The translations under genes were made by a program, and so were the position numbers. Source: an uncultured Anaerolineales bacterium (GTDB taxonomy: Bacteria > Chloroflexota > Anaerolineae > Anaerolineales > UBA11858). Taken from it: a stretch of 64,000 bases of DNA. The notes beneath the pieces were generated by a model, which saw only the letters and a program-made list of their open reading frames with translations, made no database searches and was not told the DNA's origin. Below, piece by piece: positions 1 to 64,000 of the stretch (position 1 is the first letter of the stretch; the number at the start of each line of letters is the position of its first letter). The stretch covers positions 859 through 64,858 of the forward strand of contig CAZTJD010000009.1 of the NCBI GenBank assembly GCA_964613985.1. The letters run 5' to 3'.

Positions 1-95
1 CATCCTTAGATCTGAGCCATCATCCAAACCTGGCCCAGATCGGCAATCAGCCGGTGAATTTACAACAATACGATCAGTTGCTCGGGGTCAGGTGA
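1..95 (+). CDS. istA: IS21-family transposase IstA, extreme C-terminus (5' part outside window)
   Basis: A frame open from the window edge ends ...GNQPVNLQQYDQLLGVR* (TGA 93-95), 3 nt before the istB ATG. The istA-istB tandem is the defining IS21 layout. Only about 31 codons are visible. Confidence 0.5.
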   Translation, partial: SLDLSHHPNLAQIGNQPVNLQQYDQLLGVR

Positions 96-98
96 ACA

Positions 99-842
99 AT
101 GAAGAAGAATGATTTGCTGGAGAGTTATCTGCGGCAGCTACGGTTGCCAACTTTTGCCAAAAACTACGGTCCGTTTGCAGTCGATGCGGCACAGAACCAA
201 TTGGATTACACTCGTTACTTACTGGCATTAACCGAGCAGGAAATCCACCAACGTGAACAGAATCGCATTCAAAAGAGCCTCAAAGATGCTCGTTTCCCAT
301 TGACCAAGGAGATGGCTGATTTCGATTTCTCTGCTATTCCTAACCTGAACAAGGCCCAGATCTTGGATTTGGCGAGAGGAGAATATATTCTTAAGCGAGA
401 ATCCATTATCTTGGTTGGTAATCCTGGCTTAGGAAAGACCCATTTAGCCATCGCCCTGGCCCGTGCAGCCTGTCTTCAAGGTCACAGAGTTCGTTTCTGG
501 ACAGCTGCTGACTTGGTCAATGAATTACTTCAGGCTCAGGAAGACCGTGGCTTTCACCGGTTCATTGCCTCAGCTCTCAAACTCCAATTAGTTGTCTTGG
601 ACGAACTTGGCTTCATCCCCCTGACTTCCCAGGGTTCTCAGGCTCTTTTCACTTTTTGCTCTGAGCTTTATGAACGCCTGGCTTTGATCGTAACTACCAA
701 TCTCAAGTTTGCGGATTGGGTACAGATCTTTGAAGATGAGCGGCTTACTGCAGCCCTCTTGGATCGCCTTACACATCATGCAAATATCATCGAGTTAGTT
801 GGTGAGTCCTATCGCTTCCGCCAACGCTTAGGACAGCACTAA
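99..842 (+). CDS. istB: IS21-family helper ATPase IstB (DnaC-like AAA+)
   Basis: 247 aa. Walker A GNPGLGKTHLA, Walker B VVLDELG, C-terminal LLDRLTHHANII block and typical IstB length. It lies directly after the istA stop. Confidence 0.9.
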   Translation: MKKNDLLESYLRQLRLPTFAKNYGPFAVDAAQNQLDYTRYLLALTEQEIHQREQNRIQKSLKDARFPLTKEMADFDFSAIPNLNKAQILDLARGEYILKRESIILVGNPGLGKTHLAIALARAACLQGHRVRFWTAADLVNELLQAQEDRGFHRFIASALKLQLVVLDELGFIPLTSQGSQALFTFCSELYERLALIVTTNLKFADWVQIFEDERLTAALLDRLTHHANIIELVGESYRFRQRLGQH

Positions 843-1022
843 GGAAGGTTTATCGCTTTTTTTTGACCAATGTCAGGGCAAAAAAGAACAGAGGGCTATG
901 ATGATTTCCATTGGCCCTCTGCCCTGACACCGGTACCCTCACGGCGCTCGGGTCGCTCCTCAGCGTTGCCCTATCCTCCGCTTTGGGTGCTGAAATTCTA
1001 TCATAACTATTTTTAAATCAAG

Positions 1023-1126
1023 TGGTCGATTTTTTGTTGTTAAAATGGTTGGTTTTTTGATGTGAATTGTTAACATTCAAAATGCACAGGTGGTCGGTTT
1101 TTTCGTGTTAAAGTGGTCGACTTTTT
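1023..1126 (+). repeat. Four direct subterminal repeats, (A)GTGGTCG(A/G)nTTTTT-like, at 1023, 1047, 1090 and 1113
   Basis: Read directly: gtggtcgatttttt / tggttggtttttt / gtggtcggtttttt / gtggtcgacttttt. They form two pairs about 23 nt apart. Likely transposase-binding repeats of the IS21 end. Confidence 0.7.
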
Positions 1127-1301
1127 CATTGACAAAAACAGGAAGAGGCATGGAAAAGATACAAGGTGACCATTTTTCTTGTATCCCATCGGTAGAGTTA
1201 TTAATTCCCTGTCAATATTGTTATTCCATACAGTATTAACATTGTGAGAAACGCTTCTATATCCCTAGATTTCTGAATTAATTGGGAAAAGAAACAATAA
1301 T

Positions 1302-1320
1302 CCATTCCAATTTGGAATGG
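1302..1320. promoter_or_regulatory. Perfect 19-bp palindrome CCATTCCAA-T-TTGGAATGG, candidate operator upstream of the sugar ABC operon
   Basis: 9-bp arms around a single central base, checked base by base. It sits about 20 nt upstream of the predicted -35. Confidence 0.4.
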
Positions 1321-1338
1321 GTTAGATGAAAGAAAGAA

Positions 1339-1367
1339 TTGACCTTTCTTGTCAATCCCTGTATGCT
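1339..1367 (+). promoter_or_regulatory. Sigma70-type promoter candidate for the sugar ABC operon
   Basis: TTGACC (1339-1344), 17-nt spacer, TATGCT (1362-1367), about 65 nt upstream of the ATG at 1432. The -35 is embedded in a short inverted repeat ATTGAC-N7-GTCAAT. Confidence 0.5.
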
Positions 1368-1431
1368 TTATTTAGAGCCTGTGCGCATTGTCACAGAATA
1401 ACCTGATTATGAAAGGAAATGGAGATAACAC

Positions 1432-2646
1432 ATGAAGAAACTCACCTTATTCTTGATGGTATTGATGATGGTTTTTATATCGGCCTGTGCAGCTGCAAAA
1501 GAAACTGCTGCACCGGAGACTGGCGAAGAACGAGAAACCACACAAGAGAAGGCAGGACCAGAGGAAGCCGAAGCTGAAGGAAAACAAATCATCGCTGTTT
1601 GCCTTCCAGCGTTAGATAATCCCTTGATGTTAGGATTTCAGGATGCCTTCACAAATGCGTTCGGTGAACAATATGATGTCCAAGTAGCCAGCGCAGATGG
1701 GAATGCCAATACCCAAGCCACACAGATCGAAAACTACACCGCCATGAATGTAAAATTCATGTTTGTTATGGCAGTTGAACCGACTAGCCTCGTACCAAAA
1801 TTAAAAGCAGCAAAAGAAGCTGGTATTTCAATTCTTTTTGCTGGTGGTGACCCGGGAGATCCAGAAGCCTATACAGCTTTTATGCATATGAACCAGTTCC
1901 TATCAGGCCACTATGCGGCTTTTATGGCTAAGCAGTGGGTAGATGAAACTTATCCTGATGCTGTTCCGGGCTCGATTGAAACAGTGATTTTCGAATCTAC
2001 ACTAAATCCAGAAGCTGTTGATCGATCTAATGGGTTAAAGATGATCTCTGAACCTTACTTTAAAAACGCGAATGGAGAATACATCGACGGAGCTGGTGAT
2101 GTTGTTGACGAGGCAAATCGGATTCCCAACCCAGCCTACTCAGAGGCTCTGAATGTAGTTCAAATTGTGCAAGCGGAAATGTTTCAGGCTGGTCAGACCG
2201 CAATGCAGAATGTCTTAACCACAAACCCAGATGTTAAACTCATCCTGGCGTATGCTGGCGATGGAGCAATGGGAGCTTCCCAAGCTATCATAGATGAGTA
2301 TGCCAAGGGTCCTGGTGTAAGTGCAATCGAAGATTTGAATAAAGTAGCAGTTTTCAGCATTGGTTTGATTGGGGCTGAAGGACCAGCAGTTGCTGACTCT
2401 TCCACCGGTAAGGGTGTTTTTCGAGGAACCATTCGTTTTGGAGGGGACCTTGTTGGGCGAACAATGGAATATGCAGTTAAAATGCTAAATGGTGAAGTGG
2501 TTCCCGCGGATATCTGGGATGATCTTGAATTAGTGACAGCTGTTGATGGTGCACTCCATTCTGTACCAGTTGAAAGTGCTACAGTCTTGACAATCCCAAC
2601 TGCTGTTCCACAAGAACTAATCTTACCAGGCCCCCCTCCTCCATAA
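1432..2646 (+). CDS. Sugar ABC transporter substrate-binding lipoprotein (type-1 PBP, RbsB/FrcB-like)
   Basis: 404 aa. Lipoprotein signal MKKLTLFLMVLMMVFISAC, an E/T/A-rich linker, then a PBP1-like body (IIAVCLPALDNP...). GGAGA RBS. Followed by a CUT2-type ATPase and permease. Confidence 0.8.
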   Translation: MKKLTLFLMVLMMVFISACAAAKETAAPETGEERETTQEKAGPEEAEAEGKQIIAVCLPALDNPLMLGFQDAFTNAFGEQYDVQVASADGNANTQATQIENYTAMNVKFMFVMAVEPTSLVPKLKAAKEAGISILFAGGDPGDPEAYTAFMHMNQFLSGHYAAFMAKQWVDETYPDAVPGSIETVIFESTLNPEAVDRSNGLKMISEPYFKNANGEYIDGAGDVVDEANRIPNPAYSEALNVVQIVQAEMFQAGQTAMQNVLTTNPDVKLILAYAGDGAMGASQAIIDEYAKGPGVSAIEDLNKVAVFSIGLIGAEGPAVADSSTGKGVFRGTIRFGGDLVGRTMEYAVKMLNGEVVPADIWDDLELVTAVDGALHSVPVESATVLTIPTAVPQELILPGPPPP

Positions 2647-2680
2647 AAAATCAAATTATCACCTATCCTAAAAGAACATG

Positions 2681-2727
2681 AAAAAACTGGGGATCAACCC
2701 CGAAATTGGGTTTCCTCAGTTTTTTCC
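2681..2727 (+). terminator. Intra-operon hairpin / partial terminator after the binding-protein gene
   Basis: aaaaaactgggg...cctcagtttttt. About 18 bp of pairing with a 2-nt bulge, A-tract/T-tract flanks and a TTTTTT run on the 3' side. This is the usual position for attenuating downstream ABC genes relative to the SBP gene. Confidence 0.5.
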
Positions 2728-2778
2728 ACCTGATAGTTATTGCTTTCTCAAAAATGGGATATATTCAATAGAGGCTCA

Positions 2779-3567
2779 ATGAGTGCTAACTATTGTGTTG
2801 AGATGAAGGGAATTAGCAAGCATTTTGGCGGTATTCATGCCCTAAAGAATGTTAATCTGGAACTTCGATATAGCGAGATCATGGGGATCGTTGGGGACAA
2901 TGGAGCAGGCAAGTCAACATTGATGAAAATTCTCTCAGGAGCATACCTGCCGGATGAAGGAGAGATTTTTGTTAATGGACAGAAAGCTGAAATTCAAACT
3001 CCACAAGATTCTTTCAACTTGGGAATCAGCATGATCTACCAAGATTTAGCCTTGTTTAACAATCTGGATGTAACAAGAAATATATTTGTTGGAAGGGAGC
3101 TGGTTCGAGGACCTTTTGGTATTTTCTTGGATAAAAGAAATATGTATGAGAAAGCAGCAGATTTGATTCGGGAACTTCGCGTCGATATTAAATCCCCTAG
3201 ATTAAATGTAGCAAGTATGTCTGGTGGACAACGCCAGATGATTGCTTGTGCCCGGGCTATTGCGTTTCAGTCGAAAATCCTGATCATGGATGAACCAACA
3301 GCAGCTTTAGGGGTGACAGAAGCAAATAAATTGTTAAGCCTGATCAGGAATTTTAAAGATTTAGGGATATCCATCTTACTTATTACTCAGAGAATTCCGG
3401 ATATCTTAGCAATTGCTGACCGTGTATTTGTGCTTAAAGGTGGTAAACGTCAAGATATCCTGGAGGTAAATAAAATTACGCTTGACGATATCGTGACAAT
3501 GATTGTTAAAGGCAAGGATAACAATGGAAATCAGAGACAAAAGTTGGAATTTGATTCTTTTGGATAA
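2779..3567 (+). CDS. Sugar ABC transporter ATP-binding protein, single nucleotide-binding domain (FrcA-like)
   Basis: Walker A GDNGAGKST, signature MSGGQRQ, Walker B ILIMDEPT. The ORF opens at 2740, but ATG 2779 is preceded by AGAGG. About 262 aa, so half the size of RbsA/MglA-type fused ATPases. Confidence 0.85.
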   Translation: MSANYCVEMKGISKHFGGIHALKNVNLELRYSEIMGIVGDNGAGKSTLMKILSGAYLPDEGEIFVNGQKAEIQTPQDSFNLGISMIYQDLALFNNLDVTRNIFVGRELVRGPFGIFLDKRNMYEKAADLIRELRVDIKSPRLNVASMSGGQRQMIACARAIAFQSKILIMDEPTAALGVTEANKLLSLIRNFKDLGISILLITQRIPDILAIADRVFVLKGGKRQDILEVNKITLDDIVTMIVKGKDNNGNQRQKLEFDSFG

Positions 3568-3602
3568 TTTACTTAATTCCTGATACAGCTGGAATAACAA
3601 AA

Positions 3603-4598
3603 ATGAATCCGAATAAATTTACCTTCTTTCGCAAGAAGTTTAATCAGATGAACATCAGTGGGTTGAGAAAATATACAGTTATGTTCGTACTTATTATCTT
3701 AATGGTGCTTTTTTCCTTCACAAGTCCATATTTTCTCACTTTCCGTAATTTAACCAACATAATTAACCAGAACACTTATTTTATTATCGTCGCAATAGGT
3801 CTTTCGTTCGTTATGATTGGAGGAGGCATCGATTTGTCGGTTGGTTACCAGATGTCCTTGGTGGGGGTTATCACAGCAATGATGATGATGGTGTATCAAT
3901 TTCCGGTCTGGTTGGCAATTACATTAGGTTTGTTGTTGGGTACAATACTTGGTTTATTGAATGGATTAATCGTATCCAGCATTAAAATCTTCCCCCTTAT
4001 CGCCACCTTAGCGACAAGCATTGTATTTCAAGGAATTTCCTACCTAATCTCTAAAGCAAATACGTTCCGAAGTTATCCAGATTCATTTCTATTTCTTACC
4101 AGGGGAAAGGTACTGGATTTGCCATTTGATGTGTTTCTCACCCTGTTGATTACAATCCTGGTAAGTATTGTTTATTATGAAACAGTCTTCGGCTTTAGGT
4201 TAACAGCTTTAGGTGGAAATGAGGAAGCATCGCGTCTTTCAGGTATCAATATTCGTAAGATGAAGATCACAGTGTACACCCTTTGTGGGTTTTTCACAGC
4301 TATCGGTACTATGGTAATGATTTCCAAAGCCAATACGACTAATTCGTCATTTGGCCCGGGAACTGAATTCATAGTATTGACCGCAGCCATCGTTGGTGGA
4401 ATAAGTTTCATGGGCGGAGAAGGCAATATTCCAGCTTTGGTTGCAGGTGTATTCATTTTGGCAGTATTGGGAAATGGGATGCAGCTTGCAGGTTGGGGTA
4501 CTTATGCCCAGTTTATCGTCCGGGGAATAATCTTGCTTGGGGCGGTAATATTTGATGAATACCAGTGGAGTGCCAGAAATATCAGACAAAAATATTAA
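3603..4598 (+). CDS. Sugar ABC transporter permease (RbsC/FrcC-like)
   Basis: 331 aa, highly hydrophobic multi-TM protein with a GGIDLSVG motif typical of the monosaccharide (CUT2) permease family. Confidence 0.85.
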   Translation: MNPNKFTFFRKKFNQMNISGLRKYTVMFVLIILMVLFSFTSPYFLTFRNLTNIINQNTYFIIVAIGLSFVMIGGGIDLSVGYQMSLVGVITAMMMMVYQFPVWLAITLGLLLGTILGLLNGLIVSSIKIFPLIATLATSIVFQGISYLISKANTFRSYPDSFLFLTRGKVLDLPFDVFLTLLITILVSIVYYETVFGFRLTALGGNEEASRLSGINIRKMKITVYTLCGFFTAIGTMVMISKANTTNSSFGPGTEFIVLTAAIVGGISFMGGEGNIPALVAGVFILAVLGNGMQLAGWGTYAQFIVRGIILLGAVIFDEYQWSARNIRQKY

Positions 4599-4655
4599 GG
4601 TTTAGAAAATTTGTTAATATCATTACAAAAAGAAGTGATTCGAAAGAAGAAAACA

Positions 4656-5576
4656 ATGAAACCAATTAAGAGATTTCGACCAGTGGATGAAGCATCCATT
4701 ATTATTCCACCAGCTGATGTTTCACAGATTCAAAGAAAGTGGTTGGATCTATCATATGCTACCCTCTCTGCTTCCCAAAAACTAGACATTTTTATACCGG
4801 ATATCGGGGAAGGACCTTTCCCAATTATTTTATATATCCATGGTGGTGGATTTGCCATAGGAGATAAACGGGATATTCATGTATTAACCTGGTTAAAAGG
4901 GTTGAAACGTGGTTATGCAATTGTTAGTACAAATTACCGCTTGAGCGGTGAGGCTGTGTTCCCGGCGAGTTTACAAGATATCAAAGCGGCTATCCGTTGG
5001 TTAAGGGCGACCAGTGACCAGTATCATCTAGATGGTGACCACATTGCAGCTTGTGGTGGCTCATCGGGTGGAAATTTAGCTGCAATGGTCAACTTAACTG
5101 CCCATGTAGCCGAATTTGATGATCCAAGACTAGGAAACCTTGATTTCCCCAGTAATGTACAAGCGGCTGTGGATTGGTTTGGACCGACAGACTTTCTTCA
5201 GATGGATGATCAGTTGGAAGAAAGTAGCTACGGACCCGCGGATCATGGTGAAGCGAATTCTCCTGAATCAAGATATTTAGGAGCTAAACTGTCTGAAGTG
5301 CCACTGAAGGTTGAGCTTGCGAATCCAATGACATATATCAATGAAAAAATGCCTCCAATTTTGATCCAACATGGACGTTTAGATACCTTAGTGCCTGTGC
5401 AACAATCCATCATGTTTGTAGATAAATTAAGAAATTATGTTCGTGGTGACCGTTATGAGTTTGATATTATCGAAGGAGCCGGTCATGGCGATTCATTGTT
5501 TGAAACAGACGAAAATATGAATCGTGTGTTTTCATTCCTGGATAAACATTTAAGCAATGAAGTTGTTATTTTATGA
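4656..5576 (+). CDS. Alpha/beta-hydrolase, probable carbohydrate/acetyl esterase
   Basis: HGGGF oxyanion-hole motif, GGSSGGN nucleophile elbow (G-x-S-x-G), C-terminal EGAGHGD. The ORF opens at 4611; ATG 4656 (MKPIKRF) is the more likely start. Confidence 0.75.
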   Translation: MKPIKRFRPVDEASIIIPPADVSQIQRKWLDLSYATLSASQKLDIFIPDIGEGPFPIILYIHGGGFAIGDKRDIHVLTWLKGLKRGYAIVSTNYRLSGEAVFPASLQDIKAAIRWLRATSDQYHLDGDHIAACGGSSGGNLAAMVNLTAHVAEFDDPRLGNLDFPSNVQAAVDWFGPTDFLQMDDQLEESSYGPADHGEANSPESRYLGAKLSEVPLKVELANPMTYINEKMPPILIQHGRLDTLVPVQQSIMFVDKLRNYVRGDRYEFDIIEGAGHGDSLFETDENMNRVFSFLDKHLSNEVVIL

Positions 5577-5683
5577 TATCTACCTATAGAGCAGAGTCAC
5601 CTCATTAGATTATTTTGCTTAGTGCAATTTAGTTCTGAATGGGTACTACAAAATATTAATTATAGACTCAATGGGCGCAGGAA

Positions 5684-5800
5684 CCCCCAAATATTGGACA
5701 TAATATACTCATTACTACTGTATGTGCACCTGTGGACACACGACAATCTGTATCTTAATCGTTAGGTTGAAGGTTCGGCGGCATACATGCCGAGTCACCT
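5684..5800 (+). repeat. Dispersed repeat, copy 1 (candidate attL; identity core 5753-5792)
   Basis: Core tcttaatcgttaggttgaaggttcggcggcatacatgccg is 39/40 identical to 23370-23409. The 70 nt to its left plus the first ~26 nt of the core are homologous to 56899-56990. Confidence 0.8.
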
Positions 5801-5831
5801 GCAGGGGTAATGCCGCAAGACTGTCATCTTG

Positions 5832-6064
5832 CTAACGGTAGAATGGGAAAATTATCCATTCTGCTGCTTTGTCTTGGTTATAGGTATCGACGTGGCTGAA
5901 AATATCCAAGTTGATAGAAAGCCTGTTGTGCCCCAATCGCTTGGAGACCACATTGAGACTGACACCATGGTTGAGCGTCAGTGATGCCATGGTATTCATC
6001 AGCTCGTAAAAGCGATTTCTTACTACCTTAGCATTCTCCCAATCCTGAAAAAATCCCTGTGAAG
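5832..6064 (-). pseudogene. Tyrosine recombinase (phage-type integrase) C-terminal relic
   Basis: Minus-strand translation: ...NRFYELMNTMASLTLNHGVSLNVVSKRLGHNRLSINLDIFSHVDTYNQDKAAEW...*. It matches the integrase C-terminal block (HDLRHT-x-AS...GV.L..VS.RLGHSSI.ITLD.YSHV). The H/R positions are replaced (YELMNT) and the catalytic Tyr is Phe (DIFSH). A TAA closes the frame upstream at about 6065. Confidence 0.65.
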
Positions 6065-6137
6065 GTTACTAGGATACACTGATGTTCAGAGAACAGAATA
6101 TTCTCGTGCAGTCTGCAAACGAGGGGTAAAAATCCTC

Positions 6138-6198
6138 TTGACTTCGATGTAGATATTTGCTACAATCCGGGAAACCGGTTGCGCAACCGGTTTCCCGG
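6138..6198 (+). promoter_or_regulatory. Promoter plus 32-bp perfect palindromic operator, copy A (duplicate of the lacI promoter)
   Basis: TTGACT (6138-6143), 17 nt, TACAAT (6161-6166), immediately followed by CCGGGAAACCGGTTGC|GCAACCGGTTTCCCGG (6167-6198). All 16 pairs verified. Confidence 0.7.
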
Positions 6199-6253
6199 TA
6201 CCTGTTTTTCTCATTATTTATCTGATAATCACTTTATCTTGGAAGGAGACGCT

Positions 6254-6435
6254 GTGCCCCGAGCGACGATCAGAGATGTAGCTGCCCTGGCCGGAGTTTC
6301 AAAGACGACGGTTTCTCATGTTATTAAAGAAACTCGCTTTGTCGAGGAAGATACGCGTCAAAAAAGTATTGCATGATATGGATAAATTTCAATACCGGCC
6401 GAATCCCGCCGCGCGGAGCTTAACGACCAAGCGAA
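6254..6435 (+). pseudogene. LacI-family regulator N-terminal (HTH) relic, decayed duplicate of 10914-11095
   Basis: [39 protein letters not shown], then a 1-nt insertion in an A-run shifts the frame (stop at 6374-6376). Nucleotide homology to the intact lacI continues to about 6435. Confidence 0.85.
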
Positions 6436-6460
6436 GAAGAAACTCTTCATTCTGGAACGA

Positions 6461-6775
6461 ATGAACCCCGGCATGTGGGAGCACGCCATGTGGATGACGG
6501 GTTACGAGAAATTCTTTTCAGTGATGATCAATAACAAGAAGCTGTGCCATGCCATCATGAGCAAGATCCTAGAGATCAAACGGGAGTACGGCAAGGATCT
6601 GACGATATGGGGTGGTAGTTGTGATTCACAAAGAGTAATACCTTATTGTACTCCGCAAGAAGTTAGAGACGAAACCAGGCGCCGAATTGAAAACCTTGCT
6701 CCAGGAGGAGGATTTGTTTTTGCTCCAATCCATGTGATTCAGGGTCATGTACCACCCGAGAACATCGTAACCTAG
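6461..6775 (+). pseudogene. URO-D-like protein relic (N-terminus missing, internal deletion)
   Basis: The 104-aa ORF aligns to two separated parts of the intact paralog at 20785-21786. PGMWEHAMWMTGYEKFF... resembles ...RPFERLQFLRGTENLF..., and GKDLTIWGG...APGGGFVFAPIHVIQGHVPPENI resembles KGKVTFWGE...SSGGVIAHCEWGKDNSKENI. About 120 residues between them are missing. Confidence 0.7.
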
Positions 6776-6983
6776 TGGGATGCGCTTCAAGATTACGGCA
6801 ATAACTAAGGTAAGGAGGCACTGATGAATCAAGGGTTTTACATAGAGAACAGGTGTAGAATTGCTTCGGGATTAACAGATGGGCACATCATGCTGGCTGG
6901 ACTCAAGGGCAGTTGGAGCGTCTGAGGTTTTGAACTGCACCGTCAGATAGGGAGCACCTGCCCGGAAAGGATCTTTTTGCCTA

Positions 6984-8159
6984 ATGAAGATTTCTAATGT
7001 GTCTACAATAGCCGTCAGTCTTCCCTGGAAGTCTCCACCGTATTCCACGGAAATGGCCGGTACCAAGCGAGAGTGGGGCCGTAATATTCGCGGGTTCTCA
7101 TACATTCCCGATCTCACTCTCAGTTATGTAATCGTGACCGTTGAGACAGACGAAGGAATCATCGGAGTCGGTGAGGCCGCCACAGACATTGGTTTTTTCG
7201 GAGAGCCTCTCGAGGAGGTCAAGTACGCCATTGAGCGGTATTTTGGTCCAAAGCTCATAGGGAAAGATCCTTTCGACCGGGAGGAGATCCTGCACTTACT
7301 CGACTATCGCGGAAACACATGCGCCAGATCGGGTATTGATCTGGCTTTGCACGACCTTCTCGGCAAGGCTCTTGAAATACCGATTTACGACCTTATTGGG
7401 GGTTGCTGCCGGGACCGGGTGCTTGTCGCCATCGAAATAGCAGGCGGAACGCCGGATGGGATGGCCAAACTCTGTGCGGAATATGTTGAACAAGGGGTGA
7501 GGGCTTTCAAACCCAAGATAGGAGGTTATCCTGATGAAGATGCCATCAGGCTGAAGGCAATCCGGGAAGCCGTTGGTGAGGGGATCTCTATCAGGGCCGA
7601 TGCCAACCAGGGATATACTCCAAAAGAAGCCATCAGACTGTGCCGGCTGGCAGAAAAATACGATGTCGGACTAGAATTGCTTGAACAGCCGGTGCCTGCC
7701 TGGGACCTGGATGGAATGGCTCTGGTTAGAAAATCCGTCGACACTTTGATCGAGGCAGACGAGAGCGCCTACAGCACTCATGATGTTATGAATATCATCC
7801 GGCAGGGCGCGGCTGATGTGATTAATATCAAGGTAGCCAAGGCTGGGGGACTTTACAACGCCAAGAAAATCGCCGCTCTGGCAGAGGCGGCGGGTCTTGG
7901 CTGCGTTTTGGGGACGGCCTTTGGTTTGGGGCTCAAAGTTGCGGCAAAACTGCACCTGGCAGCGTCGACCCGAAACATCATAGATGCGGTCGAGTTCACC
8001 GAGATCATTCTTCATGACAACCTGGCTGAACCCCCGTTTGACCAGGTGTTTACGCTGCCCCTTGAGGACGGTTATTTGCATGTTCCGACAGGACCTGGTC
8101 TCGGGGTCCAACTCGATGAAACCAAAGTGGAACGATACATGATAGATGCTATAAGATAA
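6984..8159 (+). CDS. Enolase-superfamily enzyme, MLE subgroup (dipeptide/amino-acid-derivative epimerase or racemase-like)
   Basis: 391 aa. KxK motif (FKPKIGG), metal-ligand blocks IRADANQGY / LEQPV / EADES, and the second catalytic Lys in DVINIKVAKAGG. Confidence 0.75.
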   Translation: MKISNVSTIAVSLPWKSPPYSTEMAGTKREWGRNIRGFSYIPDLTLSYVIVTVETDEGIIGVGEAATDIGFFGEPLEEVKYAIERYFGPKLIGKDPFDREEILHLLDYRGNTCARSGIDLALHDLLGKALEIPIYDLIGGCCRDRVLVAIEIAGGTPDGMAKLCAEYVEQGVRAFKPKIGGYPDEDAIRLKAIREAVGEGISIRADANQGYTPKEAIRLCRLAEKYDVGLELLEQPVPAWDLDGMALVRKSVDTLIEADESAYSTHDVMNIIRQGAADVINIKVAKAGGLYNAKKIAALAEAAGLGCVLGTAFGLGLKVAAKLHLAASTRNIIDAVEFTEIILHDNLAEPPFDQVFTLPLEDGYLHVPTGPGLGVQLDETKVERYMIDAIR

Positions 8160-8171
8160 GGAAAAAATGAA

Positions 8172-9212
8172 ATGGAACTACTGAGGGTTTTAAGCAATAC
8201 ACCAGGCGTGTCTGGATTTGAGGATCCGGTTCAACTGGTCATTAAGGCTGAACTTGAGCCGGTCTGCGACAGCGTGCACGTTGACAAGATCGGTAATGTC
8301 ATCGGGTTTAAAAGAGGTGTCCACACTGAGCAGAGCTCGATACCGCTAAAAGTGATGCTAGCCGCACACATGGACGAGATCGGCTTTATGGTCAAGCATA
8401 TCGATTGCGACGGCTTTGTGCGCTTTATGCCTATCGGTGGCTTCGACCCCCGGACGCTGGTTGCGCAGCGTGTAATCATTCATGGTCGACAGGATGTCAA
8501 AGGGGTGATTGCACCACAGCCAAATTGGATCATGAGTGACAAAGACCGGCAAAAAGTACTGGATATCAAGGAGCTTATTATTGATACCGGGATGGACAGG
8601 GAAACGATCTCGAACCTGGTCTCCATTGGTGATGTCATCAGTCTGTCACAATCTTTTGACGAGATGAATGACAATGTGGTTATTGGCAGGAACTTTGACG
8701 ACCGCGTTGGCGTGTACGCGATGCTCGAAGCGATGAAACGTATCAACGAGTGCCAGGTAGATGTCTATGCGGTTGCTACGGTGCAGGAGGAAGTTGGTCT
8801 GCGCGGTGTGCCCACTGCAGCCTATGCGATTGAGCCTGATGTGGGTATCGCGCTTGATGGCAGCCTGGCGTCTGACGTCCCCTATGCCAAAGAGGAGGAA
8901 AAACACTGCATCATGGGGGCCGGTACAGGGATCTATGCTATGGATAATCTTACAATCAGCGACCGCAAGTTGTTTCAATTTTTGCTGCAGCTCGCCCAGA
9001 AGGAGGGGATTAAGACCCAGATCAATCTGGGCGGTGGTACGGATGCCTCGATCATTCAGCGGCACAGAACAGGAGCGAGGGTGTGCACGATTGGTCCACC
9101 GACACGGTATATGCATTCGACGGTTCAAATGTGTAGCGTGGAGGACATCGAGAGCACAATTAAACTGTTGGTGGCTTTTTTACATAATGCCCACAAAGGA
9201 GAATTTAGATGA
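8172..9212 (+). CDS. M42-family aminopeptidase (FrvX/YpdE/PepA-like)
   Basis: 346 aa. N-terminal LLRVLSNTPGVSGFE, HMDEIGF, ATVQEEVGLRG and GGGTDA blocks typical of M42 metallopeptidases. Confidence 0.85.
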   Translation: MELLRVLSNTPGVSGFEDPVQLVIKAELEPVCDSVHVDKIGNVIGFKRGVHTEQSSIPLKVMLAAHMDEIGFMVKHIDCDGFVRFMPIGGFDPRTLVAQRVIIHGRQDVKGVIAPQPNWIMSDKDRQKVLDIKELIIDTGMDRETISNLVSIGDVISLSQSFDEMNDNVVIGRNFDDRVGVYAMLEAMKRINECQVDVYAVATVQEEVGLRGVPTAAYAIEPDVGIALDGSLASDVPYAKEEEKHCIMGAGTGIYAMDNLTISDRKLFQFLLQLAQKEGIKTQINLGGGTDASIIQRHRTGARVCTIGPPTRYMHSTVQMCSVEDIESTIKLLVAFLHNAHKGEFR

Positions 9213-10558
9213 ATGCAATGTACCAATCAGATTTTACAAAAGGGGAATTTCAAACTCGAAGGGAAAAAGTATACCAGGCAATTGGCTCCCAGGCCGTGGC
9301 TTTAATCCAAGGTTCTGCCAAAAATCCCGGTCATGCTGTTTTTCGGCAGAACAATGATTTTTATTATCTCTGTGGCGTAGAAACACCGCATGCCTATCTC
9401 TTCTTAGATGGCATAAACCAGACCAGCACGCTCTTTCTTGCCCATCAAAGCAAAGCACAGTTGGAGACTGAAGGCGAGATTCTTTCGGCAGAGAATGCCG
9501 GTCTTGTCCAGGAACTAACGGGTATCGATCAAGTATTGGGGATCGAATTCCTGGCCCAGTACCTGGAGAATGTACGTATTCTTTATACGCCAATGCGTCA
9601 GGGTGAAAGGGAAAAGATGAGTAGCGATACCTTACGACGGGCGCAGCAAGAGATTTTTTCAGATCCCTGGGACGGTCGCTTGGACCGGATGCGACACTTC
9701 GTCTCAAAGTTACATGAACGCTATCCTATGGCCGAAATCCGAGACCTGAGTCCGACGCTGGACGATCTGCGGCTGATCAAGAGTGAACAGGAATTGGCGT
9801 TGCTGCGTAAGGCCGGCAAATTGAGCGCACTTGGCACCATCGAGGCCATGCGTTCAACAAGGCCAGACGTCATCGAATATCAGCTTGATGCTGCGATGCG
9901 CTATCACTATTTGATCAATGGGGCGCGAGATGCTGGGTACAACGCCATCGTTGCTGGTGGTGACAATGCCTGGTATGGGCATTACAGCGCCAACAACTGC
10001 CCTTTGCTGGATGGCGATCTGGTGCTGGTCGATTGTGCACCCGATTACCATTATTACACTAGCGACATTGGTCGGATGTGGCCGGTAAACGGGCATTACT
10101 CGTCTTTGCAACGAGAGTTGTATGGCTTTATAGTCAAATATCACAAGGTCCTTTTGAATCTAATCCGCCCAGGATTCACAGATACGTGGATCCTACAAAG
10201 AGCTGCTGCTGAGATGCTTAATGTTATTGAAAACACCGAGTTTTCGAAGGAGGTCTATGAGGCAGCGGCGCGGCGGGCACTCGAGTTTCCTTATCACATG
10301 TCGCACTGTGTAGGAATGGCCGTGCATGATGTTGGACATTATCGAGGCAAAGAACTTAAACCTGGTATGGTCTTTGCGGTTGATCCAATGATGTGGATTC
10401 CCGAGGAACGACTCTACATCCGAGTAGAAGATACGGTGACGGTCACGGAGGAAGGGATAGAAAACTTTACTTCTGATGCCCCTCTAGAGCTGAGTGATGT
10501 TGAAGCGCTCATGAGAGAGTCTGGTATCCTTGATCGGTTTCCAGTTCTGTCCGACTGA
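9209..10558 (+). CDS. M24B-family Xaa-Pro aminopeptidase / prolidase-like
   Basis: 449 aa. Creatinase-type N-domain plus pita-bread motifs DCAPDYHYYTSDIGR, HCVGMAVHDVG and IRVEDTVTVTEEG. ATGA start/stop overlap with the M42 gene. Confidence 0.85.
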   Translation: MNAMYQSDFTKGEFQTRREKVYQAIGSQAVALIQGSAKNPGHAVFRQNNDFYYLCGVETPHAYLFLDGINQTSTLFLAHQSKAQLETEGEILSAENAGLVQELTGIDQVLGIEFLAQYLENVRILYTPMRQGEREKMSSDTLRRAQQEIFSDPWDGRLDRMRHFVSKLHERYPMAEIRDLSPTLDDLRLIKSEQELALLRKAGKLSALGTIEAMRSTRPDVIEYQLDAAMRYHYLINGARDAGYNAIVAGGDNAWYGHYSANNCPLLDGDLVLVDCAPDYHYYTSDIGRMWPVNGHYSSLQRELYGFIVKYHKVLLNLIRPGFTDTWILQRAAAEMLNVIENTEFSKEVYEAAARRALEFPYHMSHCVGMAVHDVGHYRGKELKPGMVFAVDPMMWIPEERLYIRVEDTVTVTEEGIENFTSDAPLELSDVEALMRESGILDRFPVLSD

Positions 10559-10797
10559 TGGAAAGGCGGTTCATTCACCGCTCACACGAATTCCATGGCC
10601 CAGGCCCGGGCAAATAACATTATAAAATCTATTTTGGATTCGAGGCTTATTGGTCACCCAATTAAAAATCTCTTTACAACCTAATAATTCCCCGGTGGAC
10701 AGAATCGAATGCAAGGATTGGCTGGTCTATATTGATTTATCGGTATTCGGCAAACAGAGAATACTCGAGCAGTCTGCATACGTAGGTATAAATCATC

Positions 10798-10858
10798 TTG
10801 ACTATGATGTGGATATTTGCTACAATTTAGGAAACCGGTTGCGCAACCGGTTTCCTAA
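10798..10858 (+). promoter_or_regulatory. lacI promoter plus 32-bp perfect palindromic operator, copy B
   Basis: TTGACT (10798-10803), 17 nt, TACAAT (10821-10826), immediately followed by TTAGGAAACCGGTTGC|GCAACCGGTTTCCTAA (10827-10858). All 16 pairs verified. Confidence 0.75.
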
Positions 10859-10913
10859 GGCAAATTTATCTGATTATTTAGCATTCACACAATTCATCTT
10901 ATAAGGAGGCGCT

Positions 10914-11924
10914 GTGCCCCGAGCGACGATCAAAGATGTAGCTGCCCTGGCCGGAGTTTCAAAGACGACAGTTTCTCATGTTATTAACGAAACTCGCTTT
11001 GTCGAGGGAGATACGCGCCAAAAAGTATTGCAGGCTATTGATGAACTTCAATACCGGCCGAATGCCGCCGCTCGCAGCTTAACAACCAAGCGAACCGGGA
11101 CAATCGGGATGCTTATCTCTGACGCGTCTAACCCATTTTTTGGAGAAATTCTGCTTAGCGTTGAAGAGATCCTTCGTCCTAAAGATTATGCATTAATTAT
11201 CTGTAATACAACCGAAACTCTGGAGTATGAGGCTCATTATCTCGACCTGCTCTTAGGTCAACGAGTCGATGGAATAATTGCAGCAGCTACCAGCCAACCT
11301 TGGATCGAGCTATCCAAAGCGGAAATACAGCATACCCCTGTTGTTTTTGTAGATCGCGCTTTTGATAATTTTGATGGTTTTTATGTTGGTGTGGATAACC
11401 AAGCCGGTGCTTATATGGGTACTCAGCACCTGATCCAATGTGGCTATCATAAAATAGGCGTTTTGGCTGGTTTAGAGCGCCTATCCACTATGCGAAAACG
11501 CCTGGATGGATATTGTCGAGCTCTGAAAGATGCCAATATTCCACTCAACCGTCAATGGATTATTCCATCTCAACTAAGTATTGATGGAGGCCGGCAAGCG
11601 TTTAGGACGCTCTTTAGCCTGGGGGATAAACCTGATGCAGTCTTTATAAACAACAATCTATTGGCGTTGGGTGCTTTGTTGGAAATGGCAGAGCTCAATA
11701 TAGATTGTATAATAGATCTGGGAATTGTCGTTTTTGATGATCATCCATGGGCGGCAGTTACAAATCCTCCACTCACGGTCGTAAGGCAGCCGACTCATAA
11801 AATTGGTCAAACTGCTGCCGAGATGATCCTGGCACTTATCAATAATCAACCAGTGGCAGAAAAGCGTGTAATTCTTGAGTGTGAATTGATCGTGCGCCAA
11901 TCTTGTTTATCCTTGCAAAGCTAA
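10914..11924 (+). CDS. LacI-family transcriptional regulator
   Basis: 336 aa, GTG start after [42 protein letters not shown] hinge, and a type-1 PBP effector domain. Confidence 0.9.
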   Translation: MPRATIKDVAALAGVSKTTVSHVINETRFVEGDTRQKVLQAIDELQYRPNAAARSLTTKRTGTIGMLISDASNPFFGEILLSVEEILRPKDYALIICNTTETLEYEAHYLDLLLGQRVDGIIAAATSQPWIELSKAEIQHTPVVFVDRAFDNFDGFYVGVDNQAGAYMGTQHLIQCGYHKIGVLAGLERLSTMRKRLDGYCRALKDANIPLNRQWIIPSQLSIDGGRQAFRTLFSLGDKPDAVFINNNLLALGALLEMAELNIDCIIDLGIVVFDDHPWAAVTNPPLTVVRQPTHKIGQTAAEMILALINNQPVAEKRVILECELIVRQSCLSLQS

Positions 11925-11948
11925 TTCATAAATCAAAACGAAGAAATC

Positions 11949-12050
11949 ATGGATTATACAAGCAACGAACGTGTTTTAGCCGCCCTGCAGCACAAAGAAT
12001 CCAACCGAGTACACATAATCGAGCGGAAAGAGCAGGAAAAAGAATGCTGA
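11949..12050 (+). pseudogene. 33-codon remnant resembling the N-terminus of a URO-D-like protein
   Basis: MDYTSNERVLAALQHKESNRVH... resembles the N-terminus of the intact paralogs (MTGRERVKAALTFTAPDRTP...). It ends at TGA 12048-12050, overlapping the permease ATG at 12044. Confidence 0.4.
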
Positions 12051-12967
12051 ATTATATTCTCAAGCGCTTCGCAATGATGCTGATCACCCTATTCATCATT
12101 ATCACGGCTACTTTCTTCCTCATGCGAGCAATACCGGGAGGCCCGTTCTCCTTTGACCGGGTGCTTCCACCCAGCGTAGAAGAAGCCCTTGAAGCAAAAT
12201 ATAACCTCGATAAACCCGTCATTGAGCAGTATTTTGATTATCTTCTCGGAATAATCCGATTCGATTTCGGCCCATCGTATGTCTACTTCGGTCAGACGGT
12301 GAACGAAATGATGGCGGATGGCTGGCCTGCTTCTGCCACATTGGGCGCCGCCGCTACTATCCTCATTATTCTGCTGGGACTGCCAATGGGCATTGTGGCG
12401 GCGCTCAACCGCAATAAACCTGCGGATCGCATTGCCATGGTCATATCGACCGTTGGGGTGGTTGTGCCCTCCTTTGTGATGGCAACGTTTCTACTCTACT
12501 TCTTTTCGATAAAAGTGGAGTTATTTCCCACATTCGGTGTGGAAAGCTACCGGGGTTATATACTGCCGGCGATCTGTCTTGCGATCGGGCCGGTGTGTGG
12601 CATTGCCAGACTGGCACGTTCCAGCATGCTGGATACACTCAGCCAGGATTATATGCGCACAGCCGAATCAAAAGGACTGTCCCGCTCCAGGATTATCATC
12701 GTACACGGGCTGCGCAATTCGCTCATTCCGGTTACGACATCTCTGGGCATGATATTTGCCGCCATGCTTTCCGGTACTTTTGTAATTGAGAAAATATTTG
12801 CCGTGCCCGGATTGGGTAGATATTTCGTCTTCTCGATCACAAACCGCGATTATACTGCCGTGATGGGTCTGACAATCCTTTCTTCCGTCATTATGGTCGT
12901 TGCAGTTTTTCTCATTGACATCATTTATTTGCTCATCGACCCGCGCATCAAGCTCTATGAAAAGTAG
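12044..12967 (+). CDS. Opp/Dpp-type ABC permease (DppB-like)
   Basis: MLNYILKRFAMMLITLF start typical of the family. 6-TM BPD_transp_1 pattern (YMRTAESKGLS motif). The ORF opens at 11903, but ATG 12044 follows a purine-rich RBS. Confidence 0.85.
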   Translation: MLNYILKRFAMMLITLFIIITATFFLMRAIPGGPFSFDRVLPPSVEEALEAKYNLDKPVIEQYFDYLLGIIRFDFGPSYVYFGQTVNEMMADGWPASATLGAAATILIILLGLPMGIVAALNRNKPADRIAMVISTVGVVVPSFVMATFLLYFFSIKVELFPTFGVESYRGYILPAICLAIGPVCGIARLARSSMLDTLSQDYMRTAESKGLSRSRIIIVHGLRNSLIPVTTSLGMIFAAMLSGTFVIEKIFAVPGLGRYFVFSITNRDYTAVMGLTILSSVIMVVAVFLIDIIYLLIDPRIKLYEK

Positions 12968-12983
12968 GAGAAAAGCAACCGTT

Positions 12984-14156
12984 ATGATCGATACTCAGCA
13001 AGAACAGCTTGTCAAGGACTGGACACCGTTGCCACAGGAAGATAAACACGCGGAAACCATCACGGGAATAACGCTAAGTTATTGGCAGGATGTTCGACGC
13101 AGGCTTTTTAAAAACAAAGTGGCCATCGCCTCGATTTTTGTCATTATCATGATTATGCTTGCATCCATATTCGGCCCCCTCCTTACCGGTAAAACCTATG
13201 AAGCACAGCAACTCTCCCTCCGCAACATGCCGCCGCGCATAGAAATTCATACGTCGAGTGATGGCACAATTTTTTTTGTGCACCCAGATTTGAAAGTTTT
13301 CCTGGCGCAGGAGAACGGTTATGTTAGCGAGGAATTGGCGCCGGTATCGGCAAATTTGAGTGACAAGATGTTCATCTTTGAACATAACGGAAACCCATAT
13401 TATCTCAACTTTTCGGGGGGCAGCATCAAGTTTTTGAATGAAAACCAAGAACCATTGCCGCAGCGCAAGACAACCTGGAATAAGAACTATCTCCTAGGTA
13501 CGGATTCTCTTGGCCGAGATATGCTCACCAGACTGCTTTATGGTGGTCGTATCTCCTTATTGGTGGCGTTTACCGTGACGATTAGCACCATGTTGATTGG
13601 CGTGATTTACGGTGGAATCTCGGGGTACTATGGCGGCAACACAGACATCCTGATGATGCGTGTGGTGGAGATCCTGATGGCGATCCCGAGCATAATCTAT
13701 ATCATCCTGTTAATGGTCTATCTTGGACAAGGGGTTTACAACATCCTGATTGCCATGGCGCTGACTTCCTGGCTTGGGATGGCGCAGCTGGTTAGGGGCC
13801 AGGTCCTGGGGTTGAAAGAGCAGGAATTTGTTCTTGCGGCAAGAAGTGTCGGCATATCGCCTTTTAAAATCATTCTCAATCATTTGCTCCCTAACAGCAT
13901 TGGCCCGATAATCGTTTCTGCGACTTTAAGTATTCCCGGAGCGATTGCGGGAGAAGCATTTATGAGTTTTATAGGTCTCGGTGTGAGGCCTCCAATGCCC
14001 TCCTTGGGTATTTTGAGCAACGAAGGTCTTAGCGCGATTCGTTCATCTCCCTATCAGATCTTGTTACCCAGTATTGCCATCAGTCTGACAATGTTTGCGT
14101 TCAATTTCTTGGGTGATGGCTTGCGTGATGCGCTGGATCCGAAACTACGTGTTTAA
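12984..14156 (+). CDS. Opp/Dpp-type ABC permease (DppC/OppC-like, long N-terminal extracytoplasmic segment)
   Basis: ATG 12984 is preceded by AGGAG. One N-terminal TM, about 100 aa of loop, then the conserved permease core (LLGTDSLGRDMLTRLLYGGRISL). Confidence 0.85.
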   Translation: MIDTQQEQLVKDWTPLPQEDKHAETITGITLSYWQDVRRRLFKNKVAIASIFVIIMIMLASIFGPLLTGKTYEAQQLSLRNMPPRIEIHTSSDGTIFFVHPDLKVFLAQENGYVSEELAPVSANLSDKMFIFEHNGNPYYLNFSGGSIKFLNENQEPLPQRKTTWNKNYLLGTDSLGRDMLTRLLYGGRISLLVAFTVTISTMLIGVIYGGISGYYGGNTDILMMRVVEILMAIPSIIYIILLMVYLGQGVYNILIAMALTSWLGMAQLVRGQVLGLKEQEFVLAARSVGISPFKIILNHLLPNSIGPIIVSATLSIPGAIAGEAFMSFIGLGVRPPMPSLGILSNEGLSAIRSSPYQILLPSIAISLTMFAFNFLGDGLRDALDPKLRV

Positions 14157-14167
14157 GGACGCTTTGA

Positions 14168-15178
14168 ATGAGTGTTCAACCGTTATTGGAAGTGAATAAT
14201 CTGCGTACCTCCTTTTTTACATTTTCAGGTGAGGTGCAGGCGGTTCGGAATGTCAGTTTTGATCTGGTAGATGGGGAGATTGTCGGTATTGTGGGAGAGA
14301 GCGGCTCAGGTAAATCTGTTCTGTGTCTATCAGTCATACGCCTGCTCCACGAATCTGGTCAGATCGTTGATGGTCAGATCCTTTATGATGGCAAGAATGT
14401 CCTTGGGATGTCCAAAGAAAATCTGCGCAGGCTGCGTAACACTCAAATCGGCATGGTATTTCAAGAACCGATGACCAGTTTGAACCCGACCATCCGGGTT
14501 GGAACGCAGATCGTGGAACGCATCCGGGCATTTAATAAGAAAATCAGCAAAGAGCAAGCCCGTAAGAAGGCCGAGCAGTTACTGGAGATGGTCAAGATCC
14601 CTGAGGCGGAGAGGCATCTGGATTCATACCCGTTTGAATTATCCGGCGGTATGCGCCAGCGGGTGATGTTTTCCATTGCCATCGCCTGCAACCCCAAACT
14701 ACTCATCCTGGATGAACCGACGACTGCGCTGGATGTCACCATTCAGAGCCAGATTCTGAAATTAATCCGCAACATTCAGAAGGAAACAGGTGCTTCCATC
14801 ATCCTGATTACACATGATTTAGGAGTTGTGGCGGAAACCTGTAAGCGTGTCATCGTCATGTATGGCGGCATGATCATGGAGGAAGGGCTGGTTGAAGAAA
14901 TATTCTACGAGACCGCACACCAATACACGATTGGATTAAAGAAATCTATCCCTGATGTCAATAAGGTCGGTGGGGACCGTCTGTTTTCAATCGCCGGGAC
15001 GCCACCCAGTCTGCTCGAGCCGCCCAAGGGATGTCCGTTCTATGCACGTTGCGATAAGGCCATGAAAGTGTGCATTGAGCACCGCCCGCCTTATTTCCAA
15101 CTCAGTCCGACGCACCACAGCATGTGCTGGCTACTGGACCCTGAAATGCCGGGGCAATCCGACCAAGGAGGCCAGTAA
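14168..15178 (+). CDS. Opp/Dpp-type ABC ATPase (OppD-like)
   Basis: Walker A GESGSGKS, LSGGMRQR, LLILDEPTTALD, and a C-terminal oligopeptide-ATPase extension with Cys residues (KGCPFYARC). Confidence 0.9.
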   Translation: MSVQPLLEVNNLRTSFFTFSGEVQAVRNVSFDLVDGEIVGIVGESGSGKSVLCLSVIRLLHESGQIVDGQILYDGKNVLGMSKENLRRLRNTQIGMVFQEPMTSLNPTIRVGTQIVERIRAFNKKISKEQARKKAEQLLEMVKIPEAERHLDSYPFELSGGMRQRVMFSIAIACNPKLLILDEPTTALDVTIQSQILKLIRNIQKETGASIILITHDLGVVAETCKRVIVMYGGMIMEEGLVEEIFYETAHQYTIGLKKSIPDVNKVGGDRLFSIAGTPPSLLEPPKGCPFYARCDKAMKVCIEHRPPYFQLSPTHHSMCWLLDPEMPGQSDQGGQ

Positions 15179-16147
15179 ATGGGTGAACAGCACTTGATCG
15201 AGGTAAAAAACCTGAAAAAGTATTTTGGCGGCGGCGGTTTTTTGAGCAAGAAACCAGCCATCAAGGCCGTGGATGACATCTCTTTTTCGATTACCAAGGG
15301 AGAAACATTTGGCCTGATCGGCGAATCGGGCTGTGGTAAATCAACGGTCGCCCGCACGATGATTCGTTTGTATAATCCGACATCTGGTTCGGTGATCTTT
15401 GATGGAACAGATATCGCCAGGCTTGGCGAAAAAGAACTCATGCCATACCGTCGTCGCATCCAGATGATTTTTCAGGATCCTTATGCATCGCTCGACCCGC
15501 GCATGACGGTCAAACGAATCGTAACAGAGCCGCTGACCGCCCATGATTTCTGCCCCAAGTCGGAGTATGAGGAGCGTGTTGCTGAATCTTTGCGCAAGGT
15601 CGGCTTAGAACCGGCTCACATGGGGAAGTATCCACATGAATTCTCGGGCGGTCAGCGCCAGCGTATCGGTATTGCACGAGCAATTATTACCCAACCGGAT
15701 TTTATAATCTGCGATGAACCGATTTCCGCCTTGGATGTATCCATTCAGGCGCAGGTGGTGAACATGCTGCAATCGCTTCAAGAACAGTTGGGATTGACTT
15801 ATTGTTTCATCGCCCACGATCTTGCCATGGTAAAGTACATCTCAAAGCGCATGGCAGTAATGTATGTGGGACAGCTCGTGGAAGTTTCAATCAGTGAGGA
15901 GCTGTACCGCGCCCCACTGCATCCATATACGATCGGCCTTATGCGCGCAGTTCCAATTGCCGATCCCAGGATCGCCCAAATGAAGGATGAGGTTTCAATT
16001 GAAGGTGAGATCCCCAGCCCTTCCAATCCTCCTTCCGGATGTCGCTTCAGGACACGATGCCCGGAATGTATGGATATCTGCAAAGAGGTCAGCCCGATGC
16101 TCAAAGAGATCACCCCAAACCACTTTGTAGCCTGCCACTTGTTTTGA
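15179..16147 (+). CDS. Opp/Dpp-type ABC ATPase (OppF-like)
   Basis: Walker [30 protein letters not shown], and the C-terminal PSGCRFRTRCP motif. The ATG abuts the previous TAA. Confidence 0.9.
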   Translation: MGEQHLIEVKNLKKYFGGGGFLSKKPAIKAVDDISFSITKGETFGLIGESGCGKSTVARTMIRLYNPTSGSVIFDGTDIARLGEKELMPYRRRIQMIFQDPYASLDPRMTVKRIVTEPLTAHDFCPKSEYEERVAESLRKVGLEPAHMGKYPHEFSGGQRQRIGIARAIITQPDFIICDEPISALDVSIQAQVVNMLQSLQEQLGLTYCFIAHDLAMVKYISKRMAVMYVGQLVEVSISEELYRAPLHPYTIGLMRAVPIADPRIAQMKDEVSIEGEIPSPSNPPSGCRFRTRCPECMDICKEVSPMLKEITPNHFVACHLF

Positions 16148-16295
16148 CAACTACAAGGATATGCATCAGCGATAAAATTTAGGACGATTGGAAAGGAGGT
16201 AGGTATATGGATTGAAAAACAAAGATAAGTAGAAGATCAGCAACTGATTGGAAATTCGTGTTTTCGAACTATATTCAAATAATGGAGATAACAAG

Positions 16296-18041
16296 ATGAA
16301 AAAGCTCATTACATTTCTAGTAACATCGCTCGTTTTATTGTTACTGCTGATAGGTTGTGCACCGCAGCCGACGCAGTCTATTCAGGAAGATTTACCGCCG
16401 ACCGAGGCGCCCGCCGAACCCACCGAGGCACAGGCTGAACCCACCGAGGCGCCGGTTGAACCCACCGAAGCACCCATCGAACCCACAGAAGAACCCGCAG
16501 AACCAGAAGCCGTTCCTGCAGAGCCGGTAACTTTCCATTATGCTTTTCTGATCGAACCCCCGGGTATCGACCCCGGCGTTTCTCAGGGCAGCGTCCAGTC
16601 CACCCTTTATGCTGCACTCTATGAGGGGCTTGTGACGGTTGATGATAAAGGCAATATTGTTCCTGGGGCAGCGGAAAGCTGGGATGTTAGCGAGGATGGA
16701 ACTGAGTATACATTCCATCTAAGAGAAGGACTTAAGTGGTCTGATGGCGAACCGCTGACTGCTAAAGATTTCGAGTATTCCTGGCTACGCGCGCTGATGC
16801 CGGAAACTGCTTCAACCTATAGCTGGTTTGTCGAGATGTTTATATATAACAGTTCGGCGTTTGCGCAGGGTGAAGTTGGCGCTGAGGAAGTTGGCATCAA
16901 AGCCACGGATGATCTCACTTTGGAAGTCAAGCTCAATATGCCGGCGGCCTATTTCCCGCAAGCACTACTGGCTGGCGTCTGGAATCCCGTCCGCCAGGAT
17001 ATGGTCGAAGCTGATCCCGAAAAGTGGCCTTTTAATGCCGAAACTGCGATTTCGAACGGCCCCTTCAAGTTCACAGAGTACAAAATCGGATCCTACATCA
17101 CGGCTGTGAAAAATGAGAACTATTGGGATGCCGATTCCATCACGATCGATAATCTACGTTTCTCTTTCATCGCTGATGAAAATACGGCCTACAACGCCTT
17201 TATTGCAGGCGATGTCGATGGCATCGCAGGCGTTCCCAACACTGAACTGATTAATCTCCTGACCACTGATGACAGGCTGACCGCGTATGATCAACTCAGG
17301 ATCAACTTCCTGCGCCTAAACAACGAAACTCCCGGCCTGGACAACCAACAAGTCAGAAGGGCAATCAACCTGGCAATCGACCGGAAAAGCTATCTGGACG
17401 GTCTTGGCAACATCACCTCCAAGCCGATCTTGGGAGTAGTTCCCGGCGGACTTATCCTTGACGGTAAAGACTTCCGGGAAGTGTCCGGTGATAATGGGCT
17501 CACTGTAACTGCACAGGTTGAAGAAGCTCAGGCCTTGCTGGCCGATGCCGGTTATCCCAACGGTGAGGGTCTACCAGTCTACCGACTGCACACTTTTGAA
17601 AATTGGGCCAAAGATGCTGAGATTATTCAACAGATGCTGCTGGTCAACCTGGGTATCCAGACCGAAATCCAGTCAGTTGACTCCAAGCTCTTCTTCCCCA
17701 TGATTATTGATGGCGAGTACGATATCGCCTTCGGCGGCTGGGGCGGCGACTATGTTCACCCCATGACATTCTTCGATCTCTTCACCTCGACGGCTTACGA
17801 TAATGCCACCCGTTGGGCGAACCCCGAATACGACGATCTCATCAACCGGGCGCGTGTCGCCACCGATGAAGCGGTAGCGCTCGATTTGATGGTACAAGCC
17901 GAGAAAATCTTGATGGAAGAAAGCCCGATTGTGCCGTTGATTGTTCCTGCCAGTGCGATTATGATCCAGGATTATGTAACGAACTGGTTCATATCCCCGC
18001 TTGACACACTCTATATTTCCAGAGCAGTCGTCACCAAGTAA
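16296..18041 (+). CDS. Family-5 (Opp/Dpp-type) ABC substrate-binding lipoprotein
   Basis: MKKLITFLVTSLVLLLLLIGC lipobox, an EPTEAP-repeat linker, then an SBP_bac_5-like body. The ORF opens at 16248; ATG 16296 follows GGAGA. Confidence 0.85.
   Translation: MKKLITFLVTSLVLLLLLIGCAPQPTQSIQEDLPPTEAPAEPTEAQAEPTEAPVEPTEAPIEPTEEPAEPEAVPAEPVTFHYAFLIEPPGIDPGVSQGSVQSTLYAALYEGLVTVDDKGNIVPGAAESWDVSEDGTEYTFHLREGLKWSDGEPLTAKDFEYSWLRALMPETASTYSWFVEMFIYNSSAFAQGEVGAEEVGIKATDDLTLEVKLNMPAAYFPQALLAGVWNPVRQDMVEADPEKWPFNAETAISNGPFKFTEYKIGSYITAVKNENYWDADSITIDNLRFSFIADENTAYNAFIAGDVDGIAGVPNTELINLLTTDDRLTAYDQLRINFLRLNNETPGLDNQQVRRAINLAIDRKSYLDGLGNITSKPILGVVPGGLILDGKDFREVSGDNGLTVTAQVEEAQALLADAGYPNGEGLPVYRLHTFENWAKDAEIIQQMLLVNLGIQTEIQSVDSKLFFPMIIDGEYDIAFGGWGGDYVHPMTFFDLFTSTAYDNATRWANPEYDDLINRARVATDEAVALDLMVQAEKILMEESPIVPLIVPASAIMIQDYVTNWFISPLDTLYISRAVVTK
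16395..16527 (+). repeat. In-frame 21-nt tandem repeat (about 6 units) encoding the (E-P-T-E-A-P-x)n linker
   Basis: gaacccaccgaggc... units read directly. They translate to PTEAPAEPTEAQAEPTEAPVEPTEAPIEPTEEPAEPEAVPAEP. Confidence 0.85.
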
Positions 18042-18058
18042 CAATAATTGCATAGTTT

Positions 18059-18103
18059 GCGGTCGTCCCTGGTTACATAGGGGACGACCGCTATCATATT
18101 TTT
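18059..18103 (+). terminator. Rho-independent terminator after the Opp-type operon
   Basis: An 11-bp GC-rich stem gcggtcgtccc / gggacgaccgc with a 10-11 nt loop, followed by tatcatattttt. Confidence 0.8.
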
Positions 18104-18123
18104 AAAAGGAAAAAGGATATGCT

Positions 18124-19143
18124 ATGCAGCAAGCAATAATGACCAACCCGGGGAACATTGAATTTCGTGAGATTCCGCGTCCAATACCCCAACCCGATGA
18201 AGTATTGATCCAGGTAAAACGTATCGGCGTGTGTGGTTCAGATATCCATGTCTACCACGGGCTGCACCCTTATACCAGTTATCCGGTTGTGCAAGGGCAT
18301 GAAGTTTCGGGGCTGGTCGCTGAGTTAGGTAAAGAAGTTAAAGGCTTTTCGCTGGGTGATAAAGTGGTCTTTATGCCCCAGGTGACCTGTGGCGAGTGTT
18401 ACCCTTGCCGGCATGGTTTATACCATATCTGCGATCACCTCAAGGTAATGGGCTTTCAAACCAACGGCGCGGCACAAGAATATTTTCCGGTCCCGGCCGA
18501 ATTGGTGTTGAAGCTGCCCGAGTCAATCTCAATCGATCAGGCCGCAATGATTGAGCCGATTTCAGTCGCAGTTCATGCCCTTGCACGGTATGGGAGCGTG
18601 GATGGCTTGAATGTCCTGGTGTTGGGAGCCGGAACGATCGGCAACCTAGAAGCTCAGGTTGCTATCGCAATGGGCGCCAAGGAAGTAATGATTACAGATA
18701 TCAGTGAATATAAGTTACAGAAAGCCCGTGAATGTGGCATTGAGCACGGGATCAACCCGCAGCAAGAGGATCTCAGCCATGCACTCTTGAATACCTTTGG
18801 GCCAGATAAGGCTGACTTGATTTTGGAATGCGTGGGGGTTCAGGATACTATCACTCAGGCAGTGGCGAATGCGCGTAAGGGCAGTACGATCATCGTTGTG
18901 GGTGTCTTTGGGAAGAAGCCAGTTGTCGATCTGGGTCTGGTGCAAGATCGTGAGTTAAATCTGATTGGAACATTGATGTATCAAAAGGCAGATTACGAGC
19001 ACGCGATCGAACTTGTCTCGCTTGGTAAGCTACGCCTGGATCCGATGATCACACACCGTTTCGTATTTGCAAATTATGTGCAAGCCTATGAAACGATCGA
19101 AACTTCTGACGGCAGGTATATCAAGGTCATGATTGACCTCTAG
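18124..19143 (+). CDS. Zn-dependent medium-chain dehydrogenase (sorbitol/threonine dehydrogenase-like)
   Basis: 339 aa. CGSDIH, GHEVSG, the structural-Zn cluster CGECYPCRHGLYHIC, and a GAGTIG Rossmann motif. Confidence 0.85.
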   Translation: MQQAIMTNPGNIEFREIPRPIPQPDEVLIQVKRIGVCGSDIHVYHGLHPYTSYPVVQGHEVSGLVAELGKEVKGFSLGDKVVFMPQVTCGECYPCRHGLYHICDHLKVMGFQTNGAAQEYFPVPAELVLKLPESISIDQAAMIEPISVAVHALARYGSVDGLNVLVLGAGTIGNLEAQVAIAMGAKEVMITDISEYKLQKARECGIEHGINPQQEDLSHALLNTFGPDKADLILECVGVQDTITQAVANARKGSTIIVVGVFGKKPVVDLGLVQDRELNLIGTLMYQKADYEHAIELVSLGKLRLDPMITHRFVFANYVQAYETIETSDGRYIKVMIDL

Positions 19144-19156
19144 GGAGAACCAAATT

Positions 19157-20323
19157 ATGAAATCCTTCACGTATTTCCAACCCACCGAACTTCGTTTTGG
19201 GAGCGGCCGGCTGGAAGAAACCGGTGAGGCCACTGCCAGGTTCGGCAAGCGCTGTTTGATCGTTTCAAGACCTGTCAATGCTGTATTCGAGCCAAGGATC
19301 GACCGGGTAAAGCGCAGCCTTATTAAGGCTGGCGTTGAATGTACCCATTTTGACGGCGTGGTACCCAACCCGACTACCGATTGCGTTACTGCCGGTGCAC
19401 AGCTGGCTAAGTTGCATAAAGCGGATGTTGTCTTGGGCGTTGGCGGAGGTTCCAGCATGGATACTGCCAAAGCAATTGCAGTCGAGGCGACTCATCCTGG
19501 CACTGCCTGGGATTACCTTTACTTCAAAACACCTCTGACCGGAAAAACCCTGCCCGTTATTGCTGTTCCGACCACTTCGGGTACTGGCTCACATGTTACT
19601 CAGGTCGCGGTGATGACCGAGACCAAGACCAAGACCAAATCAGCCATCTATAATGCCAGTATCTATCCGAAAATTGCCATCGTTGACCCAGATTTGATGG
19701 AGACGCTGCCGCCCCATATCACCGCTTCTACTGGATTCGATGTATTTTGCCATGCCTTTGAAAGTTATATACATATCAACGGCACACCCTACACCGATTA
19801 TCTGGCACTTGAGGCGATCCGGCTGGTAGCCGAAAACCTTACTGTTGTAGTTAAGGACGGTGCCAATCAAGCAGCTCGCACGAAAATGGCCTGGGCGGAT
19901 ACGCTTGCAGGATTGTGCATTGCCAATGCAGGTGTGACCCTACCACACGGCATCGGTATGACCATTGGCGGGCAATGTCCGCAGATCATGCATGGTGAAG
20001 CACTCGGGGTAGTTTACCCCCAATTCACACGCTTTACATACCCAACAGCAGTGGAAAAGTTCGCTGCTATGGGGCGCATTTTCGATCCGGCACTCATTAA
20101 CCAGCCGGATGATGTAGCCGCCGAACAATCATGTGAATTGCTGGATGATCTGCTCAAGAAGATCGGCATGTGGCTGGGGTTGAAGGCTCTGGGCGCTTCG
20201 GAAACAGATGTGGTCGCGATTGCCGATCACAGCCATGTGCTGCCGGATTACAAAAACAATCCGCGTATCGCCAGCCGGGACGAAATCTACGAGATGTTGA
20301 TGGCGAGTTACGAACGCGTCTGA
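19157..20323 (+). CDS. Iron-containing (group III) alcohol dehydrogenase
   Basis: GVGGGSSMDTAKA, PTTSGTGS, and His-rich metal blocks (FCHAFESY, LPHGIGM). ATG 19157 follows GGGAGA; the ORF opens at 19133. Confidence 0.85.
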   Translation: MKSFTYFQPTELRFGSGRLEETGEATARFGKRCLIVSRPVNAVFEPRIDRVKRSLIKAGVECTHFDGVVPNPTTDCVTAGAQLAKLHKADVVLGVGGGSSMDTAKAIAVEATHPGTAWDYLYFKTPLTGKTLPVIAVPTTSGTGSHVTQVAVMTETKTKTKSAIYNASIYPKIAIVDPDLMETLPPHITASTGFDVFCHAFESYIHINGTPYTDYLALEAIRLVAENLTVVVKDGANQAARTKMAWADTLAGLCIANAGVTLPHGIGMTIGGQCPQIMHGEALGVVYPQFTRFTYPTAVEKFAAMGRIFDPALINQPDDVAAEQSCELLDDLLKKIGMWLGLKALGASETDVVAIADHSHVLPDYKNNPRIASRDEIYEMLMASYERV

Positions 20324-20343
20324 CCCTGGAGAGCAACTGATCC

Positions 20344-20764
20344 ATGAAATCAAAACTGATTCACCCGTCGTTGATCCAGGTGTTGGCAGCGGCTGGACCT
20401 GGCGAGGAAAGTCCTGATTTCGGCCAGTAATTTTGCCTTTTAGACCAATTTCAATCCCACTGCCGAGCGTATTCATCTGAACCTGATGCCAGATTGTGAG
20501 ACCGTCCCACAGGTGCTAGAAGCAGTTACCTCCGCTGTACTGATTGAAGCGGTTGAGGTGATGAGGGCCGACGCTAGCACGGAACCGGCCATCTGGGCAG
20601 ATTTTCGCCAACTGTTGTAAGGGTTTGAATTGCGAGCCAATGAGCGCTGTGCATTTTACGAACTGGCGCTTGAACGTCAAAGTTGCGTGGCGATTGCAAC
20701 CGGTGACACGCGCCTGTATGCCAATATATTGCTTAGCGTGGGATTTATCTCAAAATCCTTGTAA
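20344..20764 (+). pseudogene. fucU: RbsD/FucU-family sugar mutarotase pseudogene
   Basis: MKSKLIHPSLIQVLAAAGPGE.. (GHGD has become GPGE). A 1-nt frameshift is followed by KVLISASNFAF*TNFNP...FRQLL*GFELRANERCAFYELA...TGDTRLYANILLSVGF. One frameshift and two in-frame stops (TAG, TAA) interrupt an otherwise FucU-like sequence. Confidence 0.8.
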
Positions 20765-20784
20765 ACGAAAGGGTACCTCTATTG

Positions 20785-21786
20785 ATGACGGGACGTGAAC
20801 GAGTAAAAGCCGCGTTAACTTTCACAGCTCCAGACCGCACGCCGCGAGACCTCTGGGCGCTGCCTTACATCAGGCTGTTTCGAAAAAATGAACTGGTTGA
20901 AGTGCTTCAAGAATTCCCATTGGATATCCAGAATCGTGAGCTAAACCCTGGTTGGGATGATAAAGTTATAAATGCTTATGGCCAAACTGGACATTATACT
21001 GATGACTGGGGAAGTGTTTGGTATATCGGGGAACCGGGGATTATTGGCGAAGTCAAAGAACCGGTATTGGAAAACTGGTTCGATCTGAAGACATATAAAC
21101 CACCGTGGGATTTGGTTCGCAAGCGGGATTTATCCAATGTAAATCAGATGTGCGACGAGAGTGACCAATTTATGCTCTCCGATGTAACGGCTCGCCCTTT
21201 TGAACGTTTACAATTCCTGCGTGGAACAGAGAACTTATTCATTGACATTGCTTACGGTACAGCCGAAGTACGCACCTTACTTGAGATAGTGCATGAATTC
21301 TATCTGGAAGATATTCGTGCTTGGTGTGAATCTAACGTTGATGCTATTTTTTTTATGGATGATTGGGGAACCAACAACTCGCTCCTCATCAATCCAAAGA
21401 CTTGGCGAGAGTTATTCAAACCCCTTTACAAAGAATATTGTAATCTAATTCATGCAGCAGGTAAGTTTGCCTTTTTCCACACTGATGGCAACATCGAGGC
21501 AATTTTTGGTGATCTCATTGAGGTCGGGATTGACGCCATAAATTCTCAACTTTTCTGCATGGACATTGAAGGACTAGCCCGCTTATATAAGGGAAAAGTC
21601 ACGTTTTGGGGCGAGATTGACCGACAAAATGTATTACCTTTTGGTGACTTGAATGCGGTTCGCGAAGCGGTAATGCGCGTGCGACGTGTTTTAGACGACA
21701 GTTCAGGTGGTGTCATCGCGCATTGTGAATGGGGAAAAGACAACTCCAAGGAAAATATAAGAACTGTGTTCAAAACATGGCTCTAA
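20785..21786 (+). CDS. Uroporphyrinogen-decarboxylase-fold (URO-D-like) protein of unknown function
   Basis: About 333 aa. N-terminal RERVKAALTFTAPDRTP and the C-terminal FHTDGN...WGE blocks fit the URO-D/MtaA-like fold family. It lacks the HemE N-terminal substrate motif. Confidence 0.65.
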   Translation: MTGRERVKAALTFTAPDRTPRDLWALPYIRLFRKNELVEVLQEFPLDIQNRELNPGWDDKVINAYGQTGHYTDDWGSVWYIGEPGIIGEVKEPVLENWFDLKTYKPPWDLVRKRDLSNVNQMCDESDQFMLSDVTARPFERLQFLRGTENLFIDIAYGTAEVRTLLEIVHEFYLEDIRAWCESNVDAIFFMDDWGTNNSLLINPKTWRELFKPLYKEYCNLIHAAGKFAFFHTDGNIEAIFGDLIEVGIDAINSQLFCMDIEGLARLYKGKVTFWGEIDRQNVLPFGDLNAVREAVMRVRRVLDDSSGGVIAHCEWGKDNSKENIRTVFKTWL

Positions 21787-21873
21787 TTAGTCAATTATAA
21801 ATTGCATCAGATATTTGGTAAAACCTTGTGAGCATGCTGTTGTTATCAAGATTACAAGAGGAGACGTTTTTTA

Positions 21874-22857
21874 ATGAATGAGGTAAATTACAGAGATTGT
21901 ATGAAAACGGCTTTAGAAGGAGGAAAGCCGGAAAATGTTGTTCCACTTTGGGAAATCCACTTCCATTGTTGGGATCAGGTCGCGGGTAGGGAGATCGTAA
22001 TTGGGCGCAAATTCGAGGCCCTATCAACATCTGATCAGGCAAAAGCAATTGAGACGAATGCCCAATTAATGGCTGAAGCTGCCGAATCCCTGCACTTTGC
22101 ATCGATCACTATTCCAGATGGTTTTTGGGAGACGGCTCCTGGTACCCCCTCATATTATTGGCTGCCATCAGAAGCCAGGTATAAATTGGCTGAGCAGCTT
22201 TATCAACTCGTCGGCGGCAGAATCATGATTATAGCAAGTGTTGGTGGCGTTATGGGTATGCCTGACCCGGCTGACTACGTCGATTTTTGTTATAAACTGG
22301 TGGATGCACCTGATGAAGTTGATGTTATTGCACAACGAAGGTACATCAATGGTATCGAAACTGCGAAAAAGATGCGCGATGTGGGGGTGGAAGCTGTTTA
22401 TTCAGCTGGGGACTTAGCCGATAATCACGGCCCATTCTTCAAACCTGAATATATGAAACGTTTTGTGCTCCCATATCTACAAAGATGGGCAAGCGAAATA
22501 AAAACCATGGGTTTGTATGCTATTTTACACACAGATGGCATGATAAACCCGATTCTAGAAGATCTGATAACCAGCGGAATCCATGCTTTGCAAGCCATCG
22601 ATCCTGTTGCGGGGATGGATATTAGAAAAGTAAAGGAGCAGGTTGACTCTAGGATATGTCTCTGTGGAAACATCGACTGTGGATTGCTATATACTGGACC
22701 GGAAGAGGAAATTTACAAAACATCGCGAAATTTGTTGTTGGATTTAAAATCTGATGGGGCATATGTTTTTGGAGCATCAAACGCTGTGCACTACGAGACA
22801 CCTATCAATCACTACATGGCTTTGATTCGAGCTTGGGAACAGTATGGAACCACATGA
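21874..22857 (+). CDS. Second, divergent URO-D-like protein of unknown function
   Basis: 327 aa. Same fold signature (LHTDGMINPILEDLITSGIHALQAIDP, ICLCGNID). AGAGGAG RBS. Confidence 0.6.
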   Translation: MNEVNYRDCMKTALEGGKPENVVPLWEIHFHCWDQVAGREIVIGRKFEALSTSDQAKAIETNAQLMAEAAESLHFASITIPDGFWETAPGTPSYYWLPSEARYKLAEQLYQLVGGRIMIIASVGGVMGMPDPADYVDFCYKLVDAPDEVDVIAQRRYINGIETAKKMRDVGVEAVYSAGDLADNHGPFFKPEYMKRFVLPYLQRWASEIKTMGLYAILHTDGMINPILEDLITSGIHALQAIDPVAGMDIRKVKEQVDSRICLCGNIDCGLLYTGPEEEIYKTSRNLLLDLKSDGAYVFGASNAVHYETPINHYMALIRAWEQYGTT

Positions 22858-22892
22858 TCAAAGGAAGAATTCTAATTATGTAGAAGTTACGC

Positions 22893-23080
22893 ATTTGTTG
22901 GGTAATGGTGGGGACTAGCATGGACACGGCCAAAGCGATTGCAGTAGAAGTCACCCATCCAGGAACAGCTCGGGATTATTTGTTTTTCAAGAAACAACCA
23001 ACAACGAAGACTCTACCGCTCATTGCTGTAACAACGACTTCGGGAACGGGTTCGCAGGTCACCCAAGTAGTTGTTATACC
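22893..23080 (+). pseudogene. Fe-alcohol-dehydrogenase internal fragment (relic of a second paralog)
   Basis: ..SMDTAKAIAVEVTHPGTARDYLFFKKQPTTKTLPLIAVTTTSGTGSQVTQV aligns to residues of the intact gene at 19157-20323 (SMDTAKAIAVEATHPGTAWDYLYF...PTTSGTGSHVTQV). There are no N- or C-terminal parts. Confidence 0.8.
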
Positions 23081-23189
23081 TGATGCTGCTTTCGTTGCGT
23101 CTGACCGAAGGGAGCAAGCCAATCCGCTCATAGTAGCGCAGCGCATTCGCTGAAAGTCCAGACCGTTCACTGGCTTCCGAAATTTTCAT
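23076..23189 (-). pseudogene. MerR-family regulator N-terminal HTH fragment
   Basis: Minus-strand ATG 23189: MKISEASERSGLSANALRYYERIGLLPSVRRNESS... is the canonical MerR wing-helix start. Homology stops where it runs into the antisense of the ADH fragment. The 57-codon ORF is below the track cutoff. Confidence 0.6.
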
Positions 23190-23369
23190 GGAGCACCTCC
23201 ATCGATAAGTGCACCACCTGGAGTCGACTCCAGGTCAAGGGGTTTTGAGGAAATATGGCGAATAACTGTGAAATTTACCTGCACGCTTGCAGCCAGAACT
23301 ACCCGGTTATCCAAACCCTCTCATCACCGGGGATTTTCGTCCTCAGTTTTAATCTATGCACGAAACGAC

Positions 23370-23426
23370 TCTTAATCGTTAGATTGAAGGTTCGGCGGCA
23401 TACATGCCGTGTCCTTCCGGGGTCAC
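23370..23426 (+). repeat. Dispersed repeat, copy 2 (candidate attR; identity core 23370-23409)
   Basis: tcttaatcgttagattgaaggttcggcggcatacatgccg is 39/40 identical to 5753-5792 in the same orientation. Its right flank (tccttccggggtcacct) resembles the right flank of copy 3. Confidence 0.8.
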
Positions 23427-23485
23427 CTATTTCTTATATTATCCTCTTTTTTCCTCCCCTCACCCAAATTACTGTAGGTTCGCTA

Positions 23486-24205
23486 TTATTCACCTTCTGG
23501 AATGGTTATTTGCCCATCCTTCAGCATAATAATTTGGTCTACAAATTTATCAACGAGTGGATCATGGGATGACATCAATATGGTGATTCTCTCTGTCTCT
23601 ACAATCTGTTGGAAAAGACCCAAGATTTCGCCAGCAGTGTTGCTATCCAATTCAGCAGTCGGTTCATCAGCCAGGAGTAACCGAGGGTGGTTCGCCAGGG
23701 CGCGCGCAATTCCAACCCGCTGCTGCTGACCACCAGACAACTCATGAGGACGATGATGCATCCACTTCTTCAATCCCACCAGCGCCAGGCAACGCAAAGT
23801 CCTTTCATGCCGCTCCACCCTGGGCACATCGATTAACCGCAGCATCAAATCCACATTTTCGTAGGCAGACAAGGTGGGCAGCAAGCCAAACGATTGAAAG
23901 ACAAAACCCAATTCACACCTGCGCCACAAGGCAAGCTGATTTTCATCCAATTCTGCAAGATCCCGCCCAAATACCTTGACACGCCCTGAAGTCGGACGAT
24001 CTAATCCCCCGATAAGATTCAAGAGGGTAGTCTTTCCGCTCCCTGAACGTCCTTTAAGCGCCACTAATCGTTCTGACTCAACCTTCAGGTCTATGCTACG
24101 AAGAGCCTGTATCGCTCGCATACCGAGTTGATATACCCGCTGGAGGTTCTCAGTCTGAATTATGTAGTCTCCAGTGCTGACTTGAAGGACCCCACCCTTA
24201 CTCAT
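23486..24205 (-). CDS. MacB/LolD-type ABC transporter ATP-binding protein
   Basis: Walker A GRSGSGKTT, LSGGQQQR, LLLADEPTAELD. ATG 24205 lies 8 nt after GGAGGAG; the ORF opens at 24220. Confidence 0.9.
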   Translation of the reverse strand: MSKGGVLQVSTGDYIIQTENLQRVYQLGMRAIQALRSIDLKVESERLVALKGRSGSGKTTLLNLIGGLDRPTSGRVKVFGRDLAELDENQLALWRRCELGFVFQSFGLLPTLSAYENVDLMLRLIDVPRVERHERTLRCLALVGLKKWMHHRPHELSGGQQQRVGIARALANHPRLLLADEPTAELDSNTAGEILGLFQQIVETERITILMSSHDPLVDKFVDQIIMLKDGQITIPEGE

Positions 24206-24352
24206 CGAACACTCCTCCACGTATGATAGTTATGCGAGTCGAATCTTTAGCAACTGGGGAGATTCCACCATTACCCCAAATCATCAAAATACTGTGCTCG
24301 ATATCCCCAAAAAGAAACATGTCAGTAATTATGTAAGACACAGGTTGTTCTC

Positions 24353-26362
24353 TTAACCCTTCACCTGGGTGAGGATAGCCACCTGATATGGAGGTAATTC
24401 GAGCGCTTGATCGAATTCGACATCAGTCAGGTGATCGTAAACTGGCCAGGGCATCTGAAGGGTTTTTCCAGTAGGGGTATGGTTGATCACAATATAAGCC
24501 TTTTCGCCATTGAAAAGCTGGCGGGTGCAAATTTCGATGCCTGGCGAGGTAGTAATTGTGGTTACTGCGGCGGTCTTAAGTACCCGGGTTAGCAAAATCT
24601 GTTGTGCTGCGTCATCAAGGTATGCACCGACGTAGTAAACCAATCCCTTACCAAACGAATGAACGGTGATGGCAATTTGGTCATCCAGCCAACCATTGGA
24701 TTTCCCGAACCGTGCAATGACACGCGCAGTTTTCTTCCCTACAAGCGACAGCCGTTCAGCCCAAAGTTTCGAATTCCCATCGAACCAGTTCCCAGTAATC
24801 GGAACCGGTTCAATGAGTGCAAAATACTCCTCAACCTCAACTCCTGCGATCTCTACTAACCCGCCAGGTTGGCGCTTTGGCAGCAGGGCGTTATATTCGT
24901 CCTTCATTCCACAGCGGATGGTTAAGACCAAATGTCCCCCCTTTTCCACGTAATCCCTCAATACTGCGACCCTATCTTGATTTTGGAATAATAAGGTCGG
25001 AGCAATCACCAGGCGATATCCTGTCAAATTTCCGATATTTATTCCTCTTGTGGATAAAACATCCACGGGTACATTCCTCAATTCCAACGGACGGTAGTAA
25101 TGGGTAAAATGCTCGATATAATCAAAGTCTCGGTGATGAGGCTGCCATTGAATCGACCACATACTGTCATAATCATTGAGCATGGCTACATTAGCCTTGA
25201 TTTCTGATCTTGCCAGGATGGGGGAGATGGTCTTGAATCGTCTTGCCAGCTGCTTTACCTCCTCGTAGAAGGGTCGCGGTCGGCCCGATTGGTCGACAAG
25301 GGTCCCATGAAGTTGTTCCTGACCGCCAAGTGCTGAGCGCCACTGCCAGTAGAGGACTGCATCAGCACCATGACCCACTGCATGCCAGGCCATTGCGGTC
25401 GCCTCTCCCCGATTGAGAAAATTGTTGATCGGCTTCCAGTTAATGCTGCCTGGTTGGGTTTCAATAAGCCAAAAATTTTCCTTCTTGAATCCTCGAATCA
25501 GGTCATGTAGAACTCCCGAGGAGGTATAGTCGTTGTGTCCCATACCCACATACCAATCCCAGGAGGCAATATCCAGGTCTTTACTCATGACATAATGGTC
25601 ATATCCATCAAACCATTTCATGAAATTATGGGTCACCCATACACCCTTAGACAGGTACGGGTGTAGGCTCTCCACCTGAAGGCGTTGAAACTTCCGGTAA
25701 CTCTCCGTAATGAAATGTTTGAATTCCAACATCAACCCTGGATTATGGGGCCCGATAGGAATAGGAATTTGTCTCCAATCTGAATAAGTCTGACTCCAAT
25801 AAGCAGTCGACCAACGCTTATTGAGATTTTCCAAGGAACCGTATCGATCCTGCAAAAAATCTTGGAACAATCTCCGACAGCGGTCACAATAGCATACCCG
25901 GTGGTACTCATTATCAAACTGCCAACCAATAACACTGGGATTCTGCCCAAAGCGTTCTCCTAAAGCTTTCACGATGCGCTGAACGGCGGTATGAAATTCG
26001 GGCGAGTTAACACAATAGTGACAGCGGTTGCCAACTTGGACCCGCTGTCCAAATTGGTTCACAGCCAGGAGGTCCGGGTATTGTTGAACAAGCCAGTTTG
26101 GTGGAGCTGCCGTGGGTGTCCCCAAAACAGTAACAATCCCTGATGATGCCAGCATGTCAATCGCGCTCACAAGCCAGTCGAAACGGAATTCCCCGGCAGA
26201 AGGCTCCAGACTGGACCAAGCAAACTCGCCCATGCGCACGACCGTCAGACCGGCTTCTCGCATCAAGCGGATATCCTCAGGCCAGTGATCTTCAGACCAG
26301 TGTTCGGGATAATAGGATACCCCAAGGTGGAGTTGGGAGGCAGATCTGAAATTTCTCGTCAT
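24353..26362 (-). CDS. GH42 beta-galactosidase
   Basis: 669 aa. N-terminal GVSYYPEHW...VVRMGEFAWSSLEP, the WQFDNEY acid/base region, and trimerisation plus C-terminal beta domains typical of GH42. Confidence 0.9.
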   Translation of the reverse strand: MTRNFRSASQLHLGVSYYPEHWSEDHWPEDIRLMREAGLTVVRMGEFAWSSLEPSAGEFRFDWLVSAIDMLASSGIVTVLGTPTAAPPNWLVQQYPDLLAVNQFGQRVQVGNRCHYCVNSPEFHTAVQRIVKALGERFGQNPSVIGWQFDNEYHRVCYCDRCRRLFQDFLQDRYGSLENLNKRWSTAYWSQTYSDWRQIPIPIGPHNPGLMLEFKHFITESYRKFQRLQVESLHPYLSKGVWVTHNFMKWFDGYDHYVMSKDLDIASWDWYVGMGHNDYTSSGVLHDLIRGFKKENFWLIETQPGSINWKPINNFLNRGEATAMAWHAVGHGADAVLYWQWRSALGGQEQLHGTLVDQSGRPRPFYEEVKQLARRFKTISPILARSEIKANVAMLNDYDSMWSIQWQPHHRDFDYIEHFTHYYRPLELRNVPVDVLSTRGINIGNLTGYRLVIAPTLLFQNQDRVAVLRDYVEKGGHLVLTIRCGMKDEYNALLPKRQPGGLVEIAGVEVEEYFALIEPVPITGNWFDGNSKLWAERLSLVGKKTARVIARFGKSNGWLDDQIAITVHSFGKGLVYYVGAYLDDAAQQILLTRVLKTAAVTTITTSPGIEICTRQLFNGEKAYIVINHTPTGKTLQMPWPVYDHLTDVEFDQALELPPYQVAILTQVKG

Positions 26363-29226
26363 TACCGGATCCTTTCTAATCTCCGCCGTAATGCTGTGGT
26401 GATTGTAATAACCTCAGCAGAGACGATGATCAAAGAGAAGATGATTGCCAGGGTGACCATAGATTGGTCAGCAGTAAGCGGGACAAGCGGTGGAAGCGGG
26501 ATACCTCTCTCGCCGGTATACCGGAAAAAAGGCACGAACAAGTGTGCAGCCAGTATTCCGATGAATGTGCCCGTCAGAGCGCCGAAAATCGCCAAGAAAG
26601 TGTATTCCAGGACAACCTGGGTTACAATTTGACGGTGTAACAACCCCACGGCGTGCAGAACTGAAAACCGGTACATCCGCTCTCGTAAGGACGCATTGCT
26701 GTATATTAATAATCCCAGGATCGCCATTGCAGCCGAAGCCAGGAAACCGATGGTGAGTGTCCCAAAGATGCCAACACGCTCCATCTTTGCTTTTTCCTTG
26801 GCAATGAGAATCCGGGCATCCTGACCGATATTCGGAACCACCCCAACCGCTCCAGGCAGGACCTTACGGATTTCCGCCTCGCTGGCATCAGGAGCGATCT
26901 TTAACCATATTTCATGGGAAGGTATAACCCCCGAAAGGGTAGCAAGTTGGTCCATATTGCCAACCATCCCAAATCCGTTCTCTTCATAGATGGTTGGGAA
27001 ATAATTAAAAACGCCAGAAATCGTGACTCGAGACCTGATTCTATAGTAATCTGTTGTATTTATCTGAATGGGAAGCTGGTCGCCGATTTGCAGTGCATTG
27101 GTTGTCAGGAATTCCTGGGAAACCAGGATGCCGTCAGGGGAGAGTGCCAGCCGGTTCATCAATCCACCAAGAGGTTCCTGGGATAGGTCTGAACGCCACC
27201 AGGCTACCGTGGGGAAGTCCAGGCGATCGATCGCAATGAATTCCCCAAGGATTTCTCTTCCGTCAGGCAATGTTATCCGGGATGGATACGTACCCACCCG
27301 AGTTGCACCTAGAACCCCATTTACCTTCGTAAATTCTTGTGGTGCTGGCACCCAGTTGCCATCGTTATAAGTGACTCCTTCAATCAATGGCAAGGGCTGA
27401 AAAGTAATATCCGCCCCCGTTCGATAATAAATACGATCAACTAACCACTGATCCAGGCTGGTAGCCATCGATAAGGTATAGATCCCCATCGCAAGCGATA
27501 TAATCACCAGCAGCAACGGGCTGATATATTCATGACTCTGTCTTCCTAGCTGACGTAGAGCCAGGTGGATGGAGAGCCAGGGCGTACGGTTCGCCAACAC
27601 ATCCAGCATCCGCATGGCTAAAGAAAAGATGCGCATGGTTACCAGGGCTGCGGTCACAACAAATAATGCTGGCACCACGATTAGCAGAGGATCCTGGTAG
27701 AGATCTTCAGGCTGTCTGACCATCATCCCAGCTAATGAACCACGTTGAATGATTTGGCTGTAGGCGTAATAAGTGGGTAGGATGAGTAGAAGATCCAGAT
27801 AGTTTCGGTACCAAAATGGTCCCTGTGATGGGCGTGCCCACTCATGTCCTTCGGTAAGAATCTTTTGGCGGTTAACGCGCAGGAGAGGCCATATCCGGAA
27901 TACCAGGGAGACGGCTAATGCCACCACAGTCAGTGGAATACTAAGACCATGCAAAGATACTGGGAGTGGTTCACGCTGGGTGAATGCAAGAAAGCTGGTT
28001 GTATAGCCCATTGTCCGTGCGATCAACAACCCAAAAGCGATTCCCAACGGGTACCCAACAATGAATAGCAGCAATTGCTCAAGTAAGGTCATACCCAGGA
28101 TTCCAAAGATACCCATCCCACGGCTGATAAAGATTGAGATCTCCCTGCGCTGCCATTGGGCGATGATTGCTGAAACAAGTAGGAGAAAATAAAGCAAGAT
28201 GGCGAAAGCAGGCAGGTAATAACCCGTGAGGATGATGGTAAGGGTAGTGCTGCGTTTGACGAAATCTTCCAGTGGGCTAAGTGGTGGCATGTTGAGCTGT
28301 GCTCCAGGGAGGAAGCGGTTGATGAGATCCTTTCCACGTTGAAATCCAGCCAGGTATGTAGAGCTGTCTTTGGGGATCATCTTGTTCTCATCGAGGATCA
28401 CATACCAGCTTGCTTCTCGCGATCCAGCGGCAACCATTGGTTGAATGAATTTGAGATAATCGTTTCGCCGGACAACCAGGGAATCTTTCAGATTTCCATC
28501 GGGATTACTAAACCAGAAATCTGCCTCCGGGTCCTCCGCATGCCATATCCCCACAAGCCGAATTAAGACCGGGTTAACAGTTACATCAGGTCGGATGATG
28601 AATTCTTCATTTAGGTGAACACCCATTTCTTTTGCCAGGCGGTCGTGCATCCACACATCCACAACAGAGTTAGAAGTCCCATCCTCGTCAAGCGGGATCC
28701 CCTGATCGATCGCCATATGTTCAGCGATGCCAGAGATATAGACTACCTTGAGAGTTCCCAATAGATCCTTGCCCTGTTCGTATAAATCGGAACCAGGCTC
28801 AGGTTGCAGTAAAAGTGTGCCGCTGGAAATCTCAAGTCCTAAATAGCGCAGCGGCAAGCCGACTTCTGAGGATAGGATATCCCCGATATGTTTGGATAAC
28901 CTTTCAGATTCTTCCAGGGTAATGGGGAATCGAGTTGAGGGAAAAATATAAACATTCGTAGAAAATGGCGGTCTACCAGTCACACGGCTAAATTCAGCTA
29001 GATTCTGTTGCAGGATCACCCGGTCCACCCCTTCTGAGAAAAAAGCTGCGTTGGTAACTAATCCTACTGCCATGATGATTCCAAGCAAAGCTAGAATCAT
29101 CATCCCCGCGTGGTACCGTTGGCGATGTACGACCAGGAGGGTGAAATCGATCAATCGGCGAATTGGTTTCAATAGTGCTGAATTTTGCAACTTTAAGCGG
29201 TTATTCTGCATGAGATAAAAATGCAT
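26362..29226 (-). CDS. Large FtsX/MacB-type ABC permease (two FtsX modules, two big extracytoplasmic domains)
   Basis: 954 aa. An N-terminal TM, an ~300-aa loop, a 3-4 TM bundle, a central TM cluster, a second ~200-aa loop, and a C-terminal FtsX-like 3-TM bundle. Partner ATPase at 23486-24205. Confidence 0.75.
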   Translation of the reverse strand: MHFYLMQNNRLKLQNSALLKPIRRLIDFTLLVVHRQRYHAGMMILALLGIIMAVGLVTNAAFFSEGVDRVILQQNLAEFSRVTGRPPFSTNVYIFPSTRFPITLEESERLSKHIGDILSSEVGLPLRYLGLEISSGTLLLQPEPGSDLYEQGKDLLGTLKVVYISGIAEHMAIDQGIPLDEDGTSNSVVDVWMHDRLAKEMGVHLNEEFIIRPDVTVNPVLIRLVGIWHAEDPEADFWFSNPDGNLKDSLVVRRNDYLKFIQPMVAAGSREASWYVILDENKMIPKDSSTYLAGFQRGKDLINRFLPGAQLNMPPLSPLEDFVKRSTTLTIILTGYYLPAFAILLYFLLLVSAIIAQWQRREISIFISRGMGIFGILGMTLLEQLLLFIVGYPLGIAFGLLIARTMGYTTSFLAFTQREPLPVSLHGLSIPLTVVALAVSLVFRIWPLLRVNRQKILTEGHEWARPSQGPFWYRNYLDLLLILPTYYAYSQIIQRGSLAGMMVRQPEDLYQDPLLIVVPALFVVTAALVTMRIFSLAMRMLDVLANRTPWLSIHLALRQLGRQSHEYISPLLLVIISLAMGIYTLSMATSLDQWLVDRIYYRTGADITFQPLPLIEGVTYNDGNWVPAPQEFTKVNGVLGATRVGTYPSRITLPDGREILGEFIAIDRLDFPTVAWWRSDLSQEPLGGLMNRLALSPDGILVSQEFLTTNALQIGDQLPIQINTTDYYRIRSRVTISGVFNYFPTIYEENGFGMVGNMDQLATLSGVIPSHEIWLKIAPDASEAEIRKVLPGAVGVVPNIGQDARILIAKEKAKMERVGIFGTLTIGFLASAAMAILGLLIYSNASLRERMYRFSVLHAVGLLHRQIVTQVVLEYTFLAIFGALTGTFIGILAAHLFVPFFRYTGERGIPLPPLVPLTADQSMVTLAIIFSLIIVSAEVITITTALRRRLERIR

Positions 29227-29369
29227 TCACACAATCCTGGTAGCTGATGGACACTCCTTATGTGCTTACAAACAAGGACTCTATAAATGGAAATAACATT
29301 AGCAGATCTACAATCAACTGTCTTGGAAAGAACCTGGATCGGATCGTGGATATCCTCCAAAACAAACGT

Positions 29370-37669
<8,300 letters not shown>

Positions 37670-37709
37670 CCTGGCAATCATAGATAGAAAGTTTAAGCTG
37701 AAAATTCTC

Positions 37710-38777
37710 CTAAAGGGAAATACTTACGGCTCCAGTCAGGGAAAGTTCCCTGGCGTGGTGGCATTTCACATAATGAGCAGGTTCAATTTCCTTTAAAGGA
37801 GGTTCATCGGTGGAACAAACGTCTGTCGCATAAGAGCAGCGCGGGTGGAAGTAGCATCCGGATGGTGGGTCAGCAGGGTTAGCAACCTCGCCGCTAAGGA
37901 AAATTCGTTTCTCCCGAGGAAGAGGATTGGGAAGCGGGATCGCTGACATGAGCGCTTCGGTATACGGGTGTTTGGGATTGGTGAATAACTCCCTTGTTGC
38001 TGCTAATTCGACGATCTTCCCAACATACATGACTGCTACACGGTCGCTAATGTGCGCTACAACACTCAAGTCATGCGCAACAAAAAGGTAGGTTAAACCG
38101 AGGTGCTCCTGTAATTCCTTCAACAAATTCAATATTTGCGCCTGTACAGACACATCCAATGCCGAGACAGGTTCGTCACAGACAACAAATGTTGGCAGTG
38201 GAGCCAGGGAACGCGCCAGGCCGATGCGTTGACGCTGGCCACCGCTGAAGGCATGGGGATACCGACGCATGTATTCGGGTCGTAATCCGACCATATTCAG
38301 CATCTCAGCCACCCGGTCTTCAAGTTCTTTCCCACTGGCGATGCCCATCGATTTGAGAGGCGCTCCCACGATTTCCTGAAGGGTCATACGGGGATTTAAG
38401 GAGGCATAAGGATCTTGAAAGATCATCCGGATATGGCGATGGATGATGTTAATCTGCTCTTTTTCAAGCTGGGCAATGTCGATGCGTCCCAAGGATGGGT
38501 CCGTAAACCAGACCTCACCGCTGGTTGGATCAATAGCGCGTAGCATACATCGTCCCGTCGTCGTTTTTCCACAGCCACTTTCACCTACTAACCCTAATGT
38601 TTCCCCTTCGTTTACATAAAAACTTACATCATCGACTGCTTTCACATGCCCGACAACCCTTTTGAAAAAACCGCGAGTAATCGGAAAGTACTTCTTCAAA
38701 CCAATGACTTCCAGCAAAGGCTTATTGTCATCTGTATCCGTCACACTTGGACCTGTTTGGTTAATATTTTCAAGCAT
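37710..38777 (-). CDS. Opp-type ABC ATPase (OppF-like)
   Basis: [30 protein letters not shown]-terminal [10 protein letters not shown]. Confidence 0.9.
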
Positions 38778-38813
38778 TATGATTTCCTTGTAACATGCCA
38801 GCTTAACAGATTT

Positions 38814-39863
38814 CTAGGGGACTGCTTCCGTGTATAGGTGACATCGGACATAGTGTCCGGGTTTTGCCATAATACTCATTGGTTCCACCACATCACAAAG
38901 GTCGGGGATCATTTCGGGACAGCGTGGATAAAATGGGCAGCCCTTGAACTGGGTGTATGGATCAGGCACCATACCCTTGATCGTCTGCAGGCGCTTGCTT
39001 CGATCAGCTAGTGTGATCGTATCATTAAGTTGGGGAATGGACGCCAGTAGCCCACAGGTATAAGGGTGCAGCGGTTCAAAAAAGATGGTTTTTACATCGG
39101 ATTGCTCCACAATTTTGCCCATGTACATCACTGCCACCTCATCCGCCATCTCGGCAATCACGCCCAGGTTGTGAGTGATATACATAATTGCCATACCTAA
39201 CTCGTCCTGGAGTGATCGCATTAGATCCAGGATCTGGGCTTCAGTGGTCACATCCAAGGCGGTAGTCGGCTCATCGGCAATTAACAACGTGGGGTTACAA
39301 CAAAGTGCCATCGCGATTACAGCCCGTTGCCGCATCCCGCCACTTAATTGGAAAGGGTAATCATCAATCACTCGTTCAGGATTGGGCATCTTGGTACGTG
39401 CCAGCATATCAATGGTTTGCTCGATTGCCTCAGTATTGCTTACCTTTTGGTGCAGGATAATGACTTCCGAGATTTGTTTACCGATTGTACGGATTGGGCT
39501 CATCGCCGTCATGGGTTCCTGGAAGACCATTGATATCTGGTTGCCTCGAATATCACGAATTTCACTGCCCCTTGGGTCGAGCGTATGGATTTTTATCTCT
39601 TCCACCATTTCTGAATTATCATCTTCGGATATAGGCCTGTAATAAATAATTTCTCCACTTTCGATCCTGCCAGGATCTGGTATTAACCGCAATAAAGAAA
39701 GGGATGTAACACTCTTACCACAACCACTTTCCCCAACAACGCCCAATGTTTTTCTCTTTCGAACCACCAGGTCAGCACCATCTACAGCTCTCACCACCCC
39801 CTCAGATAGATGAAAGTAAGTATGAAGATCCTTGATTTCTACAAGCACGTCATTTTCGGCCAT
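38814..39863 (-). CDS. Opp-type ABC ATPase (OppD-like)
   Basis: GESGCGKSV, LSGGMRQR, LLIADEPTTALD, C-terminal KGCPFYPRCP. ATG 39863 follows AAGAGG; the ORF opens at 39899. Confidence 0.9.
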   Translation of the reverse strand: MAENDVLVEIKDLHTYFHLSEGVVRAVDGADLVVRKRKTLGVVGESGCGKSVTSLSLLRLIPDPGRIESGEIIYYRPISEDDNSEMVEEIKIHTLDPRGSEIRDIRGNQISMVFQEPMTAMSPIRTIGKQISEVIILHQKVSNTEAIEQTIDMLARTKMPNPERVIDDYPFQLSGGMRQRAVIAMALCCNPTLLIADEPTTALDVTTEAQILDLMRSLQDELGMAIMYITHNLGVIAEMADEVAVMYMGKIVEQSDVKTIFFEPLHPYTCGLLASIPQLNDTITLADRSKRLQTIKGMVPDPYTQFKGCPFYPRCPEMIPDLCDVVEPMSIMAKPGHYVRCHLYTEAVP

Positions 39864-39873
39864 CGAAACCTCT

Positions 39874-41037
39874 TTAAGTAACATATGGATCAGCTGCATC
39901 CCGCATGCCGTCGCCCAGAAAGTTAAACATCAGTACAGCTACAATCACGAAAGCACAAGGCCAGAGTAGCCAGGGCGTTTGGGCAATCGCCCTGATTTCC
40001 TGGGTGTCATTCAGCATCACACCCCAGCTTACGGTCGGTTCATGCAGCCCAATTCCCAGGAAGCTTAGCGAAGTCTCACCCAGGATCATGCCTGGGATAA
40101 ACAGGGTCATTTGCACGATAATATAACTGGCGAACCCGGGAAGCATATAGCGCGTAATAATCCGCCATTCACTTTCGCCATCCAATTTGGCAGCCATAAT
40201 GTAATCTTCTTCGCGCAGGCTCAGCATCTTACCTCGAACCGTGCGCGCCAGCCCGGTCCAACCCAGGATAGAGAGGATGATGGTTACCAATAAATAGGTC
40301 CGCAATTGCGGCCAGTCCTGTGGTAAAGCCGCCGCCAGGGCCATCCATAAAGGAATGGGGGGCATCGAGTACATCACATCGATCACCCTCATCACAACCT
40401 CGTCAATCAAGCCCCCAAAATAACCTGCAGCACCACCCAAAAGCATGCCAAATACAAAAGATAAGGCAATACCAATCAATCCAATGGTTAATGAGATCCG
40501 TCCACCATAGATCACCCGACTGAAGATATCTCGTCCAATCAAGTCACTCCCAAGGAAGAAGACTGGTAATTCGGGATCCGATGTGCCAAACAGGTGAAGG
40601 TCGGTTTTAAACAGTCCCCAGAATTCGTATTCATCGCCATGTACGAGCAGCTTGATCGGGTAAACGGCCTCGATATCTTCCTCGTAAACCGGGCGAAAGG
40701 TTACCGGGTCACGCCCGCGTATGATGCCGTAGATGAATAGCCCTCGAAAATTACCCTGTGTGTCCCGGATATGAATCTTCGAAGGAGCCATGGTGACATA
40801 ATCTTTGAACCTGTGGAGTGCTGCGTATGGGGCGGCAAACTCAGCAAAAATAGCGAATATGTAAAAAATCCCCAGGACAAGAGCACCCAGGTTCGCCAGC
40901 CTATGGCGCCGGAATTTCCACCATACCAACTGCCATTGTCCTGCTCGGTAGAACTCTTCCCCCTTCACTTCTATTTGGTTTTTTTTCATACCTACACGCC
41001 ATTTTTTTCTCTGGGAGTCGATCACTGTATCACTCAT
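39874..41037 (-). CDS. Opp-type ABC permease (OppC-like)
   Basis: ATG 41037 forms an ATGA overlap with the upstream permease stop. N-terminal TM plus loop, then the FLGSDLIGRDIFSRVIYGGRISL core. Confidence 0.85.
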   Translation of the reverse strand: MSDTVIDSQRKKWRVGMKKNQIEVKGEEFYRAGQWQLVWWKFRRHRLANLGALVLGIFYIFAIFAEFAAPYAALHRFKDYVTMAPSKIHIRDTQGNFRGLFIYGIIRGRDPVTFRPVYEEDIEAVYPIKLLVHGDEYEFWGLFKTDLHLFGTSDPELPVFFLGSDLIGRDIFSRVIYGGRISLTIGLIGIALSFVFGMLLGGAAGYFGGLIDEVVMRVIDVMYSMPPIPLWMALAAALPQDWPQLRTYLLVTIILSILGWTGLARTVRGKMLSLREEDYIMAAKLDGESEWRIITRYMLPGFASYIIVQMTLFIPGMILGETSLSFLGIGLHEPTVSWGVMLNDTQEIRAIAQTPWLLWPCAFVIVAVLMFNFLGDGMRDAADPYVT

Positions 41038-42035
41038 GCGCCCTCCAATTTCCCAAAACGTACCCTGGGGTCGATGACGGCTAAACAAATATCCGAAATC
41101 AAGCTGCCTACCGTAACCAACACCCCGGTGATCAGGATGTATGCGCCAGCTGTGTACATATCCTGTCTCAATAAAGAAACCCACAGAACGGGACCAGCAG
41201 TTGGAAGGTTAAGCACCACCTCCACCACCATGCCGCCAGAGAAAAACCACACCAAAAGCCACCCGATGGTGCTGATAAGAGGGTTAAGGGCAATGGGTAT
41301 CGGATAACGCATCAAAACCTGCATCTCTGAAAGCCCTTTCGATCGAGCTACAGTCACATATGGCTTACGCAGTTCATCCAGCATGGTAGCTCGCAGGGTG
41401 CGGATGACATTTGCCGTCCCACCGATTGCCAGGATGATCACCGGGATCCAGAGATGACCTAAAAAATCGACAATTCGATCCCAATTCCAAGGCAATACCA
41501 GGTATTCTGGCGAGTTCAGACCTCCCACACTGACCCCGAATTTACTCCAGGCGAAATACATGATCACTAGGGCTAACAAGAACCCAGGTGTAGCCAATCC
41601 AAAAAAGCCCATAAGCGTAAAGAAGTAATCTGCGAAGGAATACTGCTTCACTGCCACATAAATTCCAATTGGGATCGCTAATCCCCAACTCACAATGAAG
41701 CTTAAAAATGCAATAAAAAAGGTGGTGCCCATCCTGGATAAGAGGATCTCGTTGACCGATCTGTTGAATGAGAACGAATAACCAAAATCCAGCTTAGTGA
41801 TGATGTTTCCAATCCACTTGAGGTACTGTACACTCAGTGGTTGATCAAGGCCATACATCCTGGTGAATCTGGCAACTTGCAACTCATCTATTGTCACACC
41901 GCTTGCTCTCAAGCGATTGAGATATTCAGTAAGATAATCACCTGGTGGGAGTTGGATGATGATAAACGCCAGAACGGAAATGATAATAATTTGTGGGATC
42001 ATGCGCATCAGACGCTTGATGATATACCCTAACAT
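41034..42035 (-). CDS. Opp-type ABC permease (OppB-like)
   Basis: MLGYIIKRLMRMIP start 8 nt after AAGGAGG (the track start at 42044 is a GTG inside the RBS). YVTVARSKGLS motif. Confidence 0.85.
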   Translation of the reverse strand: MLGYIIKRLMRMIPQIIIISVLAFIIIQLPPGDYLTEYLNRLRASGVTIDELQVARFTRMYGLDQPLSVQYLKWIGNIITKLDFGYSFSFNRSVNEILLSRMGTTFFIAFLSFIVSWGLAIPIGIYVAVKQYSFADYFFTLMGFFGLATPGFLLALVIMYFAWSKFGVSVGGLNSPEYLVLPWNWDRIVDFLGHLWIPVIILAIGGTANVIRTLRATMLDELRKPYVTVARSKGLSEMQVLMRYPIPIALNPLISTIGWLLVWFFSGGMVVEVVLNLPTAGPVLWVSLLRQDMYTAGAYILITGVLVTVGSLISDICLAVIDPRVRFGKLEGA

Positions 42036-42330
42036 TAGATGCACCTCCTTCTTACTGGGATAAGAATATTATACATGTTTTAAACCATCATGTGGGTGGG
42101 TTGCGGAGTAATAAATAGAGGGGGAAACGGCAGGTATCACTCAGAGGTTTCCTGAACAGAGTGTGGGATTGACGACAATATCACAGGATGAATTCGACCT
42201 TTTAAACAGGATCTAAGGACAGCCCAACTCGTATTAAAAAAAGGGGGGGCTTAACTTACCAGCTTTGGTCCTTCCAAATGTTCAATGGACAACTCTAAAA
42301 CAATCTAACTCGAGGGAGACGCAAATTAGA

Positions 42331-42373
42331 TTCATAAAATACAGGATGCAAACACAGAGCTTGCATCCTGTAT
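42331..42373 (-). terminator. Hairpin terminator/attenuator after the binding-protein gene
   Basis: On the minus strand: atacaggatgcaa-gctctgtgt-ttgcatcctgtat (13-bp stem) followed by tttatg. It lies 16 nt after the SBP stop. Confidence 0.65.
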
Positions 42374-42388
42374 TGATTCAGTTAAATC

Positions 42389-44491
42389 CTAGGCCCGAAC
42401 GCCACCTTCGTAGAAGAAGGCTTCAGGATGATAGGTTGATAGGCCGTAAGTGTCCCAGCCGATTGTTGCTTTAGGTCGCGGCAGGTTTCGCAGGTTCTTA
42501 TTGAACAGCAGCGGAGCTGGGATCTCCAAAACTAGTCCAATCTCCAGAGGCTTATCTGCCAGGTAATCGAAGATCATCTGCCCGTACTTGACGCGCTCGT
42601 CTTCACTGACCACCGAGGTAACCTGATCAAAGTAGCCATAAAGCTCTTTGATCTCATCGGGCGGCTGAATCAGGTCTTCTGCCGTGCGGTCAGCCGCATT
42701 GAACCAGTTGTTCCAGGCAGCACAGGCACCTCCCTGCTGGGGGTCACCCGTTGGGATGTACCACTGCGGTTGGACGTGCCATAGCAAATCCGTGCAGCGG
42801 TCGGCATGCCAGATGCCACAATGGGTCTGGAAGTTCTGCATACGTTCGTTGTACAAGGCTTCCTGCATCTCTTTGGCGGAGGTATCGATGCCAATCTCAC
42901 GCCAAAAGGTAGTGGTCATCTCGCAGATTTTAGCGATAGCGGGACCGACGCGAGGACCACAGTGTTCGATCAGGTATGCCAGTCGTTCGCCATCCGGGCG
43001 TAGTCGGAAGCCCTCGGAGTCTCTCTGGTCCAAGCCCATCTCGTCCAGTAGCTGGTTGGCAAGGTCTGGGTCATACTGCGCCCAGGCTTCACCATATTCT
43101 GGTTTGTAGTACTTAGACGAAGGTATTGGGGCTTGTTGTCCCATGCGTGCCAATCCAAAGAACAAGCTTTCGTTGATCTCGCTGCGGTCGATCGCCACAG
43201 ACAGCGCCCGAACCCAGTTCGGATGGTTGACAATCTCAGTCAGTACAGGATCATCGACCAGATAATGCTGCGGGAACAGGACAGGCCTGTCGCTCATGCA
43301 GGAGATAAAATCACCTACCACCCAGGAACTGTCGGCCTCATTCTCCTTATAGAGCGGGAAATTGGCAACCGTGACATCATGCATCCCGACGGCATCTAGT
43401 TGGTCCTGAAGGATCATAAGCTGGGTATTTTCTAAAGTGGAAGAATAATCGTAACGCAGCGTGTCAATGTAGGGCAGCTGGTTGCCTGCCAGGTCCACTT
43501 TCCAATAGTATGGGTTGCGCTCTAACAGGAAGAGGCCTTCTGAGGGGCGCTCAACAATCATCCAGGGGCTTAATACAGGGTAGTTATCCTCTACAATCCA
43601 ATCAGGACCTTGCCATACCCCGGCTCCCCATTGATTAAAGCGTTGGCTTGCTAACTGGACCCAACCCTCAAGACCCAAATCCGCAGCTTTCGCATTCAAT
43701 TCCGCCTCGTCGCCATACTTGGGCAAGTATTGCTTCAAGTAATGGGCGGGGGCGATAAAGCTGTCCCAGTTATTGGGTTCCATACGGGTTATGTGAGCCG
43801 GGAAGTTCCCAAAAGGTGCTGCATGGGTGATTTTGAAAGTGTAATCATCGATGATGTCTACCTTCATATTCTCGCCACCAAAGCGGAACTTCCAGACCAC
43901 ACTCGCATTAAGATCTGTGTTAAGATGAAAATCCTCCCAGTAAAAGCGGACATCTTCGGTTGTGAGTGGCTCACCATCAGAATATTTCATGCCTTTACGC
44001 ATGTAAAATGTATATTCTTTGCCATCGGGAGTAACCTCCCAGCTTTCGATGATATTCCCGACGATGGTGCGCATGTCGAGATCCGTATAGTGCAGGAGAC
44101 GTTCAGCATTCCAGTCGTAGTTGCTGACAAACCAAACTGGGTCAAAGTGTTGCATTCGAACTTCGCCACCGTATACACCGATGGCATCACGCCCCCCTAC
44201 CACGGCTGGATTCTCTGGTAAGCGTTCGTCCACCGGAGGGAGCTCACCAGCAGCAACTTTATCCGCCAGGAAAGGTGGCTCGGCTCTACCCGCCTCCACC
44301 TCCACCTCAACGATCTTGGTTGCCTCAACGATTTTCTCCTTTTCGATCTCAACGATCTGGGTCTCCTTGATCACTTCCGTGATCACTTCTGGTTCGACTG
44401 TCCCAGCACCACAAGCTGTTGCAAGTGCCCCTAGAACTGTCGTAGCCGACATTTTCAAGAAATCTCGGCGTTTAATTTCTGGTGTTTTCAT
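42389..44491 (-). CDS. Large family-5 ABC substrate-binding protein, Tat-signal lipoprotein (probable oligosaccharide binder)
   Basis: MKTPEIKRRDFLKMSATTVLGALATAC combines a twin-arginine motif with a lipobox. An E/V/I/K-rich linker precedes the SBP_bac_5-like body. ATG 44491 follows GGAGG; the ORF opens at 44503. Confidence 0.85.
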   Translation of the reverse strand: MKTPEIKRRDFLKMSATTVLGALATACGAGTVEPEVITEVIKETQIVEIEKEKIVEATKIVEVEVEAGRAEPPFLADKVAAGELPPVDERLPENPAVVGGRDAIGVYGGEVRMQHFDPVWFVSNYDWNAERLLHYTDLDMRTIVGNIIESWEVTPDGKEYTFYMRKGMKYSDGEPLTTEDVRFYWEDFHLNTDLNASVVWKFRFGGENMKVDIIDDYTFKITHAAPFGNFPAHITRMEPNNWDSFIAPAHYLKQYLPKYGDEAELNAKAADLGLEGWVQLASQRFNQWGAGVWQGPDWIVEDNYPVLSPWMIVERPSEGLFLLERNPYYWKVDLAGNQLPYIDTLRYDYSSTLENTQLMILQDQLDAVGMHDVTVANFPLYKENEADSSWVVGDFISCMSDRPVLFPQHYLVDDPVLTEIVNHPNWVRALSVAIDRSEINESLFFGLARMGQQAPIPSSKYYKPEYGEAWAQYDPDLANQLLDEMGLDQRDSEGFRLRPDGERLAYLIEHCGPRVGPAIAKICEMTTTFWREIGIDTSAKEMQEALYNERMQNFQTHCGIWHADRCTDLLWHVQPQWYIPTGDPQQGGACAAWNNWFNAADRTAEDLIQPPDEIKELYGYFDQVTSVVSEDERVKYGQMIFDYLADKPLEIGLVLEIPAPLLFNKNLRNLPRPKATIGWDTYGLSTYHPEAFFYEGGVRA

Positions 44492-44610
44492 TTCTTCCTC
44501 CATTATAAAATTAGATTCTGATTACGACTTAATACAGCATCAAACAACGCCAAACTGGCAATGTTCCCAATATTACTTTATCATCGCTTAGACTGGATTA
44601 CTATCACTTT

Positions 44611-44641
44611 AAGGACACATTATTGAATTTTTAGGACACAT
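44611..44641 (-). promoter_or_regulatory. Direct repeat pair ATGTGTCCT(A/T)AA phased 21 bp apart, candidate AraC-type activator site for the importer operon
   Basis: The minus strand reads gATGTGTCCTAAAAattcaataATGTGTCCTTAAAg. GTCCT cores at 44637-44633 and 44616-44612. The pair lies about 110-150 nt upstream of the SBP start. Confidence 0.45.
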
Positions 44642-44647
44642 CTGGTT

Positions 44648-47236
44648 CTAAATTCTTTCAGCTTGATCTTTGAGATCACGATTGCTAATAGGTTCGAAGT
44701 TGAGGCGCAAGGCATCCTCGCCATATCCAATTTCCATTTGCTTGCAGGGAAATCTGGAGGCGGCGAAGATACTCTCATAATGCTCGTATCCAGAGAGTGG
44801 TTCCTCCTGCCCATCTCGCATGAAAGGTTTATCCCAACCAAAGGTAAGTGTCTCATTCCGCAAAGTCGTACAGCGGACAAATCCATCCTCAAATGCGATG
44901 GGTAAGGCCAATACCTTGTCCTGGAATATACTAAAATCAACATCCAACGCTTTCCGTCCCATGTGGCACAGCCAGACATTGTCTTGTCCGAACGAACGTA
45001 ATTCCCGATAAGCATATTGCCCCCGGCGGATGAGGTCGAATCCTCTGGCGGCAGTTAAAGCCAGATAGCCCTCAGCCTTACGGGCAAAAGCCCAGTTACC
45101 TTGGAAGACATATTCATCGAAGGCATAAATTGGAAAATAAGCATGGGTAAAGCCCATCCAATCATCTTCTGGAAGCTGATAGAATGCAATAAGAATGTCC
45201 TTCCATTGGGCGACTCTCGGCAGGGTGGAATTACCAGCCCAAAAGTTCGCTTGACGGGCATCCTTCTCACTCGTACTTGCCGGATGGGTGACGAAAACCG
45301 TGGCATCTGCGCCTAATGTTGCCTGCCAAATATGCTCTAGTTTTCCATTTTTACCAGGTTTATAATCCTGAGCGGAACAAAGCATTGTATCGGGGGTCTT
45401 GTAGGTAACCTTGTTCACAAACAATTCATCTTCTAACGCATGACGTTCCCGGTTCCATAACTCCTCTGGTCTTGAGTTGGCAATACCGGAGATAACCGAA
45501 GGGAGTTCATACCCGTTCATGCAGGCTAAGCTGACTGTCCCAGCGATATGATGGTTGAAGATTCCAGTCCCCCACATCAGCCGGGTAATACCAGATGTAG
45601 GCTCTAAGTAACCTCCTTTCACAAATGAGGCGTACGTTCGACCGTGGGTCGACCCAAACACACCTTGAAATGAATTGATTGCGATTGTAGTAAAAAGTTT
45701 GTCCATCAAAATTGCTGACATTTCTCGTATAGATTCGTCCTCAGCCAGGTCCACCAGGTGGGCAAGTATGGCAAGATACGATTCGAAAGACACATTCGAA
45801 TCCCAGGCTGAAAATCCTTGGGTACTGCATCGATGCAACCAGTCCAAAATCAGACCAACACCATGTTCACGGTGCCATTGCCCCATTTTCCCAAGATGCG
45901 TGAATGTTCTAACGGGATAAAGCTGCCCTGCCAGGACTTCACTGGCATGTAGCAAGATTTGGTCGCTCTCGCGGTCTCCAGGATCTGCCGTCCATCCTGT
46001 ATCAATTCCAAAAGGGAAACCCAGGATTATTCCCTCGATAGGTTTTAGTAATTCCTTGGGAAACTGCTTGTGATTGCCAAACCGGCATACCATCCCTAAG
46101 ATACCCAATAAATCCAATCCGTGCAGGGTTTTCAAGGTACTAAAGATAATGTCAGTGTCAATCGCTTTCCACTGGTCGAGAACCATTTTGGCGATCTCTG
46201 CAAATAAGCCCTTCTCATTAGAGGCGTTGACCAAGGCTTCCTGACGTCGTTCCTCATACGAACCGTAGGGGAAAGCTGAATACCTTTTTCTACCCAGGTT
46301 CCATAAATTGAACTCGTGCGTTATCCTTAGATCTTGTTCGTAATATTCTCCGATGAGAGGCATCATCAGGATTCTGTAAGGTCCTTCTGGGATTTGGTAG
46401 GGCAGGCTGAGAAAAACCTGGTCGCCTGGGGTTCCATCAACGGTTGCCTCAGCATAAATTCGCCCGGTTGGCGTTTGGAGACGAACCACTGCTGGAGAAG
46501 CCTTTTCCATATCTTCTGTCCAGTGAAGATTAATCTGGCTTTCACCTTGGAAAACATCCTGGAGGATGAATGCGGCTTGATATGCCCGTTCAATATCATT
46601 CCGGCGCGAGATATCGGCGATCAGGGTTGGGATCGTCACGTGAATGCCTGAATACGCAGGGTAAGGTTGCCCGGGTGAAACTGCCTCGCAAACTTGCAAC
46701 GCCATAACATTTGGGCATTGCAGTAGGGCAACTGCCTCAAAACGCACCAATATCTTATTAACACCTTTTTTTAAAAACACTTTGAATGAGGTGCTGCCTG
46801 GGTGTTGATCGAAAAAATGCTCCTGGCGATGTACATGTTCCCAGTTCAGCCAGACATCCGCCGGACCATGAGTGGTCAACACCAGCAACACTTCCTGGTC
46901 CATTTTGCATGTAAGTTGGGTATATGCCCAGGAACGAAGGTAATGAGGGGTAGGATAAGATCCTGAATGGTCAACCTGGTGATCCTCCCGGCAGGTTTGA
47001 TAATCCCATGAACCCTTGTAATCTCCAACCTGAAAGAATCCTTTGGTTAATGGACCTCGTTCAACAGGCGTTTGGTTGATCCCAGACCGGGATTCGAAAA
47101 AATATTGCGCGATCTGCTTCCTGAGATCCTCTCCTTGGAAATTATCGACATCAAACGGAATCCGCTGAGGACCAGCAACCAGCCAGTTGTGAATGTACCC
47201 GTGCTCAAGGTTGTAGTTAACATGGCGATAGCGCAT
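44648..47236 (-). CDS. Conserved-looking 862-aa cytoplasmic protein of unknown function (candidate novel carbohydrate-active enzyme)
   Basis: A long uninterrupted ORF with no signal peptide or TM. By composition it has an N-terminal beta-rich region, a central helix-rich region and a C-terminal beta-rich region. I recognised no catalytic motif. Confidence 0.6.
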   Translation of the reverse strand: MRYRHVNYNLEHGYIHNWLVAGPQRIPFDVDNFQGEDLRKQIAQYFFESRSGINQTPVERGPLTKGFFQVGDYKGSWDYQTCREDHQVDHSGSYPTPHYLRSWAYTQLTCKMDQEVLLVLTTHGPADVWLNWEHVHRQEHFFDQHPGSTSFKVFLKKGVNKILVRFEAVALLQCPNVMALQVCEAVSPGQPYPAYSGIHVTIPTLIADISRRNDIERAYQAAFILQDVFQGESQINLHWTEDMEKASPAVVRLQTPTGRIYAEATVDGTPGDQVFLSLPYQIPEGPYRILMMPLIGEYYEQDLRITHEFNLWNLGRKRYSAFPYGSYEERRQEALVNASNEKGLFAEIAKMVLDQWKAIDTDIIFSTLKTLHGLDLLGILGMVCRFGNHKQFPKELLKPIEGIILGFPFGIDTGWTADPGDRESDQILLHASEVLAGQLYPVRTFTHLGKMGQWHREHGVGLILDWLHRCSTQGFSAWDSNVSFESYLAILAHLVDLAEDESIREMSAILMDKLFTTIAINSFQGVFGSTHGRTYASFVKGGYLEPTSGITRLMWGTGIFNHHIAGTVSLACMNGYELPSVISGIANSRPEELWNRERHALEDELFVNKVTYKTPDTMLCSAQDYKPGKNGKLEHIWQATLGADATVFVTHPASTSEKDARQANFWAGNSTLPRVAQWKDILIAFYQLPEDDWMGFTHAYFPIYAFDEYVFQGNWAFARKAEGYLALTAARGFDLIRRGQYAYRELRSFGQDNVWLCHMGRKALDVDFSIFQDKVLALPIAFEDGFVRCTTLRNETLTFGWDKPFMRDGQEEPLSGYEHYESIFAASRFPCKQMEIGYGEDALRLNFEPISNRDLKDQAERI

Positions 47237-47251
47237 GAGTATGGGTGTCTC

Positions 47252-47698
47252 CTAATCGATACTATTTATCTTTTTATCCCTGACTGCAGCCAATGCCAGG
47301 CCTATACCTAATTCAGATGCGAGAATCAGCCAACGTAGCAGGTCATCACTGCGAATTCCTTGCAGCCAGAAGAGAATTAAATCAACGGCAAAAACACAAA
47401 GCAACAAAGGTCCAGTAACTCTGGCAAAACGCTTGAGTAGAGACTCGTTCCTGGCACCTGTGCGATAAAAATCTTCAGTGATGATGGAAAATACCAACCA
47501 ACCTAAACCAAGGATAACGGTGAACACAATGTTTATAAAATTCACCATCTTTGTATATTCATAATTACCTGTCTTATAAAACAAGGCGAGAAGACCAAGG
47601 AGTACTGTTCTGCTGATATAAGTAAGCCAGCCAGCCAATCCTAGATCCACAATCCATAAAGCATATGCAGTTACATATTTAAGGATTCTTTCCAACAT
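47252..47698 (-). CDS. Small 4-TM membrane protein, unknown function
   Basis: 148 aa with four clear hydrophobic helices. It overlaps the upstream receiver gene by 20 nt. Confidence 0.6.
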   Translation of the reverse strand: MLERILKYVTAYALWIVDLGLAGWLTYISRTVLLGLLALFYKTGNYEYTKMVNFINIVFTVILGLGWLVFSIITEDFYRTGARNESLLKRFARVTGPLLLCVFAVDLILFWLQGIRSDDLLRWLILASELGIGLALAAVRDKKINSID

Positions 47699-48071
47699 AC
47701 TTTTTCGTCAGAATTGATTCCAAGGCGGCTTGGAAATCTGCGTACAATATGGGCATCCGCATGTACATGTCTGCCCCTTCCGCCAATGCAAGGTTCTCTT
47801 CATCCAACCATGAACAGACAATTATCGGTATTCTACCTGCTTCCGGATCGGTTTTCAACTCTCGAAGGATTCGCCAACCAATAGTTTCGGGTACATCAAC
47901 CGCTAACACAATAACAACGGGTTTCTCGCAACGGGCTAAAGCAAGTAGATCATCCCCAAGATTCCCAGCAATAATCTTATAAGCGCTTCTCCGAACATAA
48001 CGCTGCATTAAATACAAGAAATGAGAATTTTCCCCTACGATCATGATACGATTTTTTAAAATCTGGTCCAT
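47679..48071 (-). CDS. Stand-alone receiver (REC) domain protein with degenerate active site
   Basis: 130 aa with a CheY-like pattern. The acidic pair is replaced (IMIVGENSH). The phospho-acceptor-position Asp is present (LAVDVPE). S is at the T/S position (IIVCSW). The conserved Lys-Pro is replaced by RMP. Confidence 0.7.
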   Translation of the reverse strand: MDQILKNRIMIVGENSHFLYLMQRYVRRSAYKIIAGNLGDDLLALARCEKPVVIVLAVDVPETIGWRILRELKTDPEAGRIPIIVCSWLDEENLALAEGADMYMRMPILYADFQAALESILTKKYVGKNP

Positions 48072-48148
48072 CTTACCCTCATGTAAAGAGAGGTGTTTTC
48101 CATACTGGTTTTTTATACTTTACACGGTTGGATGAAATAAATCTTCCA

Positions 48149-48179
48149 TTTTTGGGACGTAGATTAGCACTTCTGGGAC
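48149..48179 (-). promoter_or_regulatory. Direct repeat pair (T/C)GTCCCA(G/A)AA phased 21 bp apart, candidate AraC-type site upstream of the receiver gene
   Basis: The minus strand reads tTGTCCCAGAAgtgctaatctaCGTCCCAAAAatgg. GTCCCA cores at 48178-48173 and 48157-48152. The pair lies about 80-110 nt upstream of ATG 48071. Confidence 0.45.
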
Positions 48180-48251
48180 AAATTAAGATCAGTTTTTTAA
48201 CCCAGTTCGTATGTTTACTGTCGCCTTTAAACTCTCAACCAATCCCTCAGG

Positions 48252-51200
48252 TTATTTGTTGCTATCCAAACACCGACTCTGTAAATAAGCCCGAGGGGAG
48301 ACCCCCACTTGTTCTCGAAAAACACGAGTAAAATAACTGCTGCTAGAAAATCCGACTTCCATAGCTATCTCAGTGATCCCCATTCTGCCTTCATCCAACA
48401 TAACTTTTGCCTGTTTTACACGGTAACGGTTGAGATAAGTGATTGGCGTTATCCCCACTTCCTGACGGAAACAACGCGTCAGGTGGCGTTCACTTAACCC
48501 TACATATTTGGCAACATCGCTACGGGAGACAGGTTCAGTGTAATTGGCATGAATATAAGCCATTGCTTTCAAAGCGAGTCGCTGTATTTCTACACCGGGT
48601 TTACGCTTTCGTTCCAGGGCGTTGGTCAGGTGTTCCAATGTTTCATCAACGCTGAACATGCCTTTCCCGAGTACGCTTGCAGCACCAGCGTTTAGGCGAG
48701 ACATATCTTCATCTGTCAGCATTTGTCCAGTGATCACCACGACTGGGGTGCTGCGGGTTAAATCGTTTTTCCGCATTTCCTCCAATACACCAAAGCCATC
48801 GAGCTCTGGCATCAATAAATCGAGCAGAACCAATGAGGGTCGCTCCTTATAAATCAGTTGCAGCGCTTGGCGCCCATCTCTTGCAAAAAGAATTCGATGG
48901 CCTGGCAATTGAGCTTCAATGATACGGGCATGGAGTTCTAGAATCCCTGGATCATCATCTACAACCAGAATGGCCCTTCCATCATCCCAGGAACCTTCTG
49001 AATTTAACAATCCCTTTGAAGATATCAGTTCCGTCAAGGCGGCCGGTCCAAGTGGCTTGGTCAGATAATCGATTTCCAGGAATGAGACTCCCTCAGCATT
49101 ATCTTTTACTGCATAAAACACGACAGGAATTTCTTTTGTGGCGGGGTTCTCTTTTAGGATTTTAAGAATTTCCCAGCCGCGTTCTGAAGTCAAGCCGAGA
49201 TCGAGCATTACTACATCAGGCGCCGCAAGCAGCAGGTTAGCTAACCAGTCATTGTCTTCCTGTAATAAACACAACTCTGCCTCATAACCGTGTTTAATGA
49301 GGTGTCCTATCAGGTGACCACTACCTTCTTCGTGCTTAACCAACAGGAGTACTCGTTGCGCTTCGGAAAAGGGAACGAACTTTTCTGATAAATTCTCTTG
49401 TCGTTCGAAGATCGGTAAGGAGAAGAAAAACATCGAGCCTCCCCCTTCGTCGCCGGAAGAGTATACGCCAATCTCACCACCATGCATTTCTACCAACTTC
49501 CGGCAAATGGCCAACCCTAAGCCCAAGCCACCATAGCCGCGAGCGGTAGCGCGTTCTGATTGACGGAACTCATCGAAGATCACCTTCTGTTCATGCAGGG
49601 GAATACCCAGGCCTGTATCAATCACGGACACGATAATATGCCCCTTTTCAAGCCTGGCGGTCAGGTTTATTTCTCCACGTGTGGTGAATTTAACCGCATT
49701 GTTGACCAGATTCAGAGCAACCTGGCGTAGACGGGTACGGTCACCCCAAACACGAGGCAGATTTCGAGCAATTTCATCATGCCAAGCCAACCCTTTATCG
49801 CGAGCAAGTTGCTCGCCAATCACGATTACGGCGTCCAAAACTTCAGTTATGTCTAATGGCTCACAAACGAGTTTCAATTGACCCACATCACTGCTAGCAA
49901 GATCCAATACATCCCGAATTAAACCATCCAAATGTTGGGCACTGATGTAAATACGTTGCAGGTCTTCTTTAATACTGATTTGAGGATCCGCCTGGAGATT
50001 TTCCCCGCTTTCATTTGTTTCATCTAATAGAATGTTGCTTAGTCCAGTGATCAGGTTTAGAGGTGTGCGTAATTCATGGCTGACCATAGAAAGAAATCGG
50101 CTTTTCAGGTGATTTGCCTCCTCAGCTAACTGTTGTGCTGCCACAGCCTCCCGGTATAGTCTAACACTTCGCAGCGACGCACCCAATTGCCGTACAATAT
50201 CCGCACAGGGACTCAAGTTGCTGGCATCAAAGGAGACAAATCCGCACACATCATTTTGTATCGTCAAAGGAAGTACTGCTTGTTGGTAAGCTTTTTCTTC
50301 AGGATAAAGTCCCCTGGGAGGGAAACTACGAGTTGGGAAACGATACTCTGGTTCGAGGCGTAATTTCCTATTAAATGAACAACAAGGTGTCTGTAGCACA
50401 CTCCATGCGACAGGATCTTGCTCCTCTTCTTCATAATATCCCACTGAGGCATCATGAATCCCAATCGAAGGCAAGTTCTTGATTAATACATCAAAAATTT
50501 CCTGTTCATCATTTGCAACAAAGAACTTACTGGTCATCAAGCCAACCTGGTCTGCTTCGCGCGCCTGTTTGAGTAAAGCCCGTGTGAATTGCCCAAGAGC
50601 AACCTCACTGATGGCAACGCGCCCCTGGTGAAGTAAATCCTCTTCCTGGTGGACAGAAAGTCGGGTCGAGACTACTTGGTGGATCAAATGGAGTTGGTCT
50701 CGTAAAATTGTGATTGCAGTTTGCCAAGTAAAAAGATCATCTCCACGAATAGACACACGCTGCAGGATCTTCTTAATCATCATTAGAAAGTTCTGTGGAT
50801 TATTCTGTTCCAGACTCAATAAGAACGCTTCTACCAGTTGAGTCACCGTAGAGACAATTTCATCTTTGTTCAACCATAACGATTCTTTGTGAACTGCGGA
50901 GGTCATTTGCTCAATCAAATGAGAAATAACATCGTACGTTTTCCTCTCCTTTTCAACCTTACTGGCTCCTTCATTGTCCTTAGTGCCAAGAACTCCCTGT
51001 AAACATCCACAGGACTCCCGAATCACCAGGTTAGTTGGGATAAGAACCAACTCCTCGTTCACTGATTCTCCTTCGATAGCTCGCAACAAAAGGCCAACGG
51101 ACTGGTAGCCTAAGCCAAACATTGGGTAATGTACTGTGGTGAGAGGTGGGTTTACCGCACGAGCTTCAAGCCGGTCGTCAAAACCGATTATGGCGATATC

Positions 51201-51914
51201 CTGCGGTACTTTTAAACCAGCCTGGTTTAAACCATCTAATACCCCCATTGCTGATCGATCGTTGCTGGCAATCACAGCTGTAAAATTTTCGCCCTGATTG
51301 ATGATCTTCTGAATGGCTTGGCGTCCACCTTCGTAGAGGTGTGAACCATACGCAACCAGCTTCGGATTAAAGGGTAGTCCAAAGGAAATTACTTCGTCTT
51401 CGAACGCACGTAAGCGAATTCCACTATCCCCGTGTTCTGAATGTTGGCGACCAGCCACGAAAGCAATCCGGCGGTGACCATGTTCCACAAGATGCTCAAC
51501 TGCCTGGTGGATACCTCCATGGTTGTCAGCGACAACGCCTGGTCCGGAATCGCGATCACCAGCATAAACGGTTGGAAAACCGCTGGAAACCAGATCCCTG
51601 GCGTAGCAATCCCCCGCTTCCGAAGCAAAAGGGGAAACGATAATTAATCCATCCGTATTCCAAGGACCAACCGGCACAAAGTCAACTTCAGGTGAGAGTA
51701 ATGGCCAGGCAGGTTTTCCAGGGTCAATGCCGCAAGCCATTAGCAGGTTACAATCGTATTCACTCGCCGCAGCCTGGATGCCTCTAAATACATGCTCAAG
51801 GAAGCTATCTGGAGTTCCCGTATATACTTTCCATCCAGCCAATACACCGATCGTGACCCTGCCATGTTTACCCATGGATTTCATGATACCATTTATAGAC
51901 TTCAACCGGTCCAC
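48252..51914 (-). CDS. Soluble hybrid sensor-regulator: PBP1 sugar-binding domain, GAF-like linker, HisKA, HATPase, REC (degenerate), REC, AraC-type HTH
   Basis: 1220 aa, GTG start (alternative ATG at 51884). A LacI-type ligand domain without HTH (VTIGVLAG..., AVIASNDRSAMGVLDGL, IIGFDD). H-box SHELRTPLN. N/G boxes NLVNNAVKFT, DTGLGIP, GGLGLGLAICRKLVEMHGG. REC2 VVDDDPG...LLDLLMPELDG. C-terminal AraC HTH (SERHLTRCFRQEVGITP...GFSSSSYFTRVFRE). No hydrophobic segment. Confidence 0.85.
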   Translation of the reverse strand: MDRLKSINGIMKSMGKHGRVTIGVLAGWKVYTGTPDSFLEHVFRGIQAAASEYDCNLLMACGIDPGKPAWPLLSPEVDFVPVGPWNTDGLIIVSPFASEAGDCYARDLVSSGFPTVYAGDRDSGPGVVADNHGGIHQAVEHLVEHGHRRIAFVAGRQHSEHGDSGIRLRAFEDEVISFGLPFNPKLVAYGSHLYEGGRQAIQKIINQGENFTAVIASNDRSAMGVLDGLNQAGLKVPQDIAIIGFDDRLEARAVNPPLTTVHYPMFGLGYQSVGLLLRAIEGESVNEELVLIPTNLVIRESCGCLQGVLGTKDNEGASKVEKERKTYDVISHLIEQMTSAVHKESLWLNKDEIVSTVTQLVEAFLLSLEQNNPQNFLMMIKKILQRVSIRGDDLFTWQTAITILRDQLHLIHQVVSTRLSVHQEEDLLHQGRVAISEVALGQFTRALLKQAREADQVGLMTSKFFVANDEQEIFDVLIKNLPSIGIHDASVGYYEEEEQDPVAWSVLQTPCCSFNRKLRLEPEYRFPTRSFPPRGLYPEEKAYQQAVLPLTIQNDVCGFVSFDASNLSPCADIVRQLGASLRSVRLYREAVAAQQLAEEANHLKSRFLSMVSHELRTPLNLITGLSNILLDETNESGENLQADPQISIKEDLQRIYISAQHLDGLIRDVLDLASSDVGQLKLVCEPLDITEVLDAVIVIGEQLARDKGLAWHDEIARNLPRVWGDRTRLRQVALNLVNNAVKFTTRGEINLTARLEKGHIIVSVIDTGLGIPLHEQKVIFDEFRQSERATARGYGGLGLGLAICRKLVEMHGGEIGVYSSGDEGGGSMFFFSLPIFERQENLSEKFVPFSEAQRVLLLVKHEEGSGHLIGHLIKHGYEAELCLLQEDNDWLANLLLAAPDVVMLDLGLTSERGWEILKILKENPATKEIPVVFYAVKDNAEGVSFLEIDYLTKPLGPAALTELISSKGLLNSEGSWDDGRAILVVDDDPGILELHARIIEAQLPGHRILFARDGRQALQLIYKERPSLVLLDLLMPELDGFGVLEEMRKNDLTRSTPVVVITGQMLTDEDMSRLNAGAASVLGKGMFSVDETLEHLTNALERKRKPGVEIQRLALKAMAYIHANYTEPVSRSDVAKYVGLSERHLTRCFRQEVGITPITYLNRYRVKQAKVMLDEGRMGITEIAMEVGFSSSSYFTRVFREQVGVSPRAYLQSRCLDSNK

Positions 51915-53678
51915 ATGAGTTTAGTAATTGTGCTTAAAAATATACAACACCAATCCTTATTATACCTAATCTTCGTCATTTTCCTTTATGGCGCTTTACT
52001 CTTGCCTTCGGTTCCTCGGCAAGGTATATCGTGGGATGAGCAAACGGATATTGATATTGCCAGATTTTACCTATCACAGCCTGGAGGTTGGTTGCTTGGC
52101 TCAGATTCTGATCCAAGTCAGGCTCGTCTACCGATGTACGTCGTGGCAATGATCTATAAACTTATAGGAGTGGATAATCTGCTGACAGCCCGGTACACGA
52201 GTGTTATTGTGGGTGGACTAACAATCTTGGGGGTTTATATCTTTTGTAAACAGGAGTACGACTCGAAGCGAGGTGTTCTTGCGGCAGGTATTCTGGCGAC
52301 AAGTCCATTTTTTTTGTCATTTGCGAAGACTGCATTCACTGAGACGGATATTTATGCCGCCTGCCTCTTCATCTGGTTTCTAGTATGTTTCTCAAATTTT
52401 CATGCAAAGCGCACCATCATGTCTGCCTGGATCGCTGCAGCTGTCTTGGGTTTGGCGATATCCTCCAAGTTCACAGCATTATTTCTTTATCCAGCCATAC
52501 TGGTCCATATCTTTTCCTGGCTGGGTCAGAATACGAAGCAAGCAAATATCCGCCTTCGCGCCATTGTTGGTATCGCTGTACCCTTGATTATATTATTTTC
52601 AATAGCCTTCCTTAGCTGGACTGGTGCTGATCTCCCATTTGGCGCTCAAAATAATACCGTCGTCGCAGTGACCTATTATTTATTGGCGATGATTTGTTGG
52701 GCAGTAATCTTGCTTTGGGTTGCAAACCATCATGATCAAACCGCTTCCCCATACATCCTGGGAATCCTGGTTTTAGTCCTGGCAACCACCACCTTCATTA
52801 TGTTCCCTCCGGTGCACCTCACCAATCCTGATATTATTCATAGTTTATTTTACCGGGTAGATCATGAAATGGGGCTGAATTTAAAATTTATGGTGGAGGC
52901 AATTGGACTACATTTGGGGTGTGTGATATTTAAGTCAAGTCCAATGGTGGGGTTCGGACTTCTTGCAGGAATTATTTGGGCTGTCCTGCAGTGGAAGAAG
53001 CAAAAGCAGGTTCGCATGCCTCTCCTGGTAGTGATTTTTTATTTTATGGGGCTTGCTAGCCTGCCAATTGCGCAAACTTTTTACATGGTGCCATTGCTTC
53101 CATTCCTGGCGATATTAGGGGCAGATCTTTGGTTCAGTCTTCAATTCAGTCATCAAAAGTTGGCAGTACTTGTCGGAGTCGTTGCGATTTTCTTATTGGC
53201 TGTGGATTTAGCTTGCTGCTACCCTGATTACAACCTGAATGGTTACCAGTGGTTGGGACCCAGGAATTTTTTGGGCAGACCAACCATAGGATACCGAAGT
53301 ATCGTCCAGACCACCTCCGATGGAGTTCAACAGACCATTCAATGGGTGTGTCAAAATGCGAAGCATGATGATCGGGTTGTGATATTCGCGTATCCCTGGC
53401 ACATCGTTGAAGCCAGTTGCCCGGACCCAACCTTTCGTATCAGCCGTGGACAACAAGATTCATTGCTTTCCAGACCTGATTTTGTGCTTATCCATATCAA
53501 TCATCGGATTCGTGCCAGCTGGTCTGCCTGGATTCCTAGGTGGGATAGCAGCCAACCTGTAGATAGTATTTTCTGGGAACCCTGTGATAACGACTGGTTG
53601 GATGAGAACTATACCAAGGTATATTCTGTGCCAAGAGCGTTTGGGATCGAAATGGCAAGTGTATACCAAAGGAAGTAA
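51915..53678 (+). CDS. GT-C-fold membrane glycosyltransferase (ArnT/PMT-like, GT39/GT83-type)
   Basis: About 587 aa from ATG 51915 (MSLVIVL...), more than 10 TM. First-loop acidic motif GISWDEQTD. C-terminal soluble domain. The ORF opens at 51792 inside the divergent gene. Confidence 0.65.
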   Translation: MSLVIVLKNIQHQSLLYLIFVIFLYGALLLPSVPRQGISWDEQTDIDIARFYLSQPGGWLLGSDSDPSQARLPMYVVAMIYKLIGVDNLLTARYTSVIVGGLTILGVYIFCKQEYDSKRGVLAAGILATSPFFLSFAKTAFTETDIYAACLFIWFLVCFSNFHAKRTIMSAWIAAAVLGLAISSKFTALFLYPAILVHIFSWLGQNTKQANIRLRAIVGIAVPLIILFSIAFLSWTGADLPFGAQNNTVVAVTYYLLAMICWAVILLWVANHHDQTASPYILGILVLVLATTTFIMFPPVHLTNPDIIHSLFYRVDHEMGLNLKFMVEAIGLHLGCVIFKSSPMVGFGLLAGIIWAVLQWKKQKQVRMPLLVVIFYFMGLASLPIAQTFYMVPLLPFLAILGADLWFSLQFSHQKLAVLVGVVAIFLLAVDLACCYPDYNLNGYQWLGPRNFLGRPTIGYRSIVQTTSDGVQQTIQWVCQNAKHDDRVVIFAYPWHIVEASCPDPTFRISRGQQDSLLSRPDFVLIHINHRIRASWSAWIPRWDSSQPVDSIFWEPCDNDWLDENYTKVYSVPRAFGIEMASVYQRK

Positions 53679-53788
53679 AGCTCAATGGGATTCTATCCTG
53701 CCTGCATCCGTCATTGTAAGGTTTACGACAATTTTGACGACCAGTTGAACGAACCCGCTAAACCATAGGCTTAGGCGGTGGGCTCTTC

Positions 53789-56110
53789 TCAGGTGAGCTT
53801 TATCTTCATTGTGCTTCCCGATGCACTTATCAACACACCTTGTGAAGTAATCTCTGCTGTTCCACCGTGCACCTCTTTAATAGATGAAATGCCTATCAAC
53901 AAAACTTGCCAGTCTTTTACGCATCCCTGGCGATCAATATGGATGACATTATTGGAACACATCACATCAAAGGTCAAAATCACCTTGCCGGCTGTCGAGT
54001 AAATTTTAACTGGGGTGTGTTTACCTTCAGCCAGCTCATAGACTTGCAGGGTAACATGATCAGCGTAATCATAATCAGGCCGGTCATCGCGGTTACCAAC
54101 CGGGATGATCGAATTAGGCCTCACCATTAATGGGAGGCTGAAGAAATGATGCTTCTCTTTCTGCCAACACCCACCTGTAATGGATTTACCTGTTAGAAAA
54201 TGGGTCCATTTGCCATCTGGTAGGTAGTAGGTGACCGTCTGGTCCTGATTGAAGACTGGTGAGACCATCAATGAGTCACCTAGCATGTATTGGCGATCCA
54301 GATAATCACAACCGGGATCATCAGGAAATTCAAGCACCATCGCCCGCATCATTGGGATGCCGCTCTCATGCGTCGTGTGAGCCGCCTCGAAAAGATATGG
54401 CATAAGGCGGCACTTGAGTTTGGTGAAGTAGCGCAGCACATCTACCGTTTCAGGATCGTCATAAGCCCATGGTACACGGTAGGATGAATTACCATGCAGG
54501 CGGCTGTGAGACGAAAGCAAACCGAATGCACACCAGCGTTTATAAACATCGGATGAAGCTGTCAGTTCAAATCCACCAATATCATGACTCCAAAAGCCAA
54601 AACCTGATAACATCAGGGATAATCCACCGCGCAGACTCTCAGCCATTGATTCGAAAGTGGCTGTGGAATCACCGCCCCAATGGACGGGGAATTGCTGCCC
54701 TCCTACGGTTGCCGAACGGGCAAAAACAACCGCGTTGCCAGCACCCAAACGTTCCTTCAGCACATCGAAGACTGTCTTGTTATATAGATAGGAATAATAA
54801 TTATGCATCAGCGTTGGGTCAGATCCATCGAAATAAACCACATCATTGGTGGGGATTCTTTCACCGAAATCAGTTTTAAAGCAGTCGACTCCCATATCGA
54901 TCAACCTCAATAGTTTATCCCCAAACCATCGGCAAGCAGCCGGGTTTGTGAAATCCACGATGCCCATACCCGATTGCCAGGAGTCGGTTTGCCACACAGT
55001 CCCATCGGTCTTCTTCAGCAGATAACCCTCAGCCATACCTTCGTCAAACATCGCTGATCGCTGGGCTACATAGGAGTTGATCCACACGCAGATTTTTGTG
55101 CCGCGCTCCTTGAGGCGTTTCAACATCTCCTTGGGGTGTGGAAAAACATCCCGATCCCATTCGAAGTTAACCCAATGAAATTCCCTCATCCAGAAGCAGT
55201 CAAAATGGAAGACATGCACAGGAATATCGCGGTCAGCCATACCCTGGATGAAGCTGGTGACCGTTGCTTCATCATAATCGGTGGTAAACGAGGTGGTGAG
55301 CCAGAGACCAAATGACCAGGCAGGAGGCAGTGCTGGACGGCCTGTGAGGGCAGTGTACCTTTCTAGGACTTCTTTGGGGGTTGGTCCGTAGATGATGAAA
55401 TAATCTAATTCTTCTCCTGGAACACTAAACTGGACTCGCTCGACTTTCTCGGAGGCCACCTCAAAGGATACCTTTTCCGGGTGGTTGACAAGTACACCGT
55501 AGCCGCGGTTGGTCAGGTAGAAAGGGATGTTTTTATAGGCGATCTCGCTACTTGTGCCACCATCACCATTCCAGATATCCACAACCTGGCCGTTCTTCAC
55601 GAATGGGGTAAAACGCTCTCCCAGACCATAAATGCATTCACCCACACCCAGGGCTAACTGCTCAAAGGCAAATCGACCATCTGGTGTATCCGCAAACCCA
55701 TAATTGTGCCAGCCGCTATTGGTGATAACCCTGTCACCATCCTTAAACTCGACCCACCAATCATGACCCTTGTTCACCCGAACAGTCAACTTGCCGCTGA
55801 TAAGTGAGGCGGCTTTCTCGTCTACCTCAACCTGGACCTTAGGATCGCTTGAATTGATTTGAAATGCCGGTCTGCGTGGTTTACCTCCCTTGAAATGGGT
55901 TAGTTGCACCCGGATGACATTCTCCAAAGGGGATGAATAGCGGACTGTAAGCGTGGCAACATTGAGTGTGTCGCTTCGATGGTGGATATGCCGGGTTGTG
56001 GCAAACACAGTCAGAGATTTGGCATCCGTCTTCACTTCATGAACCTGAGTCGCAAAATAGGGGGTGATCATAGGGCGCATGCGCCAATAACCATCAGTAA
56101 ACTTCATCAA
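53789..56110 (-). CDS. yicI: GH31 alpha-xylosidase (YicI-type)
   Basis: 773 aa, colinear with E. coli YicI over long identical blocks (YGLGERFT, GGTS.E.AYKNIPFY.TNRGYGVLVNHP, GRPALPPAWSFGLWLTTSFTT.YDEATV, HVFHFDCFWM, KICVWIN.Y, GVDCFKTDFGERIP). Confidence 0.9.
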   Translation of the reverse strand: MMKFTDGYWRMRPMITPYFATQVHEVKTDAKSLTVFATTRHIHHRSDTLNVATLTVRYSSPLENVIRVQLTHFKGGKPRRPAFQINSSDPKVQVEVDEKAASLISGKLTVRVNKGHDWWVEFKDGDRVITNSGWHNYGFADTPDGRFAFEQLALGVGECIYGLGERFTPFVKNGQVVDIWNGDGGTSSEIAYKNIPFYLTNRGYGVLVNHPEKVSFEVASEKVERVQFSVPGEELDYFIIYGPTPKEVLERYTALTGRPALPPAWSFGLWLTTSFTTDYDEATVTSFIQGMADRDIPVHVFHFDCFWMREFHWVNFEWDRDVFPHPKEMLKRLKERGTKICVWINSYVAQRSAMFDEGMAEGYLLKKTDGTVWQTDSWQSGMGIVDFTNPAACRWFGDKLLRLIDMGVDCFKTDFGERIPTNDVVYFDGSDPTLMHNYYSYLYNKTVFDVLKERLGAGNAVVFARSATVGGQQFPVHWGGDSTATFESMAESLRGGLSLMLSGFGFWSHDIGGFELTASSDVYKRWCAFGLLSSHSRLHGNSSYRVPWAYDDPETVDVLRYFTKLKCRLMPYLFEAAHTTHESGIPMMRAMVLEFPDDPGCDYLDRQYMLGDSLMVSPVFNQDQTVTYYLPDGKWTHFLTGKSITGGCWQKEKHHFFSLPLMVRPNSIIPVGNRDDRPDYDYADHVTLQVYELAEGKHTPVKIYSTAGKVILTFDVMCSNNVIHIDRQGCVKDWQVLLIGISSIKEVHGGTAEITSQGVLISASGSTMKIKLT

Positions 56111-56130
56111 GTCCTCCTTCCATTATTAAA

Positions 56131-56204
56131 GACACGAGTATTTCCCTGGATTACCAGTTAATAACAGGGCATGGTAAATGATCGAAAGTTTATACGAGTG
56201 TTTC
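56131..56204 (-). promoter_or_regulatory. Two direct 14-nt boxes GAAA(C/T)ACTCGT(A/G)T(A/C) spaced 60 nt apart, upstream of yicI
   Basis: Plus strand: gacacgagtatttc (56131-56144) and tatacgagtgtttc (56191-56204), 12/14 identical. The proximal box lies just upstream of the GGAGG RBS. Confidence 0.3.
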
Positions 56205-56520
56205 TGTACCTCATTATAAAACGTATTCGTACAAAATACCCTCCGGTTGAGAAATGGCAGTGTTTCAGAATGAAATCATAGTATAAAAAAGCAAGGAATC
56301 CAGTTCCCGTTTCATCCACCACGTTTCCAAAGTGGTTGTACTTAGTTGGGGGTAATCCACAATGCCACGTTGATTATGGCACATCTCATAAATAGTTTCC
56401 CTGTAACCTCTTATAATTAATCCTTCTGGATCAATCAATATATTAAGGTGATATAATAACAATGAAAAAGACCCCACTTATTAATTGTTTGAGTAAGAAT
56501 AACATAAAGGATGGTTTCTG

Positions 56521-56712
56521 ATGTTAGGATCTCTTGGACCCACTGAATTAATTATTATTTTGGTAATCATTATCATCCTCTTCGGCGTCGGGCGTGTAAG
56601 TAAAATTGCTGGTGAGTTAGGAGGCGGCATTCGAGCATTTAAAGATGCCCTGACCACTAATAAGGAAGAAGCTGTAGAACCAGACACAAAGAAAGACGCG
56701 GATGAATCCTGA
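56521..56712 (+). CDS. tatA: Twin-arginine translocase subunit TatA/E
   Basis: 63 aa. N-terminal TM ELIIILVIIIILFG, a hinge FG, an amphipathic helix KIAGELGGGIRAFKDAL, and an acidic tail. Confidence 0.85.
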   Translation: MLGSLGPTELIIILVIIIILFGVGRVSKIAGELGGGIRAFKDALTTNKEEAVEPDTKKDADES

Positions 56713-56898
56713 TCTCTTAAAAGTGTAAATTTATCTTCAAGTCTGACAATGTGAAAGACTGCTGATTTTGCTCGAACAAATAACCTTAAAAAAATCTAAA
56801 AAAAGAAGGGGGTGCCTTTCCAGATGAATTCACTTATGCAATTTTGGTGCTTAATAAATACTAAACAAGATTTATTAGGCTCAATAGACACTTATACT

Positions 56899-56990
56899 CC
56901 CCCATTTTGGACATAATAGACTCTATACCACTGCATATGCAGGTATAGAACCAAAACCCGACCAATCTTAATCGTCAGGTCGAAGGTCGG
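56899..56990 (+). repeat. Dispersed repeat, copy 3 (attB-like paralog: left arm of copy 1 plus partial core plus right arm of copy 2)
   Basis: cccccattttggacataatagactc...gaccaatcttaatcgtcaggtcgaaggtcgg aligns with 5684-5778. The downstream tcatttcgggatccct resembles tccttccggggtcacct at 23411-23427. It lacks the cggcatacatgccg hairpin. Confidence 0.65.
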
Positions 56991-57953
56991 AATCATTTCG
57001 GGATCCCTGAAAATCTCATAGAAGTGTTTTTTTTGAAAATAACACAACTAGTCTTCACAGGTTGGAAATGCATCGAAATTAATCCTTCCCAAAAATTTTC
57101 ATGAAAAAATTCTTAGCCCGTTCTTCGAAATCACAATGGATAGAGTTTCTCAAGGTATGCAATAGGAACGATAGGCAAACAAGCAATACCAACCTATATA
57201 GGAAGCAAATTGCCCAGGTATCACAAAATAGTCCAACGAATTGTGTGTCCAATTTGAATACGGCATATCTTTCTCTGGGAGTCTGGCTTGCAAGCTGGTA
57301 TAATTCGAATGCTTTTAAGCAAGGACCACAGCGTAAGACAAGACAAACATCTAAGCTCGACAGAGATGAAAACCCTGCGAAGCATTTTTGACTCTCAGTA
57401 AAAAATCCTCTCGATTAAAAGTATTCTTTTGATAATAAATTTGGTAGAAAGAGAACGGGCATAGCACTAATTTACCCTGAAATAGATACTGCCAGATGAG
57501 TGTATTCTCAAAATTAATAATCATTCGCCTTGATTCACTTTCTGATCATTCAACTCGCTGCTTTTTAATTGTAGGTGGATCTATACTCGATGAAGCCAAT
57601 GACGTTTTAATATCCCTTGCAGGAAAACACCCTCGATTCAGTCCCATTTTCAATCGTGTCTCCGTGGTTCCTTGAACCATTTTTGTTGTCTCTTGGTGAC
57701 GACAATAGAAAATCGATAACATTCCTCCAACACTCCTGCTTCCTATGATTAGGGTTGGATGGCAGGAGGAAGCGACATCCCCAAGCCGAACGGTTAATAT
57801 TGCATGTCGGAAGGGCGGAGCTGTGCAGGTTGCCAGAATAAACACATGAATAAAAATCGGATTGCTCCCCTTGATTGAGACAATCATCTTTTCACCATTG
57901 ATTCCCGTGGAAAAACAATCAGATGGGAAATAAAGTAATCAAAGGATAAAGGT

Positions 57954-60626
57954 TTGCTAAAACAACTTAATAAACACCGTATCCCTTTCATATTCATTCT
58001 TACAGGACTGGTCCTTAGCTTGATAATCTTCCGACTGGGTTACTCAGCCTTTGCACAACCTGGCCCCTCAGTCTGGACGGACCCGGTAAACCTTTCTCGA
58101 TCTGGTGGTACCTCTGAACCACACATTGTAGTTGACTCGAAAGGTCTGATTCATGTCTATTGGATGAATGAATTCTACGGGATAACCTATACTTATCGCG
58201 ACCAGGCTGGCGTATGGATGGACCCAATTCCAGTTCCAGCTCCATTTGAAGAATCATTAACCACCTTGCAGTTGTTGCCTGATCCTCGTGGTGCTATCCA
58301 TGCTTTTTGGCTTGATAAGAACAGCAACTTATTCTACAGTCGTTCTATCAATACCGGTGCATCATTGGTTTGGGAAGGTTCTCAGTACCTGGCAGGTGGT
58401 GTGGTTGATTTTCACGTTGTTATGAAAGAAAGCCTTATTATTCACCTGGGGTATGTAGCTTTTGAGGAATCCCCTACCGGGATCTATTACCGTTCTATGG
58501 GTGAAACAGGGATCTGGTCCAGCCCAGAATTAATCTACCCGTCCAAATACTTTCGTAACTTAACGCCCGAAGATGCGCATATTTGGATTGATGCTGGTGC
58601 TAATGAACGTGTTTATCTAAGTTGGGATGACCACTTTACAGAACATGTTTTTATCGCATGGTCAACAGATAGTGGGAAGACCTGGTCTGATCCAGGCATA
58701 ATCGACCAGCGAGAAGAGGAAGATGATCTCAGCTCTGTTGGGCCTTCCAAGATCATGGTACATGTCAATATAGTTGACCCAGTCGTTTTATGGCAGGCTG
58801 GTCATGCAAGCGCATCCTGCACTCAATATTTTGAGGTAATCCCTGAGGACGCATCAGCTTCTGCTACAGCAGAGGGGGATCACCCAAGCCTCAACTTGCT
58901 GCGACAGCCTTTGACCATCTTCTCTCAAGGTTGTCCGGAAAAACTACAATTATTAGAAGCAGATGACGATAAACTCTGGCTTTTGAGTGAACTGAACAAC
59001 AGATTGCAGTTGAGTACCTGGTCTGGATCTGAATGGAGCCAGCTGCAATCTCAAACTGAATTGTCAGAACTTATCCATCCCGAAACCTTCAGGAGATTGG
59101 ATTTGGATTACCATCAAGCCGCAATCTTCCAGAACAACCTCCTGGTTGTTGGTTGCGATAATGGAATCACAAAGGATACCTGGTTTTTAGAACGACCCCT
59201 AGGGGATACGGCGACATGGTTCCCAACCCCCACTCCAGCTCCTCTATGGAGCATCCCTGTCGTGGTGACTCAAGGGGAGGAAACCATCTCCGCCCCCATC
59301 CTCATCGCTTCTCCAAACCACCGCTTACACGCATTTTGGGGAGGGAAAGGTGGCAGGATCTACTACGCATATTTCGATGGAGATCGCTGGGCTCAACCGG
59401 TTGCTGTTATCACTTCTCCAGGGGAGCAGGTGGGCAAGCTGTCAGCAGCTATAGATCAGAATTCAAACCTGTTCGTTACCTGGGATAACCCTGGCAGTGA
59501 AGCAATTTATTACAGTTGGGTGGAAGAGACAGAGGCGAACATTTCCAGTAATTGGATGGTACCCCAGGCACTCCCAATACCCAATATTATCAGGTCACCA
59601 CAAGTTGTCATTAATCCCGAAGGGAATATTGAAATTGCCTACGTGGTGCCGCTGAATGAGAGTCGGGGCTTATATTTAATCAGGTCAATAGAACCTATCC
59701 TGATGAATCAATCACTTCAATGGGAAACACCTGAACTCGTTTTCGATGCAGAAGCAGCAAGATGGCCGATGGTCGATGATGTCCGCTTCGCCCTGGGCAT
59801 GGAAGACGCCAGAAATCTCATCTGGACACGCTATGATTTACCACCTGATGGAGGTGCAATAGCACTATATTACACATATCTCACTAGTGGAACCTGGTCT
59901 GAACCCAAAGAGATCTATAAGGATGCAATCGATTGGAGTCAGATCCTTACCACCACAGATGGAAGCATCCACATTGCCTGGCAGGTAAAGGAAGATGACA
60001 ATCGATCGACTCTTTGGCATTCTTACTCTACAGATCAAGGCGCCCATTGGAGTGATCCAATCCGGATCTCTGGATTTTCCAGTGCCGAGGGGCCATCTAG
60101 TCTGGTTCTTGATCAAGCAGGAAGGATACAACTGGTTCAAGTAAACCAAAGTGGATTTATCAACCTGGAAGGTCAGTCTTCTTTGACTTTACAGAATTGG
60201 ATTTTCAACGGGACTGAATGGGAGACTGGCGAACGGATGAACCTGGACAACCTGATTAACCCTCAGACTCTATCTTCAAACATTGCCTTGGACAACAACC
60301 TGGCAGCCTTGTTATTAGCAGAAATCATGCCTGAAAACGAAGGGGATCAACCAGCGACCGCTTTGATTTACAGCCAACTCCCGGTGGATATATCCGAAAC
60401 AATACCTACACCTCTACCAACCTTTACCCCTATACCTACCATCACTGCAGATAATCAAACACTAGAACCGACTCCAACCCCTATGCTGGAATTCCCAACC
60501 GACAGCAATACTCGATTACCCGCCATCTTTAACAGCCGCTGGGCAGGGATCTTTGTCGGCGGAATTCCCGCGGTATTGATCGTAGCCTTGGCATTAACTG
60601 CAATTTTACGCAGATCAAGGAAATGA
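57954..60626 (+). CDS. BNR/Asp-box repeat protein (sialidase-like beta-propeller), anchored by N- and C-terminal TM helices
   Basis: 890 aa, TTG start. N-terminal TM IPFIFILTGLVLSLIIF. Asp-boxes STDSGKTWSDP and STDQGAHWSDP plus repeated W-x-x-P blade motifs. A P/T-rich stalk (PTPLPTFTPIPT...EPTPTP). C-terminal TM plus RRSRK. Confidence 0.7.
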   Translation: MLKQLNKHRIPFIFILTGLVLSLIIFRLGYSAFAQPGPSVWTDPVNLSRSGGTSEPHIVVDSKGLIHVYWMNEFYGITYTYRDQAGVWMDPIPVPAPFEESLTTLQLLPDPRGAIHAFWLDKNSNLFYSRSINTGASLVWEGSQYLAGGVVDFHVVMKESLIIHLGYVAFEESPTGIYYRSMGETGIWSSPELIYPSKYFRNLTPEDAHIWIDAGANERVYLSWDDHFTEHVFIAWSTDSGKTWSDPGIIDQREEEDDLSSVGPSKIMVHVNIVDPVVLWQAGHASASCTQYFEVIPEDASASATAEGDHPSLNLLRQPLTIFSQGCPEKLQLLEADDDKLWLLSELNNRLQLSTWSGSEWSQLQSQTELSELIHPETFRRLDLDYHQAAIFQNNLLVVGCDNGITKDTWFLERPLGDTATWFPTPTPAPLWSIPVVVTQGEETISAPILIASPNHRLHAFWGGKGGRIYYAYFDGDRWAQPVAVITSPGEQVGKLSAAIDQNSNLFVTWDNPGSEAIYYSWVEETEANISSNWMVPQALPIPNIIRSPQVVINPEGNIEIAYVVPLNESRGLYLIRSIEPILMNQSLQWETPELVFDAEAARWPMVDDVRFALGMEDARNLIWTRYDLPPDGGAIALYYTYLTSGTWSEPKEIYKDAIDWSQILTTTDGSIHIAWQVKEDDNRSTLWHSYSTDQGAHWSDPIRISGFSSAEGPSSLVLDQAGRIQLVQVNQSGFINLEGQSSLTLQNWIFNGTEWETGERMNLDNLINPQTLSSNIALDNNLAALLLAEIMPENEGDQPATALIYSQLPVDISETIPTPLPTFTPIPTITADNQTLEPTPTPMLEFPTDSNTRLPAIFNSRWAGIFVGGIPAVLIVALALTAILRRSRK

Positions 60627-60640
60627 AAGGGAATTAAATA

Positions 60641-61624
60641 TTGAACAAGCGAATCTTAGTCACCGGGGGTGCTGGCTTTATTGGCTCGCACCTATGTGAA
60701 AGTTTGGTCGATAAGGATTATCAGGTGGTGGCAATTGATAACCTTTCCACCGGAAGCCTGGAAAACATAAAACACCTACAGCAACATCCTGATTTCCAGT
60801 TTGTTAGGGAAACCATTACCAACCTTCAAGTGCTAGATCGTCTATCCAGCGAAGCAGATATCATTGTTCACCTGGCAGCCGCGGTCGGGGTGCAATTGAT
60901 TGTTGAAAATCCCGTATACACCATTCAAACCAATATTATGGGTACTGAAGCAGTCCTTTCCACAGCAAATCGTTATAGTTGCAAGGTACTGATTGCTTCC
61001 ACATCAGAGGTTTATGGCAAGGGAGTAAAAATTCCATTTTGTGAAAATGATGACCGACTGATGGGATCCACCACCCATAGCCGTTGGTCTTATGCTGCCT
61101 CAAAAGCGATAGATGAATTCTTAGGCTTAGCCTACCACCACCAATATGGATTGCCCGTTGTGGTCATGCGCTTTTTCAACACGGTCGGCCCGAGACAGAC
61201 CGGCAGATACGGGATGGTTGTGCCTCGTTTCATCAAACAGGCACTTAATAATGAGCCGCTAACCGTTTATGGTGATGGAAAACAATCGCGCTGCTTTTGC
61301 GATGTTGCGGACATCGTATGGGCTGTACAGAGATTGATGGAAAACAAAGATGCAGTAGGTCAGGTGTTCAACCTGGGCTCCGATGAAGAGATTAGAATCC
61401 TGGATCTGGCAAAGAAGGTAATCACAAAAACAAAAAGTAATTCTACAATTTCCTTTATCCCATACGAGGCAGCATACGCGCCTGGTTTTGAAGATATGCG
61501 TAAGCGTGTCCCTTCCCTGACGAAACTCCGGAACCTGACTGGATACTCCCCAAAATATTCCTTAGACCAGATATTAGATCGGATTATCAAATTCGAGACC
61601 GAAAATACCCTGAAGCAAACCTGA
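60641..61624 (+). CDS. NAD-dependent sugar-nucleotide epimerase/dehydratase (extended SDR; UDP-glucuronate decarboxylase-like)
   Basis: TTG start. VTGGAGFIGSH Rossmann motif, STSEVYG, and the YAASK catalytic YxxxK. Confidence 0.85.
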   Translation: MNKRILVTGGAGFIGSHLCESLVDKDYQVVAIDNLSTGSLENIKHLQQHPDFQFVRETITNLQVLDRLSSEADIIVHLAAAVGVQLIVENPVYTIQTNIMGTEAVLSTANRYSCKVLIASTSEVYGKGVKIPFCENDDRLMGSTTHSRWSYAASKAIDEFLGLAYHHQYGLPVVVMRFFNTVGPRQTGRYGMVVPRFIKQALNNEPLTVYGDGKQSRCFCDVADIVWAVQRLMENKDAVGQVFNLGSDEEIRILDLAKKVITKTKSNSTISFIPYEAAYAPGFEDMRKRVPSLTKLRNLTGYSPKYSLDQILDRIIKFETENTLKQT

Positions 61625-61693
61625 TAGCTTTCGTTGAAACCATTGATCGATGTCATTTTTCACTATATCAGTCGTCACCCTATCCTAATTTAA

Positions 61694-62431
61694 ATGAGTA
61701 ATTTAACTAACAGTCTAAAGCTGTACCTCGCTCGTCAAGCCAGTACAGTCGGAAGATATTTTTGGGAGCAGTTTATCCTTTCACTTTTTGGCTGGATCCC
61801 AACTGTGATTGGCATCGCCTTACGGGCCGTTATTTACCGCGCGATCATGAAGTTAGAAGGGGTAGTGGCAATTGAAAAAGGGGTGCGGATTCGGTTTGCG
61901 AACCAGATTCGGCTCGCCAATGGTGTTTATCTGGATGAAGGTGTTTATCTGCATGCCTGCCCGGGCGGTATCGATATCGGCGAGAACACCTTCATAATGC
62001 ACCATTCCGAACTCCATGTCTACAACTTTCGCGACCTCCCCAACGCTGGTATCAAGATTGGCAAAGATTGCCTGATTGGCGAATTTACCGTGATCCGAGG
62101 TCAAGGTGGTGTCACCATAGGTAATCGGGTTTACACTTCACCCGGCACCCAAATCATTGCAGTAAACCACTTATTTGATGATCCTGAACAATCATTTATT
62201 TATCAAGGAATCACTGCCCAGGGTATTACAATTGAAGACGACGTCTGGTTAGGTTCGAATGTTATTGTAACCGATGGAGTCTCTATTGGGAAAGGAGCGG
62301 TTATTGCTGCTGGCGCCGTGGTAACAGAAGCTGTACCACCACATTCAATCAACGCAGGAGTACCATCAAAGGTTACACGTAATATTGATCGGAAACACAA
62401 CTCAAATCGAGGCAAAATTTATTATTTATGA
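61694..62431 (+). CDS. Left-handed beta-helix (hexapeptide) acyl/acetyltransferase with N-terminal TM
   Basis: 245 aa with hexapeptide repeats ([52 protein letters not shown]). WbbJ/WcaF-like. Confidence 0.8.
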
Positions 62432-63660
62432 ATGATAATCATATTATGAATGATGTAATGCTTTCTGTAGTCATTCCAGCTTACAACGAACAGGATGGGA
62501 TTGCAGATATTATTGATAGAGTTCTTTCAATTAAGCTTACTTTGATCGACGTCGGTGTCGCTGACCTTGAATTAATTGTCGTTGATGATGGTTCGAGCGA
62601 TCGTACAGCAGAGATTGTTCGTTCGTATCATGAAGTAACCCTCATCCAGCACAATCCAAATCAAGGATATGGTGCAGCTTTAAAGACAGGCTGGTGTGAA
62701 GCTCATGGACAATTATTGGCTTTCCTGGATGCAGATGGGACCTATCCGCCTGAATATTTTCCTAAATTATGCCAGATTGCAATTGATGGTGCTGACATTG
62801 TTGTAGGTTCAAGACGATCAGGTGACGAAAGTGATATGCCTTTCGTTCGCAGGTTAGGTAATTTCGTCTGGTCGACCCTGATCAGTTTATTAGGACGCAG
62901 AAGAGTAATTGACCCTGCAAGCGGAATGCGGGTTTTTAAGCAAGAAATCCTGGATCGAATTTATCCCTTGCCAAATGGTCTGAATTTGACCCCAATTATG
63001 AGCACTCGTGCTATACACGAAGGCCTCAAATTAGTTGAAGTCCCCATCCCATATAAGGAGCGTATCGGAAGGTCGAAACTGAGTGTTATTCGGGATGGGT
63101 CACTTTTTCTTTCTTCCATTGTTTGGACTGTGTTGACATACAACCCTGTCCGTATTTTGGGTTTAATTGGTATGCTAGGTATACTTGTTACTATTTTTGT
63201 CGCACTAGGATTTGTGGCTGCCCGGTTGAGTGGTATCACTAACATTGGTCCCTGGGGGGTTGGTGCTTTATTTGTCGCCTTGGTAAGCGGGGTGACTGGT
63301 ATCAGCCTTTTCGCCTTGGGTATTATATTCAATTACCTGGTAGCCTTGTTCAGTAAACAACCTGTGAACCAAGGATTGTTTGGACGTCCAATCTTCAAGG
63401 AACCTCTCGACCGTCATTTTCTCTGGATGGGTGGTTTGGGTATCCTGGTTGGGTTGGGACTTGGTATTCAAAGCCTGGCTTGGGGCATCAATGGCTGGGA
63501 CATCGCCCGGTTATGGCTCTACTTAACGGGCAGTGCTATGTTTTTATTGGTTGGTGTGCAATTAGTCATCTATTGGATTTTACTGCGTGTTCTAGATGAA
63601 TTGAGTCAGAGGGAAATTCTCATCCAACAAGATATGGGACAAAATTTGAGCTTTTATTGA
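62428..63660 (+). CDS. GT2 polyprenyl-phosphate glycosyltransferase (DPM1/GtrB/ArnC-like) with C-terminal 4-TM domain
   Basis: [46 protein letters not shown], then four hydrophobic helices. ATGA overlap with the acetyltransferase stop. Confidence 0.8.
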
Positions 63661-63661
63661 T

Positions 63662-64000
63662 ATGACGAAAGATGACTTCAATCACTTTCAGGAAAATAAA
63701 GGGGCTCTTTCGATCCCCAAATTGAGATTGGCTAATTTTCCCAACGCAGATCAAGTCGTTCGTAAGGAACTTCTTGATAAGCCGTTTTCGCCCGAAGCTA
63801 TTGATTTACTGCTGGTTAATCCGCCGACACCTGATATGAGTTTATACATCCGTACCCAGCATCGTGTTGGTCGCCGTACCCGGGAGAATATGGTTTGGCC
63901 ACAAGTTTCATTAGCACAATTGGCGGCCTTGTTGCACCCCGTTTACAAAGTCGCCATTATCGACGCCAACGCCGAGCGGATGTCCTGGGTACGATTTACC
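63662..64000 (+). CDS. B12-binding-domain radical SAM protein, N-terminal part (3' truncated by window edge)
   Basis: ATG 63662, open to the window end. LLLVNPPTPD...VWPQVSLAQLAALL...VAIIDANAE matches the N-terminal cobalamin-binding domain pattern of class B radical SAM enzymes. The CxxxCxxC motif lies beyond the window. Confidence 0.5.
   Translation, partial: MTKDDFNHFQENKGALSIPKLRLANFPNADQVVRKELLDKPFSPEAIDLLLVNPPTPDMSLYIRTQHRVGRRTRENMVWPQVSLAQLAALLHPVYKVAIIDANAERMSWVRFT

Follow-up and report, generated by a model that had tools for sequence, protein, structure and literature searches.

The 17.7-kb catabolic block that lies between two copies of a 40-nt direct repeat in this stretch of DNA (64,000 nucleotides from an uncultured Anaerolineales bacterium, which we call the window) probably sits inside the dead shell of an integrated element, itself part of a tandem stack at a tRNA-Lys-type attachment site. 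The initial annotation had proposed a decayed integrated island. From that proposal we keep the att-type scars, the integrase relic and the anatomy of a dead element, but we abandon a third repeat copy as an attB, the gene relics at the edges as integration debris, and the block as demonstrated cargo. Table 1 gives the features.

Table 1. Features of the repeats, the block and its flanks, with positions in the window.
Feature	Position	Strand	Remarks
Left flank, putative cargo of neighbouring element X	1..5576	+	Pfam; GC 40%
IS21 IstB	99-842		Pfam; the window begins in an IS21
Sugar-type ABC transporter	1432-4598		Pfam
BD-FAE esterase	4611-5576		Pfam
Element-type arm (P arm), putative right end of element X	5600..5752	+	TAGAC/TGGAC motifs
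Repeat copy 1	5753..5792	+	tRNA-Lys(CUU) part 5753-5777, then 15-nt hairpin GCGGCATACATGCCG
Degenerate tRNA 3′ end AGTCACCTGCAGGGGTAA	5793..5810	+	Directly 3′ of copy 1
Tyrosine integrase, C-terminal relic	5832..6064	-	Convergent on copy 1; stop codon 40 nt from the repeat
Duplicated promoter/operator and lacI 5′ end (lacI′)	6092..6435	+	Palindrome 6170-6195; 85% identical to 10753-11094
LacI N-terminus fragment	6179-6376		4e-12
Window-specific segment with URO-D-like C-terminal fragment	6436..6982	+	Fragment 6461-6775, Pfam URO-D 8.7e-8
Operon: enolase-superfamily epimerase, M42 peptidase, M24 aminopeptidase	6984..10558	+	Pfam
lacI, OppBCDF and family-5 solute-binding protein, Zn-ADH, Fe-ADH, two URO-D-family genes	10753..22857	+	Pfam
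Truncated second Fe-ADH copy (Fe-ADH′, pseudogene)	22905..23084	+	77% amino-acid identity to block Fe-ADH
Fe-ADH piece, Pfam match	22905-23153		1e-15
MerR-family N-terminal relic and 20-nt palindromic operator-like site	23013..23235	-	Relic 23013-23189, Pfam MerR 4e-14; palindrome 23216-23235
Repeat copy 2	23366..23427	+	tRNA-Lys 23366-23394, same 15-nt hairpin, tRNA 3′ end 23411-23427
Repeat copy 3	56815..57012	+	Copy-1-subtype arm, then decayed tRNA-Lys 3′ part without insert

The repeats and the tRNA-Lys(CUU) gene

The two 40-mers (5753-5792 and 23370-23409) lie on the same strand with a single mismatch (39/40), and their identity stretches to 44 nt at 95%. No such repeat is expected by chance (0 in 100 shuffles). 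The core of the repeat belongs to the Anaerolineae tRNA-Lys(CUU) gene and extends from its anticodon loop into its T-loop. In copy 1, the tRNA part begins at base two of the anticodon loop and stops at base four of the T-loop, 25 nt that match Anaerolineae tRNA-Lys(CUU) at 100%. In copy 2, it starts at the end of the anticodon stem and reaches into the T-loop (tRNA positions 30-58, 29 nt at 96.6%), and the match resumes at positions 60-76 (17 nt, 100%), such that the copy ends in a perfect tRNA 3′ end plus CC. Copy 2 is oriented as copy 1, as the displaced tRNA fragment of the Islander definition is. The sequence agreement supports both 40-mers as att-type scars, displaced 3′ parts of tRNA-Lys(CUU).

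In both copies, the fourth T-loop base is followed by a 15-nt perfect hairpin, and a pseudo-tRNA at another locus (L017) has a 57-nt insert at the same T-loop position. One crossover alone cannot account for the 15-nt insert that both repeats have. Directly after copy 1, about 13 bases match the tRNA 3′ end AGTCCTTCCGGGGTCA with a 2-nt indel (by eye; an automatic alignment favours another register), and this degenerate end may be the half of the att site that came from the element. Neither ARAGORN nor Rfam finds a tRNA in the 64-kb window. Upstream of copy 1, where an Islander-type island would have its intact target tRNA, there is an element arm and not a tRNA 5′ half.

We searched the 22-nt core of the repeat against 185,579 species genomes. 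It matches 81 loci, mostly in Anaerolineae, and these are intact tRNA-Lys(CUU) genes, one to a genome, barring the L017 pseudo-tRNA, one fragment (L018) and six matches cut by contig ends. Each locus has one core match; one MAG has two of them, on separate contigs. The initial annotation had called for a search for further copies of the 40-mer, and the result leaves no room for a REP- or MITE-like family, since in these collections, which do not include this genome, the motif is a tRNA-Lys(CUU) gene or fragment. Three copies inside 64 kb could have suggested a dispersed repeat with no relation to island borders. But the core is tRNA-Lys(CUU) sequence that occurs once per locus, the insert-bearing form of the 40-mer is absent from IMG/VR and from all loci that we fetched, and all three copies in the window share one orientation. 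We consider that reading to have practically no chance of being correct and, as far as these collections can show, we rule it out.

The integrase relic and the element arms

The integrase relic falls below the Pfam cut-off for Phage_integrase (E=0.017) and matches PHROG integrase families at 9.8e-7 and 3.4e-4. About 60-77 C-terminal residues are all that is left, and they align with the C-terminus of an intact 413-aa integrase (L042). Compared to that protein, the relic retains LGH, its Tyr has become Phe (DIFSH vs. DIYGH), and the Arg of HxLR has become Met. At L042, the intact integrase converges on an intact tRNA-Lys(CUU), which is the layout seen at copy 1. These alignments and the PHROG match support the relic of a tyrosine integrase just inward of the left repeat, with the catalytic Tyr now Phe, as the initial annotation had it.

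The third, more diverged copy of the repeat is also present, with its core TCTTAATCGTCAGGTCGAAGGT at 56966-56987 and a left flank (56876-56941) that has 73% identity to 5663-5728, left of copy 1. It had been taken for an unoccupied paralogous attB (B-O-B′), with bacterial DNA on its left. By its homologies, however, the left flank of copies 1 and 3 is a conserved element arm and not host DNA, and therefore copy 3 is not an unoccupied attB. Besides the copy 3 flank, homologues of the copy 1 arm are found in L093 (88% over 34 nt) and in the ATAGAC-repeat arms of L018 and L088-L092. These last six loci all have the same order: cargo on the left, then the arm, the tRNA from position 30, its perfect 3′ end and a terminator, that is, the right end of an island. 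In L018 the cargo consists of an ars operon, and in L089 of an ADP-ribosylglycohydrolase-like gene (named from sequence, no Pfam check) together with a ribokinase-like gene. For L088, both ends of an island of ~9 kb are present, and L093 joins the copy-1 arm subtype to a normal tRNA 3′ half. Copy 3 matches the reference of tRNA plus downstream sequence at 40/51 positions, and a metagenome contig (L087) carries an identical sequence; we read it as an old, decayed right-end junction. Left of copy 2, the arm family of copies 1 and 3 is absent.

Composition and relatives of the block

The left flank is compositionally foreign, with a GC of 40% and a GC3 of 31-42%. Its TETRA correlation with the block is 0.07, and that between the block and the right flank is 0.5. 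We interpret the left flank as the cargo of a more recently acquired neighbour, element X, whose arm and copy 1 are inside the window and whose integrase end is outside. The block, in contrast, matches the right flank in GC (48.6% vs. 48.7%), GC3 and tetranucleotide usage, a host-like composition, and relatives carry it without an att site or integrase. It does not look like the foreign cargo of the Islander definition. Right-flank homology to the nearest relative of that flank (L084, 78% amino-acid identity) starts at 23444, and synteny with it (OppCDF-TMEM260-FtsX-GH42-ATPase) reaches to within 17 nt of copy 2, counted from the 3′ end of that copy; no tRNA was found at the corresponding site of L084.

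The gene fragments first described at the two edges (lacI-N, a URO-D piece, an Fe-ADH piece and a MerR N-terminus) are all confirmed by Pfam. As debris of the integration, however, the lacI and Fe-ADH relics do not hold, as relatives of the block with 85-95% nucleotide identity have both. In L094-L097, the same truncated lacI′ abuts the enolase gene, and it continues to the enolase start; the URO-D-like segment that separates them here (6436..6982) is absent, and its fragment has only 30% identity to the block URO-D1. L104, in which lacI and Zn-ADH are missing, shares 85-90% nucleotide identity with the region 10753..22857. Both L099 and L104 have a longer version of the second Fe-ADH copy, and the homology to them stops near 23003-23068.

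Homology to relatives ends at ~6092-6123, on the side of the truncated integrase, and at ~23003-23068, on the side of the truncated merR, and for this reason the block may not be the original cargo. The enolase module is also found alone in other contexts (L098, L101). Within ~9 kb of the block, on the left in L094 or on the right in L104, there is no tRNA fragment or integrase. This counts against the claim that the whole LacI/peptidase/Opp/dehydrogenase/URO-D locus is cargo, since the block without repeats or integrase in relatives is what the initial annotation had named beforehand as evidence against it.

Competing histories

The most probable history, in our view, is one in which tyrosine-integrase elements recombined with the anticodon-loop region of the tRNA and left displaced 3′ tRNA scars, which would be the 40-mers. 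Copy 1 with its convergent integrase relic would be the left junction of an element Y (5793-23369), and copy 2, leading into the perfect tRNA 3′ end, would be the right junction. Element Y would be immobile because its integrase consists of C-terminal residues only, with the catalytic Tyr and an Arg replaced. Directly left of copy 1 would be the right-end arm of the second, low-GC element X, so that copy 1 would be the junction between two stacked elements, and the intact tRNA 5′ half would be outside the window or lost. The order of the integrations and the anticodon-loop crossover are what we infer from this layout, and the catabolic block would be the cargo of Y, trimmed by two later deletions cutting into the integrase and merR.

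It is unlikely, though worth serious consideration, that shell and filling are of different origin. Illegitimate recombination would then have put 17 kb of catabolic DNA from the host lineage into a small element (from the integrase to merR) between tRNA-Lys fragments, either in place of its interior or in addition to it, and the integrase would never have delivered this DNA. The four sequences at the joints are indeed all truncated (the integrase without its N-terminus, merR without its C-terminus, Fe-ADH′ and the lacI′ unit), Fe-ADH′ is shorter than its counterparts in L099 and L104, and at the joints the homology to relatives stops. The composition of the block equals that of the conserved right flank, and relatives have the block amid other catabolic genes, away from any att site or integrase. 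But two illegitimate joints would be required in one place, and two ordinary deletions in a larger island give the same picture. Moreover, the enolase module adjoins integrase and IS genes in another genome too (L100, L101), and the modules of the block are shuffled among relatives, as expected for mobile accessory DNA.

We find it improbable that the 40-mers mark no single element at all, and that they stem from separately decayed elements, or from gene conversion or a short duplication, with ordinary chromosome in between. The common 15-nt insert and a 39/40 identity that drops abruptly on the right do suggest copying between repeats and not one crossover, copy 2 has no arm of the family on its left, and the block composition is host-like. 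Yet the order and orientation fit one element (a tRNA fragment, a convergent integrase, and a fragment with the true tRNA 3′ end), the L084 synteny breaks at copy 2, and all DNA to the left of a tRNA 3′ end that has been displaced must, by definition, have been inserted relative to the ancestral tRNA gene. A slimmer chance still goes to the insert-bearing tRNA-Lys fragment being itself a specific attachment site. The 15-nt hairpin and the 57-nt insert of L017 would then jointly mark a second, T-loop-directed recombination activity, or an integrase lineage whose target is no longer the live tRNA gene but a dead fragment of one, and island after island could accumulate while the working tRNA stays undisrupted.

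In the Anaerolineae, which are known mainly through MAGs, the tRNA-Lys(CUU) gene is a hot spot at which integration recurs. Six of the MAG contigs are cut off within this tRNA, probably due to island integration there. The conserved arm (ATAGAC repeats, then the anticodon loop) is a usable marker for mapping the ends of islands in Anaerolineae MAGs. Beyond the hot spot and the arm, what we describe is ordinary mobile-element decay. And for annotation there is a warning: the boundary of an island shell is no proof that the genes it encloses were cargo.

Comparison with known systems

The source of the Islander definition (PMC4383910) describes how a target is regenerated and a fragment displaced, and it describes tandem arrays as well; the crossover proposed here would fall in the anticodon-loop sublocation class of Williams 2002, as cited in PMC4383910. 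At their far end, Islander-type tRNA/tmRNA islands have, as here, a 3′ piece of the tRNA, displaced and in direct orientation, and an integrase (here its relic) adjoins and converges on the tRNA-side junction; tRNA identity from the anticodon loop and tandem stacking are documented too. Here, unlike in those islands, the left end lacks an intact tRNA, and the integrase is a relic of 60-77 residues. A working tRNA cannot be rebuilt from the restoring tRNA part, given its 15-nt insert and its degenerate 3′ end. The block between the repeats has a native composition, and relatives have it too, outside any island that can be recognised.

Anaerolineales metagenomes also have ATAGAC-arm islands at tRNA-Lys(CUU) (L018, L088-L093), which share with copies 1 and 3 an arm of ~100-150 nt and a junction at the anticodon loop, and whose cargo consists, as it would here, of metabolic or resistance genes. 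There, the arm is followed by a perfect tRNA 3′ half that has no insert, and then by a terminator, whereas copy 1 leads into the insert, the degenerate 3′ end and the integrase relic, and copy 3 is decayed.

In the same phylum, Dehalococcoides (Chloroflexi) has tandem genomic islands specific to ssrA (PMC3146451), several of them in a stack downstream of a single small-RNA gene. A short direct repeat of the 3′ end of that gene borders each island, with a conserved element motif just upstream of each repeat and the integration genes at the left edge, and some members lack an integrase and are fixed in the chromosome. Their target is the tmRNA (T-loop), with a serine recombinase and a 20-bp repeat, whereas here it is tRNA-Lys(CUU), with a tyrosine recombinase and a 40-60 nt repeat from the anticodon loop.

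Repeat copies and their tRNA identity

The 40-mer TCTTAATCGTTAGGTTGAAGGTTCGGCGGCATACATGCCG of copy 1 occurs again in copy 2 on the same strand with one mismatch, a kind of match absent from 100 shuffles of the sequence, and the two copies can be extended to 44 nt at 95% identity. Copy 3 has a 22-nt core, and its left flank is 73% identical to that of copy 1. The direct repeat and its third copy are thus as the initial annotation described them.

When the repeat core TCTTAATCGTNAGNTNGAAGGT is scanned against 185,579 species, one genome each, it matches 81 loci, with one match per locus. Except for a pseudo-tRNA (L017), a fragment (L018), and six matches cut by contig ends, the context is GGCCC(C/T)GTAGCTCAATTTGGCAGAGCAAGCGAC-[motif]-TCGAGTCCTTCC(A/G)GGGTCA, that is, an intact tRNA-Lys gene with anticodon CUU. 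These genes are found mostly in Anaerolineae and other Chloroflexota. Since the motif is embedded in tRNA-Lys(CUU) genes, the repeat corresponds to the stretch from the second anticodon-loop base to the fourth T-loop base. A REP- or MITE-like family, against which a search for further genomic copies had been proposed, is excluded as far as the species genomes scanned show: the core is part of a tRNA gene, matched once per locus.

The tRNA match of copy 2 runs from the end of the anticodon stem to the T-loop and, past a hairpin insert, resumes as a perfect match to the gene's final 17 nt plus CC. The tRNA 3′ end to the right of copy 1, AGTCACCTGCAGGGGTAA, is degenerate, and copy 3 is a decayed but otherwise normal tRNA-Lys 3′ part without the hairpin (40/51 reference positions match). 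Neither ARAGORN nor Rfam reports a tRNA in the window, and no known RNA is found around copy 1 by ARAGORN or by Rfam, at the gathering threshold or at E<=10.

Variable positions with a period of three had made the repeat look protein-coding, a reading overruled by the tRNA identification. Copies 1 and 3 had also been taken for tRNA-like small-RNA genes, with compensatory changes in the acceptor stem that appeared, by eye, to covary. This idea was dropped because the homologues show the upstream part to be an element arm and copy 3 to be a decayed normal 3′ half.

Six MAG contigs (L015, L028, L037, L052, L055, and L067) stop inside tRNA-Lys(CUU), at about position 20-25. Assemblers break contigs at repeated sequence, and these ends suggest that duplicated tRNA-Lys 3′ halves, and hence islands, are common in these Chloroflexota.

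Features of the window, with positions numbered within it
Feature	Position	Strand	Remark
Low-GC left flank	1-5750		ends in element arm at copy 1
IS21 IstB gene	99-842		starts the left flank
Sugar-type ABC transporter and BD-FAE esterase	within 1-5750		low-GC left flank
Copy 1, 40-mer	5753-5792		hairpin insert at 5778-5792
Tyrosine integrase C-terminal relic	5832-6064	minus	reading frame ends 40 nt from copy 1
Promoter and lacI′ unit	6092-6435		palindrome GGAAACCGGTTGCGCAACCGGTTTCC at 6170-6195; upstream of enolase operon
Promoter and true lacI 5′ unit	10753-11094		palindrome GGAAACCGGTTGCGCAACCGGTTTCC at 10830-10855; upstream of lacI-opp operon
20-nt palindrome ACCTGGAGTCGACTCCAGGT	23216-23235		just upstream of MerR N-terminal relic
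Copy 2, 40-mer	23370-23409		hairpin insert at 23395-23409
Copy 2, tRNA match	23366-23394		anticodon stem end to T-loop
Copy 2, tRNA 3′ end	23411-23427		perfect match
Right flank	23486-44503		gene order of L084
28-nt palindrome	27207-27250		imperfect, centered on GCGATCGATCGC
LacZ (GH2) genes	29370-32675; 34229-37609		extra relative to L084
TatA gene	56521-56712		left of copy 3
Copy 3, core	56966-56987		no hairpin
AT-rich stretch	57000-57950		directly right of copy 3

Element arms at copies 1 and 3

As junctions in metagenomes show, copies 1 and 3 are each preceded on the left by roughly 150 nt of an element arm rather than of host DNA. These junctions form a family, collected by scanning metagenomes for the arm joined to the tRNA core and by adding L018 from the genome scan. 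In L018 and L088-L092 the order is always the same: an arm with repeated ATAGAC, the tRNA from position 30, a perfect 3′ end, and a terminator. To the left lies cargo of metabolic or resistance genes, such as an ars operon in L018, or a putative ADP-ribosylglycohydrolase-like gene (named from sequence) with a ribokinase-like gene in L089. L088 holds a whole unit of about 9 kb (147-9211), with a pseudo-tRNA-Lys copy at one end and an arm-plus-tRNA-fragment copy at the other, containing an ABC-2 transporter and three transposase genes (by eye IS5-, IS256-, and IS1182-like) and no integrase. In L093 the copy-1 subtype of the arm is joined to a normal tRNA 3′ half. These junctions in L018 and L088-L092 are right ends (attR-type) of integrative elements, and since tRNA identity begins at position 30 throughout the family, we infer a crossover in the anticodon loop.

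Because the arm at copies 1 and 3 belongs to this family, copy 1 adjoins on its left the right end of another element, X. No other DNA of the window looks as foreign as this left flank, which is also the outlier in composition, with a GC content of 40%, a GC3 of 31-42%, and a tetranucleotide (TETRA) correlation with the block of 0.07. Copy 3 is an old right-end junction of the same kind. It had been proposed as an unoccupied attB, a proposal that fails since its left flank is element arm of the L018/L088-L092 family. BLAST against all fetched loci gave no match for either the left flank of copy 2 or the right flank of copy 1. The some 950 nt following copy 3 are ORF-poor (about 38% GC), with no integrase similarity detected.

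The integrase relic and the hairpin insert

The minus-strand frame beside copy 1, a relic of 77 residues, has Phage_integrase as its best Pfam match, a weak one (E=0.017), and matches the C-terminal ends of PHROG integrase families (9.8e-7 and 3.4e-4). It also aligns with the C-terminal end of a 413-aa tyrosine integrase that is intact in an Anaerolineales chromosome (L042): LGH is kept, Phe replaces the catalytic Tyr, and Met replaces the Arg of HxLR. In L042 that integrase and an intact tRNA-Lys(CUU) are arranged convergently, as are the relic and copy 1. The PHROG matches and this alignment confirm the recombinase relic, and the alignment shows its Tyr-to-Phe change. Many loci have weak similarities to the esterase and the enolase near tRNA-Lys; these were rejected as synteny with the window, for they are only about 30% identical, stand in a different order, and look like generic paralogues.

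Both 40-nt repeats carry a perfect 15-nt hairpin, GCGGCATACATGCCG, after the fourth T-loop base, and directly to its right the identity of copies 1 and 2 drops from 39/40 to about 70%. None of the tRNA genes in the 185,579-species scan carries this insert, and it is absent from copy 3, L093, all fetched loci, and IMG/VR, where scans for the insert-bearing repeat, for any 8-38 nt T-loop insert in tRNA-Lys(CUU), and for the arm-plus-core pattern all gave zero matches. The presence of the insert in both junctions cannot come from one tyrosine-recombinase exchange, unless it was there beforehand in target and element site alike, or the repeats were homogenized later. At the equivalent T-loop site of the L017 pseudo-tRNA-Lys (around the match, oriented position 1418) there is an insert of 57 nt, and after it the final 16 nt of the gene, AGTCCTTCCGGGGTCA, stand twice in tandem. 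These features hint at a distinct activity directed to the T-loop of tRNA-Lys(CUU).

The block and its surroundings

The right flank follows the gene order of a relative, L084 (OppC-OppD-OppF-TMEM260-FtsX-GH42-ATPase; ATPase 78% amino-acid identity). The two are homologous as far as 23444, which is 17 nt short of the tRNA-like end of copy 2. L084 has no tRNA in the matching intergenic region, where the score for a remnant is no better than that of shuffled sequence. The window has two LacZ genes that L084 lacks, and its FtsX-like permease gene contains an imperfect palindrome.

The block's composition had been described as similar to its surroundings. This is true of the right flank (GC 48.6% vs. 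48.7%; tetranucleotide correlation about 0.5, similar to those among right-flank segments) and not of the left. The nearest relatives are much closer for the block (enolase 96%, URO-D 96%) than for the flank (ATPase 79%). Other loci carry the block in other surroundings: L094-L097 at 95% nucleotide identity, L099 at 89%, and L104 at 85-90%. On their left, as in the window, the truncated lacI′ abuts the enolase gene, and beyond are a UvrD fragment, unknown genes, and FGE-sulfatases. On their right, a longer Fe-ADH′ pseudogene comes after URO-D2, and then TerB and fucose-utilization genes. Homology is lost precisely at the start of the two truncated genes, at about 6092-6123 for the integrase and at about 23003-23068 for merR. 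Within about 9 kb of the block, these relatives have neither a tRNA-Lys fragment nor an integrase on either side; the block without flanking repeats, which the initial annotation had set against its own island, is therefore what they have. The LacI, URO-D, Fe-ADH, and MerR gene fragments are all real, but lacI′ and Fe-ADH′ are not debris of integration: relatives without att scars also carry them, so both relics are older than the present arrangement of the window.

In more distant relatives (L098, L101, L102) the modules of the block are shuffled. One genome has an enolase-M42-M24 module (L100 6667-9069, L101 1923-4326; about 84% nucleotide identity, enolase 86% amino-acid identity), and at a distance of 2 kb from it a Phage_integrase fragment of 151 aa, an IS (HTH_32 and rve_3), and a PIN/DUF433 toxin-antitoxin pair. 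In L102 (1-17319) and L103 the Opp transporter, enolase, Zn-ADH, Fe-ADH, and URO-D recur reordered, with a sulfatase and an alpha-L-fucosidase, company that suggests that the block serves the breakdown of a sulfated or fucosylated substrate.

The promoter and the 5′ end of lacI are duplicated, and both units include a perfect 26-nt palindrome. The truncated copy with its palindrome is conserved in relatives at 95% nucleotide identity. Judging from sequence, the lacI′ unit probably places the enolase operon under the same LacI-family repressor as the lacI-opp operon; it looks like a duplication of a predicted operator that puts two operons under one repressor. The perfect palindrome at the MerR relic is probably an orphaned, predicted MerR-type operator.

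A probable dead element stacked beside another

The region has the anatomy of a dead integrative element, Y, which is stacked beside X at a tRNA-Lys-type att site. From left to right, the proposed stack comprises the X arm, the tRNA fragment of copy 1, the convergent integrase relic, about 17 kb of genes, the merR relic, copy 2 (a tRNA fragment with the true 3′ end), and the conserved chromosome. The island first proposed thus survives as a shell of att scars and a dead integrase, with several corrections, among them these: the repeat is a tRNA-Lys(CUU) fragment, and the elements form a tandem stack with no intact tRNA.

Was the block ever the cargo of Y? If so, two deletions would have shortened a larger island, one reaching from inside the integrase to the lacI′ unit, the other from inside Fe-ADH′ into merR. 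Alternatively, Y was a small element whose interior was replaced by DNA of the host lineage, as the host-like composition of the block and its att-free context in relatives would favor. We keep this alternative alive, but we give more weight to the trimmed larger island, since deletions are frequent events and relatives show the block to be clearly mobile. That the block was the cargo of Y is uncertain.

The region belongs to a well-known kind of system, that of integrative elements at tRNA genes. Reading the arm junctions as right ends accords with the Islander principle of tRNA-gene islands (PMC4383910), and the arm has a parallel in the conserved motif upstream of the ssrA repeats in the tandem ssrA islands of Dehalococcoides (PMC3146451).

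Follow-up and report, generated by a model that had tools for sequence, protein, structure and literature searches.

The 64-kb window, by which is meant the whole stretch of DNA that was analysed, contains two palindromes of 32 bp, A and B, each located behind a promoter and ahead of a complete or truncated gene for a LacI-family regulator. The features of this region, with the methods by which they were identified, are the following.

6092-6435, plus strand: duplicated block, copy A, comprising upstream DNA, promoter, palindrome, 5'UTR and the first 182 nt of lacI (blastn)
6138-6166, plus strand: promoter A, TTGACT, 17 nt with TG before the -10, TACAAT (promoter scan; layout conserved in orthologs)
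6167-6198: palindrome A, with its 20-bp conserved core at 6173-6192 and 12-bp units GnAACCGGTTnC at 6171-6182 and 6183-6194
6254-6435, plus strand: 5' pseudogene fragment of lacI (alignment; blastn)
6432-6941, plus strand: debris of a URO-D-family gene and the first ~40 codons of an M24 peptidase gene (tblastx, Pfam)
6984-8159, plus strand: MR/MLE enzyme of the enolase superfamily, intact (Pfam)
8172-9212, plus strand: M42 peptidase, intact (Pfam)
9209-10558, plus strand: M24 Xaa-Pro peptidase, intact (Pfam)
10753-11094, plus strand: duplicated block, copy B, with the same segments (blastn, alignment)
10798-10826, plus strand: promoter B, TTGACT, 17 nt with TG before the -10, TACAAT (promoter scan)
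10827-10858: palindrome B, with its core at 10833-10852 and 12-bp units at 10831-10842 and 10843-10854
10914-11924, plus strand: LacI/PurR-type repressor gene, intact, GTG start, 336 aa (Pfam)
11903-20323, plus strand: operon downstream of lacI, with OppB/C-type permeases, two ATPases, a family-5 solute-binding protein, a Zn-ADH and an Fe-ADH (Pfam)

The initial annotation had described a pair of perfect 32-bp palindromes with mirrored outer substitutions, each directly preceded by TTGACT-17-TACAAT, and a re-check of the sequence bore out both points. All 16 pairs are perfect in palindrome A (left arm CCGGGAAACCGGTTGC, right arm GCAACCGGTTTCCCGG) and in palindrome B (left arm TTAGGAAACCGGTTGC, right arm GCAACCGGTTTCCTAA). 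The inner 26 bp are identical, and the sole differences are the mirrored outer triplets, CCG/CGG in A and TTA/TAA in B. Judged by the distance to the -10, transcription is predicted to start at about 6171-6174 behind promoter A and at about 10831-10834 behind promoter B. No third copy of the 26-mer or of the 18-mer core was found in the window with up to 3 mismatches allowed, and shuffled sequence gives a chance expectation of 0.00 to 0.04 core copies. Elsewhere in the window, a single PurR-like box (GCTCAACCGGTTGCTG, 3 mismatches) at 59391-59406 lies within an 890-aa open reading frame (57954-60626) and is probably a chance match.

Palindromes A and B are not independent, because both lie inside one 345-bp segmental duplication (6092-6435 and 10753-11094, 84.6% identity by blastn and alignment). 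The two copies differ at 3/29 positions in the promoter, 3/3 in the left flank, 3/3 in the right flank, 19/55 in the 5'UTR and 5/105 in the coding sequence. In the 26-bp core there are 0/26 differences, and when set against the other segments of the duplication this marks the core as conserved. The three left-flank changes form a cluster within a promoter that is otherwise ~10% diverged. Since blocks A and B have four derived characters of the coding sequence in common that are absent from the related loci L016, L018, L045, L139 and L140, the copies are sisters and the duplication took place within this lineage.

The copies have met different fates. In copy A, one extra A in a run at ~6360-6365 shifts the lacI reading frame and produces a stop at 6374-6376 (codon 41), and homology to lacI stops at 6435. 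The debris at 6432-6941 has tblastx matches to L016 8504-8668 and 8935-9319, with a Pfam URO-D match on 6461-6775, and the stretch from 6254 to 6941 (lacI stub, two URO-D pieces, M24 start) is colinear with L016 6962-9319. In copy B, lacI is joined straight to oppB (12013 corresponds to L016 12855) at the point where L016 has uroD-M24-GH95, and the operon at 11903-20323 is colinear with L016 12855-15980. The colinear debris of copy A and the lacI-oppB junction of copy B argue for duplication and decay of a larger operon. In the simplest history, an ancestral region of the form promoter/operator-lacI-uroD-M24-...-opp would have been duplicated, the 345-bp block probably being doubled as part of this event, and complementary decay would have followed. 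Copy B would now provide autoregulation of lacI along with control of the opp-type transporter and dehydrogenase genes. Copy A, which has kept promoter and operator and lost lacI, would head the genes for the MR/MLE enzyme and the two peptidases across ~0.8 kb of debris, and would bring them under the same repressor. The promoter scan found no other consensus-like promoter on the plus strand between 6166 and 10105, and the three enzyme genes may well be co-transcribed from promoter A.

Two further observations concern the surroundings of the duplicated blocks. On the minus strand just upstream of copy A, a 55-aa open reading frame (5832-5999, ending ...RLGHNRLSINLDIFSHV...) has no Pfam match and, judged by eye, looks like the C-terminus of a tyrosine recombinase. 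Two more URO-D-family genes are located at 20782-22857, at the far end of the copy B operon, and URO-D-like genes adjoin lacI in L016, L142, L143 and L145 too. As such genes are carried by the copy B operon and by four relatives, the URO-D family seems to be a regular member of the regulon.

The repressor encoded at 10914-11924 consists of a LacI-type HTH and a Peripla_BP core (PF00356, PF00532, PF13377). Its best solved relative is E. coli PurR, which matches over the full length (E=4e-57), and CcpA and RbsR are also among the top matches. The DNA-binding domain is nearly identical to that of PurR (VSTTTVSHVINKTRFV). A scan of the genome collection with the repressor protein yielded only 6 true orthologs, and close relatives are thinly represented in the comparisons below. 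A second LacI paralog could have explained the two types of flank; the candidate checked, a 336-aa open reading frame at 41034-42044, encodes an ABC permease.

We consider it likely that palindromes A and B are the operators of this PurR-like repressor, in a full explanation that includes the duplication described above and the template switch discussed below, and that the repressor binds to both. Operators of the LacI family form even palindromes of 16-22 nt around a central CG, and 72% of LacI-family regulators are autoregulatory (PMC4052901). The perfect 20-bp palindrome AACCGGTTGC/GCAACCGGTT with its central CG falls within this definition; alternatively, the site can be taken as a pair of boxes of 12-16 bp that both have CG in the middle. 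Further evidence comes from a metagenome scan that used the pattern AACCGGTTGCGNAACCGGTT only and returned at least 120 loci. Among the matches listed, 55/120 loci have a LacI-family gene that starts at most 450 bp from the site and reads away from it (median 79 bp), and the proteins at those 55 loci share 26-90% identity with the window repressor. In the window, the core begins 81 bp before the lacI GTG. Orthologs with 74-90% identity, from Anaerolineaceae and Caldilineaceae MAGs and from metagenomes, have the same -35, 17 nt, the same -10, 6 nt and then the array. At L003, L016, L018, L045 and L139-L145, the core lies 6 nt past the -10 in all except L003, where the distance is 16 nt.

This comparison of orthologous promoters, which the initial annotation had proposed, found that the core is kept and that mirrored flank variation recurs in the clade. 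It also sustains the proposal of a LacI-family operator on which the adjacent regulator acts, given the equal distance from the -10 in orthologs and the 55/120 listed loci that adjoin a LacI gene; the 26-bp form of that proposal, with its dyad at GCGC, is probably not the best reading. There is strong comparative evidence that the core would function as an autoregulatory LacI-family operator. For the window itself, autoregulation would apply to copy B with its intact lacI. Copy A is not an autoregulatory site, because its lacI is a dead stub, and other genes lie downstream of it. The operator would begin 1 nt past the -10 of a strong sigma-70-type promoter and span the predicted transcription start, and because it covers that start, bound repressor would block initiation. 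The Pseudomonas PtxS operator TGAAACCGGTTTCA similarly overlaps its own transcription start (PMC11678583). Nothing relevant to the motif was found in a literature search for the 12-mer GCAACCGGTTGC.

The scan also brought up sites of other kinds. At L042 (1362), L098 (3592)/L112 (12338), L048, L049 and L108, a LacI protein with a quite different HTH (ISKSTVSRALKNHPDIS) is encoded beside the same 20-bp core, which at these loci sits in palindromes of 34-40 bp (GTTATCAACnGC, core, GCnGTTGATAAC). At L047 (7577-7608), L087 (4940), L088 (1574) and L133 (6663), (GCGG AACCGGTT)n forms longer tandem arrays within GC-rich DNA, with neither a promoter-like context nor a nearby LacI gene; these repeats may be coding sequence and appear to be unrelated to the operators.

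The functional core of 20 bp (AACCGGTTGCGCAACCGGTT) is made of two head-to-tail 12-bp units, GnAACCGGTTnC. Each unit, with a CpG at its centre, can be read as a canonical LacI-type box that overlaps its neighbour. Three units stand behind the same promoter in the closest relatives, L016 and L018, whose LacI proteins are 89-90% identical to the window repressor, and also in L140, L142, L143, L004 and several metagenome loci (L016 5773-5808; L018 2213-2248; L140 920-951; L142 7903-7934; L143 7909-7940; L004 1671-1702). This variation in unit number among close relatives is as expected from tandem-repeat slippage. The box centres are 12 bp apart, and the number of units is 2 or 3 in every ortholog-derived array examined.

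Such an array can be read about two alternative dyads, and we lean modestly toward the one centred on the unit (AACC/GGTT) over the one centred on GCGC. The unit-centred box GCGCAACC/GGTTGCGC resembles the PurR operator, ACGCAAAC/GTTTGCGT. Compared with the PurR half-site pattern CGCAA-n-C around a central CpG, the inner half-sites fit (GCGCAACC), whereas GGGAAACC or AGGAAACC stands in the outer positions, and there are 2-3 mismatches per 16-mer. The middle unit of the relatives' 3-unit arrays is a perfect PurR-type box. An AACC/GGTT centre is also present in the experimentally defined PtxS operator TGAAACCGGTTTCA (PMC11678583), and the flank symmetry described below stops near ±14, which is the edge of a 16-bp box. 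For the GCGC dyad speak the spacer CpG, which is invariant, and the unit-centre CpG, which has been lost in L140, L143 and L005. The lack of any single-unit array among the ortholog-derived arrays examined favours the GCGC dyad as well. Mirrored changes within the core (L004 AACCGATT...AATCGGTT; L140 AACCAGTT...AACTGGTT) were considered as proof of the GCGC dyad and not taken as decisive: a mirrored pair has a chance of ~1 in 9 to 1 in 2 there, and some of the pattern follows from the duplication of units.

Symmetry outside the core was assessed at perfect-core sites in 56 de-replicated clusters from the matches listed, with a shuffled control. Pairing was in excess at position 11 (44/56 against a shuffled mean of 17.3, P<0.0005), position 12 (31/56 against 19.1, P<0.0005), position 13 (23/56 against 14.8, P 0.0135) and position 14 (34/56 against 20.1, P<0.0005). 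At positions 15 and 16 the counts were 19/56 and 21/56, against a shuffled mean of 14.3 for both (P 0.10 and P 0.03), and from position 17 on, pairing was at background in the 56 clusters. A control in which the partner arm was slid, applied to the 36 LacI-proximal clusters, gave a pairing excess at positions 11-15 and none at 16, with pairing at positions 14, 15 and 16 in 21/36, 16/36 and 16/36 of these clusters. The covariation score was 0.418, compared with 0.203 for shuffled flanks (0/500 shuffles reached the observed value) and 0.10-0.24 for slid ones. Mirrored covariation to about ±14-15 bp is a real tendency. The suggestion that symmetry at the DNA level extends beyond 26 bp is thus supported family-wide to about ±14-15 and fails at ±16.

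The flanks of the two window copies and of orthologs with an identical or near-identical HTH are listed below, left flank first.

Palindrome A (winA): CCGGGA, TCCCGG
Palindrome B (winB): TTAGGA, TCCTAA
L045: CCGGGA, TCCCAA
L139: ACAGAA, TTCTGA
L144: GTAGGC, GCCTGA
L016: CCAGGC, TCCCGT
L018: CCAGGC, TCCTGT
L145: CCTGTG, GCTTTA

Mirrored double changes are found somewhere in this close clade at pairs 11, 12, 14 and 15. Same-HTH orthologs vary between A·T and C·G at pair 11, between G·C and A·T at pair 12 and between A·T and G·C at pair 14. Pairs are also broken: L045 has C·A at 15 and 16 (CCG/CAA), L016 has A·C at 14, pair 16 is unpaired in L016 and L018 (C·T) and in L139 and L144, and flank symmetry is absent altogether from L145. 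The initial annotation had named non-mirrored outer substitutions in other copies as evidence against symmetry beyond 26 bp, and such substitutions do occur at the two outermost pairs, with CCG/CAA in L045 and C·T at 16 in L016 and L018; nor is there a family excess at 16. Because the nearest relatives break the outer pairs, the perfect 32 bp is specific to this genome, as is symmetry beyond ~28-30 bp. Parsimony points to a common ancestor of A and B in which positions 14 and 15 were probably paired and 16 was not. Pair 16 would then have been gained via the right arm in copy A and via the left arm in copy B, and pair 15 in copy B would have switched from C·G to T·A. A second within-genome comparison is offered by L061, where two sites 9.5 kb apart (803 and 10308) have the same left flank, TAGAC, and the mirrored right flank is present in one only; symmetry is not kept there.

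Among the explanations for the outer triplets we favour template switching between the arms, while giving it slightly less than an even chance of being correct. During replication of a long perfect palindrome, such a switch would copy the flank of one arm to the other, and the palindrome would grow. Template switching is known to turn imperfect inverted repeats into perfect ones by multi-base changes in one step (PMC8794818, PMC5941160). All three left-flank positions changed, compared with 3/29 in the promoter, and every change is complementary to the opposite arm; these three adjacent changes, together with the opposite-arm resolutions at position 16, fit template switching. As single strands, the 32-mers are predicted to fold at -17.1 and -14.2 kcal/mol as DNA, compared with -11.3 for the 26-mer. 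The outer triplets appear unnecessary for recognition, because the closest orthologs lack them, and mirrored alternatives are not predicted by additive selection on half-sites, because one repressor serves both copies and the HTH is essentially constant in the clade. On the other hand, parsimony places the pair-15 changes on both arms and leaves the polarity of pair 14 ambiguous. A single template switch is insufficient, because both arms of copy B were altered at pair 15. The more frequent pairing at position 14 than at 13 also counts against template switching, as it resembles a position-specific contact and not a simple zipper. From the family pairing rates, two perfect triplets have a chance of roughly 1%, which is not negligible for a post-hoc observation.

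An extended symmetric protein contact is possible and, in our view, has about one chance in four: bound to the overlapping boxes, possibly as a tetramer or a pair of dimers, the repressor would read or sense the DNA to ±14-16 bp, and selection would mirror the outer half-sites. It is consistent with the symmetry excess, which stops at ~±14-15, where a 16-bp PurR-type box placed over each AACCGGTT would end, and with the excess of pairing at 14 over 13. Many promoters have a left-flank base preference, TAGrA/C, which copy B (TTAGGA...TCCTAA) matches, and PtxS has a footprint of 26 bp on a palindrome of 14 bp (PMC11678583). A single repressor, however, faces CCG and TTA, which differ at 3/3 positions where additive selection predicts the same bases, and orthologs with an identical HTH have different flanks that are still mirrored. 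The outer pairs are moreover lacking in L045, L016, L018 and L145, and there is no excess of pairing at position 16.

It is rather unlikely that the mirrored triplets are a coincidence, in which the core was selected and the outer triplets became complementary by luck, in a fast-evolving UTR beside a discriminator under separate promoter selection. The right flank does lie within a stretch that is 35% diverged, the ancestor was probably paired already at 14 and 15, and from family-wide rates the figure for three pairs is about 0.1 per site; the sites of the closest relatives are imperfect, and the finding was picked post hoc. Yet all six positions differ with complementarity intact throughout, and three adjacent left-flank changes in a promoter that is 10% diverged have P about 0.001. 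Across the clade, pairs 11, 12, 14 and 15 repeatedly show double changes that mirror each other, and flank covariation exceeds both the shuffled and the slid controls.

We attach a similarly low likelihood to a broader proposal, in which the whole array of 28-32 bp would be read as one unit by a non-canonical complex on overlapping boxes spaced 12 bp apart, with the outer positions read by shape and not by the identity of their bases. Template switching would keep the arms alike, and the two paralogs would be opposite resolutions of one imperfect ancestor. If true, whole-array recognition would offer a tractable system for the puzzle of LacI sites ~13 bp apart, and it would mean that a mutational process shapes operator symmetry past the zone of protein contact.

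Selection on nucleic-acid structure, either for a hairpin at the 5' terminus of the mRNA (stability or translation) or for a cruciform extruded from supercoiled promoter DNA, appears improbable. The single strands fold strongly as DNA, as given above, the transcript from the predicted start would open with a 9-bp hairpin, and pairing looks contiguous, with position 13 paired in 20/30 if the inner pairs hold and in 3/26 otherwise. This contiguity signal is nevertheless confounded by the 3-unit arrays, and the transcript's own hairpin uses the core only. The initial annotation had judged an RNA hairpin a poor explanation, and promoter geometry agrees: the left outer triplet, situated downstream of the -10 and upstream of the predicted start, falls outside the RNA, and RNA pairing therefore could not select it. 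No Rfam match at E<=1 was found across 5500-11500, and whole-UTR folds are unexceptional (z -1.5 and -0.35). For a cruciform, a GC-rich centre such as GCGC should slow extrusion. Finally, 6167-6198 received a terminator-like call in a scan, with T-rich sequence following it. It is nevertheless extremely improbable that the palindrome is an intrinsic terminator or a mobile element of the REP/MITE type and not an operator, since the T-run of copy A starts 6 nt past the stem and copy B has none, both copies lie at a promoter and not at a gene end, only two copies exist in 64 kb, both inside one segmental duplication, and the element stands immediately after a conserved promoter and before a gene in dozens of lineages.

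Read as the operator of a PurR-like repressor, the site is, by its sequence, of a known LacI-family promoter-operator type: an even palindrome with a central CpG, positioned over the start, autoregulatory and composed of overlapping tandem boxes. It is an additional example of such an operator in an uncultured Chloroflexota-like lineage, and it annotates a regulon in a genome of the Chloroflexota type whose relatives are Anaerolineaceae and Caldilineaceae MAGs. LacI-type repression as it is understood is unchanged by these findings; what is mildly interesting is the rewiring, together with the mirrored covariation of the flanks. A duplicated promoter-operator cassette with a gene stub could wire an MR/MLE gene and two peptidase genes to an existing repressor. 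LacI-family regulators with no more than 26-90% identity are served by one perfect 20-bp core; it occurs in 2-3 overlapping units, and the mirrored covariation of its flanks, seen in many lineages, is not tied to any fixed sequence. These features bear on how LacI dimers use overlapping sites and on whether template switching during replication maintains operator palindromes. That the arms seem to evolve in step is a small curiosity of an ordinary switch.

Several known systems share parts of this arrangement. Compared with E. coli PurR (1PNR, 1QPZ), the window repressor conserves the recognition helix and the hinge Leu, while the hinge Lys55 of PurR is replaced by Thr, and the base beside the central CpG is C here and A in the PurR operator. 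The PurR operator is a single box and has outer half-sites of the form CGCAACC, whereas here there is a 2-unit overlapping array with GGAAACC. PurR regulates purine genes; the predicted targets of the window repressor are a peptide-type transporter, peptidases and dehydrogenases. Pseudomonas PtxS, with its 14-bp operator TGAAACCGGTTTCA, is also a LacI-family repressor with an AACC/GGTT centre and a transcription start inside the operator (PMC11678583). The outer half-sites here (GGAAACC/GGTTTCC) equal the PtxS half-site at 6/7 positions, although PtxS uses a single palindrome and the window array fuses two or three units by GCGC-type spacers, and the organism and regulon differ.

Overlapping LacI sites ~13 bp apart have been reported upstream of 110 operons, with a binding mode described as unresolved (Ravcheev et al., 2014, PMC4052901). 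Like the tandem overlapping boxes of E. coli GntR at gntKU, the arrays described here are conserved and preferred within an orthologous group, and the overlap falls within the zone of specific contact. Unlike the GntR-type sites, they have a spacing of exactly 12 bp, the whole array forms a perfect palindrome and close relatives have either 2 or 3 units. Binding of two dimers at once to boxes 12 bp apart is not possible in the canonical mode, which is the same puzzle as that of Ravcheev et al. (2014). For the outer triplets, the closest parallel is the correction of quasipalindromes (PMC8794818, PMC5941160), in which, as here, clustered multi-base changes beside a perfect palindrome make the arms complementary, and perfect inverted repeats are preserved over evolutionary time. 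Those systems are RNA stems and generic inverted repeats, whereas the present case concerns transcription-factor operators and draws on five to ten related sequences; and unlike them, it includes one pair that changed on both arms and would call for an extra point mutation.

Follow-up and report, generated by a model that had tools for sequence, protein, structure and literature searches.

The gene analyzed here lies in a 64,000-nucleotide stretch of DNA from an uncultured Anaerolineales bacterium of the Chloroflexota, which we refer to as the window, and to which all positions below apply. It is found between a set of regulatory genes and an Opp-type importer, which is followed by an array of glycosidases:

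24353..37609, minus strand: glycosidase array, including a TMEM260-like protein (557 aa) and an FtsX-domain protein (954 aa)
24353-26362, minus strand: GH42, within the array
29370-32675, minus strand: second LacZ-type GH2, within the array
34229-37609, minus strand: LacZ-type GH2, within the array
37710..44503, minus strand: Opp-type ABC importer, with a 704-aa SBP_bac_5 lipoprotein (42389-44503), two permeases, and two ATPases (37710-42044)
44648..47236, minus strand: the 862-aa target ORF, with an ATG start, a lyase-fold family member
47252..47698, minus strand: 148-aa membrane protein (3-4 hydrophobic segments); a gap of 15 nt separates it from the target downstream
47679..48071, minus strand: REC-only protein with an atypical receiver (Pfam REC 30.1 bits against a cutoff of 30.2)
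48252..51914, minus strand: cytoplasmic hybrid sensor with a LacI-type sugar-binding domain, HisKA/HATPase, REC, and AraC HTH, and no TM segment
53789..56110, minus strand: GH31 alpha-xylosidase of the YicI type (Pfam; NCBIfam equivalog, 1275 bits against a cutoff of 606)

The 862-aa ORF is a genuine gene, and its start is backed by homologs that align from residue 1 (A1 consensus). An earlier sequence-only reading of the window had described it as a long coding ORF flanked by the regulatory genes and the importer, sharing its strand with two GH2 genes and a GH42 gene and lying near a GH31 gene, and had called its product cytoplasmic and motif-less; this description stood in full. The protein is cytoplasmic, with no TM segment or signal peptide detected, and searches of Pfam, NCBIfam, and the PDB sequences returned no match at E<=1 with the protein itself or at E<=10 with family profiles. 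Three such profiles (A1, A2, and A3) gave nothing significant against all PDB sequences, and none of Hepar_II_III, DUF4962, Alginate_lyase, or Lyase_8 was hit when 17 distant family members were scanned at E<=10. A scan for promoters and terminators around the gene gave counts no better than those of shuffled sequences. The gene had also been taken for the only unassigned one of enzyme size in the window, which it is not: an 890-aa ORF (57954-60626) has no Pfam match, and the FtsX-domain and TMEM260-like proteins are only partly assigned.

The 148-aa membrane protein is the most constant neighbor of the long-form proteins. It has no significant match in Pfam, its 160 homologs of about 148 aa are all stand-alone (one stray precomputed Pfam tag occurs among the 120 listed), and fusions of this four-TM partner to the large protein were seen neither among 454 family members nor among the 160 small-protein homologs. 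A rough detection of the small upstream ORF by its TM segments was dropped, as it recovered 30/81 loci and under-called relative to homology. The REC-only and 148-aa genes overlap by 20 nt, stop of the former with start of the latter; of 21 orthologs of the receiver, 13 have the acceptor Asp, and every one has Arg in place of the conserved Lys.

The 862-aa protein belongs to a very large family. We recovered more than 619 full-length homologs, and the family comprises 2877 clusters at 50% identity, with 393 confirmed matching stretches in species-representative genomes and members in the Chloroflexota, Bacteroidota, and Planctomycetota. It is thus a large family with neither a Pfam nor an NCBIfam entry and with no solved relative by sequence, and our search of the literature found no prior description of it, or of pseudo-lyases. 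Besides the long forms there is a short subfamily of 620-700 aa. An Opp-type importer is linked to the family in approximately 57/91 loci.

To describe the architecture of the protein we used AlphaFold models (AF2) of the full-length chain and of the core, which was re-modeled alone because GH2 matches dominated the whole-chain Foldseek search. The core model has a pLDDT of 95.6 and a pTM of 0.94. Four domains are distinguished:

46667..47236, minus strand: N-terminal beta jelly-roll domain, residues 1-190 (AF2 model; Foldseek matches to GH2 N-terminal domains)
47009-47041, minus strand: clade-specific conserved insertion G66-S76 in the jelly-roll domain
46298..46645, minus strand: second, Ig-like beta domain, residues 198-313 (AF2 model), missing from the 620-700-aa short subfamily
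45467..46258, minus strand: incomplete alpha/alpha toroid, residues 327-590 (core model and Foldseek)
44687..45460, minus strand: C-terminal beta-sandwich, residues 593-850 (core model)

This agrees with the beta/helical/beta layout and the possible alpha/alpha toroid proposed from the sequence. Mean conservation is similar across the four domains (0.67-0.76), and purifying selection is still acting on all of them. Membership in GH2 was considered and rejected: the whole-chain Foldseek matches to GH2 (TM ~0.1) span the two N-terminal beta domains only, the TIM-barrel is absent, the center of the protein is helical, and there is no Glyco_hydro_2_C match.

As modeled, the core has the fold of uronic-acid polysaccharide lyases, in which an incomplete alpha/alpha toroid is joined to a beta-sandwich. 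The best Foldseek matches to the core are human dermatan-sulfate (DS) epimerase 1 (6hzn; E 4.3e-7, prob 1.0), PL15 (3a0o/3afl), a chondroitinase (9o3q), and PL8 lyases, with further matches to 7r2x, 1f1s, and 9irq; the full-length model adds the PL12 heparinase III (5jmd). Since the TM-scores to the lyases are low (0.2-0.36) and only two matches reach E<=1e-3, the predicted relationship of the family to known lyases is remote. Structures of GH127, GH146, GH63, and GH139 come up at low probability only, with E>=0.014. The architecture is shared with the PL12 heparinase III (BT4657) and with PL8 hyaluronate, chondroitin, and alginate lyases, although the matches to these are again distant (TM 0.23-0.36, E 1e-5 to 3e-2) and there is no shared motif and no heparinase H-x-H.

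The structural neighbors are therefore uronate lyases and an epimerase, with no GH1, GH3, GH65, GH94, or other phosphorylase fold among the significant matches to the core. This bears on the role proposed by the sequence-only reading, in which the protein would belong to a new CAZyme family as an active enzyme, giving a beta-glucosidase-type or phosphorylase backbone cleavage of galactosylated or xylosylated oligosaccharides, for example xyloglucan fragments. The gene content is consistent with such a gap, as the locus encodes two LacZ-type GH2, a GH42, and a YicI-type alpha-xylosidase without a beta-glucosidase, and the protein is cytoplasmic and conserved. However, nothing specific ties it to glucosides or phosphate, and a xyloglucan target for the locus is not a conserved feature, because a GH31 gene lies near a homolog of the target in only 1/91 loci. 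We consider backbone cleavage improbable, also in light of the residue changes described below. What the same reading had named beforehand as grounds for giving up a carbohydrate role was in no case found: the linkage to sugar-utilization genes is kept across phyla, Pfam gives no confident match to a non-carbohydrate family, and the model matches carbohydrate-enzyme folds.

Among 454 aligned members, 217 carry the motif N424/H425/Y483/H531/R533/Y535 (numbered as in the window protein), and we refer to these as canonical. In 216 canonical members the N and H are 100% conserved within E-N-H-Q, in which the Asn would be a putative carboxylate binder and the His a putative catalytic base. The Tyr of S-N-x-Y, likewise 100% conserved, sits 58 residues after the His, and canonical members also carry H-G-R-x-Y. 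This spacing is close to the 53-56 residues reported for the catalytic His and Tyr of DS-epimerase 1 (DS-epi1; H205/Y261), Atu3025 (H311/Y365), BIexoHep, and VBAly15A. The PL15 enzymes (Atu3025, 3a0o/3afl; BIexoHep) resemble the family further in being cytoplasmic or exo-acting enzymes on imported oligosaccharides and in having later His residues in the sandwich, with a His...Tyr spacing of 54 residues; they differ in that there is no detectable sequence similarity, no Hepar_II_III or DUF4962 match, and a TM-score of only 0.2-0.25. DS-epi1, the best structural match to the toroid and sandwich, is a eukaryotic Golgi enzyme acting on a polymer with ~10% identity; its catalytic His205 and Tyr261 are 56 residues apart, and a second Tyr (Y473) and His450 come from later in the chain. 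A canonical-only profile searched against the PDB had as its best match BoPL38 (PL38/PL5-type, 8bdq), at a nonsignificant E of 0.64 and one residue out of register, which is suggestive only; this is the sole PDB sequence touched by the profile, and the match runs across N241-N242-H243. In BoPL38, N242 binds the uronate carboxylate, H243 is a catalytic base, H243 and Y298 are 55 residues apart, and the N242D/A and H243N variants are inactive. Unlike the family, BoPL38 is a single-domain toroid with no beta-sandwich.

We infer from spacing, conservation, helix position, and the nonsignificant sequence alignment that N424, H425, and Y483 are the ancestral catalytic residues. Fusions to GH88/105 recur in canonical cores of the Bacteroidota, so that an association with uronate processing is seen for these relatives. 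Because of the N-H...Y residues, the linkage to sugar importers, and the GH88/105 fusions, the canonical members probably represent a new lyase or epimerase family, and most likely are intracellular or periplasmic oligo-uronide lyases or epimerases of a new PL-like family. This makes it a concrete candidate for a new family of polysaccharide lyases or uronyl epimerases, for which the canonical short forms and the canonical copies in beta-galactosidase operons (L024-type) are clear targets for expression.

The window protein departs from this pattern, as the full motif is found in 0/81 of the sequences at least 58% identical to it. The positions concerned are:

45959..45970, minus strand: E423-S-D-Q426, the degenerate counterpart of canonical E-N-H-Q by alignment
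45788..45799, minus strand: S480-N-V-S483, the degenerate counterpart of canonical S-N-x-Y by alignment
45632..45649, minus strand: T-H-G-R-T-Y, residues 530-535, kept in the window protein
45332..45337, minus strand: E634-H635, with Q to E at 634 in the window clade

The window protein thus has S424, D425, and S483, where its clade is variable at the N and H and has S, A, T, D, or V at the Tyr. Losses are concentrated in the toroid (E410, N424, H425, H430, N447, E477, Y483, D487, and Y535), and the former active-site positions are variable in the clade with no new fixed set in their place. At position 634, 87-92% of canonical members have Gln and 89-99% of the window clade have Glu; no other polar change in the core is newly fixed. 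D479, K513, and D680 were considered as clade-specific gains that could form a new catalytic set and were rejected, being common to the canonical long-form sister group; truly clade-specific are only E634 and the N-terminal insertion, around which G61, F68, G71, Y73, G75, E84, and S102 are at least 90% conserved in the window clade only. In the beta-sandwich, H635, W637, Q638, H651, N669, R674, Q677, H698, and Y700 are polar residues invariant across the whole family.

The window protein accordingly shows the two-domain fold of the toroid and beta-sandwich lyases (PL8, PL12, PL15, PL17, PL21, PL33, PL35) and DS-epimerase, and shows neither a match to a family HMM or solved member nor the catalytic His and Tyr ~55 residues apart with a carboxylate-neutralizing Asn (or Gln/Arg). 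It has D425 and S483 in place of the PL15 His and Tyr, lacks the DS-epi1 dyad, and has S-D at the N-H motif of BoPL38. The proposal of a new CAZyme family therefore holds at the level of the family, by fold, novelty, and linkage to sugar genes, but the window protein cannot simply be taken for an active lyase of such a family, because its own clade lacks the Asn-His...Tyr residues. With the predicted catalytic residues lost on its own branch, the protein is unlikely to be a lyase or to supply the missing backbone cleavage, and it would no longer carry out beta-elimination or epimerization.

Lyase or epimerase chemistry could have been kept by other residues (H531/R533/Y535 and H698/Y700), the substrates being acidic galacto-oligosaccharides, for example pectic or arabinogalactan-protein fragments. 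The window protein does keep T-H-G-R-T-Y and H698-A-Y700, DS-epi1 likewise makes use of its later-chain Y473 and His450, and loci with beta-galactosidases could target GlcA-capped galactans; against this, Y535 is kept in only 18/81 close relatives and H531 and R533 drift too, the equivalent Asn and His substitutions abolish BoPL38 activity, and the 64-kb window, with its beta-galactosidase locus, encodes no GH88/105, KduI/KduD, or other uronate-pathway gene. We regard this as highly improbable. It should be noted that the invariant His, Arg, Gln, Asn, and Tyr of the beta-sandwich are retained in the window clade, so that an active site could lie there, intact; these residues may alternatively form only a structural metal site, by analogy with PL15, PL17, PL21, and DS-epi1.

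Phylogenetic analysis, by a quick neighbor-joining distance tree without support values and with the motif columns left out, placed the window protein in a clade of 216 sequences, all of which (100%) are degenerate and 192 of which carry E634. The window clade is a monophyletic sub-clade of the family, from Chloroflexota. It travels with the pseudo-receiver, the four-TM protein, the cytoplasmic hybrid sensor kinase, the Opp-type importer, and LacZ-type beta-galactosidases, and its tightest conserved linkage is to the REC-only and four-TM proteins, not to the glycosidases. HK/REC neighbors were found for 16/26 degenerate copies versus 4/54 canonical copies (Fisher p = 5e-7). Intermediates occur in GH42/GH2 operons: L024 is canonical, P0107 has S-H-T-Y, and L019 has S-H-S-S-E, the latter two, partly degenerate, being encoded between an ABC ATPase and GH42 in catabolic operons with no sensor nearby.

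We favor, at a probability of about 0.6, the explanation in which the window protein, a member of a lyase-fold family, lost the ancestral lyase/epimerase site and was repurposed. The family core has, as modeled, the two-domain fold of enzymes acting by abstraction of the C5 proton from uronic acids (lyases of PL15, PL8, PL12, and the PL38 type, and DS-epimerase), and the window sub-clade would have arisen from a canonical-type enzyme in a locus with beta-galactosidases and an Opp importer. The fold, the size of the family, the loss of residues, the monophyly, and the correlation with gene context are direct results of the analysis. As to present activity, which we infer throughout, our preference is that the remodeled cleft handles a neutral imported galacto- or xylo-oligosaccharide instead of a uronide. 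Tentatively, it may process this oligosaccharide by a new chemistry using E634/H635 and the pre-existing acidic D479, D512, and D680; a role in binding alone, with the protein accessory to the sensor module, is possible if somewhat doubtful. A polysaccharide-lyase scaffold that lost its lyase site and gained another function has a precedent in GH145, a family of hydrolases whose lyase-type fold carries its active site at a new location. GH145 has a beta-propeller fold, unlike the toroid and sandwich of the window protein, and our results give no support for the window protein as a hydrolase. For the backbone cleavage considered above, the loss of the uronate-binding Asn and the gain of E634 would fit a switch to a neutral substrate, and GH145 would again be a precedent, but E634 alone is new and no carboxylate pair is newly fixed.

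The context also suggests a pure pseudoenzyme without catalysis, a cytoplasmic glycan receptor or adaptor that would modulate the hybrid sensor kinase together with the four-TM protein and the pseudo-receiver. This is in line with the variability of the old active-site positions, not swapped for a new fixed set, and with the tight packing and coinheritance of the target gene with those of the REC-only and small TM proteins. L004 has the HK-REC-small-target module by itself, neither a transporter nor a glycosidase being encoded within 10 kb of it, and L016 and L018 have the same layout, their flanks having been screened only for relatives of the window's own genes. The clade-specific N-terminal insertion could be a new interaction surface. 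The variable cleft speaks equally against a conserved ligand site, however, a LacI-type sugar-binding domain is already part of the kinase itself, E634 is newly fixed beside the invariant H635, L019 and P0107 are in catabolic operons, and the protein-protein interaction is purely conjectural; on balance we find a complete loss of catalysis doubtful. More specifically, the lyase-derived pseudoenzyme might have been recruited into signaling as a cytoplasmic oligosaccharide receptor gating the LacI-domain hybrid kinase, tethered to or partnered with the four-TM protein and a phosphorylation-independent pseudo-receiver, which we think rather unlikely. The kinase would then control the beta-galactoside importer and glycosidase regulon, and the arrangement would represent a so far undescribed kind of sugar-sensing module in the Chloroflexota, derived from an ex-CAZyme of an undescribed family.

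The window clade is maintained across many Chloroflexota beside a sensor module despite the loss of the predicted catalytic residues, and annotation by fold or family would mislead for this gene. Should the protein turn out to be a repurposed enzyme or to act as a pseudoenzyme sensor, it would offer a well-documented example from nature of a change of function in a CAZyme scaffold, and the living intermediates from L024 through P0107 and L019 to the window clade would make the path testable.

Two minor observations concern the neighbors and names of family members. The "alpha-glucosidase" names in the P0249 cluster are a clustering artifact, as they belong to GH97 neighbors. The canonical long-form copies adjoin a B12 radical-SAM gene, an unusual partner for a sugar lyase, which we counted against the lyase-type reading.

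The 862-codon ORF starts at an ATG that is backed by homologues aligning from their first residues, and it lies where the sequence-only reading had placed it, between regulatory genes and an oligosaccharide importer and near GH2, GH2, GH42 and GH31 genes, all on the minus strand:

44648-47236, minus strand: ORF of the window protein, 862 codons
47252-47698, minus strand: 148-aa membrane protein with three to four hydrophobic segments, upstream
47679-48071, minus strand: receiver (REC)-only protein, upstream
48252-51914, minus strand: hybrid sensor with LacI-type binding domain, HisKA/HATPase, REC and AraC HTH, upstream
37710-44503, minus strand: Opp-type importer, downstream
Minus strand, downstream: two LacZ-type GH2 genes and one GH42 gene
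Minus strand, further upstream: YicI-type GH31 alpha-xylosidase

The REC-only and small membrane protein genes overlap by 20 nt, and the latter is separated from the target by 15 nt; this three-gene cluster is set off from the SBP and kinase genes by gaps of 144 and 180 nt. The window protein showed neither a hydrophobic segment nor a signal peptide, in agreement with the cytoplasmic location first proposed, and the failure to place a family signature by eye was mirrored by searches of Pfam-A and NCBIfam (no match at E ≤ 1) and of all PDB sequences (no meaningful match). The further claim that this was the only unassigned enzyme-sized gene has to be dropped: ORF 57954-60626 (plus strand, 890 aa) equally lacks a Pfam match. 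That ORF has a sub-threshold NCBIfam match to "PDIAV motif lipoprotein"; downstream of it come a sugar-nucleotide epimerase/dehydratase, a hexapeptide acyltransferase and a GT2.

A word-indexed search recovered more than 619 full-length homologues, all annotated "hypothetical"; those with organism names belong to the Anaerolineae and other Chloroflexota. A profile search of 1.84 billion representatives returned 2877 cluster representatives at E ≤ 1e-3, and 393 matching stretches were confirmed in species-representative genomes, several of which carry two copies; the family sampling is skewed towards relatives of the window protein. Distant members, found in Planctomycetota, Bacteroidota and Anaerolineae, are 620-700 aa long and have neither of the N-terminal beta domains, so that the conserved core consists of the helical domain and the C-terminal beta-sandwich. 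Family profiles found no solved structure among PDB sequences, and literature searches found no description of the family.

The full-length AlphaFold model (pLDDT 81.9, pTM 0.80) reproduces the beta/helical/beta layout guessed by eye, with beta domains at residues 1-190 and 198-313, helices at 327-590 and a beta domain at 593-850. The GH2 matches that dominated the whole-chain Foldseek search were rejected, as none extends past the N-terminal jelly-roll and Ig-like domains; heparinase III (PL12) was alone in spanning the core. When the core (residues 316-862) was modelled separately with a 77-sequence alignment (pLDDT 95.6, pTM 0.94), its best PDB match was human dermatan-sulfate epimerase 1 (DS-epi1; E 4.3e-7, probability 1.0), followed by the PL15 alginate lyase Atu3025, a chondroitinase, and PL8 hyaluronate and alginate lyases, with GH127 and GH146 appearing only at E ≥ 0.014. 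The TM-scores of 0.2-0.36 are low, and the relationship to known enzymes is therefore remote. The good core matches all combine an incomplete alpha/alpha toroid with a beta-sandwich, and all abstract the C5 proton from a uronic acid. The proposal of a candidate new CAZyme family thus stands at the family level, which is new, CAZyme-like and of conserved sugar context; its structural class is that of uronate lyases and epimerases, not of glucosidases or phosphorylases, which makes it less likely that the window protein supplies the backbone cleavage thought to be missing from the locus.

The toroid of many members carries the motifs T-E-N-H-Q, S-N-x-Y and T-H-G-R-T-Y. In canonical members, which carry equivalents of N424, H425 and Y483, the His precedes the first Tyr by 58 residues, and in the core model the two sit close to the beginning of alternate long helices; the corresponding spacing is 53-56 in DS-epi1 (His205/Tyr261), Atu3025 (His311/Tyr365), BIexoHep (His337/Tyr390), VBAly15A (His226/Tyr280) and BoPL38 (H243/Y298), residues taken from the literature. 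In BoPL38 N242 is reported as the carboxylate binder, and the N242D/A and H243N variants as inactive. BoPL38 is also the best PDB match of the canonical-member profile, spanning N241-N242-H243 one residue out of register, a sequence bridge that at E = 0.64 is only suggestive. We infer from spacing, conservation, helix position and this non-significant alignment that the canonical Asn, His and Tyr are catalytic.

N424/H425/Y483 are present in 217 of 454 aligned members, 182 of which also show the full N481/H531/R533/Y535 pattern, versus none of the 81 sequences at least 58% identical to the window protein, which itself has S424, D425 and S483. Positions that are conserved in canonical members but vary across the window clade are concentrated in the toroid (E410, N424, H425, H430, N447, E477, Y483, D487, Y535, D588 and Y617). 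The polar residues of the beta-sandwich (H635, W637, Q638, H651, N669, R674, Q677, H698 and Y700) are all but invariant in canonical members and window clade alike. Q634 to E is the only newly fixed polar change, at 99% in the inner clade, and the window clade also gained an insertion, itself conserved, at residues 66-76 of the N-terminal domain. Mean conservation is similar across all four domains, indicating that the window protein is maintained by selection.

A lyase role of canonical members is supported by Bacteroidota proteins in which a canonical core is recurrently fused to a C-terminal GH88/105-like domain (locus L092, 10001-12988; locus L011, 5492-8524), since GH88/105 enzymes take off the unsaturated uronate that lyases leave. 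These fusions sit in SusC/SusD/SusE PULs with GH76, GH125 and GH97; elsewhere the core occurs in an arabinose/GH51/GH127 cluster with GH2 nearby (a Bacteroidales MAG) and, in another genome, in a minimal operon made up of LacI, Opp and the core. Sugar-linked surroundings are conserved across phyla. The usual link of the GH76/GH125/GH97 set is to alpha-mannan, not obviously to uronides.

A distance tree calculated with motif columns removed, and carrying no support values, places the window protein inside a clade of 216 sequences, all degenerate at N-H...Y, with E634 in 192. Degenerate copies follow the order hybrid kinase, REC-only, small membrane protein, target, SBP/OppBCDF and GH2. Kinase/REC genes accompany 16 of 26 degenerate copies and 4 of 54 canonical ones (16/10 versus 4/50; Fisher p = 5e-7). 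Upstream of canonical copies is a different Opp system whose SBP is ~30% identical, and these copies are usually preceded by a class-B B12 radical-SAM gene, seen in 36 loci. One lineage has the four-gene sensor module without a window-type transporter or glycosidases nearby (L004, L016, L018), flanks being fully annotated for L004 and screened for window-gene relatives in the other two. At locus L024 the copy is fully canonical and its compact operon comprises SBP, Opp, small membrane protein, target, GH42 and GH2, and the partly degenerate P0107 (S-H-T-Y) and L019 (S-H-S-S-E) copies occupy the same operon type with no sensor; residue loss therefore seems to have arisen within a beta-galactosidase-locus lineage.

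The window protein lacks the predicted catalytic Asn, His and Tyr, and no uronate-pathway genes were found within the window; we conclude that it is most likely a repurposed ex-lyase, residual lyase activity being less likely. The repurposed protein might process neutral imported oligosaccharides by a new chemistry, for which E634/H635 are the leading candidates, or might be a sensor-module accessory that only binds them, and we give these two roughly equal weight.

The hybrid kinase is free of TM segments; this single-protein sensor (LacI-type ligand domain, HK, REC, AraC HTH) is cytoplasmic, similar in logic to the Bacteroides hybrid two-component systems but sensing inside the cell. The REC-only protein is atypical (30.1 bits against a Pfam cutoff of 30.2): its orthologues have the expected phospho-acceptor Asp in 13/21 and Arg for the conserved Lys in 21/21, and it may be a phosphorylation-independent pseudo-receiver. 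The small membrane protein has no significant family match; its 160 stand-alone homologues are nearly constant in length and lie directly upstream of long-form members (those with both N-terminal beta domains), in canonical and degenerate loci alike. The radical-SAM gene (L009, 7743-9470, and 35 other loci, e.g. L017, L025-L028, L032-L034) is conserved in Chloroflexota directly upstream of the small membrane protein gene and canonical-type copies; its similarity to P-/C-methyltransferase families is no more than weak, and its pairing with a putative sugar lyase is unexplained.

The glycosidase array also includes a 954-aa protein that ends in an FtsX permease domain (26362-29226, minus; FtsX-like homologues in the related loci L012, L024 and L070) and a separate ABC ATPase (23486-24220, minus). 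Membrane glycosyltransferase-like proteins occur in or beside the catabolic locus: a TMEM260-like ORF (32566-34239, minus; recurring in L019 and L024) overlaps the 5' end of the listed GH2 ORF, and a PMT_2 ORF (51792-53678, plus) overlaps the GTG start listed for the hybrid kinase; more internal sites are therefore probably the true starts. A second, LacI-family regulated Opp-type system (10914-20323, plus) comprises two permeases, two ATPases and a 597-aa SBP_bac_5 protein, after which come zinc- and iron-type alcohol dehydrogenases, then two URO-D-like proteins (20782-22857). An IstB-like IS21 helper ATPase at the window edge (99-842, plus) suggests that a mobile element is close by.

Follow-up and report, generated by a model that had tools for sequence, protein, structure and literature searches.

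In the window, i.e. the whole 64-kb stretch of DNA that was analysed here, we found two 42-bp elements that each consist of two 21-bp direct repeats. One element is located upstream of a receiver gene (P1) and the other upstream of an ABC importer operon (P2). The two repeat pairs are real and far beyond chance. Judging from sequence evidence, both elements are probably class II activator sites that are bound by the AraC domain of the neighbouring hybrid regulator and that drive the P1 and P2 operons. This provides a precise cis-element (the 42-bp operator together with a -10 hexamer) and a likely regulator for a putative beta-galactoside utilisation locus of the Anaerolineae (Chloroflexota), a group that is known mostly from metagenomes.

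Sequence and position of the repeat pairs

The initial annotation had reported two GTCCCA cores that start 21 nt apart on the minus strand, and both the sequence and the coordinates of this pair are correct. The minus strand at P1 reads tTGTCCCAGAAgtgctaatctaCGTCCCAAAAat, with GTCCCA cores at 48179 and 48158; the pair consists of GTCCCAGAA at 48179 and GTCCCAAAA at 48158, whose starts are 21 nt apart. It lies inside the gap of 180 nt that separates the regulator gene, with its stop at 48252, from the 130-aa receiver gene, whose ATG is at 48071. A second pair with the same spacing had been claimed upstream of the importer operon. It is present there as well: the minus strand at P2 reads gaTGTGTCCTAAAAattcaataaTGTGTCCTTAAAgt, with GTCCT cores at 44637 and 44616, and the pair consists of GTCCTAAAA at 44637 and GTCCTTAAA at 44616, again with starts 21 nt apart. 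This pair is preceded by an 862-aa ORF, which stops at 44648, and followed by the SBP gene.

The half-site had originally been described as a 10-mer. Its GTCC core holds, but the unit is larger than proposed, as the repeat unit is the full bipartite 21-mer with the consensus TGTCCYAAAAATGSAAGWNTT and with a second conserved block formed by T12, A15, A16 and G17. Among 26 units from orthologous loci, G2, T3, C4, C5 and T12 are invariant, and A15 is found in 24, A16 in 22 and G17 in 15 units. From centre to centre, about 11 bp separate the GTCC block from the T-G-n-A-A-G block, which corresponds to consecutive major grooves on the same face of the helix. The four units and the hexamers downstream of them are listed below; positions such as -70 are predicted relative to the inferred transcription starts, and scores are those of a matrix built from orthologous loci only.

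P1 distal unit, TGTCCCAGAAGTGCTAATCTA, 48160..48180, minus strand: at about -70 to -50; 18.4 bits; conserved in nine orthologous promoters
P1 proximal unit, CGTCCCAAAAATGGAAGATTT, 48139..48159, minus strand: at about -49 to -29, over the -35 position; 29.1 bits, the best single-unit score of the window
P1 -10-like hexamer, TAAAGT, 48117..48122, minus strand: inferred transcription start near 48110
P2 distal unit, TGTCCTAAAAATTCAATAATG, 44618..44638, minus strand: at about -70 to -50; 21.1 bits; conserved in nine orthologous promoters
P2 proximal unit, TGTCCTTAAAGTGATAGTAAT, 44597..44617, minus strand: at about -49 to -29; 17.2 bits
P2 -10-like hexamer, TAAAGT, 44575..44580, minus strand: inferred transcription start near 44568

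An unbiased repeat finder detected the pairs independently of any pattern: the 21-spaced direct repeat is the sole one in the gap at 44.6 kb and the longer of two in the gap at 48.1 kb. The same search revealed no inverted repeats in either gap. The half-sites are thus arranged head-to-tail, and the matches of both units fall on one strand in 18 of 18 promoters from the window and its orthologous loci.

To what extent the pairs exceed chance depends on how the motif is defined. The pattern GTCCYWRAA-N12-GTCCYWRAA, with which a scan had been suggested, matches only the two known places of the window, even when two mismatches are permitted (0.11 matches expected), and the shorter pattern GTCCY-N16-GTCCY has two matches compared to 0.37 expected, where both patterns were written post hoc, after the sites had been seen. 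Furthermore, the single half-site with one mismatch occurs in the window at chance frequency (31 found versus 31.4 expected). Because the patterns were post hoc and the half-site is found at chance frequency, we built a fair test from a 21-bp position weight matrix of 26 units, which were taken from orthologous loci only and exclude the window, and scanned for two units 21 bp apart.

With this matrix, the two elements reach dual scores of 47.5 bits (48139-48180) and 38.2 bits (44597-44638), whereas no other place in the window exceeds 3.7. Shuffling the window 200 times with dinucleotides preserved gave top dual scores of 3.9 on average and 15.8 at most. The suspicion that the pairs are more than chance, for which no significance had been computed, is hence borne out. 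The four top single-unit scores on both strands of the 64 kb are the four units themselves, and of all spacings from 10 to 33, 21 is the only one with a high score. An OmpR/PhoB box, which would have repeats of 10-11 bp, was considered and rejected, as spacings of 10 and 11 score 2.2 and 9.2 bits, compared to 47.5 at 21. Upstream of the regulator gene, the GH31 gene or the GH2/GH42 genes, the 64-kb window contains no further dual sites above the level of the shuffles.

Conservation and promoter geometry

We fetched ten orthologous loci (L101-L110), where L108 has the same regulator protein and identical promoter DNA as L107. The order of genes (regulator, receiver, small membrane protein, protein of about 860 aa, SBP, permeases, ATPases) is kept in most of these loci. 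In the loci that have both conserved pairs, the regulators are 53-77% identical, and the phase, orientation and sequence of the pairs are all kept. To obtain a footprint, nine P1 and nine P2 promoters from ten distinct genomes were placed in an ungapped alignment, with the distal unit's first base as the anchor. In this 18-promoter alignment, the distal unit never varies at TGTCC, A7 and T12, nor does the proximal unit at GTCC, the A-run and T12. The spacing between the units is exactly 21 in all 18 promoters, without any indels.

Mean pairwise identity in the alignment varies along the promoter as follows.

21-bp units: 0.74-0.84
-10 hexamer: 0.83-0.94
Spacer from the units to the -10 hexamer: 0.42-0.56
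Flanks on either side: 0.29-0.36, essentially random

For instance, the proximal unit of P1 has a mean pairwise identity of 84% across genomes compared to 29% in the upstream flank; for the proximal unit of P2, the mean identity is 78%. The phylogenetic footprint that had been proposed as a check is thus found: the pairs are conserved in orthologous loci, with flanks at random-level identity.

The motif is also specific to these loci. In 1.24 Mb of fetched loci, which is mostly DNA around unrelated kinases, dual matches above 12 bits are found only at P1 and P2 of L101-L109, and always on the gene strand. The matrix furthermore recovers sites on which it had not been trained, namely P1 of L105 and of L107/L108, and these overlap the 3' end of the regulator coding sequence. 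The locus L110 of GCA_041301925.1, which came in addition to the 1.24-Mb scan, has a P2 site at 54.4 bits. There, the adjacent gene is a hydrogenase gene and not the regulator gene; the P2 operator is intact, whereas at P1 the -10 hexamer and the leader are retained without the operator.

A peptide-pattern scan of genome contigs recovered no orthologues of the regulator but only distant Actinomycetota kinases. When metagenome contigs were scanned with generic kinase motifs, the only full-length relatives were those of L021-L029. These are paralogues with 40-50% identity and other neighbours, and we used them as a negative control. The dual motif is absent from these paralogue loci.

Downstream of the units, every one of the 18 promoters has a TAnAnT hexamer whose start is offset by exactly 37 nt from the first base of the proximal unit. 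It reads TAAAGT or TAGAGT in all nine P1 promoters and TAAAGT, TACAGT, TAAATT or TACATT in all nine P2 promoters. We assign this hexamer as the putative -10 (-12 to -7) based on its conservation and its consensus, and this assignment places the proximal unit at about -49 to -29 and the distal unit at about -70 to -50. In L106, the ATG of the receiver gene follows 7 nt past the hexamer, which is the position expected of a leaderless transcript and which lends independent support to the -10 call. No -35 box was found, as the hexamers at the -35 position (AAGATT, AAGTTT and others) resemble TTGACA poorly. A consensus sigma-70 scan detects no promoter at P1 or P2, as would be anticipated without a -35, and a missing -35 is expected for an activator-dependent promoter.

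The fixed offset of 37 nt gives what is, on the predicted -10, the canonical class II geometry of the AraC/XylS family. In the textbook examples of this layout (AraC at araI1-I2 of pBAD, XylS at Pm and RhaS at rhaBAD), two head-to-tail half-sites of 17-21 bp are found 21 bp apart, centre to centre, at about -70 to -35. One monomer reads each half-site with its two HTH motifs, one box per HTH, and the proximal half-site overlaps a defective -35 that is weak or absent. The elements described here share with these sites the direct bipartite half-sites and the 21-bp spacing, and on the predicted -10 the proximal unit would likewise lie over the -35 position. The comparison to the tandem arrangement of AraC/XylS sites made in the initial annotation was thus well founded in its direct orientation, its 21-bp spacing and the bipartite units. 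Two differences are apparent. No CRP-like co-activator site is evident here, and whereas those regulators have a directly fused ligand domain of the cupin type or similar, a kinase-receiver relay is found here between the sensor and the DNA-binding domain.

The hybrid regulator and rival explanations

The gene upstream of P1 encodes the regulator that is the most plausible binder of both elements.

Hybrid regulator gene, 48252..51914, minus strand: likely true start at ATG 51884, which gives 1210 aa

The homologue P0001 shares 100% identity and has a length of 1210 aa; the regulator, at 1210-1220 aa, is predicted to be soluble. According to Pfam matches, the N-terminus has a LacI-type periplasmic-binding-protein fold at residues ~36-303 (Peripla_BP_1/3), in which Pfam detects no LacI HTH. 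This is followed by an unassigned stretch of about 290 residues, the kinase core (HisKA/HATPase_c, residues 604-834), two receivers (REC1 ~855-965 and REC2 982-1086; Response_reg in two stretches) and an AraC output domain with two HTH motifs (residues ~1111-1212, nt ~48255-48584; HTH_18, HTH_AraC). The histidine kinase, receiver and AraC output are thus combined in one polypeptide. The DNA-binding domain matches the AraC-family structures 2k9s (AraC itself), 3oio and 6swi as well as an HTCS entry. We found no signal peptide, as the LacI-like domain starts already at residue ~20, and no hydrophobic segment that would suit a TM helix (the top 19-residue hydropathy is 1.54, inside domain cores), and there is no recognisable HPt domain in this two-receiver protein. 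The protein had been annotated as a REC-AraC regulator; both of these domains are present, but the make-up is not that simple, as a LacI-like sensor, HisKA/HATPase and two receivers are fused. Close homologues with 52-77% identity are numerous, and the few that have an organism name are from Anaerolineae/Anaerolineales MAGs.

No DNA-binding protein other than the hybrid regulator is conserved in the locus, and the regulator is syntenic with the sites in nine of ten distinct genomes; no winged-helix regulator is conserved in the orthologous loci. Its first recognition helix reads LSERH(L/M)(T/N)R(C/I)F, where the SERH core is invariant in all orthologues that have the motif. The paralogues of L021-L029 have a different helix 1 (SDDYLTSCF, SEGHLARCF, HENYLTDCF and others) and no motif. 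This correlation is consistent with the regulator as the putative binder; it is, however, confounded by phylogeny because all loci with the motif belong to one orthologous group. Taken with the footprint, the uniqueness of the sites and the 37-nt offset, the position of the regulator as sole conserved DNA-binding protein supports the earlier proposal of a candidate site for an AraC domain.

Several other explanations have been weighed. The elements might be real operators that are bound by another transcription factor encoded elsewhere in the genome. Assigning them to the adjacent regulator is based on co-localisation and site geometry, and L110 retains its P2 site without an adjacent regulator gene; nonetheless, we consider a different factor unlikely. 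The synteny in nine of ten genomes points to the hybrid regulator, direct repeats of 21 bp whose two boxes are separated by one turn suit an AraC domain with two HTH motifs, and the paralogues with a different recognition helix are without the motif. A factor of the LacI or NarL type would need palindromes, whereas inverted repeats are missing from both gaps. The hybrid regulator could also bind the same sites as a repressor that occludes the -35 region until the sugar releases it, since the proximal unit covers the predicted -35 position and binding there can block RNA polymerase. We give this possibility a slightly lower standing still. There is no -35 match to occlude, so that P1 and P2 should be weak unaided, and AraC, XylS and RhaS as a rule activate from tandem sites at -70 to -30; the missing -35 and this layout both make repression unlikely. 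To our knowledge, AraC-family sugar regulators are overwhelmingly activators.

It appears very improbable that the elements work without a specific protein, as intrinsically bending DNA or a UP-like element formed by phased A-tracts (CCCAAAAAT every 21 bp). Although every unit has an A5-6 tract that is helix-phased and upstream of the -10, the invariant positions GTCC, T12 and AAG extend beyond the A-tract alone, and the same 21-mer is found at two promoters and nowhere else in the window. Lastly, the match could be fortuitous in intergenic DNA that is AT-rich, or the elements could act as RNA, for instance as a terminator or riboswitch; we reject this explanation, which has next to no probability. 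The single 10-mer half-site does occur at chance frequency in the window, but the dual scores are far above all shuffles and the sites are conserved in ten distinct genomes. As for RNA, the regions fold no better than shuffles (z-scores 0.2-0.7), there is no Rfam match, and the sites are upstream of the -10.

Binding by the AraC domain of the adjacent soluble hybrid regulator, with activation as the outcome, therefore remains the reading that we prefer. Each element would then be a composite activator-dependent promoter, in which two head-to-tail units precede a TAnAnT -10 hexamer and no -35 exists. One AraC-type two-HTH domain may bind per 21-bp unit, where one recognition helix would read GTCC and the other T-G-n-A-A-G, one helical turn (~11 bp) further, such that the two units could hold a regulator dimer on one face of the DNA. 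From the order of the domains, we infer that a cytoplasmic sugar, probably the beta-galactoside or galactose that is imported by the regulated importer, would bind the LacI-like domain, that the kinase core would autophosphorylate and that the phosphate would be transferred to the receiver beside the AraC domain. The AraC domain could thereby be released or dimerised and bind both units, and it may recruit RNA polymerase via the unit that overlaps the -35 position, i.e. by class II activation. The predicted output of P1 is the operon of the receiver, the membrane protein and the 862-aa protein; that of P2 is the ABC importer operon, probably together with the downstream GH2/GH42 genes. The proposed signalling steps follow a precedent from Bacteroides HTCS, where the receiver, as long as it is unphosphorylated, holds the DNA-binding domain in an inactive state (PMC11253607).

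Comparison with known systems and the predicted target genes

In Bacteroides thetaiotaomicron, BT1754 is a fructose-sensing HTCS that is membrane-anchored and has a PBP-like periplasmic sensor. The regulator described here has in common with BT1754 that a PBP-fold sugar sensor precedes the HK-REC-AraC part; unlike BT1754, it is predicted to be soluble.

Motifs have been predicted for 16 Bacteroides HTCS, all of them direct repeats with an average of 21 bp between the tandem sites, and this spacing has been interpreted as a dimer bound two helical turns apart (Ravcheev et al. 2013, PMC3878776). Both in these systems and here, a single polypeptide combines kinase, receiver and AraC domains, the predicted operators are direct repeats about 21 bp apart, and the predicted targets are genes for glycan utilisation that adjoin the regulator (PMC3878776). 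The differences concern the sensor, the receivers, the targets and the host. In place of a TM segment and a periplasmic sensor, the regulator has an N-terminal LacI-like sensor, and it has two receivers. Whereas Bacteroides HTCS target SusC/D PULs, the predicted targets here are an Opp-type ABC importer, cytoplasmic GH2/GH42 enzymes and the operon of the receiver, the membrane protein and the 862-aa protein. Furthermore, the host belongs to the Anaerolineae, and the motif sequence is unrelated. As predicted from its domains and neighbours, the system thus lacks two defining features of Bacteroides HTCS, the membrane topology and the PUL targets. The elements are nevertheless predicted to work like an HTCS/AraC operator, that is, the same kind of operator serves the same output module. 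The 21-bp direct-repeat rule that was predicted for Bacteroides HTCS would thereby be extended to a distant phylum and to a variant with a soluble sensor.

A further point of comparison is E. coli XylR, in which a ligand-binding domain of the LacI/GalR type and an AraC DNA-binding domain are fused (PMC3561964). A cytoplasmic sugar sensor with the LacI/GalR periplasmic-binding-protein fold and an AraC-type output are shared by both regulators. XylR joins the two domains directly, whereas about 800 residues lie between them here, namely the unassigned domain, HisKA/HATPase and the two receivers.

The genes downstream of the two elements are the following.

130-aa single-domain receiver, 47679..48071, minus strand: first P1 gene; Pfam Response_reg at 30.1 bits versus a cut-off of 30.2
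148-aa hydrophobic protein, 47252..47698, minus strand: second P1 gene; synteny conserved
862-aa conserved protein, 44648..47236, minus strand: third P1 gene; family unassigned
Opp/Dpp-type ABC importer operon, 37710..44503, minus strand: predicted to be driven by P2; supported by Pfam/NCBIfam matches and synteny

The importer operon encodes an SBP_bac_5 protein with a Tat-type signal, two permeases and two ATPases. It is followed on the same strand by two LacZ-like GH2 genes and then by a GH42 beta-galactosidase gene (Pfam/NCBIfam). Based on these gene contents, the locus looks like one for the utilisation of beta-galactosides or galacto-oligosaccharides.

Full-text literature searches yielded no account of this regulator family, or of its operators, in Anaerolineae. 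It is possible, though we put this forward tentatively, that the elements represent the first defined operator and promoter architecture for an undescribed Anaerolineae class of fully cytoplasmic 'one-protein two-component systems', together with a self-induced receiver and an unclassified 862-aa enzyme. If true, a LacI-fold sugar sensor would drive an intramolecular kinase-to-receiver relay that ends in a DNA-bound AraC domain. The matrix can be used for mapping the regulon in complete genomes, and the compact module from sensor to promoter could become a sugar-inducible expression part.

The 130-aa receiver had been called an orphan, which does not apply: the gene always follows the hybrid kinase and is syntenic in all orthologous loci. 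Its sequence is divergent, as the DD pair is missing and the conserved Lys is replaced by Arg. If the tentative interpretation above is true, the circuit induces its own divergent stand-alone receiver, which might act as a phosphate sink and thus exert negative feedback. The 148-aa protein has no family match in Pfam or NCBIfam; it is probably a membrane protein, judging by eye from the hydrophobic stretches in its translation.

The 862-aa protein has no sequence match in Pfam, NCBIfam or PDB. It has 619 homologues; the listed ones are unnamed or 'hypothetical', and the few with an organism name are from MAGs of the Anaerolineae group. An AlphaFold model (pLDDT 84, pTM 0.81) consists of beta-sandwiches, an all-alpha domain and a further beta-sandwich, and a fold search with it gave weak partial matches only, to N-terminal domains of the GH2 family and to the PL15 lyase 3afl. 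Based on this model, the protein is a candidate carbohydrate-active enzyme, and the family can be flagged as putatively co-regulated. If the tentative interpretation holds here as well, the enzyme would be a member of an unclassified carbohydrate-active family.

Leaders of the predicted P1 and P2 transcripts

Downstream of P2, the predicted promoter of the importer operon, a stem-loop is found 10-15 nt past the -10 box in most of the nine orthologues compared (P2 leaders of L101-L110, the orthologous loci from related genomes). The sequence of the stem varies by genome, with GCCAgtttGGC, ATCTGGC...GTCAGAT, GCTTGCCG...CGGCAAGC and CGACCGGGC...GCCCGGTTGTCG as examples. The stem-loop resembles a conserved hairpin at the 5' end of the importer mRNA, and its role is perhaps in mRNA stability. 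The receiver gene follows the promoter P1, and its leader contains, in 7 of 10 loci, an anti-Shine-Dalgarno sequence (CCTCT or TCTCT) that can pair with the ribosome-binding site (GAGGG or AGAGG), giving hairpins with energies between -3.6 and -11.7 kcal/mol. Such pairing might dampen translation of the receiver. The leader elements in the window are:

~44535-44565, minus strand: P2 leader stem-loop
48072-48095, minus strand: P1 leader with anti-Shine-Dalgarno sequence, likewise present in the P1 leaders of L101-L105 and L110

We also observed that the P1 leader of L107 (13700-13790), and equally that of L108, contains a run of GTAAAAC/GTGAAAC heptamers that is followed by the complement of the run; the two could form a long hairpin in the stretch from the -10 box to the receiver start.

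Predicted operator regions in orthologous and paralogous loci

The locus L110 lies on a 4.44-Mb contig of GCA_041301925.1 (stretches 8927-9165 and 12564-12605). The receiver, membrane protein, 856-aa protein and SBP genes are all present there; the regulator gene is not adjacent, and the neighbouring gene is that of a NiFe hydrogenase. The P2 operator is intact (54.4 bits with the matrix of the 21-bp unit). The P1 operator is lost, with its -10 box GGTAAAGT and the leader retained, a pattern suggestive of a rearrangement whose breakpoint lies immediately before the -10 box.

In the orthologous locus L106, short tandem repeats occur on the flanks of both operators (11261-11430 and 15003-15330). 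One repeat has a unit of ~43 nt (GCGTAGAGACGCAATATTTTGCGTCTGTTCTT...) and is present in three copies, and further repeats have units containing GTTGTAC(T/C)CAAC.

Among the loci of full-length regulator paralogues, L022 (~3990-4040) and L026 (~2285-2330) share a conserved block, TCGGAAnnCTGCGYGTCCWGTGCGCTTTT, that is unlike the P1/P2 motif. In both loci the block follows the gene of a paralogous regulator (47-50% identity) and precedes a LacI-family gene; it is a possible operator for this group of paralogues.

The regulator, the 862-aa protein and other features of the window

The genes described in the following are:

48252-51914, minus strand: hybrid regulator
44648-47236, minus strand: 862-aa protein
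34229-37609, minus strand: first GH2 beta-galactosidase, 1126 aa

The regulator combines a sensor of LacI fold that lacks the LacI HTH, ~290 residues without domain assignment (310-590), a kinase core, two receivers with conserved D905 and D1032, and an AraC domain. No HPt domain was recognisable, and no TM segment was found, so that the protein is predicted to be soluble.

For the 862-aa protein, no sequence match was found in Pfam, NCBIfam or PDB. Its homologues number 619; every listed one is unnamed or 'hypothetical', and the few of these with organism names all come from Anaerolineae-group MAGs. The gene position between the receiver/membrane genes and SBP is kept in all the fetched orthologous loci except L109, where no SBP gene follows the homologue. 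In the AlphaFold model, which is confident (pLDDT 84, pTM 0.81), beta-sandwiches at the N-terminus are followed by an all-alpha domain and a further beta-sandwich at the C-terminus. Structural similarity is weak and only partial, to GH2 N-terminal domains and to the PL15 alginate lyase 3afl (TM ~0.2). The modelled fold suggests that the protein may represent an unclassified carbohydrate-active enzyme family.

In the first GH2, residues 857-907 form an insertion that matches Effector-associated domain 7 (EAD7) weakly and below threshold (29.8 bits vs a cut-off of 32). Lastly, 1.8 kb of the window (56111-57953) have a low G+C content (0.385 vs ~0.47), with no ORF >113 aa, no Rfam match and no notable repeats; this stretch is flanked by a GH31 gene (minus strand) and an 890-aa BNR-like gene (plus strand).

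Follow-up and report, generated by a model that had tools for sequence, protein, structure and literature searches.

The locus described here lies in a 64,000-nucleotide stretch of DNA (hereafter, the window) from an Anaerolineae (Chloroflexota) bacterium, and its central feature is one gene at positions 48252–51914, encoded on the minus strand, as are the domains, operators, and array genes described below. The gene is a single uninterrupted frame of 1,220 aa when read from the GTG at 51912–51914. The initial annotation of this frame is borne out; the true start, however, is probably the ATG at 51882–51884 (M11), ten codons later, yielding a protein of 1,210 aa, since M11 is the first residue both of the identical NCBI protein, P0001 (1,210 aa), and of the consensus of homologues. 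We refer to this protein as the regulator.

The N-terminal part of the regulator (aa ~20–305, positions 51000–51857) is a LacI/GalR-type effector domain of the type-I PBP class without the LacI helix-turn-helix (HTH), as seen from Pfam, a PDB sequence search, AF2 models, BLASTP, and conservation. In Pfam, Peripla_BP_3 matches aa 139–302 (E = 8e-37) and Peripla_BP_1 matches aa 36–298, while the LacI-type HTH (PF00356) is absent from the scan of the regulator. A classical LacI regulator is also encoded in the window (10914–11924), and it does score for PF00356. The best matches of the sensor domain in PDB are the regulatory domains of cytoplasmic LacI, CcpA, and PurR (E down to 1.6e-34), those to LacI and CcpA spanning 1e-34 to 1e-29, and the original reading of a LacI-like PBP lacking an HTH is upheld; the AF2 model of the domain has pLDDT mostly of 80–95. 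According to BLASTP, the domain is 29% identical to LacI across 216 aa, and its polar triad R167/N218/D246, retained in 113, 97, and 111 out of 115 family representatives, respectively, aligns to the sugar-contact residues R197/N246/D274 of LacI; the position of LacI D149 is occupied by Gly, and C55 and C61 are each conserved in ~70% of the representatives. We infer from this likeness that the ligand is a sugar, although CcpA accounts for several of the nearest relatives with a solved structure, and its partner is a protein, HPr-Ser-P. At the boundary between the PBP domain and the linker, family conservation reveals the R-E-S-C-G-C junction motif (aa 299–304, 51003–51020), with C302 and G303 present in 115/115 and C304 in 112/115 representatives. 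The CGC motif is invariant across the sensor-module family regardless of the output domain and, being the most conserved feature of the module, hints at an input.

The linker (290 aa) yields no Pfam matches even at E ≤ 10, the GAF, GAF_2, and GAF_3 models included. In the AF2 models, its helical part (aa 321–465, 50520–50954) forms a bundle of four to five helices together with a single long helix of 45 residues (pLDDT 90), and it is followed by a divergent GAF-like domain (aa ~466–590, 50145–50519) ending in a signalling helix that enters the DHp. The top Foldseek matches of the latter against PDB are consistently GAF domains, but weak ones (E 0.012–0.3; TM 0.43–0.49 on target), and hhalign against a profile built from Pfam-verified GAF domains gives a probability of 83% (E = 1e-5, covering GAF columns 5–160 of 160), compared with 0.1% for the helical part taken as a control. 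The domain carries the conserved loop motif RFPSRxFPPxGLYP (aa 525–537) and the invariant G558. Judging by these models, ~145 aa of helical bundle in the linker precede ~125 aa that probably represent a divergent GAF domain, so that the ~250-aa GAF-like linker of the initial annotation would survive for its C-terminal half, by fold and profile comparison only, and fails for the helical N-terminal half and as a Pfam GAF domain.

The histidine-kinase core (49413–50105), delineated by Pfam, NCBIfam, and alignment, consists of HisKA (aa 604–676) and HATPase_c (aa 724–834), with the phospho-acceptor H613 within SHELRTP and intact N, G1, F, and G2 boxes; the motifs SHELRTPLN, DTGLGIP, and GGLGLGL, pointed out previously, are all present and near-invariant in the family. 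The CheY alignment and family conservation characterize receiver 1 (aa 850–970, 49005–49367) as degenerate: D905 and K953 are retained, both invariant in the family, the Mg-binding acidic pair is replaced by K-H, and the Thr/Ser position is Ala. Receiver 2 (aa 975–1100, 48615–48992), supported by Pfam, the CheY alignment, and conservation, is canonical and has all five active-site residues (D986/D987, D1032, T1062, K1084); Pfam Response_reg matches the regulator in two stretches, the best being aa 982–1086. The protein ends in an AraC/XylS-type double HTH (aa 1135–1212, 48279–48512), matched in Pfam by HTH_18 over the same residues (E = 3e-25) and by HTH_AraC in two stretches. Pfam and the CheY alignment thus reproduce the proposed order, in which the degenerate receiver precedes the canonical one and a double AraC HTH comes last, and among the Pfam families expected beforehand, Peripla_BP_3/1, HisKA, HATPase_c, Response_reg (twice), and HTH_18 were found, and GAF was not. 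An HPt domain is absent from the Pfam scan of the regulator; H613, D1032, and all catalytic residues are conserved in the alignment of homologues. The best NCBIfam matches of the region covering the kinase and receiver 1 are the BarA/TorS/ArcB hybrid kinases (E 1e-62 to 1e-69), these matches stopping before the HPt region and scoring far under the curated cut-offs. Compared with these kinases, the regulator lacks the HPt domain and the TM sensor, has a degenerate receiver 1, and adds a second receiver and a DNA-binding domain.

In a Kyte–Doolittle scan of the whole regulator, no 19-residue window exceeds 1.6 and hence no TM segment is seen; the top window (1.54) lies inside domain cores, compared with 21 and 67 windows above 1.6 in neighbouring membrane proteins. 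Only ~10–18 residues precede the first PBP strand, and therefore there is no space for a signal peptide; in the homologue alignment and the AF2 model, the N-terminus passes straight into the PBP fold. Since the LacI HTH, signal peptide, and TM segment are all missing from its sequence, the regulator is predicted to be a cytoplasmic, soluble protein, in agreement with the earlier expectation of a soluble relay.

Between 51914 and 23486, every large ORF lies on the same strand, among them those for an Opp-type ABC importer, two GH2 enzymes, and one GH42. This confirms the proposed ~28-kb array of importer and glycosidase genes headed by the regulator. The gene immediately downstream encodes REC130 (47679–48071), a stand-alone degenerate receiver recognized by Pfam (30.1 bits, the cut-off being 30.2), alignment, and synteny, which is devoid of the acidic pair and has its Asp displaced and its Lys replaced. 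The first 20 nt of TM148 (47252–47698) coincide with the last 20 nt of REC130; its small product, defined from the ORF list, hydropathy, and synteny, has about four TM segments and no family match in Pfam, also at E ≤ 10. The next gene, unk862 (44648–47236), defined by homologue search and synteny, encodes a conserved soluble protein of 862 aa with zero matches in Pfam, NCBIfam, and PDB; it has 619 homologues, all named ones being "hypothetical protein" from Anaerolineae, and it is probably a pathway-specific enzyme of the regulon. Profile matches and synteny identify an SBP_bac_5 binding protein (SBP5) and OppB/C/D/F-type ABC importer genes (37710–44503), followed by a GH2 beta-galactosidase (34229–37609), a TMEM260-like glycosyltransferase (32566–34239), and a second GH2 (29370–32675), which together occupy 29370–37609. 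The SBP_bac_5 protein (42389–44503) weakly matches a TAT-signal model (16.8 bits, the cut-off being 16.7). A GH31 gene is likewise among the neighbours of the regulator, and SusC/SusD-type genes had no Pfam match in any neighbouring protein scanned. The gene order HK-REC130-(TM148)-unk862-SBP5-OppB-OppC is kept in orthologous loci L001–L021, and in a further locus (L082) synteny with the regulator runs on to the TMEM260-like and GH2 genes.

Two intergenic regions of this array contain a candidate operator, both identified by pattern scan and conservation. Operator A (48150–48180) is the direct repeat TGTCCCAGAAGTGCTAATCTACGTCCCAAAA, whose half-sites are spaced by 21 bp; it lies 79 bp upstream of the REC130 start, is abutted by the −35-like AAGAT, and is followed by the −10-like TAAAGT at 48117–48122. 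Operator B (44608–44638), TGTCCTAAAAATTCAATAATGTGTCCTTAAA, precedes the SBP5 start by 105 bp, and its TAAAGT occupies 44575–44580, at the identical fixed offset (+37). Operator A recurs at an unchanged position in 19 orthologous loci despite spacers varying in length (74–475 bp) and sequence, and the −35-like and −10-like elements stand at a constant distance from the second half-site. The 31-bp pattern, a 21-bp-phased direct repeat TGTCCnnnAA-N11-YGTCCnAAAA, has exactly two matches in the window, both on the gene strand and in the two relevant intergenic regions, with 0.7 chance matches expected anywhere in the window. In 1.2 Mb of related loci, 31 out of 38 matches are these two positions in orthologous loci and none of the 38 adjoins a paralogue; a quick search beside four paralogues yielded no comparable repeats. 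Direct repeats 21 bp apart and abutting the −35 element are the classical layout for activators of the AraC/XylS family, as in AraC I1–I2, and the TGTCC repeats are what would be expected of the operator of an AraC-type activator.

In the window scan, neither the distal genes for FtsX, GH42, and the ABC ATPase nor the upstream GH31 gene had an operator site in front of them, and the stretch comprising GH2, the TMEM260-like gene, and the second GH2 has no operator of its own among the sites found. Because the conserved repeat sits only before REC130 and SBP5, regulation is supported, at the level of sequence, at two promoters, those of REC130-TM148-unk862 and SBP5-Opp, and not for the whole 28 kb. 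Hence, the idea that the regulator is the master of the entire array is retained for the two promoters with an operator, and agrees with the synteny extending to the TMEM260-like and GH2 genes, and is thus borne out in part.

The combination of domains resembles several known systems. As in the hybrid two-component systems (HTCS) of Bacteroides, to which the initial annotation had likened it, the sensor, HisKA, HATPase, receiver, and AraC output are joined in one polypeptide without HPt, the Pfam domains bearing out the likeness; both are also paralog-rich, with each member beside a different glycan-utilisation locus. The regulator differs from HTCS in its additional transmitter, made of the helical bundle and GAF-like domain, its additional degenerate receiver, the use of ABC importers in place of SusC/D at its loci, and the phylum, Chloroflexota. 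The sensing domain of the HTCS fructose sensor BT1754 also has a PBP fold, but is periplasmic, and the N-terminal fragment of BT1754, aa 1–376, includes a TM segment (PMC3404733), whereas the regulator has no TM-bounded periplasmic sensor and its PBP domain is of the cytoplasmic LacI/GalR repressor type. Another parallel is XylR from E. coli, a member of the AraC DNA-binding family with a LacI/GalR ligand-binding domain (PMC3561964): in XylR, and by prediction in the regulator, a cytoplasmic LacI/GalR-type sugar domain governs an AraC-type domain in one polypeptide, activating genes of sugar transport and catabolism. However, XylR is a one-component regulator of ~390 aa with directly joined domains, whereas here the two are separated by GAF-like, kinase, and receiver domains totalling ~800 aa. 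The LacI/GalR repressors LacI, CcpA, and PurR share with the regulator the effector-binding fold and the R/N/D pocket, but the regulator lacks their N-terminal HTH and would have its output through phosphorylation and the AraC domain, and the family-specific CGC motif replaces the C-terminal tail of LacI. In Firmicutes, the three-component sugar sensors CuaD-CuaS-CuaR of Ruminiclostridium cellulolyticum (PMC5663094) and XylFII-LytS-YesN of Clostridium beijerinckii (as cited in PMC5663094) follow the same logic, from binding protein to histidine kinase to AraC-family response regulator to induction of an ABC sugar importer. These modules are indeed divided, as noted initially, among three separate proteins, with an extracellular binding protein and a membrane-bound kinase sensing outside the cell, in contrast to the one soluble protein considered here.

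The sensor module is found in at least 508 loci of species-representative genomes, nearly all from Chloroflexota and often several per genome, and is fused to GGDEF, HD-GYP, PP2C, and REC-AraC outputs as well. Paralogues adjoin GH6, GH1+GH16/CBM11, and SBP_bac_1 genes, so by sequence the regulator belongs to a large paralog-rich Chloroflexota family whose members each stand beside different glycan-utilisation genes. It had been envisaged that the architecture might prove both common and already characterised; it is common, but our literature search found no published description of it.

Taking these observations together, we favour, with moderate confidence, a model in which the regulator is a cytoplasmic single-polypeptide two-component system, like an HTCS turned inside-out, that activates the REC130 and SBP5 promoters via the paired repeats. 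A carbohydrate brought in by the adjacent SBP5/Opp-type ABC transporter would occupy the cleft of the LacI/GalR-type domain; the nearby GH2 and GH42 genes suggest a beta-galactoside-derived oligosaccharide or its product as the probable ligand. The ensuing change in the sensor dimer may then travel from the CGC junction along the helical bundle and the cryptic GAF domain into the DHp helix, upon which HisKA/HATPase would autophosphorylate H613 and transfer the phosphate directly to D1032 of receiver 2, without HPt. The AraC domain, released or dimerised, would bind both 21-bp-phased repeats at −35 and activate P(REC130-TM148-unk862) and P(SBP5-oppBCDF...). More speculatively, the degenerate receiver 1 and the induced pseudo-receiver REC130 might tune the relay, whether by dimerisation, by insulation, or by feedback, and not act as phosphate carriers.

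The sign and the nature of the input could be different in the same protein. Ligand binding could inhibit the kinase instead of stimulating it, and the LacI-type domain might be a dimerisation scaffold or, as CcpA, a binder of a phosphorylated metabolite or protein partner, with the signal entering via the CGC motif (metal or redox) or a cryptic GAF pocket with the RFPSRxFPPxGLYP loop. The CGC motif exceeds any pocket residue in conservation (112–115 out of 115 representatives, with C55 and C61 at ~70%), the GAF-like domain has its strongly conserved loop and invariant G558, the sensor finds CcpA proteins among its top matches in PDB, and the same module drives GGDEF, HD-GYP, and PP2C outputs that are not specific to sugar catabolism. 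On the other hand, the residues of the LacI sugar-contact triad are retained, sugar importers and glycosidases adjoin the orthologue and several paralogues, and the similarity to GAF is weak, and we consider this reading unlikely, though one to be taken seriously.

It is more doubtful still that the regulator and the TGTCC repeats are unrelated, the repeats being the operator of another transcription factor and the kinase-AraC protein controlling other genes or only itself. This would explain why one complete genome (L081) keeps operator B in a REC-TM-unk-SBP5 cluster with no regulator gene adjacent, and why the window scan found no site upstream of the regulator gene itself. However, in the loci examined, sites at these two positions occur only with regulator orthologues and never beside paralogues, the geometry of direct half-sites 21 bp apart and abutting −35 suits an AraC-family dimer, and the profile scan of the conserved cluster revealed no other DNA-binding protein; the regulator probably turns on the adjoining sugar-import genes via the conserved pair of repeats. 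That the frame is an artefact, whether because separate PBP, kinase, and regulator genes were joined in assembly or annotation or because it is a pseudogene in decay, has next to no probability. The sole oddity of the frame is the GTG start ten codons upstream of the likely ATG, whereas more than 120 homologues from independent assemblies and sources retain the full length at 52–77% identity (the best 120 matches all having the same architecture and length), which rules out the assembly fusion contemplated in the initial annotation; among 80 genome loci, 77 code for the protein at full length, and the conserved catalytic residues likewise refute this reading.

A broader proposal, to which we attach only a low probability, is that the ~590-aa unit of LacI-type PBP, CGC, helical bundle, and cryptic GAF is an undescribed, universal cytoplasmic sensor cassette found throughout Chloroflexota and plugging into kinase, GGDEF, HD-GYP, PP2C, and REC-AraC outputs. 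The CGC motif, paired across the dimer, might then be a metal- or redox-active gate of sugar signalling, and the kinase-REC-REC-AraC members would have arrived independently at the HTCS/PUL regulatory strategy of Bacteroides, with sensing in the cytoplasm and ABC importers at its centre.

HTCS are the textbook route by which gut Bacteroides link glycan sensing in the periplasm to locus-specific gene activation, and the regulator family would represent an HTCS-like, all-in-one kinase-to-AraC design in Chloroflexota that is wholly cytoplasmic. The soluble protein and its defined candidate operator form a compact candidate for a sugar biosensor amenable to work in vitro. For structural biology and enzymology, concrete targets are offered by the unannotated parts of the module (CGC junction, helical bundle, and cryptic GAF domain) and by the orphan protein of 862 aa, which is probably co-regulated. 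In sludge, sediments, and soils, Chloroflexota, especially Anaerolineae, are abundant as degraders of carbohydrates and mostly uncultured, and therefore a readable code of regulator, operator, and importer would make their substrate preferences predictable from MAGs.

The regulator is encoded by one uninterrupted minus-strand ORF at 48252–51914 (1,220 codons counted from GTG), as initially annotated. Because P0001, an otherwise identical NCBI protein of 1,210 aa, and the homologue consensus both begin at Met11 of this ORF (ATG, 51882–51884), the latter appears more likely than GTG to be the start codon. The possibility that the ORF is an assembly fusion of separate genes is ruled out by its homologues: the 120 best database matches, drawn from assemblies of NCBI, JGI, ENA, and Logan, all have the full length of about 1,200 aa and the same architecture and show 52–77% identity to the regulator, those carrying names being called “substrate-binding domain-containing protein” of Anaerolineae or Anaerolineales bacteria. 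The claimed lack of transmembrane helices and of a signal peptide is borne out as well. The Kyte–Doolittle maximum of the regulator, 1.54, lies within domain cores and no window exceeds 1.6, the same scan yielding 21 and 67 such windows for neighboring membrane proteins; the first strand of the periplasmic-binding-protein (PBP) fold is preceded by merely 10–18 residues, and therefore no space is left for a signal peptide. From both features it follows that the regulator is soluble.

The domain composition suggested in the initial annotation, namely, a LacI-type PBP without an HTH, a histidine kinase, a degenerate and a canonical receiver, and an AraC output, agrees with the profile matches, residue alignments, and family conservation. 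According to Pfam, Peripla_BP_3 (amino acids 139–302, E = 8e-37) and Peripla_BP_1 (36–298) cover the N-terminal domain and the LacI HTH is absent; the best PDB sequence matches of this domain are effector domains of cytoplasmic LacI-family repressors (1.6e-34 for an ancestral LacI TF, 1e-29 to 1e-20 for CcpA and PurR), not transport binding proteins. HisKA (604–676) and HATPase_c (724–834) come next, with the H, N, G1, F, and G2 boxes all intact, followed by two Response_reg stretches and HTH_18/HTH_AraC (1135–1212). Aligned to CheY, receiver 2 is canonical (Asp986/Asp987, Asp1032, Thr1062, Lys1084), and receiver 1 retains Asp905 and Lys953, with the acidic pair replaced by Lys–His and Thr by Ala; both patterns are conserved across the regulator family. 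An HPt-dependent phosphorelay was also considered and is ruled out, as Pfam detects no HPt domain in the regulator. The closest NCBIfam matches of the kinase are BarA, TorS, and ArcB, and the domain order suggests that the regulator originated as a hybrid kinase fused to a REC–AraC regulator.

In an alignment with E. coli LacI, the sensor domain shows 29% identity across 216 aa. Residues Arg167, Asn218, and Asp246 of the regulator correspond to the sugar-contacting Arg197, Asn246, and Asp274 of LacI, and are retained in 113, 97, and 111 of 115 family representatives, respectively; the position of LacI Asp149 is occupied by Gly. The most conserved feature of the entire sensor cassette lies at the boundary of the PBP and the linker, where the motif R-x-S-C-G-C (R-E-S-C-G-C in the regulator; amino acids 299–304, 51003–51020, minus strand) is found regardless of the output domain, Cys302 and Gly303 being invariant in 115 representatives (≤50% identity) and Cys304 present in 112 of them. 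Cys55 and Cys61 are conserved in approximately 70% of family representatives. Attractively, the CGC motif might serve as a metal- or redox-active site at the dimer junction.

The linker, initially described as GAF-like throughout its 250 aa, deserves this description in its C-terminal half. In AF2 models (pLDDT 82 for amino acids 1–600, 90 for the linker alone), the PBP fold is followed by a disordered hinge (306–320), a bundle of four to five helices (326–412), a 45-residue helix, an alpha/beta domain (470–565), and a helix continuing into the DHp (570–599). Pfam at E ≤ 10 yields only noise in the linker (MshEN, zf-H2C2), with no domain, and Foldseek against PDB finds nothing at E ≤ 1e-3; nearly all of its top matches are to GAF domains (of a dual-sensor kinase, PtsP, Lcd1, PDE5/6, and phytochromes), albeit weak ones (E 0.012–0.3, target TM 0.43–0.49). 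When the family alignment of amino acids 415–600 was compared by hhalign with a profile of Pfam-verified GAF domains from related proteins, GAF columns 5–160 of 160 were matched with probability 83% (E = 1e-5), whereas the helical half scored 0.1%. Thus, the linker appears to consist of a novel bundle of helices and, after it, a divergent GAF-like domain, a loop of which carries the motif RFPSRxFPPxGLYP.

Downstream of the regulator, on the same strand, lie REC130 (47679–48071), a degenerate stand-alone receiver of 130 aa scoring 30.1 bits in Pfam against a cut-off of 30.2, and TM148 (within 47252–48071), a 148-aa protein with about four transmembrane segments and no family match, whose gene overlaps REC130 by 20 nt. 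The pair, conserved in orthologous loci L001–L021, L081, and L082, comprises the first genes transcribed from the candidate regulated promoter. The next gene, unk862 (44648–47236, minus strand), encodes an 862-aa soluble protein without sequence matches in Pfam, NCBIfam, or PDB; it has 619 homologues, the named ones all being hypothetical proteins from Anaerolineae, and its gene invariably separates SBP5 from the pseudo-receiver/TM pair. Probably, unk862 is a carbohydrate-active enzyme that has yet to be described. The same-strand array continues with the SBP_bac_5 gene (SBP5) and OppBCDF-type genes for permeases and ATPases, followed by two GH2 genes with a TMEM260-like glycosyltransferase gene between them, and finally by genes for an FtsX-domain protein, GH42, and an ABC ATPase. 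According to tblastn, the order HK–REC130–(TM148)–unk862–SBP5–OppB–OppC is conserved in L001–L021 (49–70% protein identity), and in L082 the synteny runs on through OppBCDF, the TMEM260-like gene, and GH2, with a divergent PMT_2 gene upstream of the regulator as in the window. Paralogue loci (42–47% identity) have different neighbors, including GH6, GH1 with GH16/CBM11, SBP_bac_1 (twice), and a CoA-transferase.

Several other features of the window were observed. The TMEM260-like (32566–34239, minus strand) and PMT_2 (51792–53678, plus strand) genes, within and flanking the glycosidase array and both syntenic in L082, encode membrane glycosyltransferase-like proteins, unusual companions for a catabolic locus; since the listed PMT_2 ORF overlaps the 5′ end of the regulator, its true start is probably some 120 codons further downstream. 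At 23486–29226 (minus strand), a MacB-like pair, consisting of an FtsX-domain permease (954 aa) and an ABC ATPase encoded separately, flanks the GH42 beta-galactosidase. A classical LacI-family repressor with an HTH (10914–11924, plus strand) stands at the head of another Opp-type ABC importer, which includes an SBP_bac_5 gene of its own (11903–18041), followed by two Zn/Fe alcohol dehydrogenase and two URO-D-like genes; the repressor and this importer are a conventional one-component counterpart to the regulator in the same window. An IS21-family IstB helper ATPase gene at the very start (99–842, plus strand) is a mobile-element remnant close to the contig end.

Comparison of the spacers between the regulator and REC130 among orthologues (74–475 bp, otherwise unrelated) revealed a shared direct repeat. 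The derived pattern TGTCCnnnAA-N11-CGTCCnAAAA, with up to three mismatches allowed, has exactly two matches in the 64-kb window against 0.7 expected by chance, both on the gene strand: candidate operator A (48150–48180, minus strand; no mismatches), 79 bp before REC130 with unk862 further downstream, and candidate operator B (44608–44638, minus strand; two mismatches), 105 bp before SBP5. Of 38 matches across 1.2 Mb of related loci, 31 occupy these positions in orthologues, mostly with zero or one mismatch; the remaining seven are scattered and have three mismatches, and none lies beside a paralogue. L082 keeps both sites and L081 the SBP5 site. The aligned consensus of both site classes is TGTCCnAAAAnT...(21 bp)...YGTCCnAAAAnTGnAAGAC, with AAGAC as a –35-like element at +14 from the second half-site and a –10-like TA(A/C)AGT invariantly at +37. 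A pair of direct half-sites spaced by two helical turns and abutting the –35 element is the classical layout of AraC/XylS-family activators (I1–I2 of AraC). As the conserved cluster encodes no DNA-binding domain other than the AraC domain of the regulator, there is strong comparative evidence that the regulator controls the REC130 and SBP5 promoters.

The initial view of a master regulator of the 28-kb array is supported at these two promoters with candidate operators but is conjectural for its distal part, since the window scan found no site before GH2, FtsX/GH42, or GH31; nor was one found before the regulator gene itself. Read-through transcription starting at the SBP5 promoter could extend into the GH2 genes. 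Half-sites alone occur in the window at chance level apart from the two tandem pairs, and so do matches to sigma-70 (24 found, 22 expected) and terminator (11 found, 15.5 expected) consensuses in 37000–52500. Beside four paralogous regulators we found no convincing comparable phased direct repeats, and thus the operator model is confined to this orthologous group. In L081 (GCA_041301925.1, a 4.44-Mb contig), a REC–TM–unk856–SBP5 cluster at 9163–14808, after NiFe-hydrogenase genes, has neither an adjacent regulator nor Opp permease genes, yet carries operator B at 12564–12594 with no mismatches. Downstream of the operator and promoter, several of the spacers in L004, L005, L007, and L009–L014 are filled by differing short tandem repeats, e.g., ACGAATT ×10 or GTAGTCCG/GTAGTCT arrays of approximately 300 bp.

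Synteny, residues, and operator sites form the basis of the relay model that is best supported. The LacI-type cleft would bind an imported carbohydrate, possibly a beta-galactoside, judging loosely by the presence of two GH2 genes and a GH42 gene, and the signal would reach the DHp by way of the CGC junction, the helical bundle, and the GAF-like domain. As the regulator has no HPt, His613 would phosphorylate Asp1032 directly, and the AraC domain would then activate the REC130 and SBP5 promoters. A modulatory role in the relay, not phosphate transfer, is probable for receiver 1 and for REC130, the pseudo-receiver that would itself be induced.

The sensor unit of approximately 590 aa (LacI-type PBP, CGC, helical bundle, GAF-like domain) is a cassette combined with varied outputs. 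Among 1.84 billion cluster representatives (50% identity), 1,383 reach E ≤ 1e-30 against it, an upper bound, as strong plain LacI regulators may also attain this threshold. The top 150 representatives mostly cover the PBP and the linker, some being shorter fragments; about 30 of them have the kinase–REC–REC–AraC output and about 20–28 have GGDEF, other outputs being kinase–REC–AraC, kinase alone, REC–AraC without a kinase, GAF–GAF–HD_5, PAS/GAF arrays with a kinase, and an RsbU/PP2C-annotated form. Proteins with alternative outputs include P0127, P0131, P0136, P0168, P0250, and P0257.

When one genome per species (GTDB) was scanned with an alignment covering the N-terminal 600 aa of the regulator, at least 508 sensor-module relatives were confirmed among the first 600 candidate stretches, whereas a single N-terminal sequence as the query yielded 70 pattern matches and no relatives. 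The best 80 relatives all span amino acids ~10–600 and come from Anaerolineae, Thermoflexus, Caldilineaceae, Roseiflexaceae, Chloroflexus, and two oddly labeled MAGs; Chloroflexus sp. MS-G is the only record title among them without a MAG label, several MAGs hold two or more copies, and the full-length protein is encoded at 77 of the 80 loci. Thus, the architecture is abundant in Chloroflexota, not rare. Full-length relatives were seen on a 607-kb contig labeled Thermoleophilia (L018), with complete orthologous synteny, and on a 215-kb contig labeled Pleurocapsa minor (L052), which reflects mis-binning, mislabeling, or horizontal transfer out of Chloroflexota.

We found no description of this architecture in the literature searched, although such absence is not proof. 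The regulator works like the hybrid two-component systems (HTCS) of Bacteroides, one of which, BT1754, even senses through a PBP-fold domain (PMC3404733), but it lacks both their hallmark, the TM-bounded periplasmic sensor, and the SusC/D linkage. E. coli XylR, a LacI/GalR ligand-binding domain joined to an AraC DNA-binding domain (PMC3561964), has the same sensor and output types, between which the regulator has a full phosphorelay inserted, and relative to the three-component systems of Firmicutes, e.g., CuaDSR (PMC5663094), it is a fused, intracellular counterpart. The HTCS-like interpretation with the whole relay soluble is essentially supported, refined with respect to the linker, the regulon size, and the abundance in Chloroflexota. 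For specialists, another domain shuffle in two-component signaling is no cause for astonishment; its wholly cytoplasmic HTCS-like logic, its expansion beside glycan-utilization loci in a poorly cultured phylum, and the candidate operator identified here make it a well-defined, testable system.
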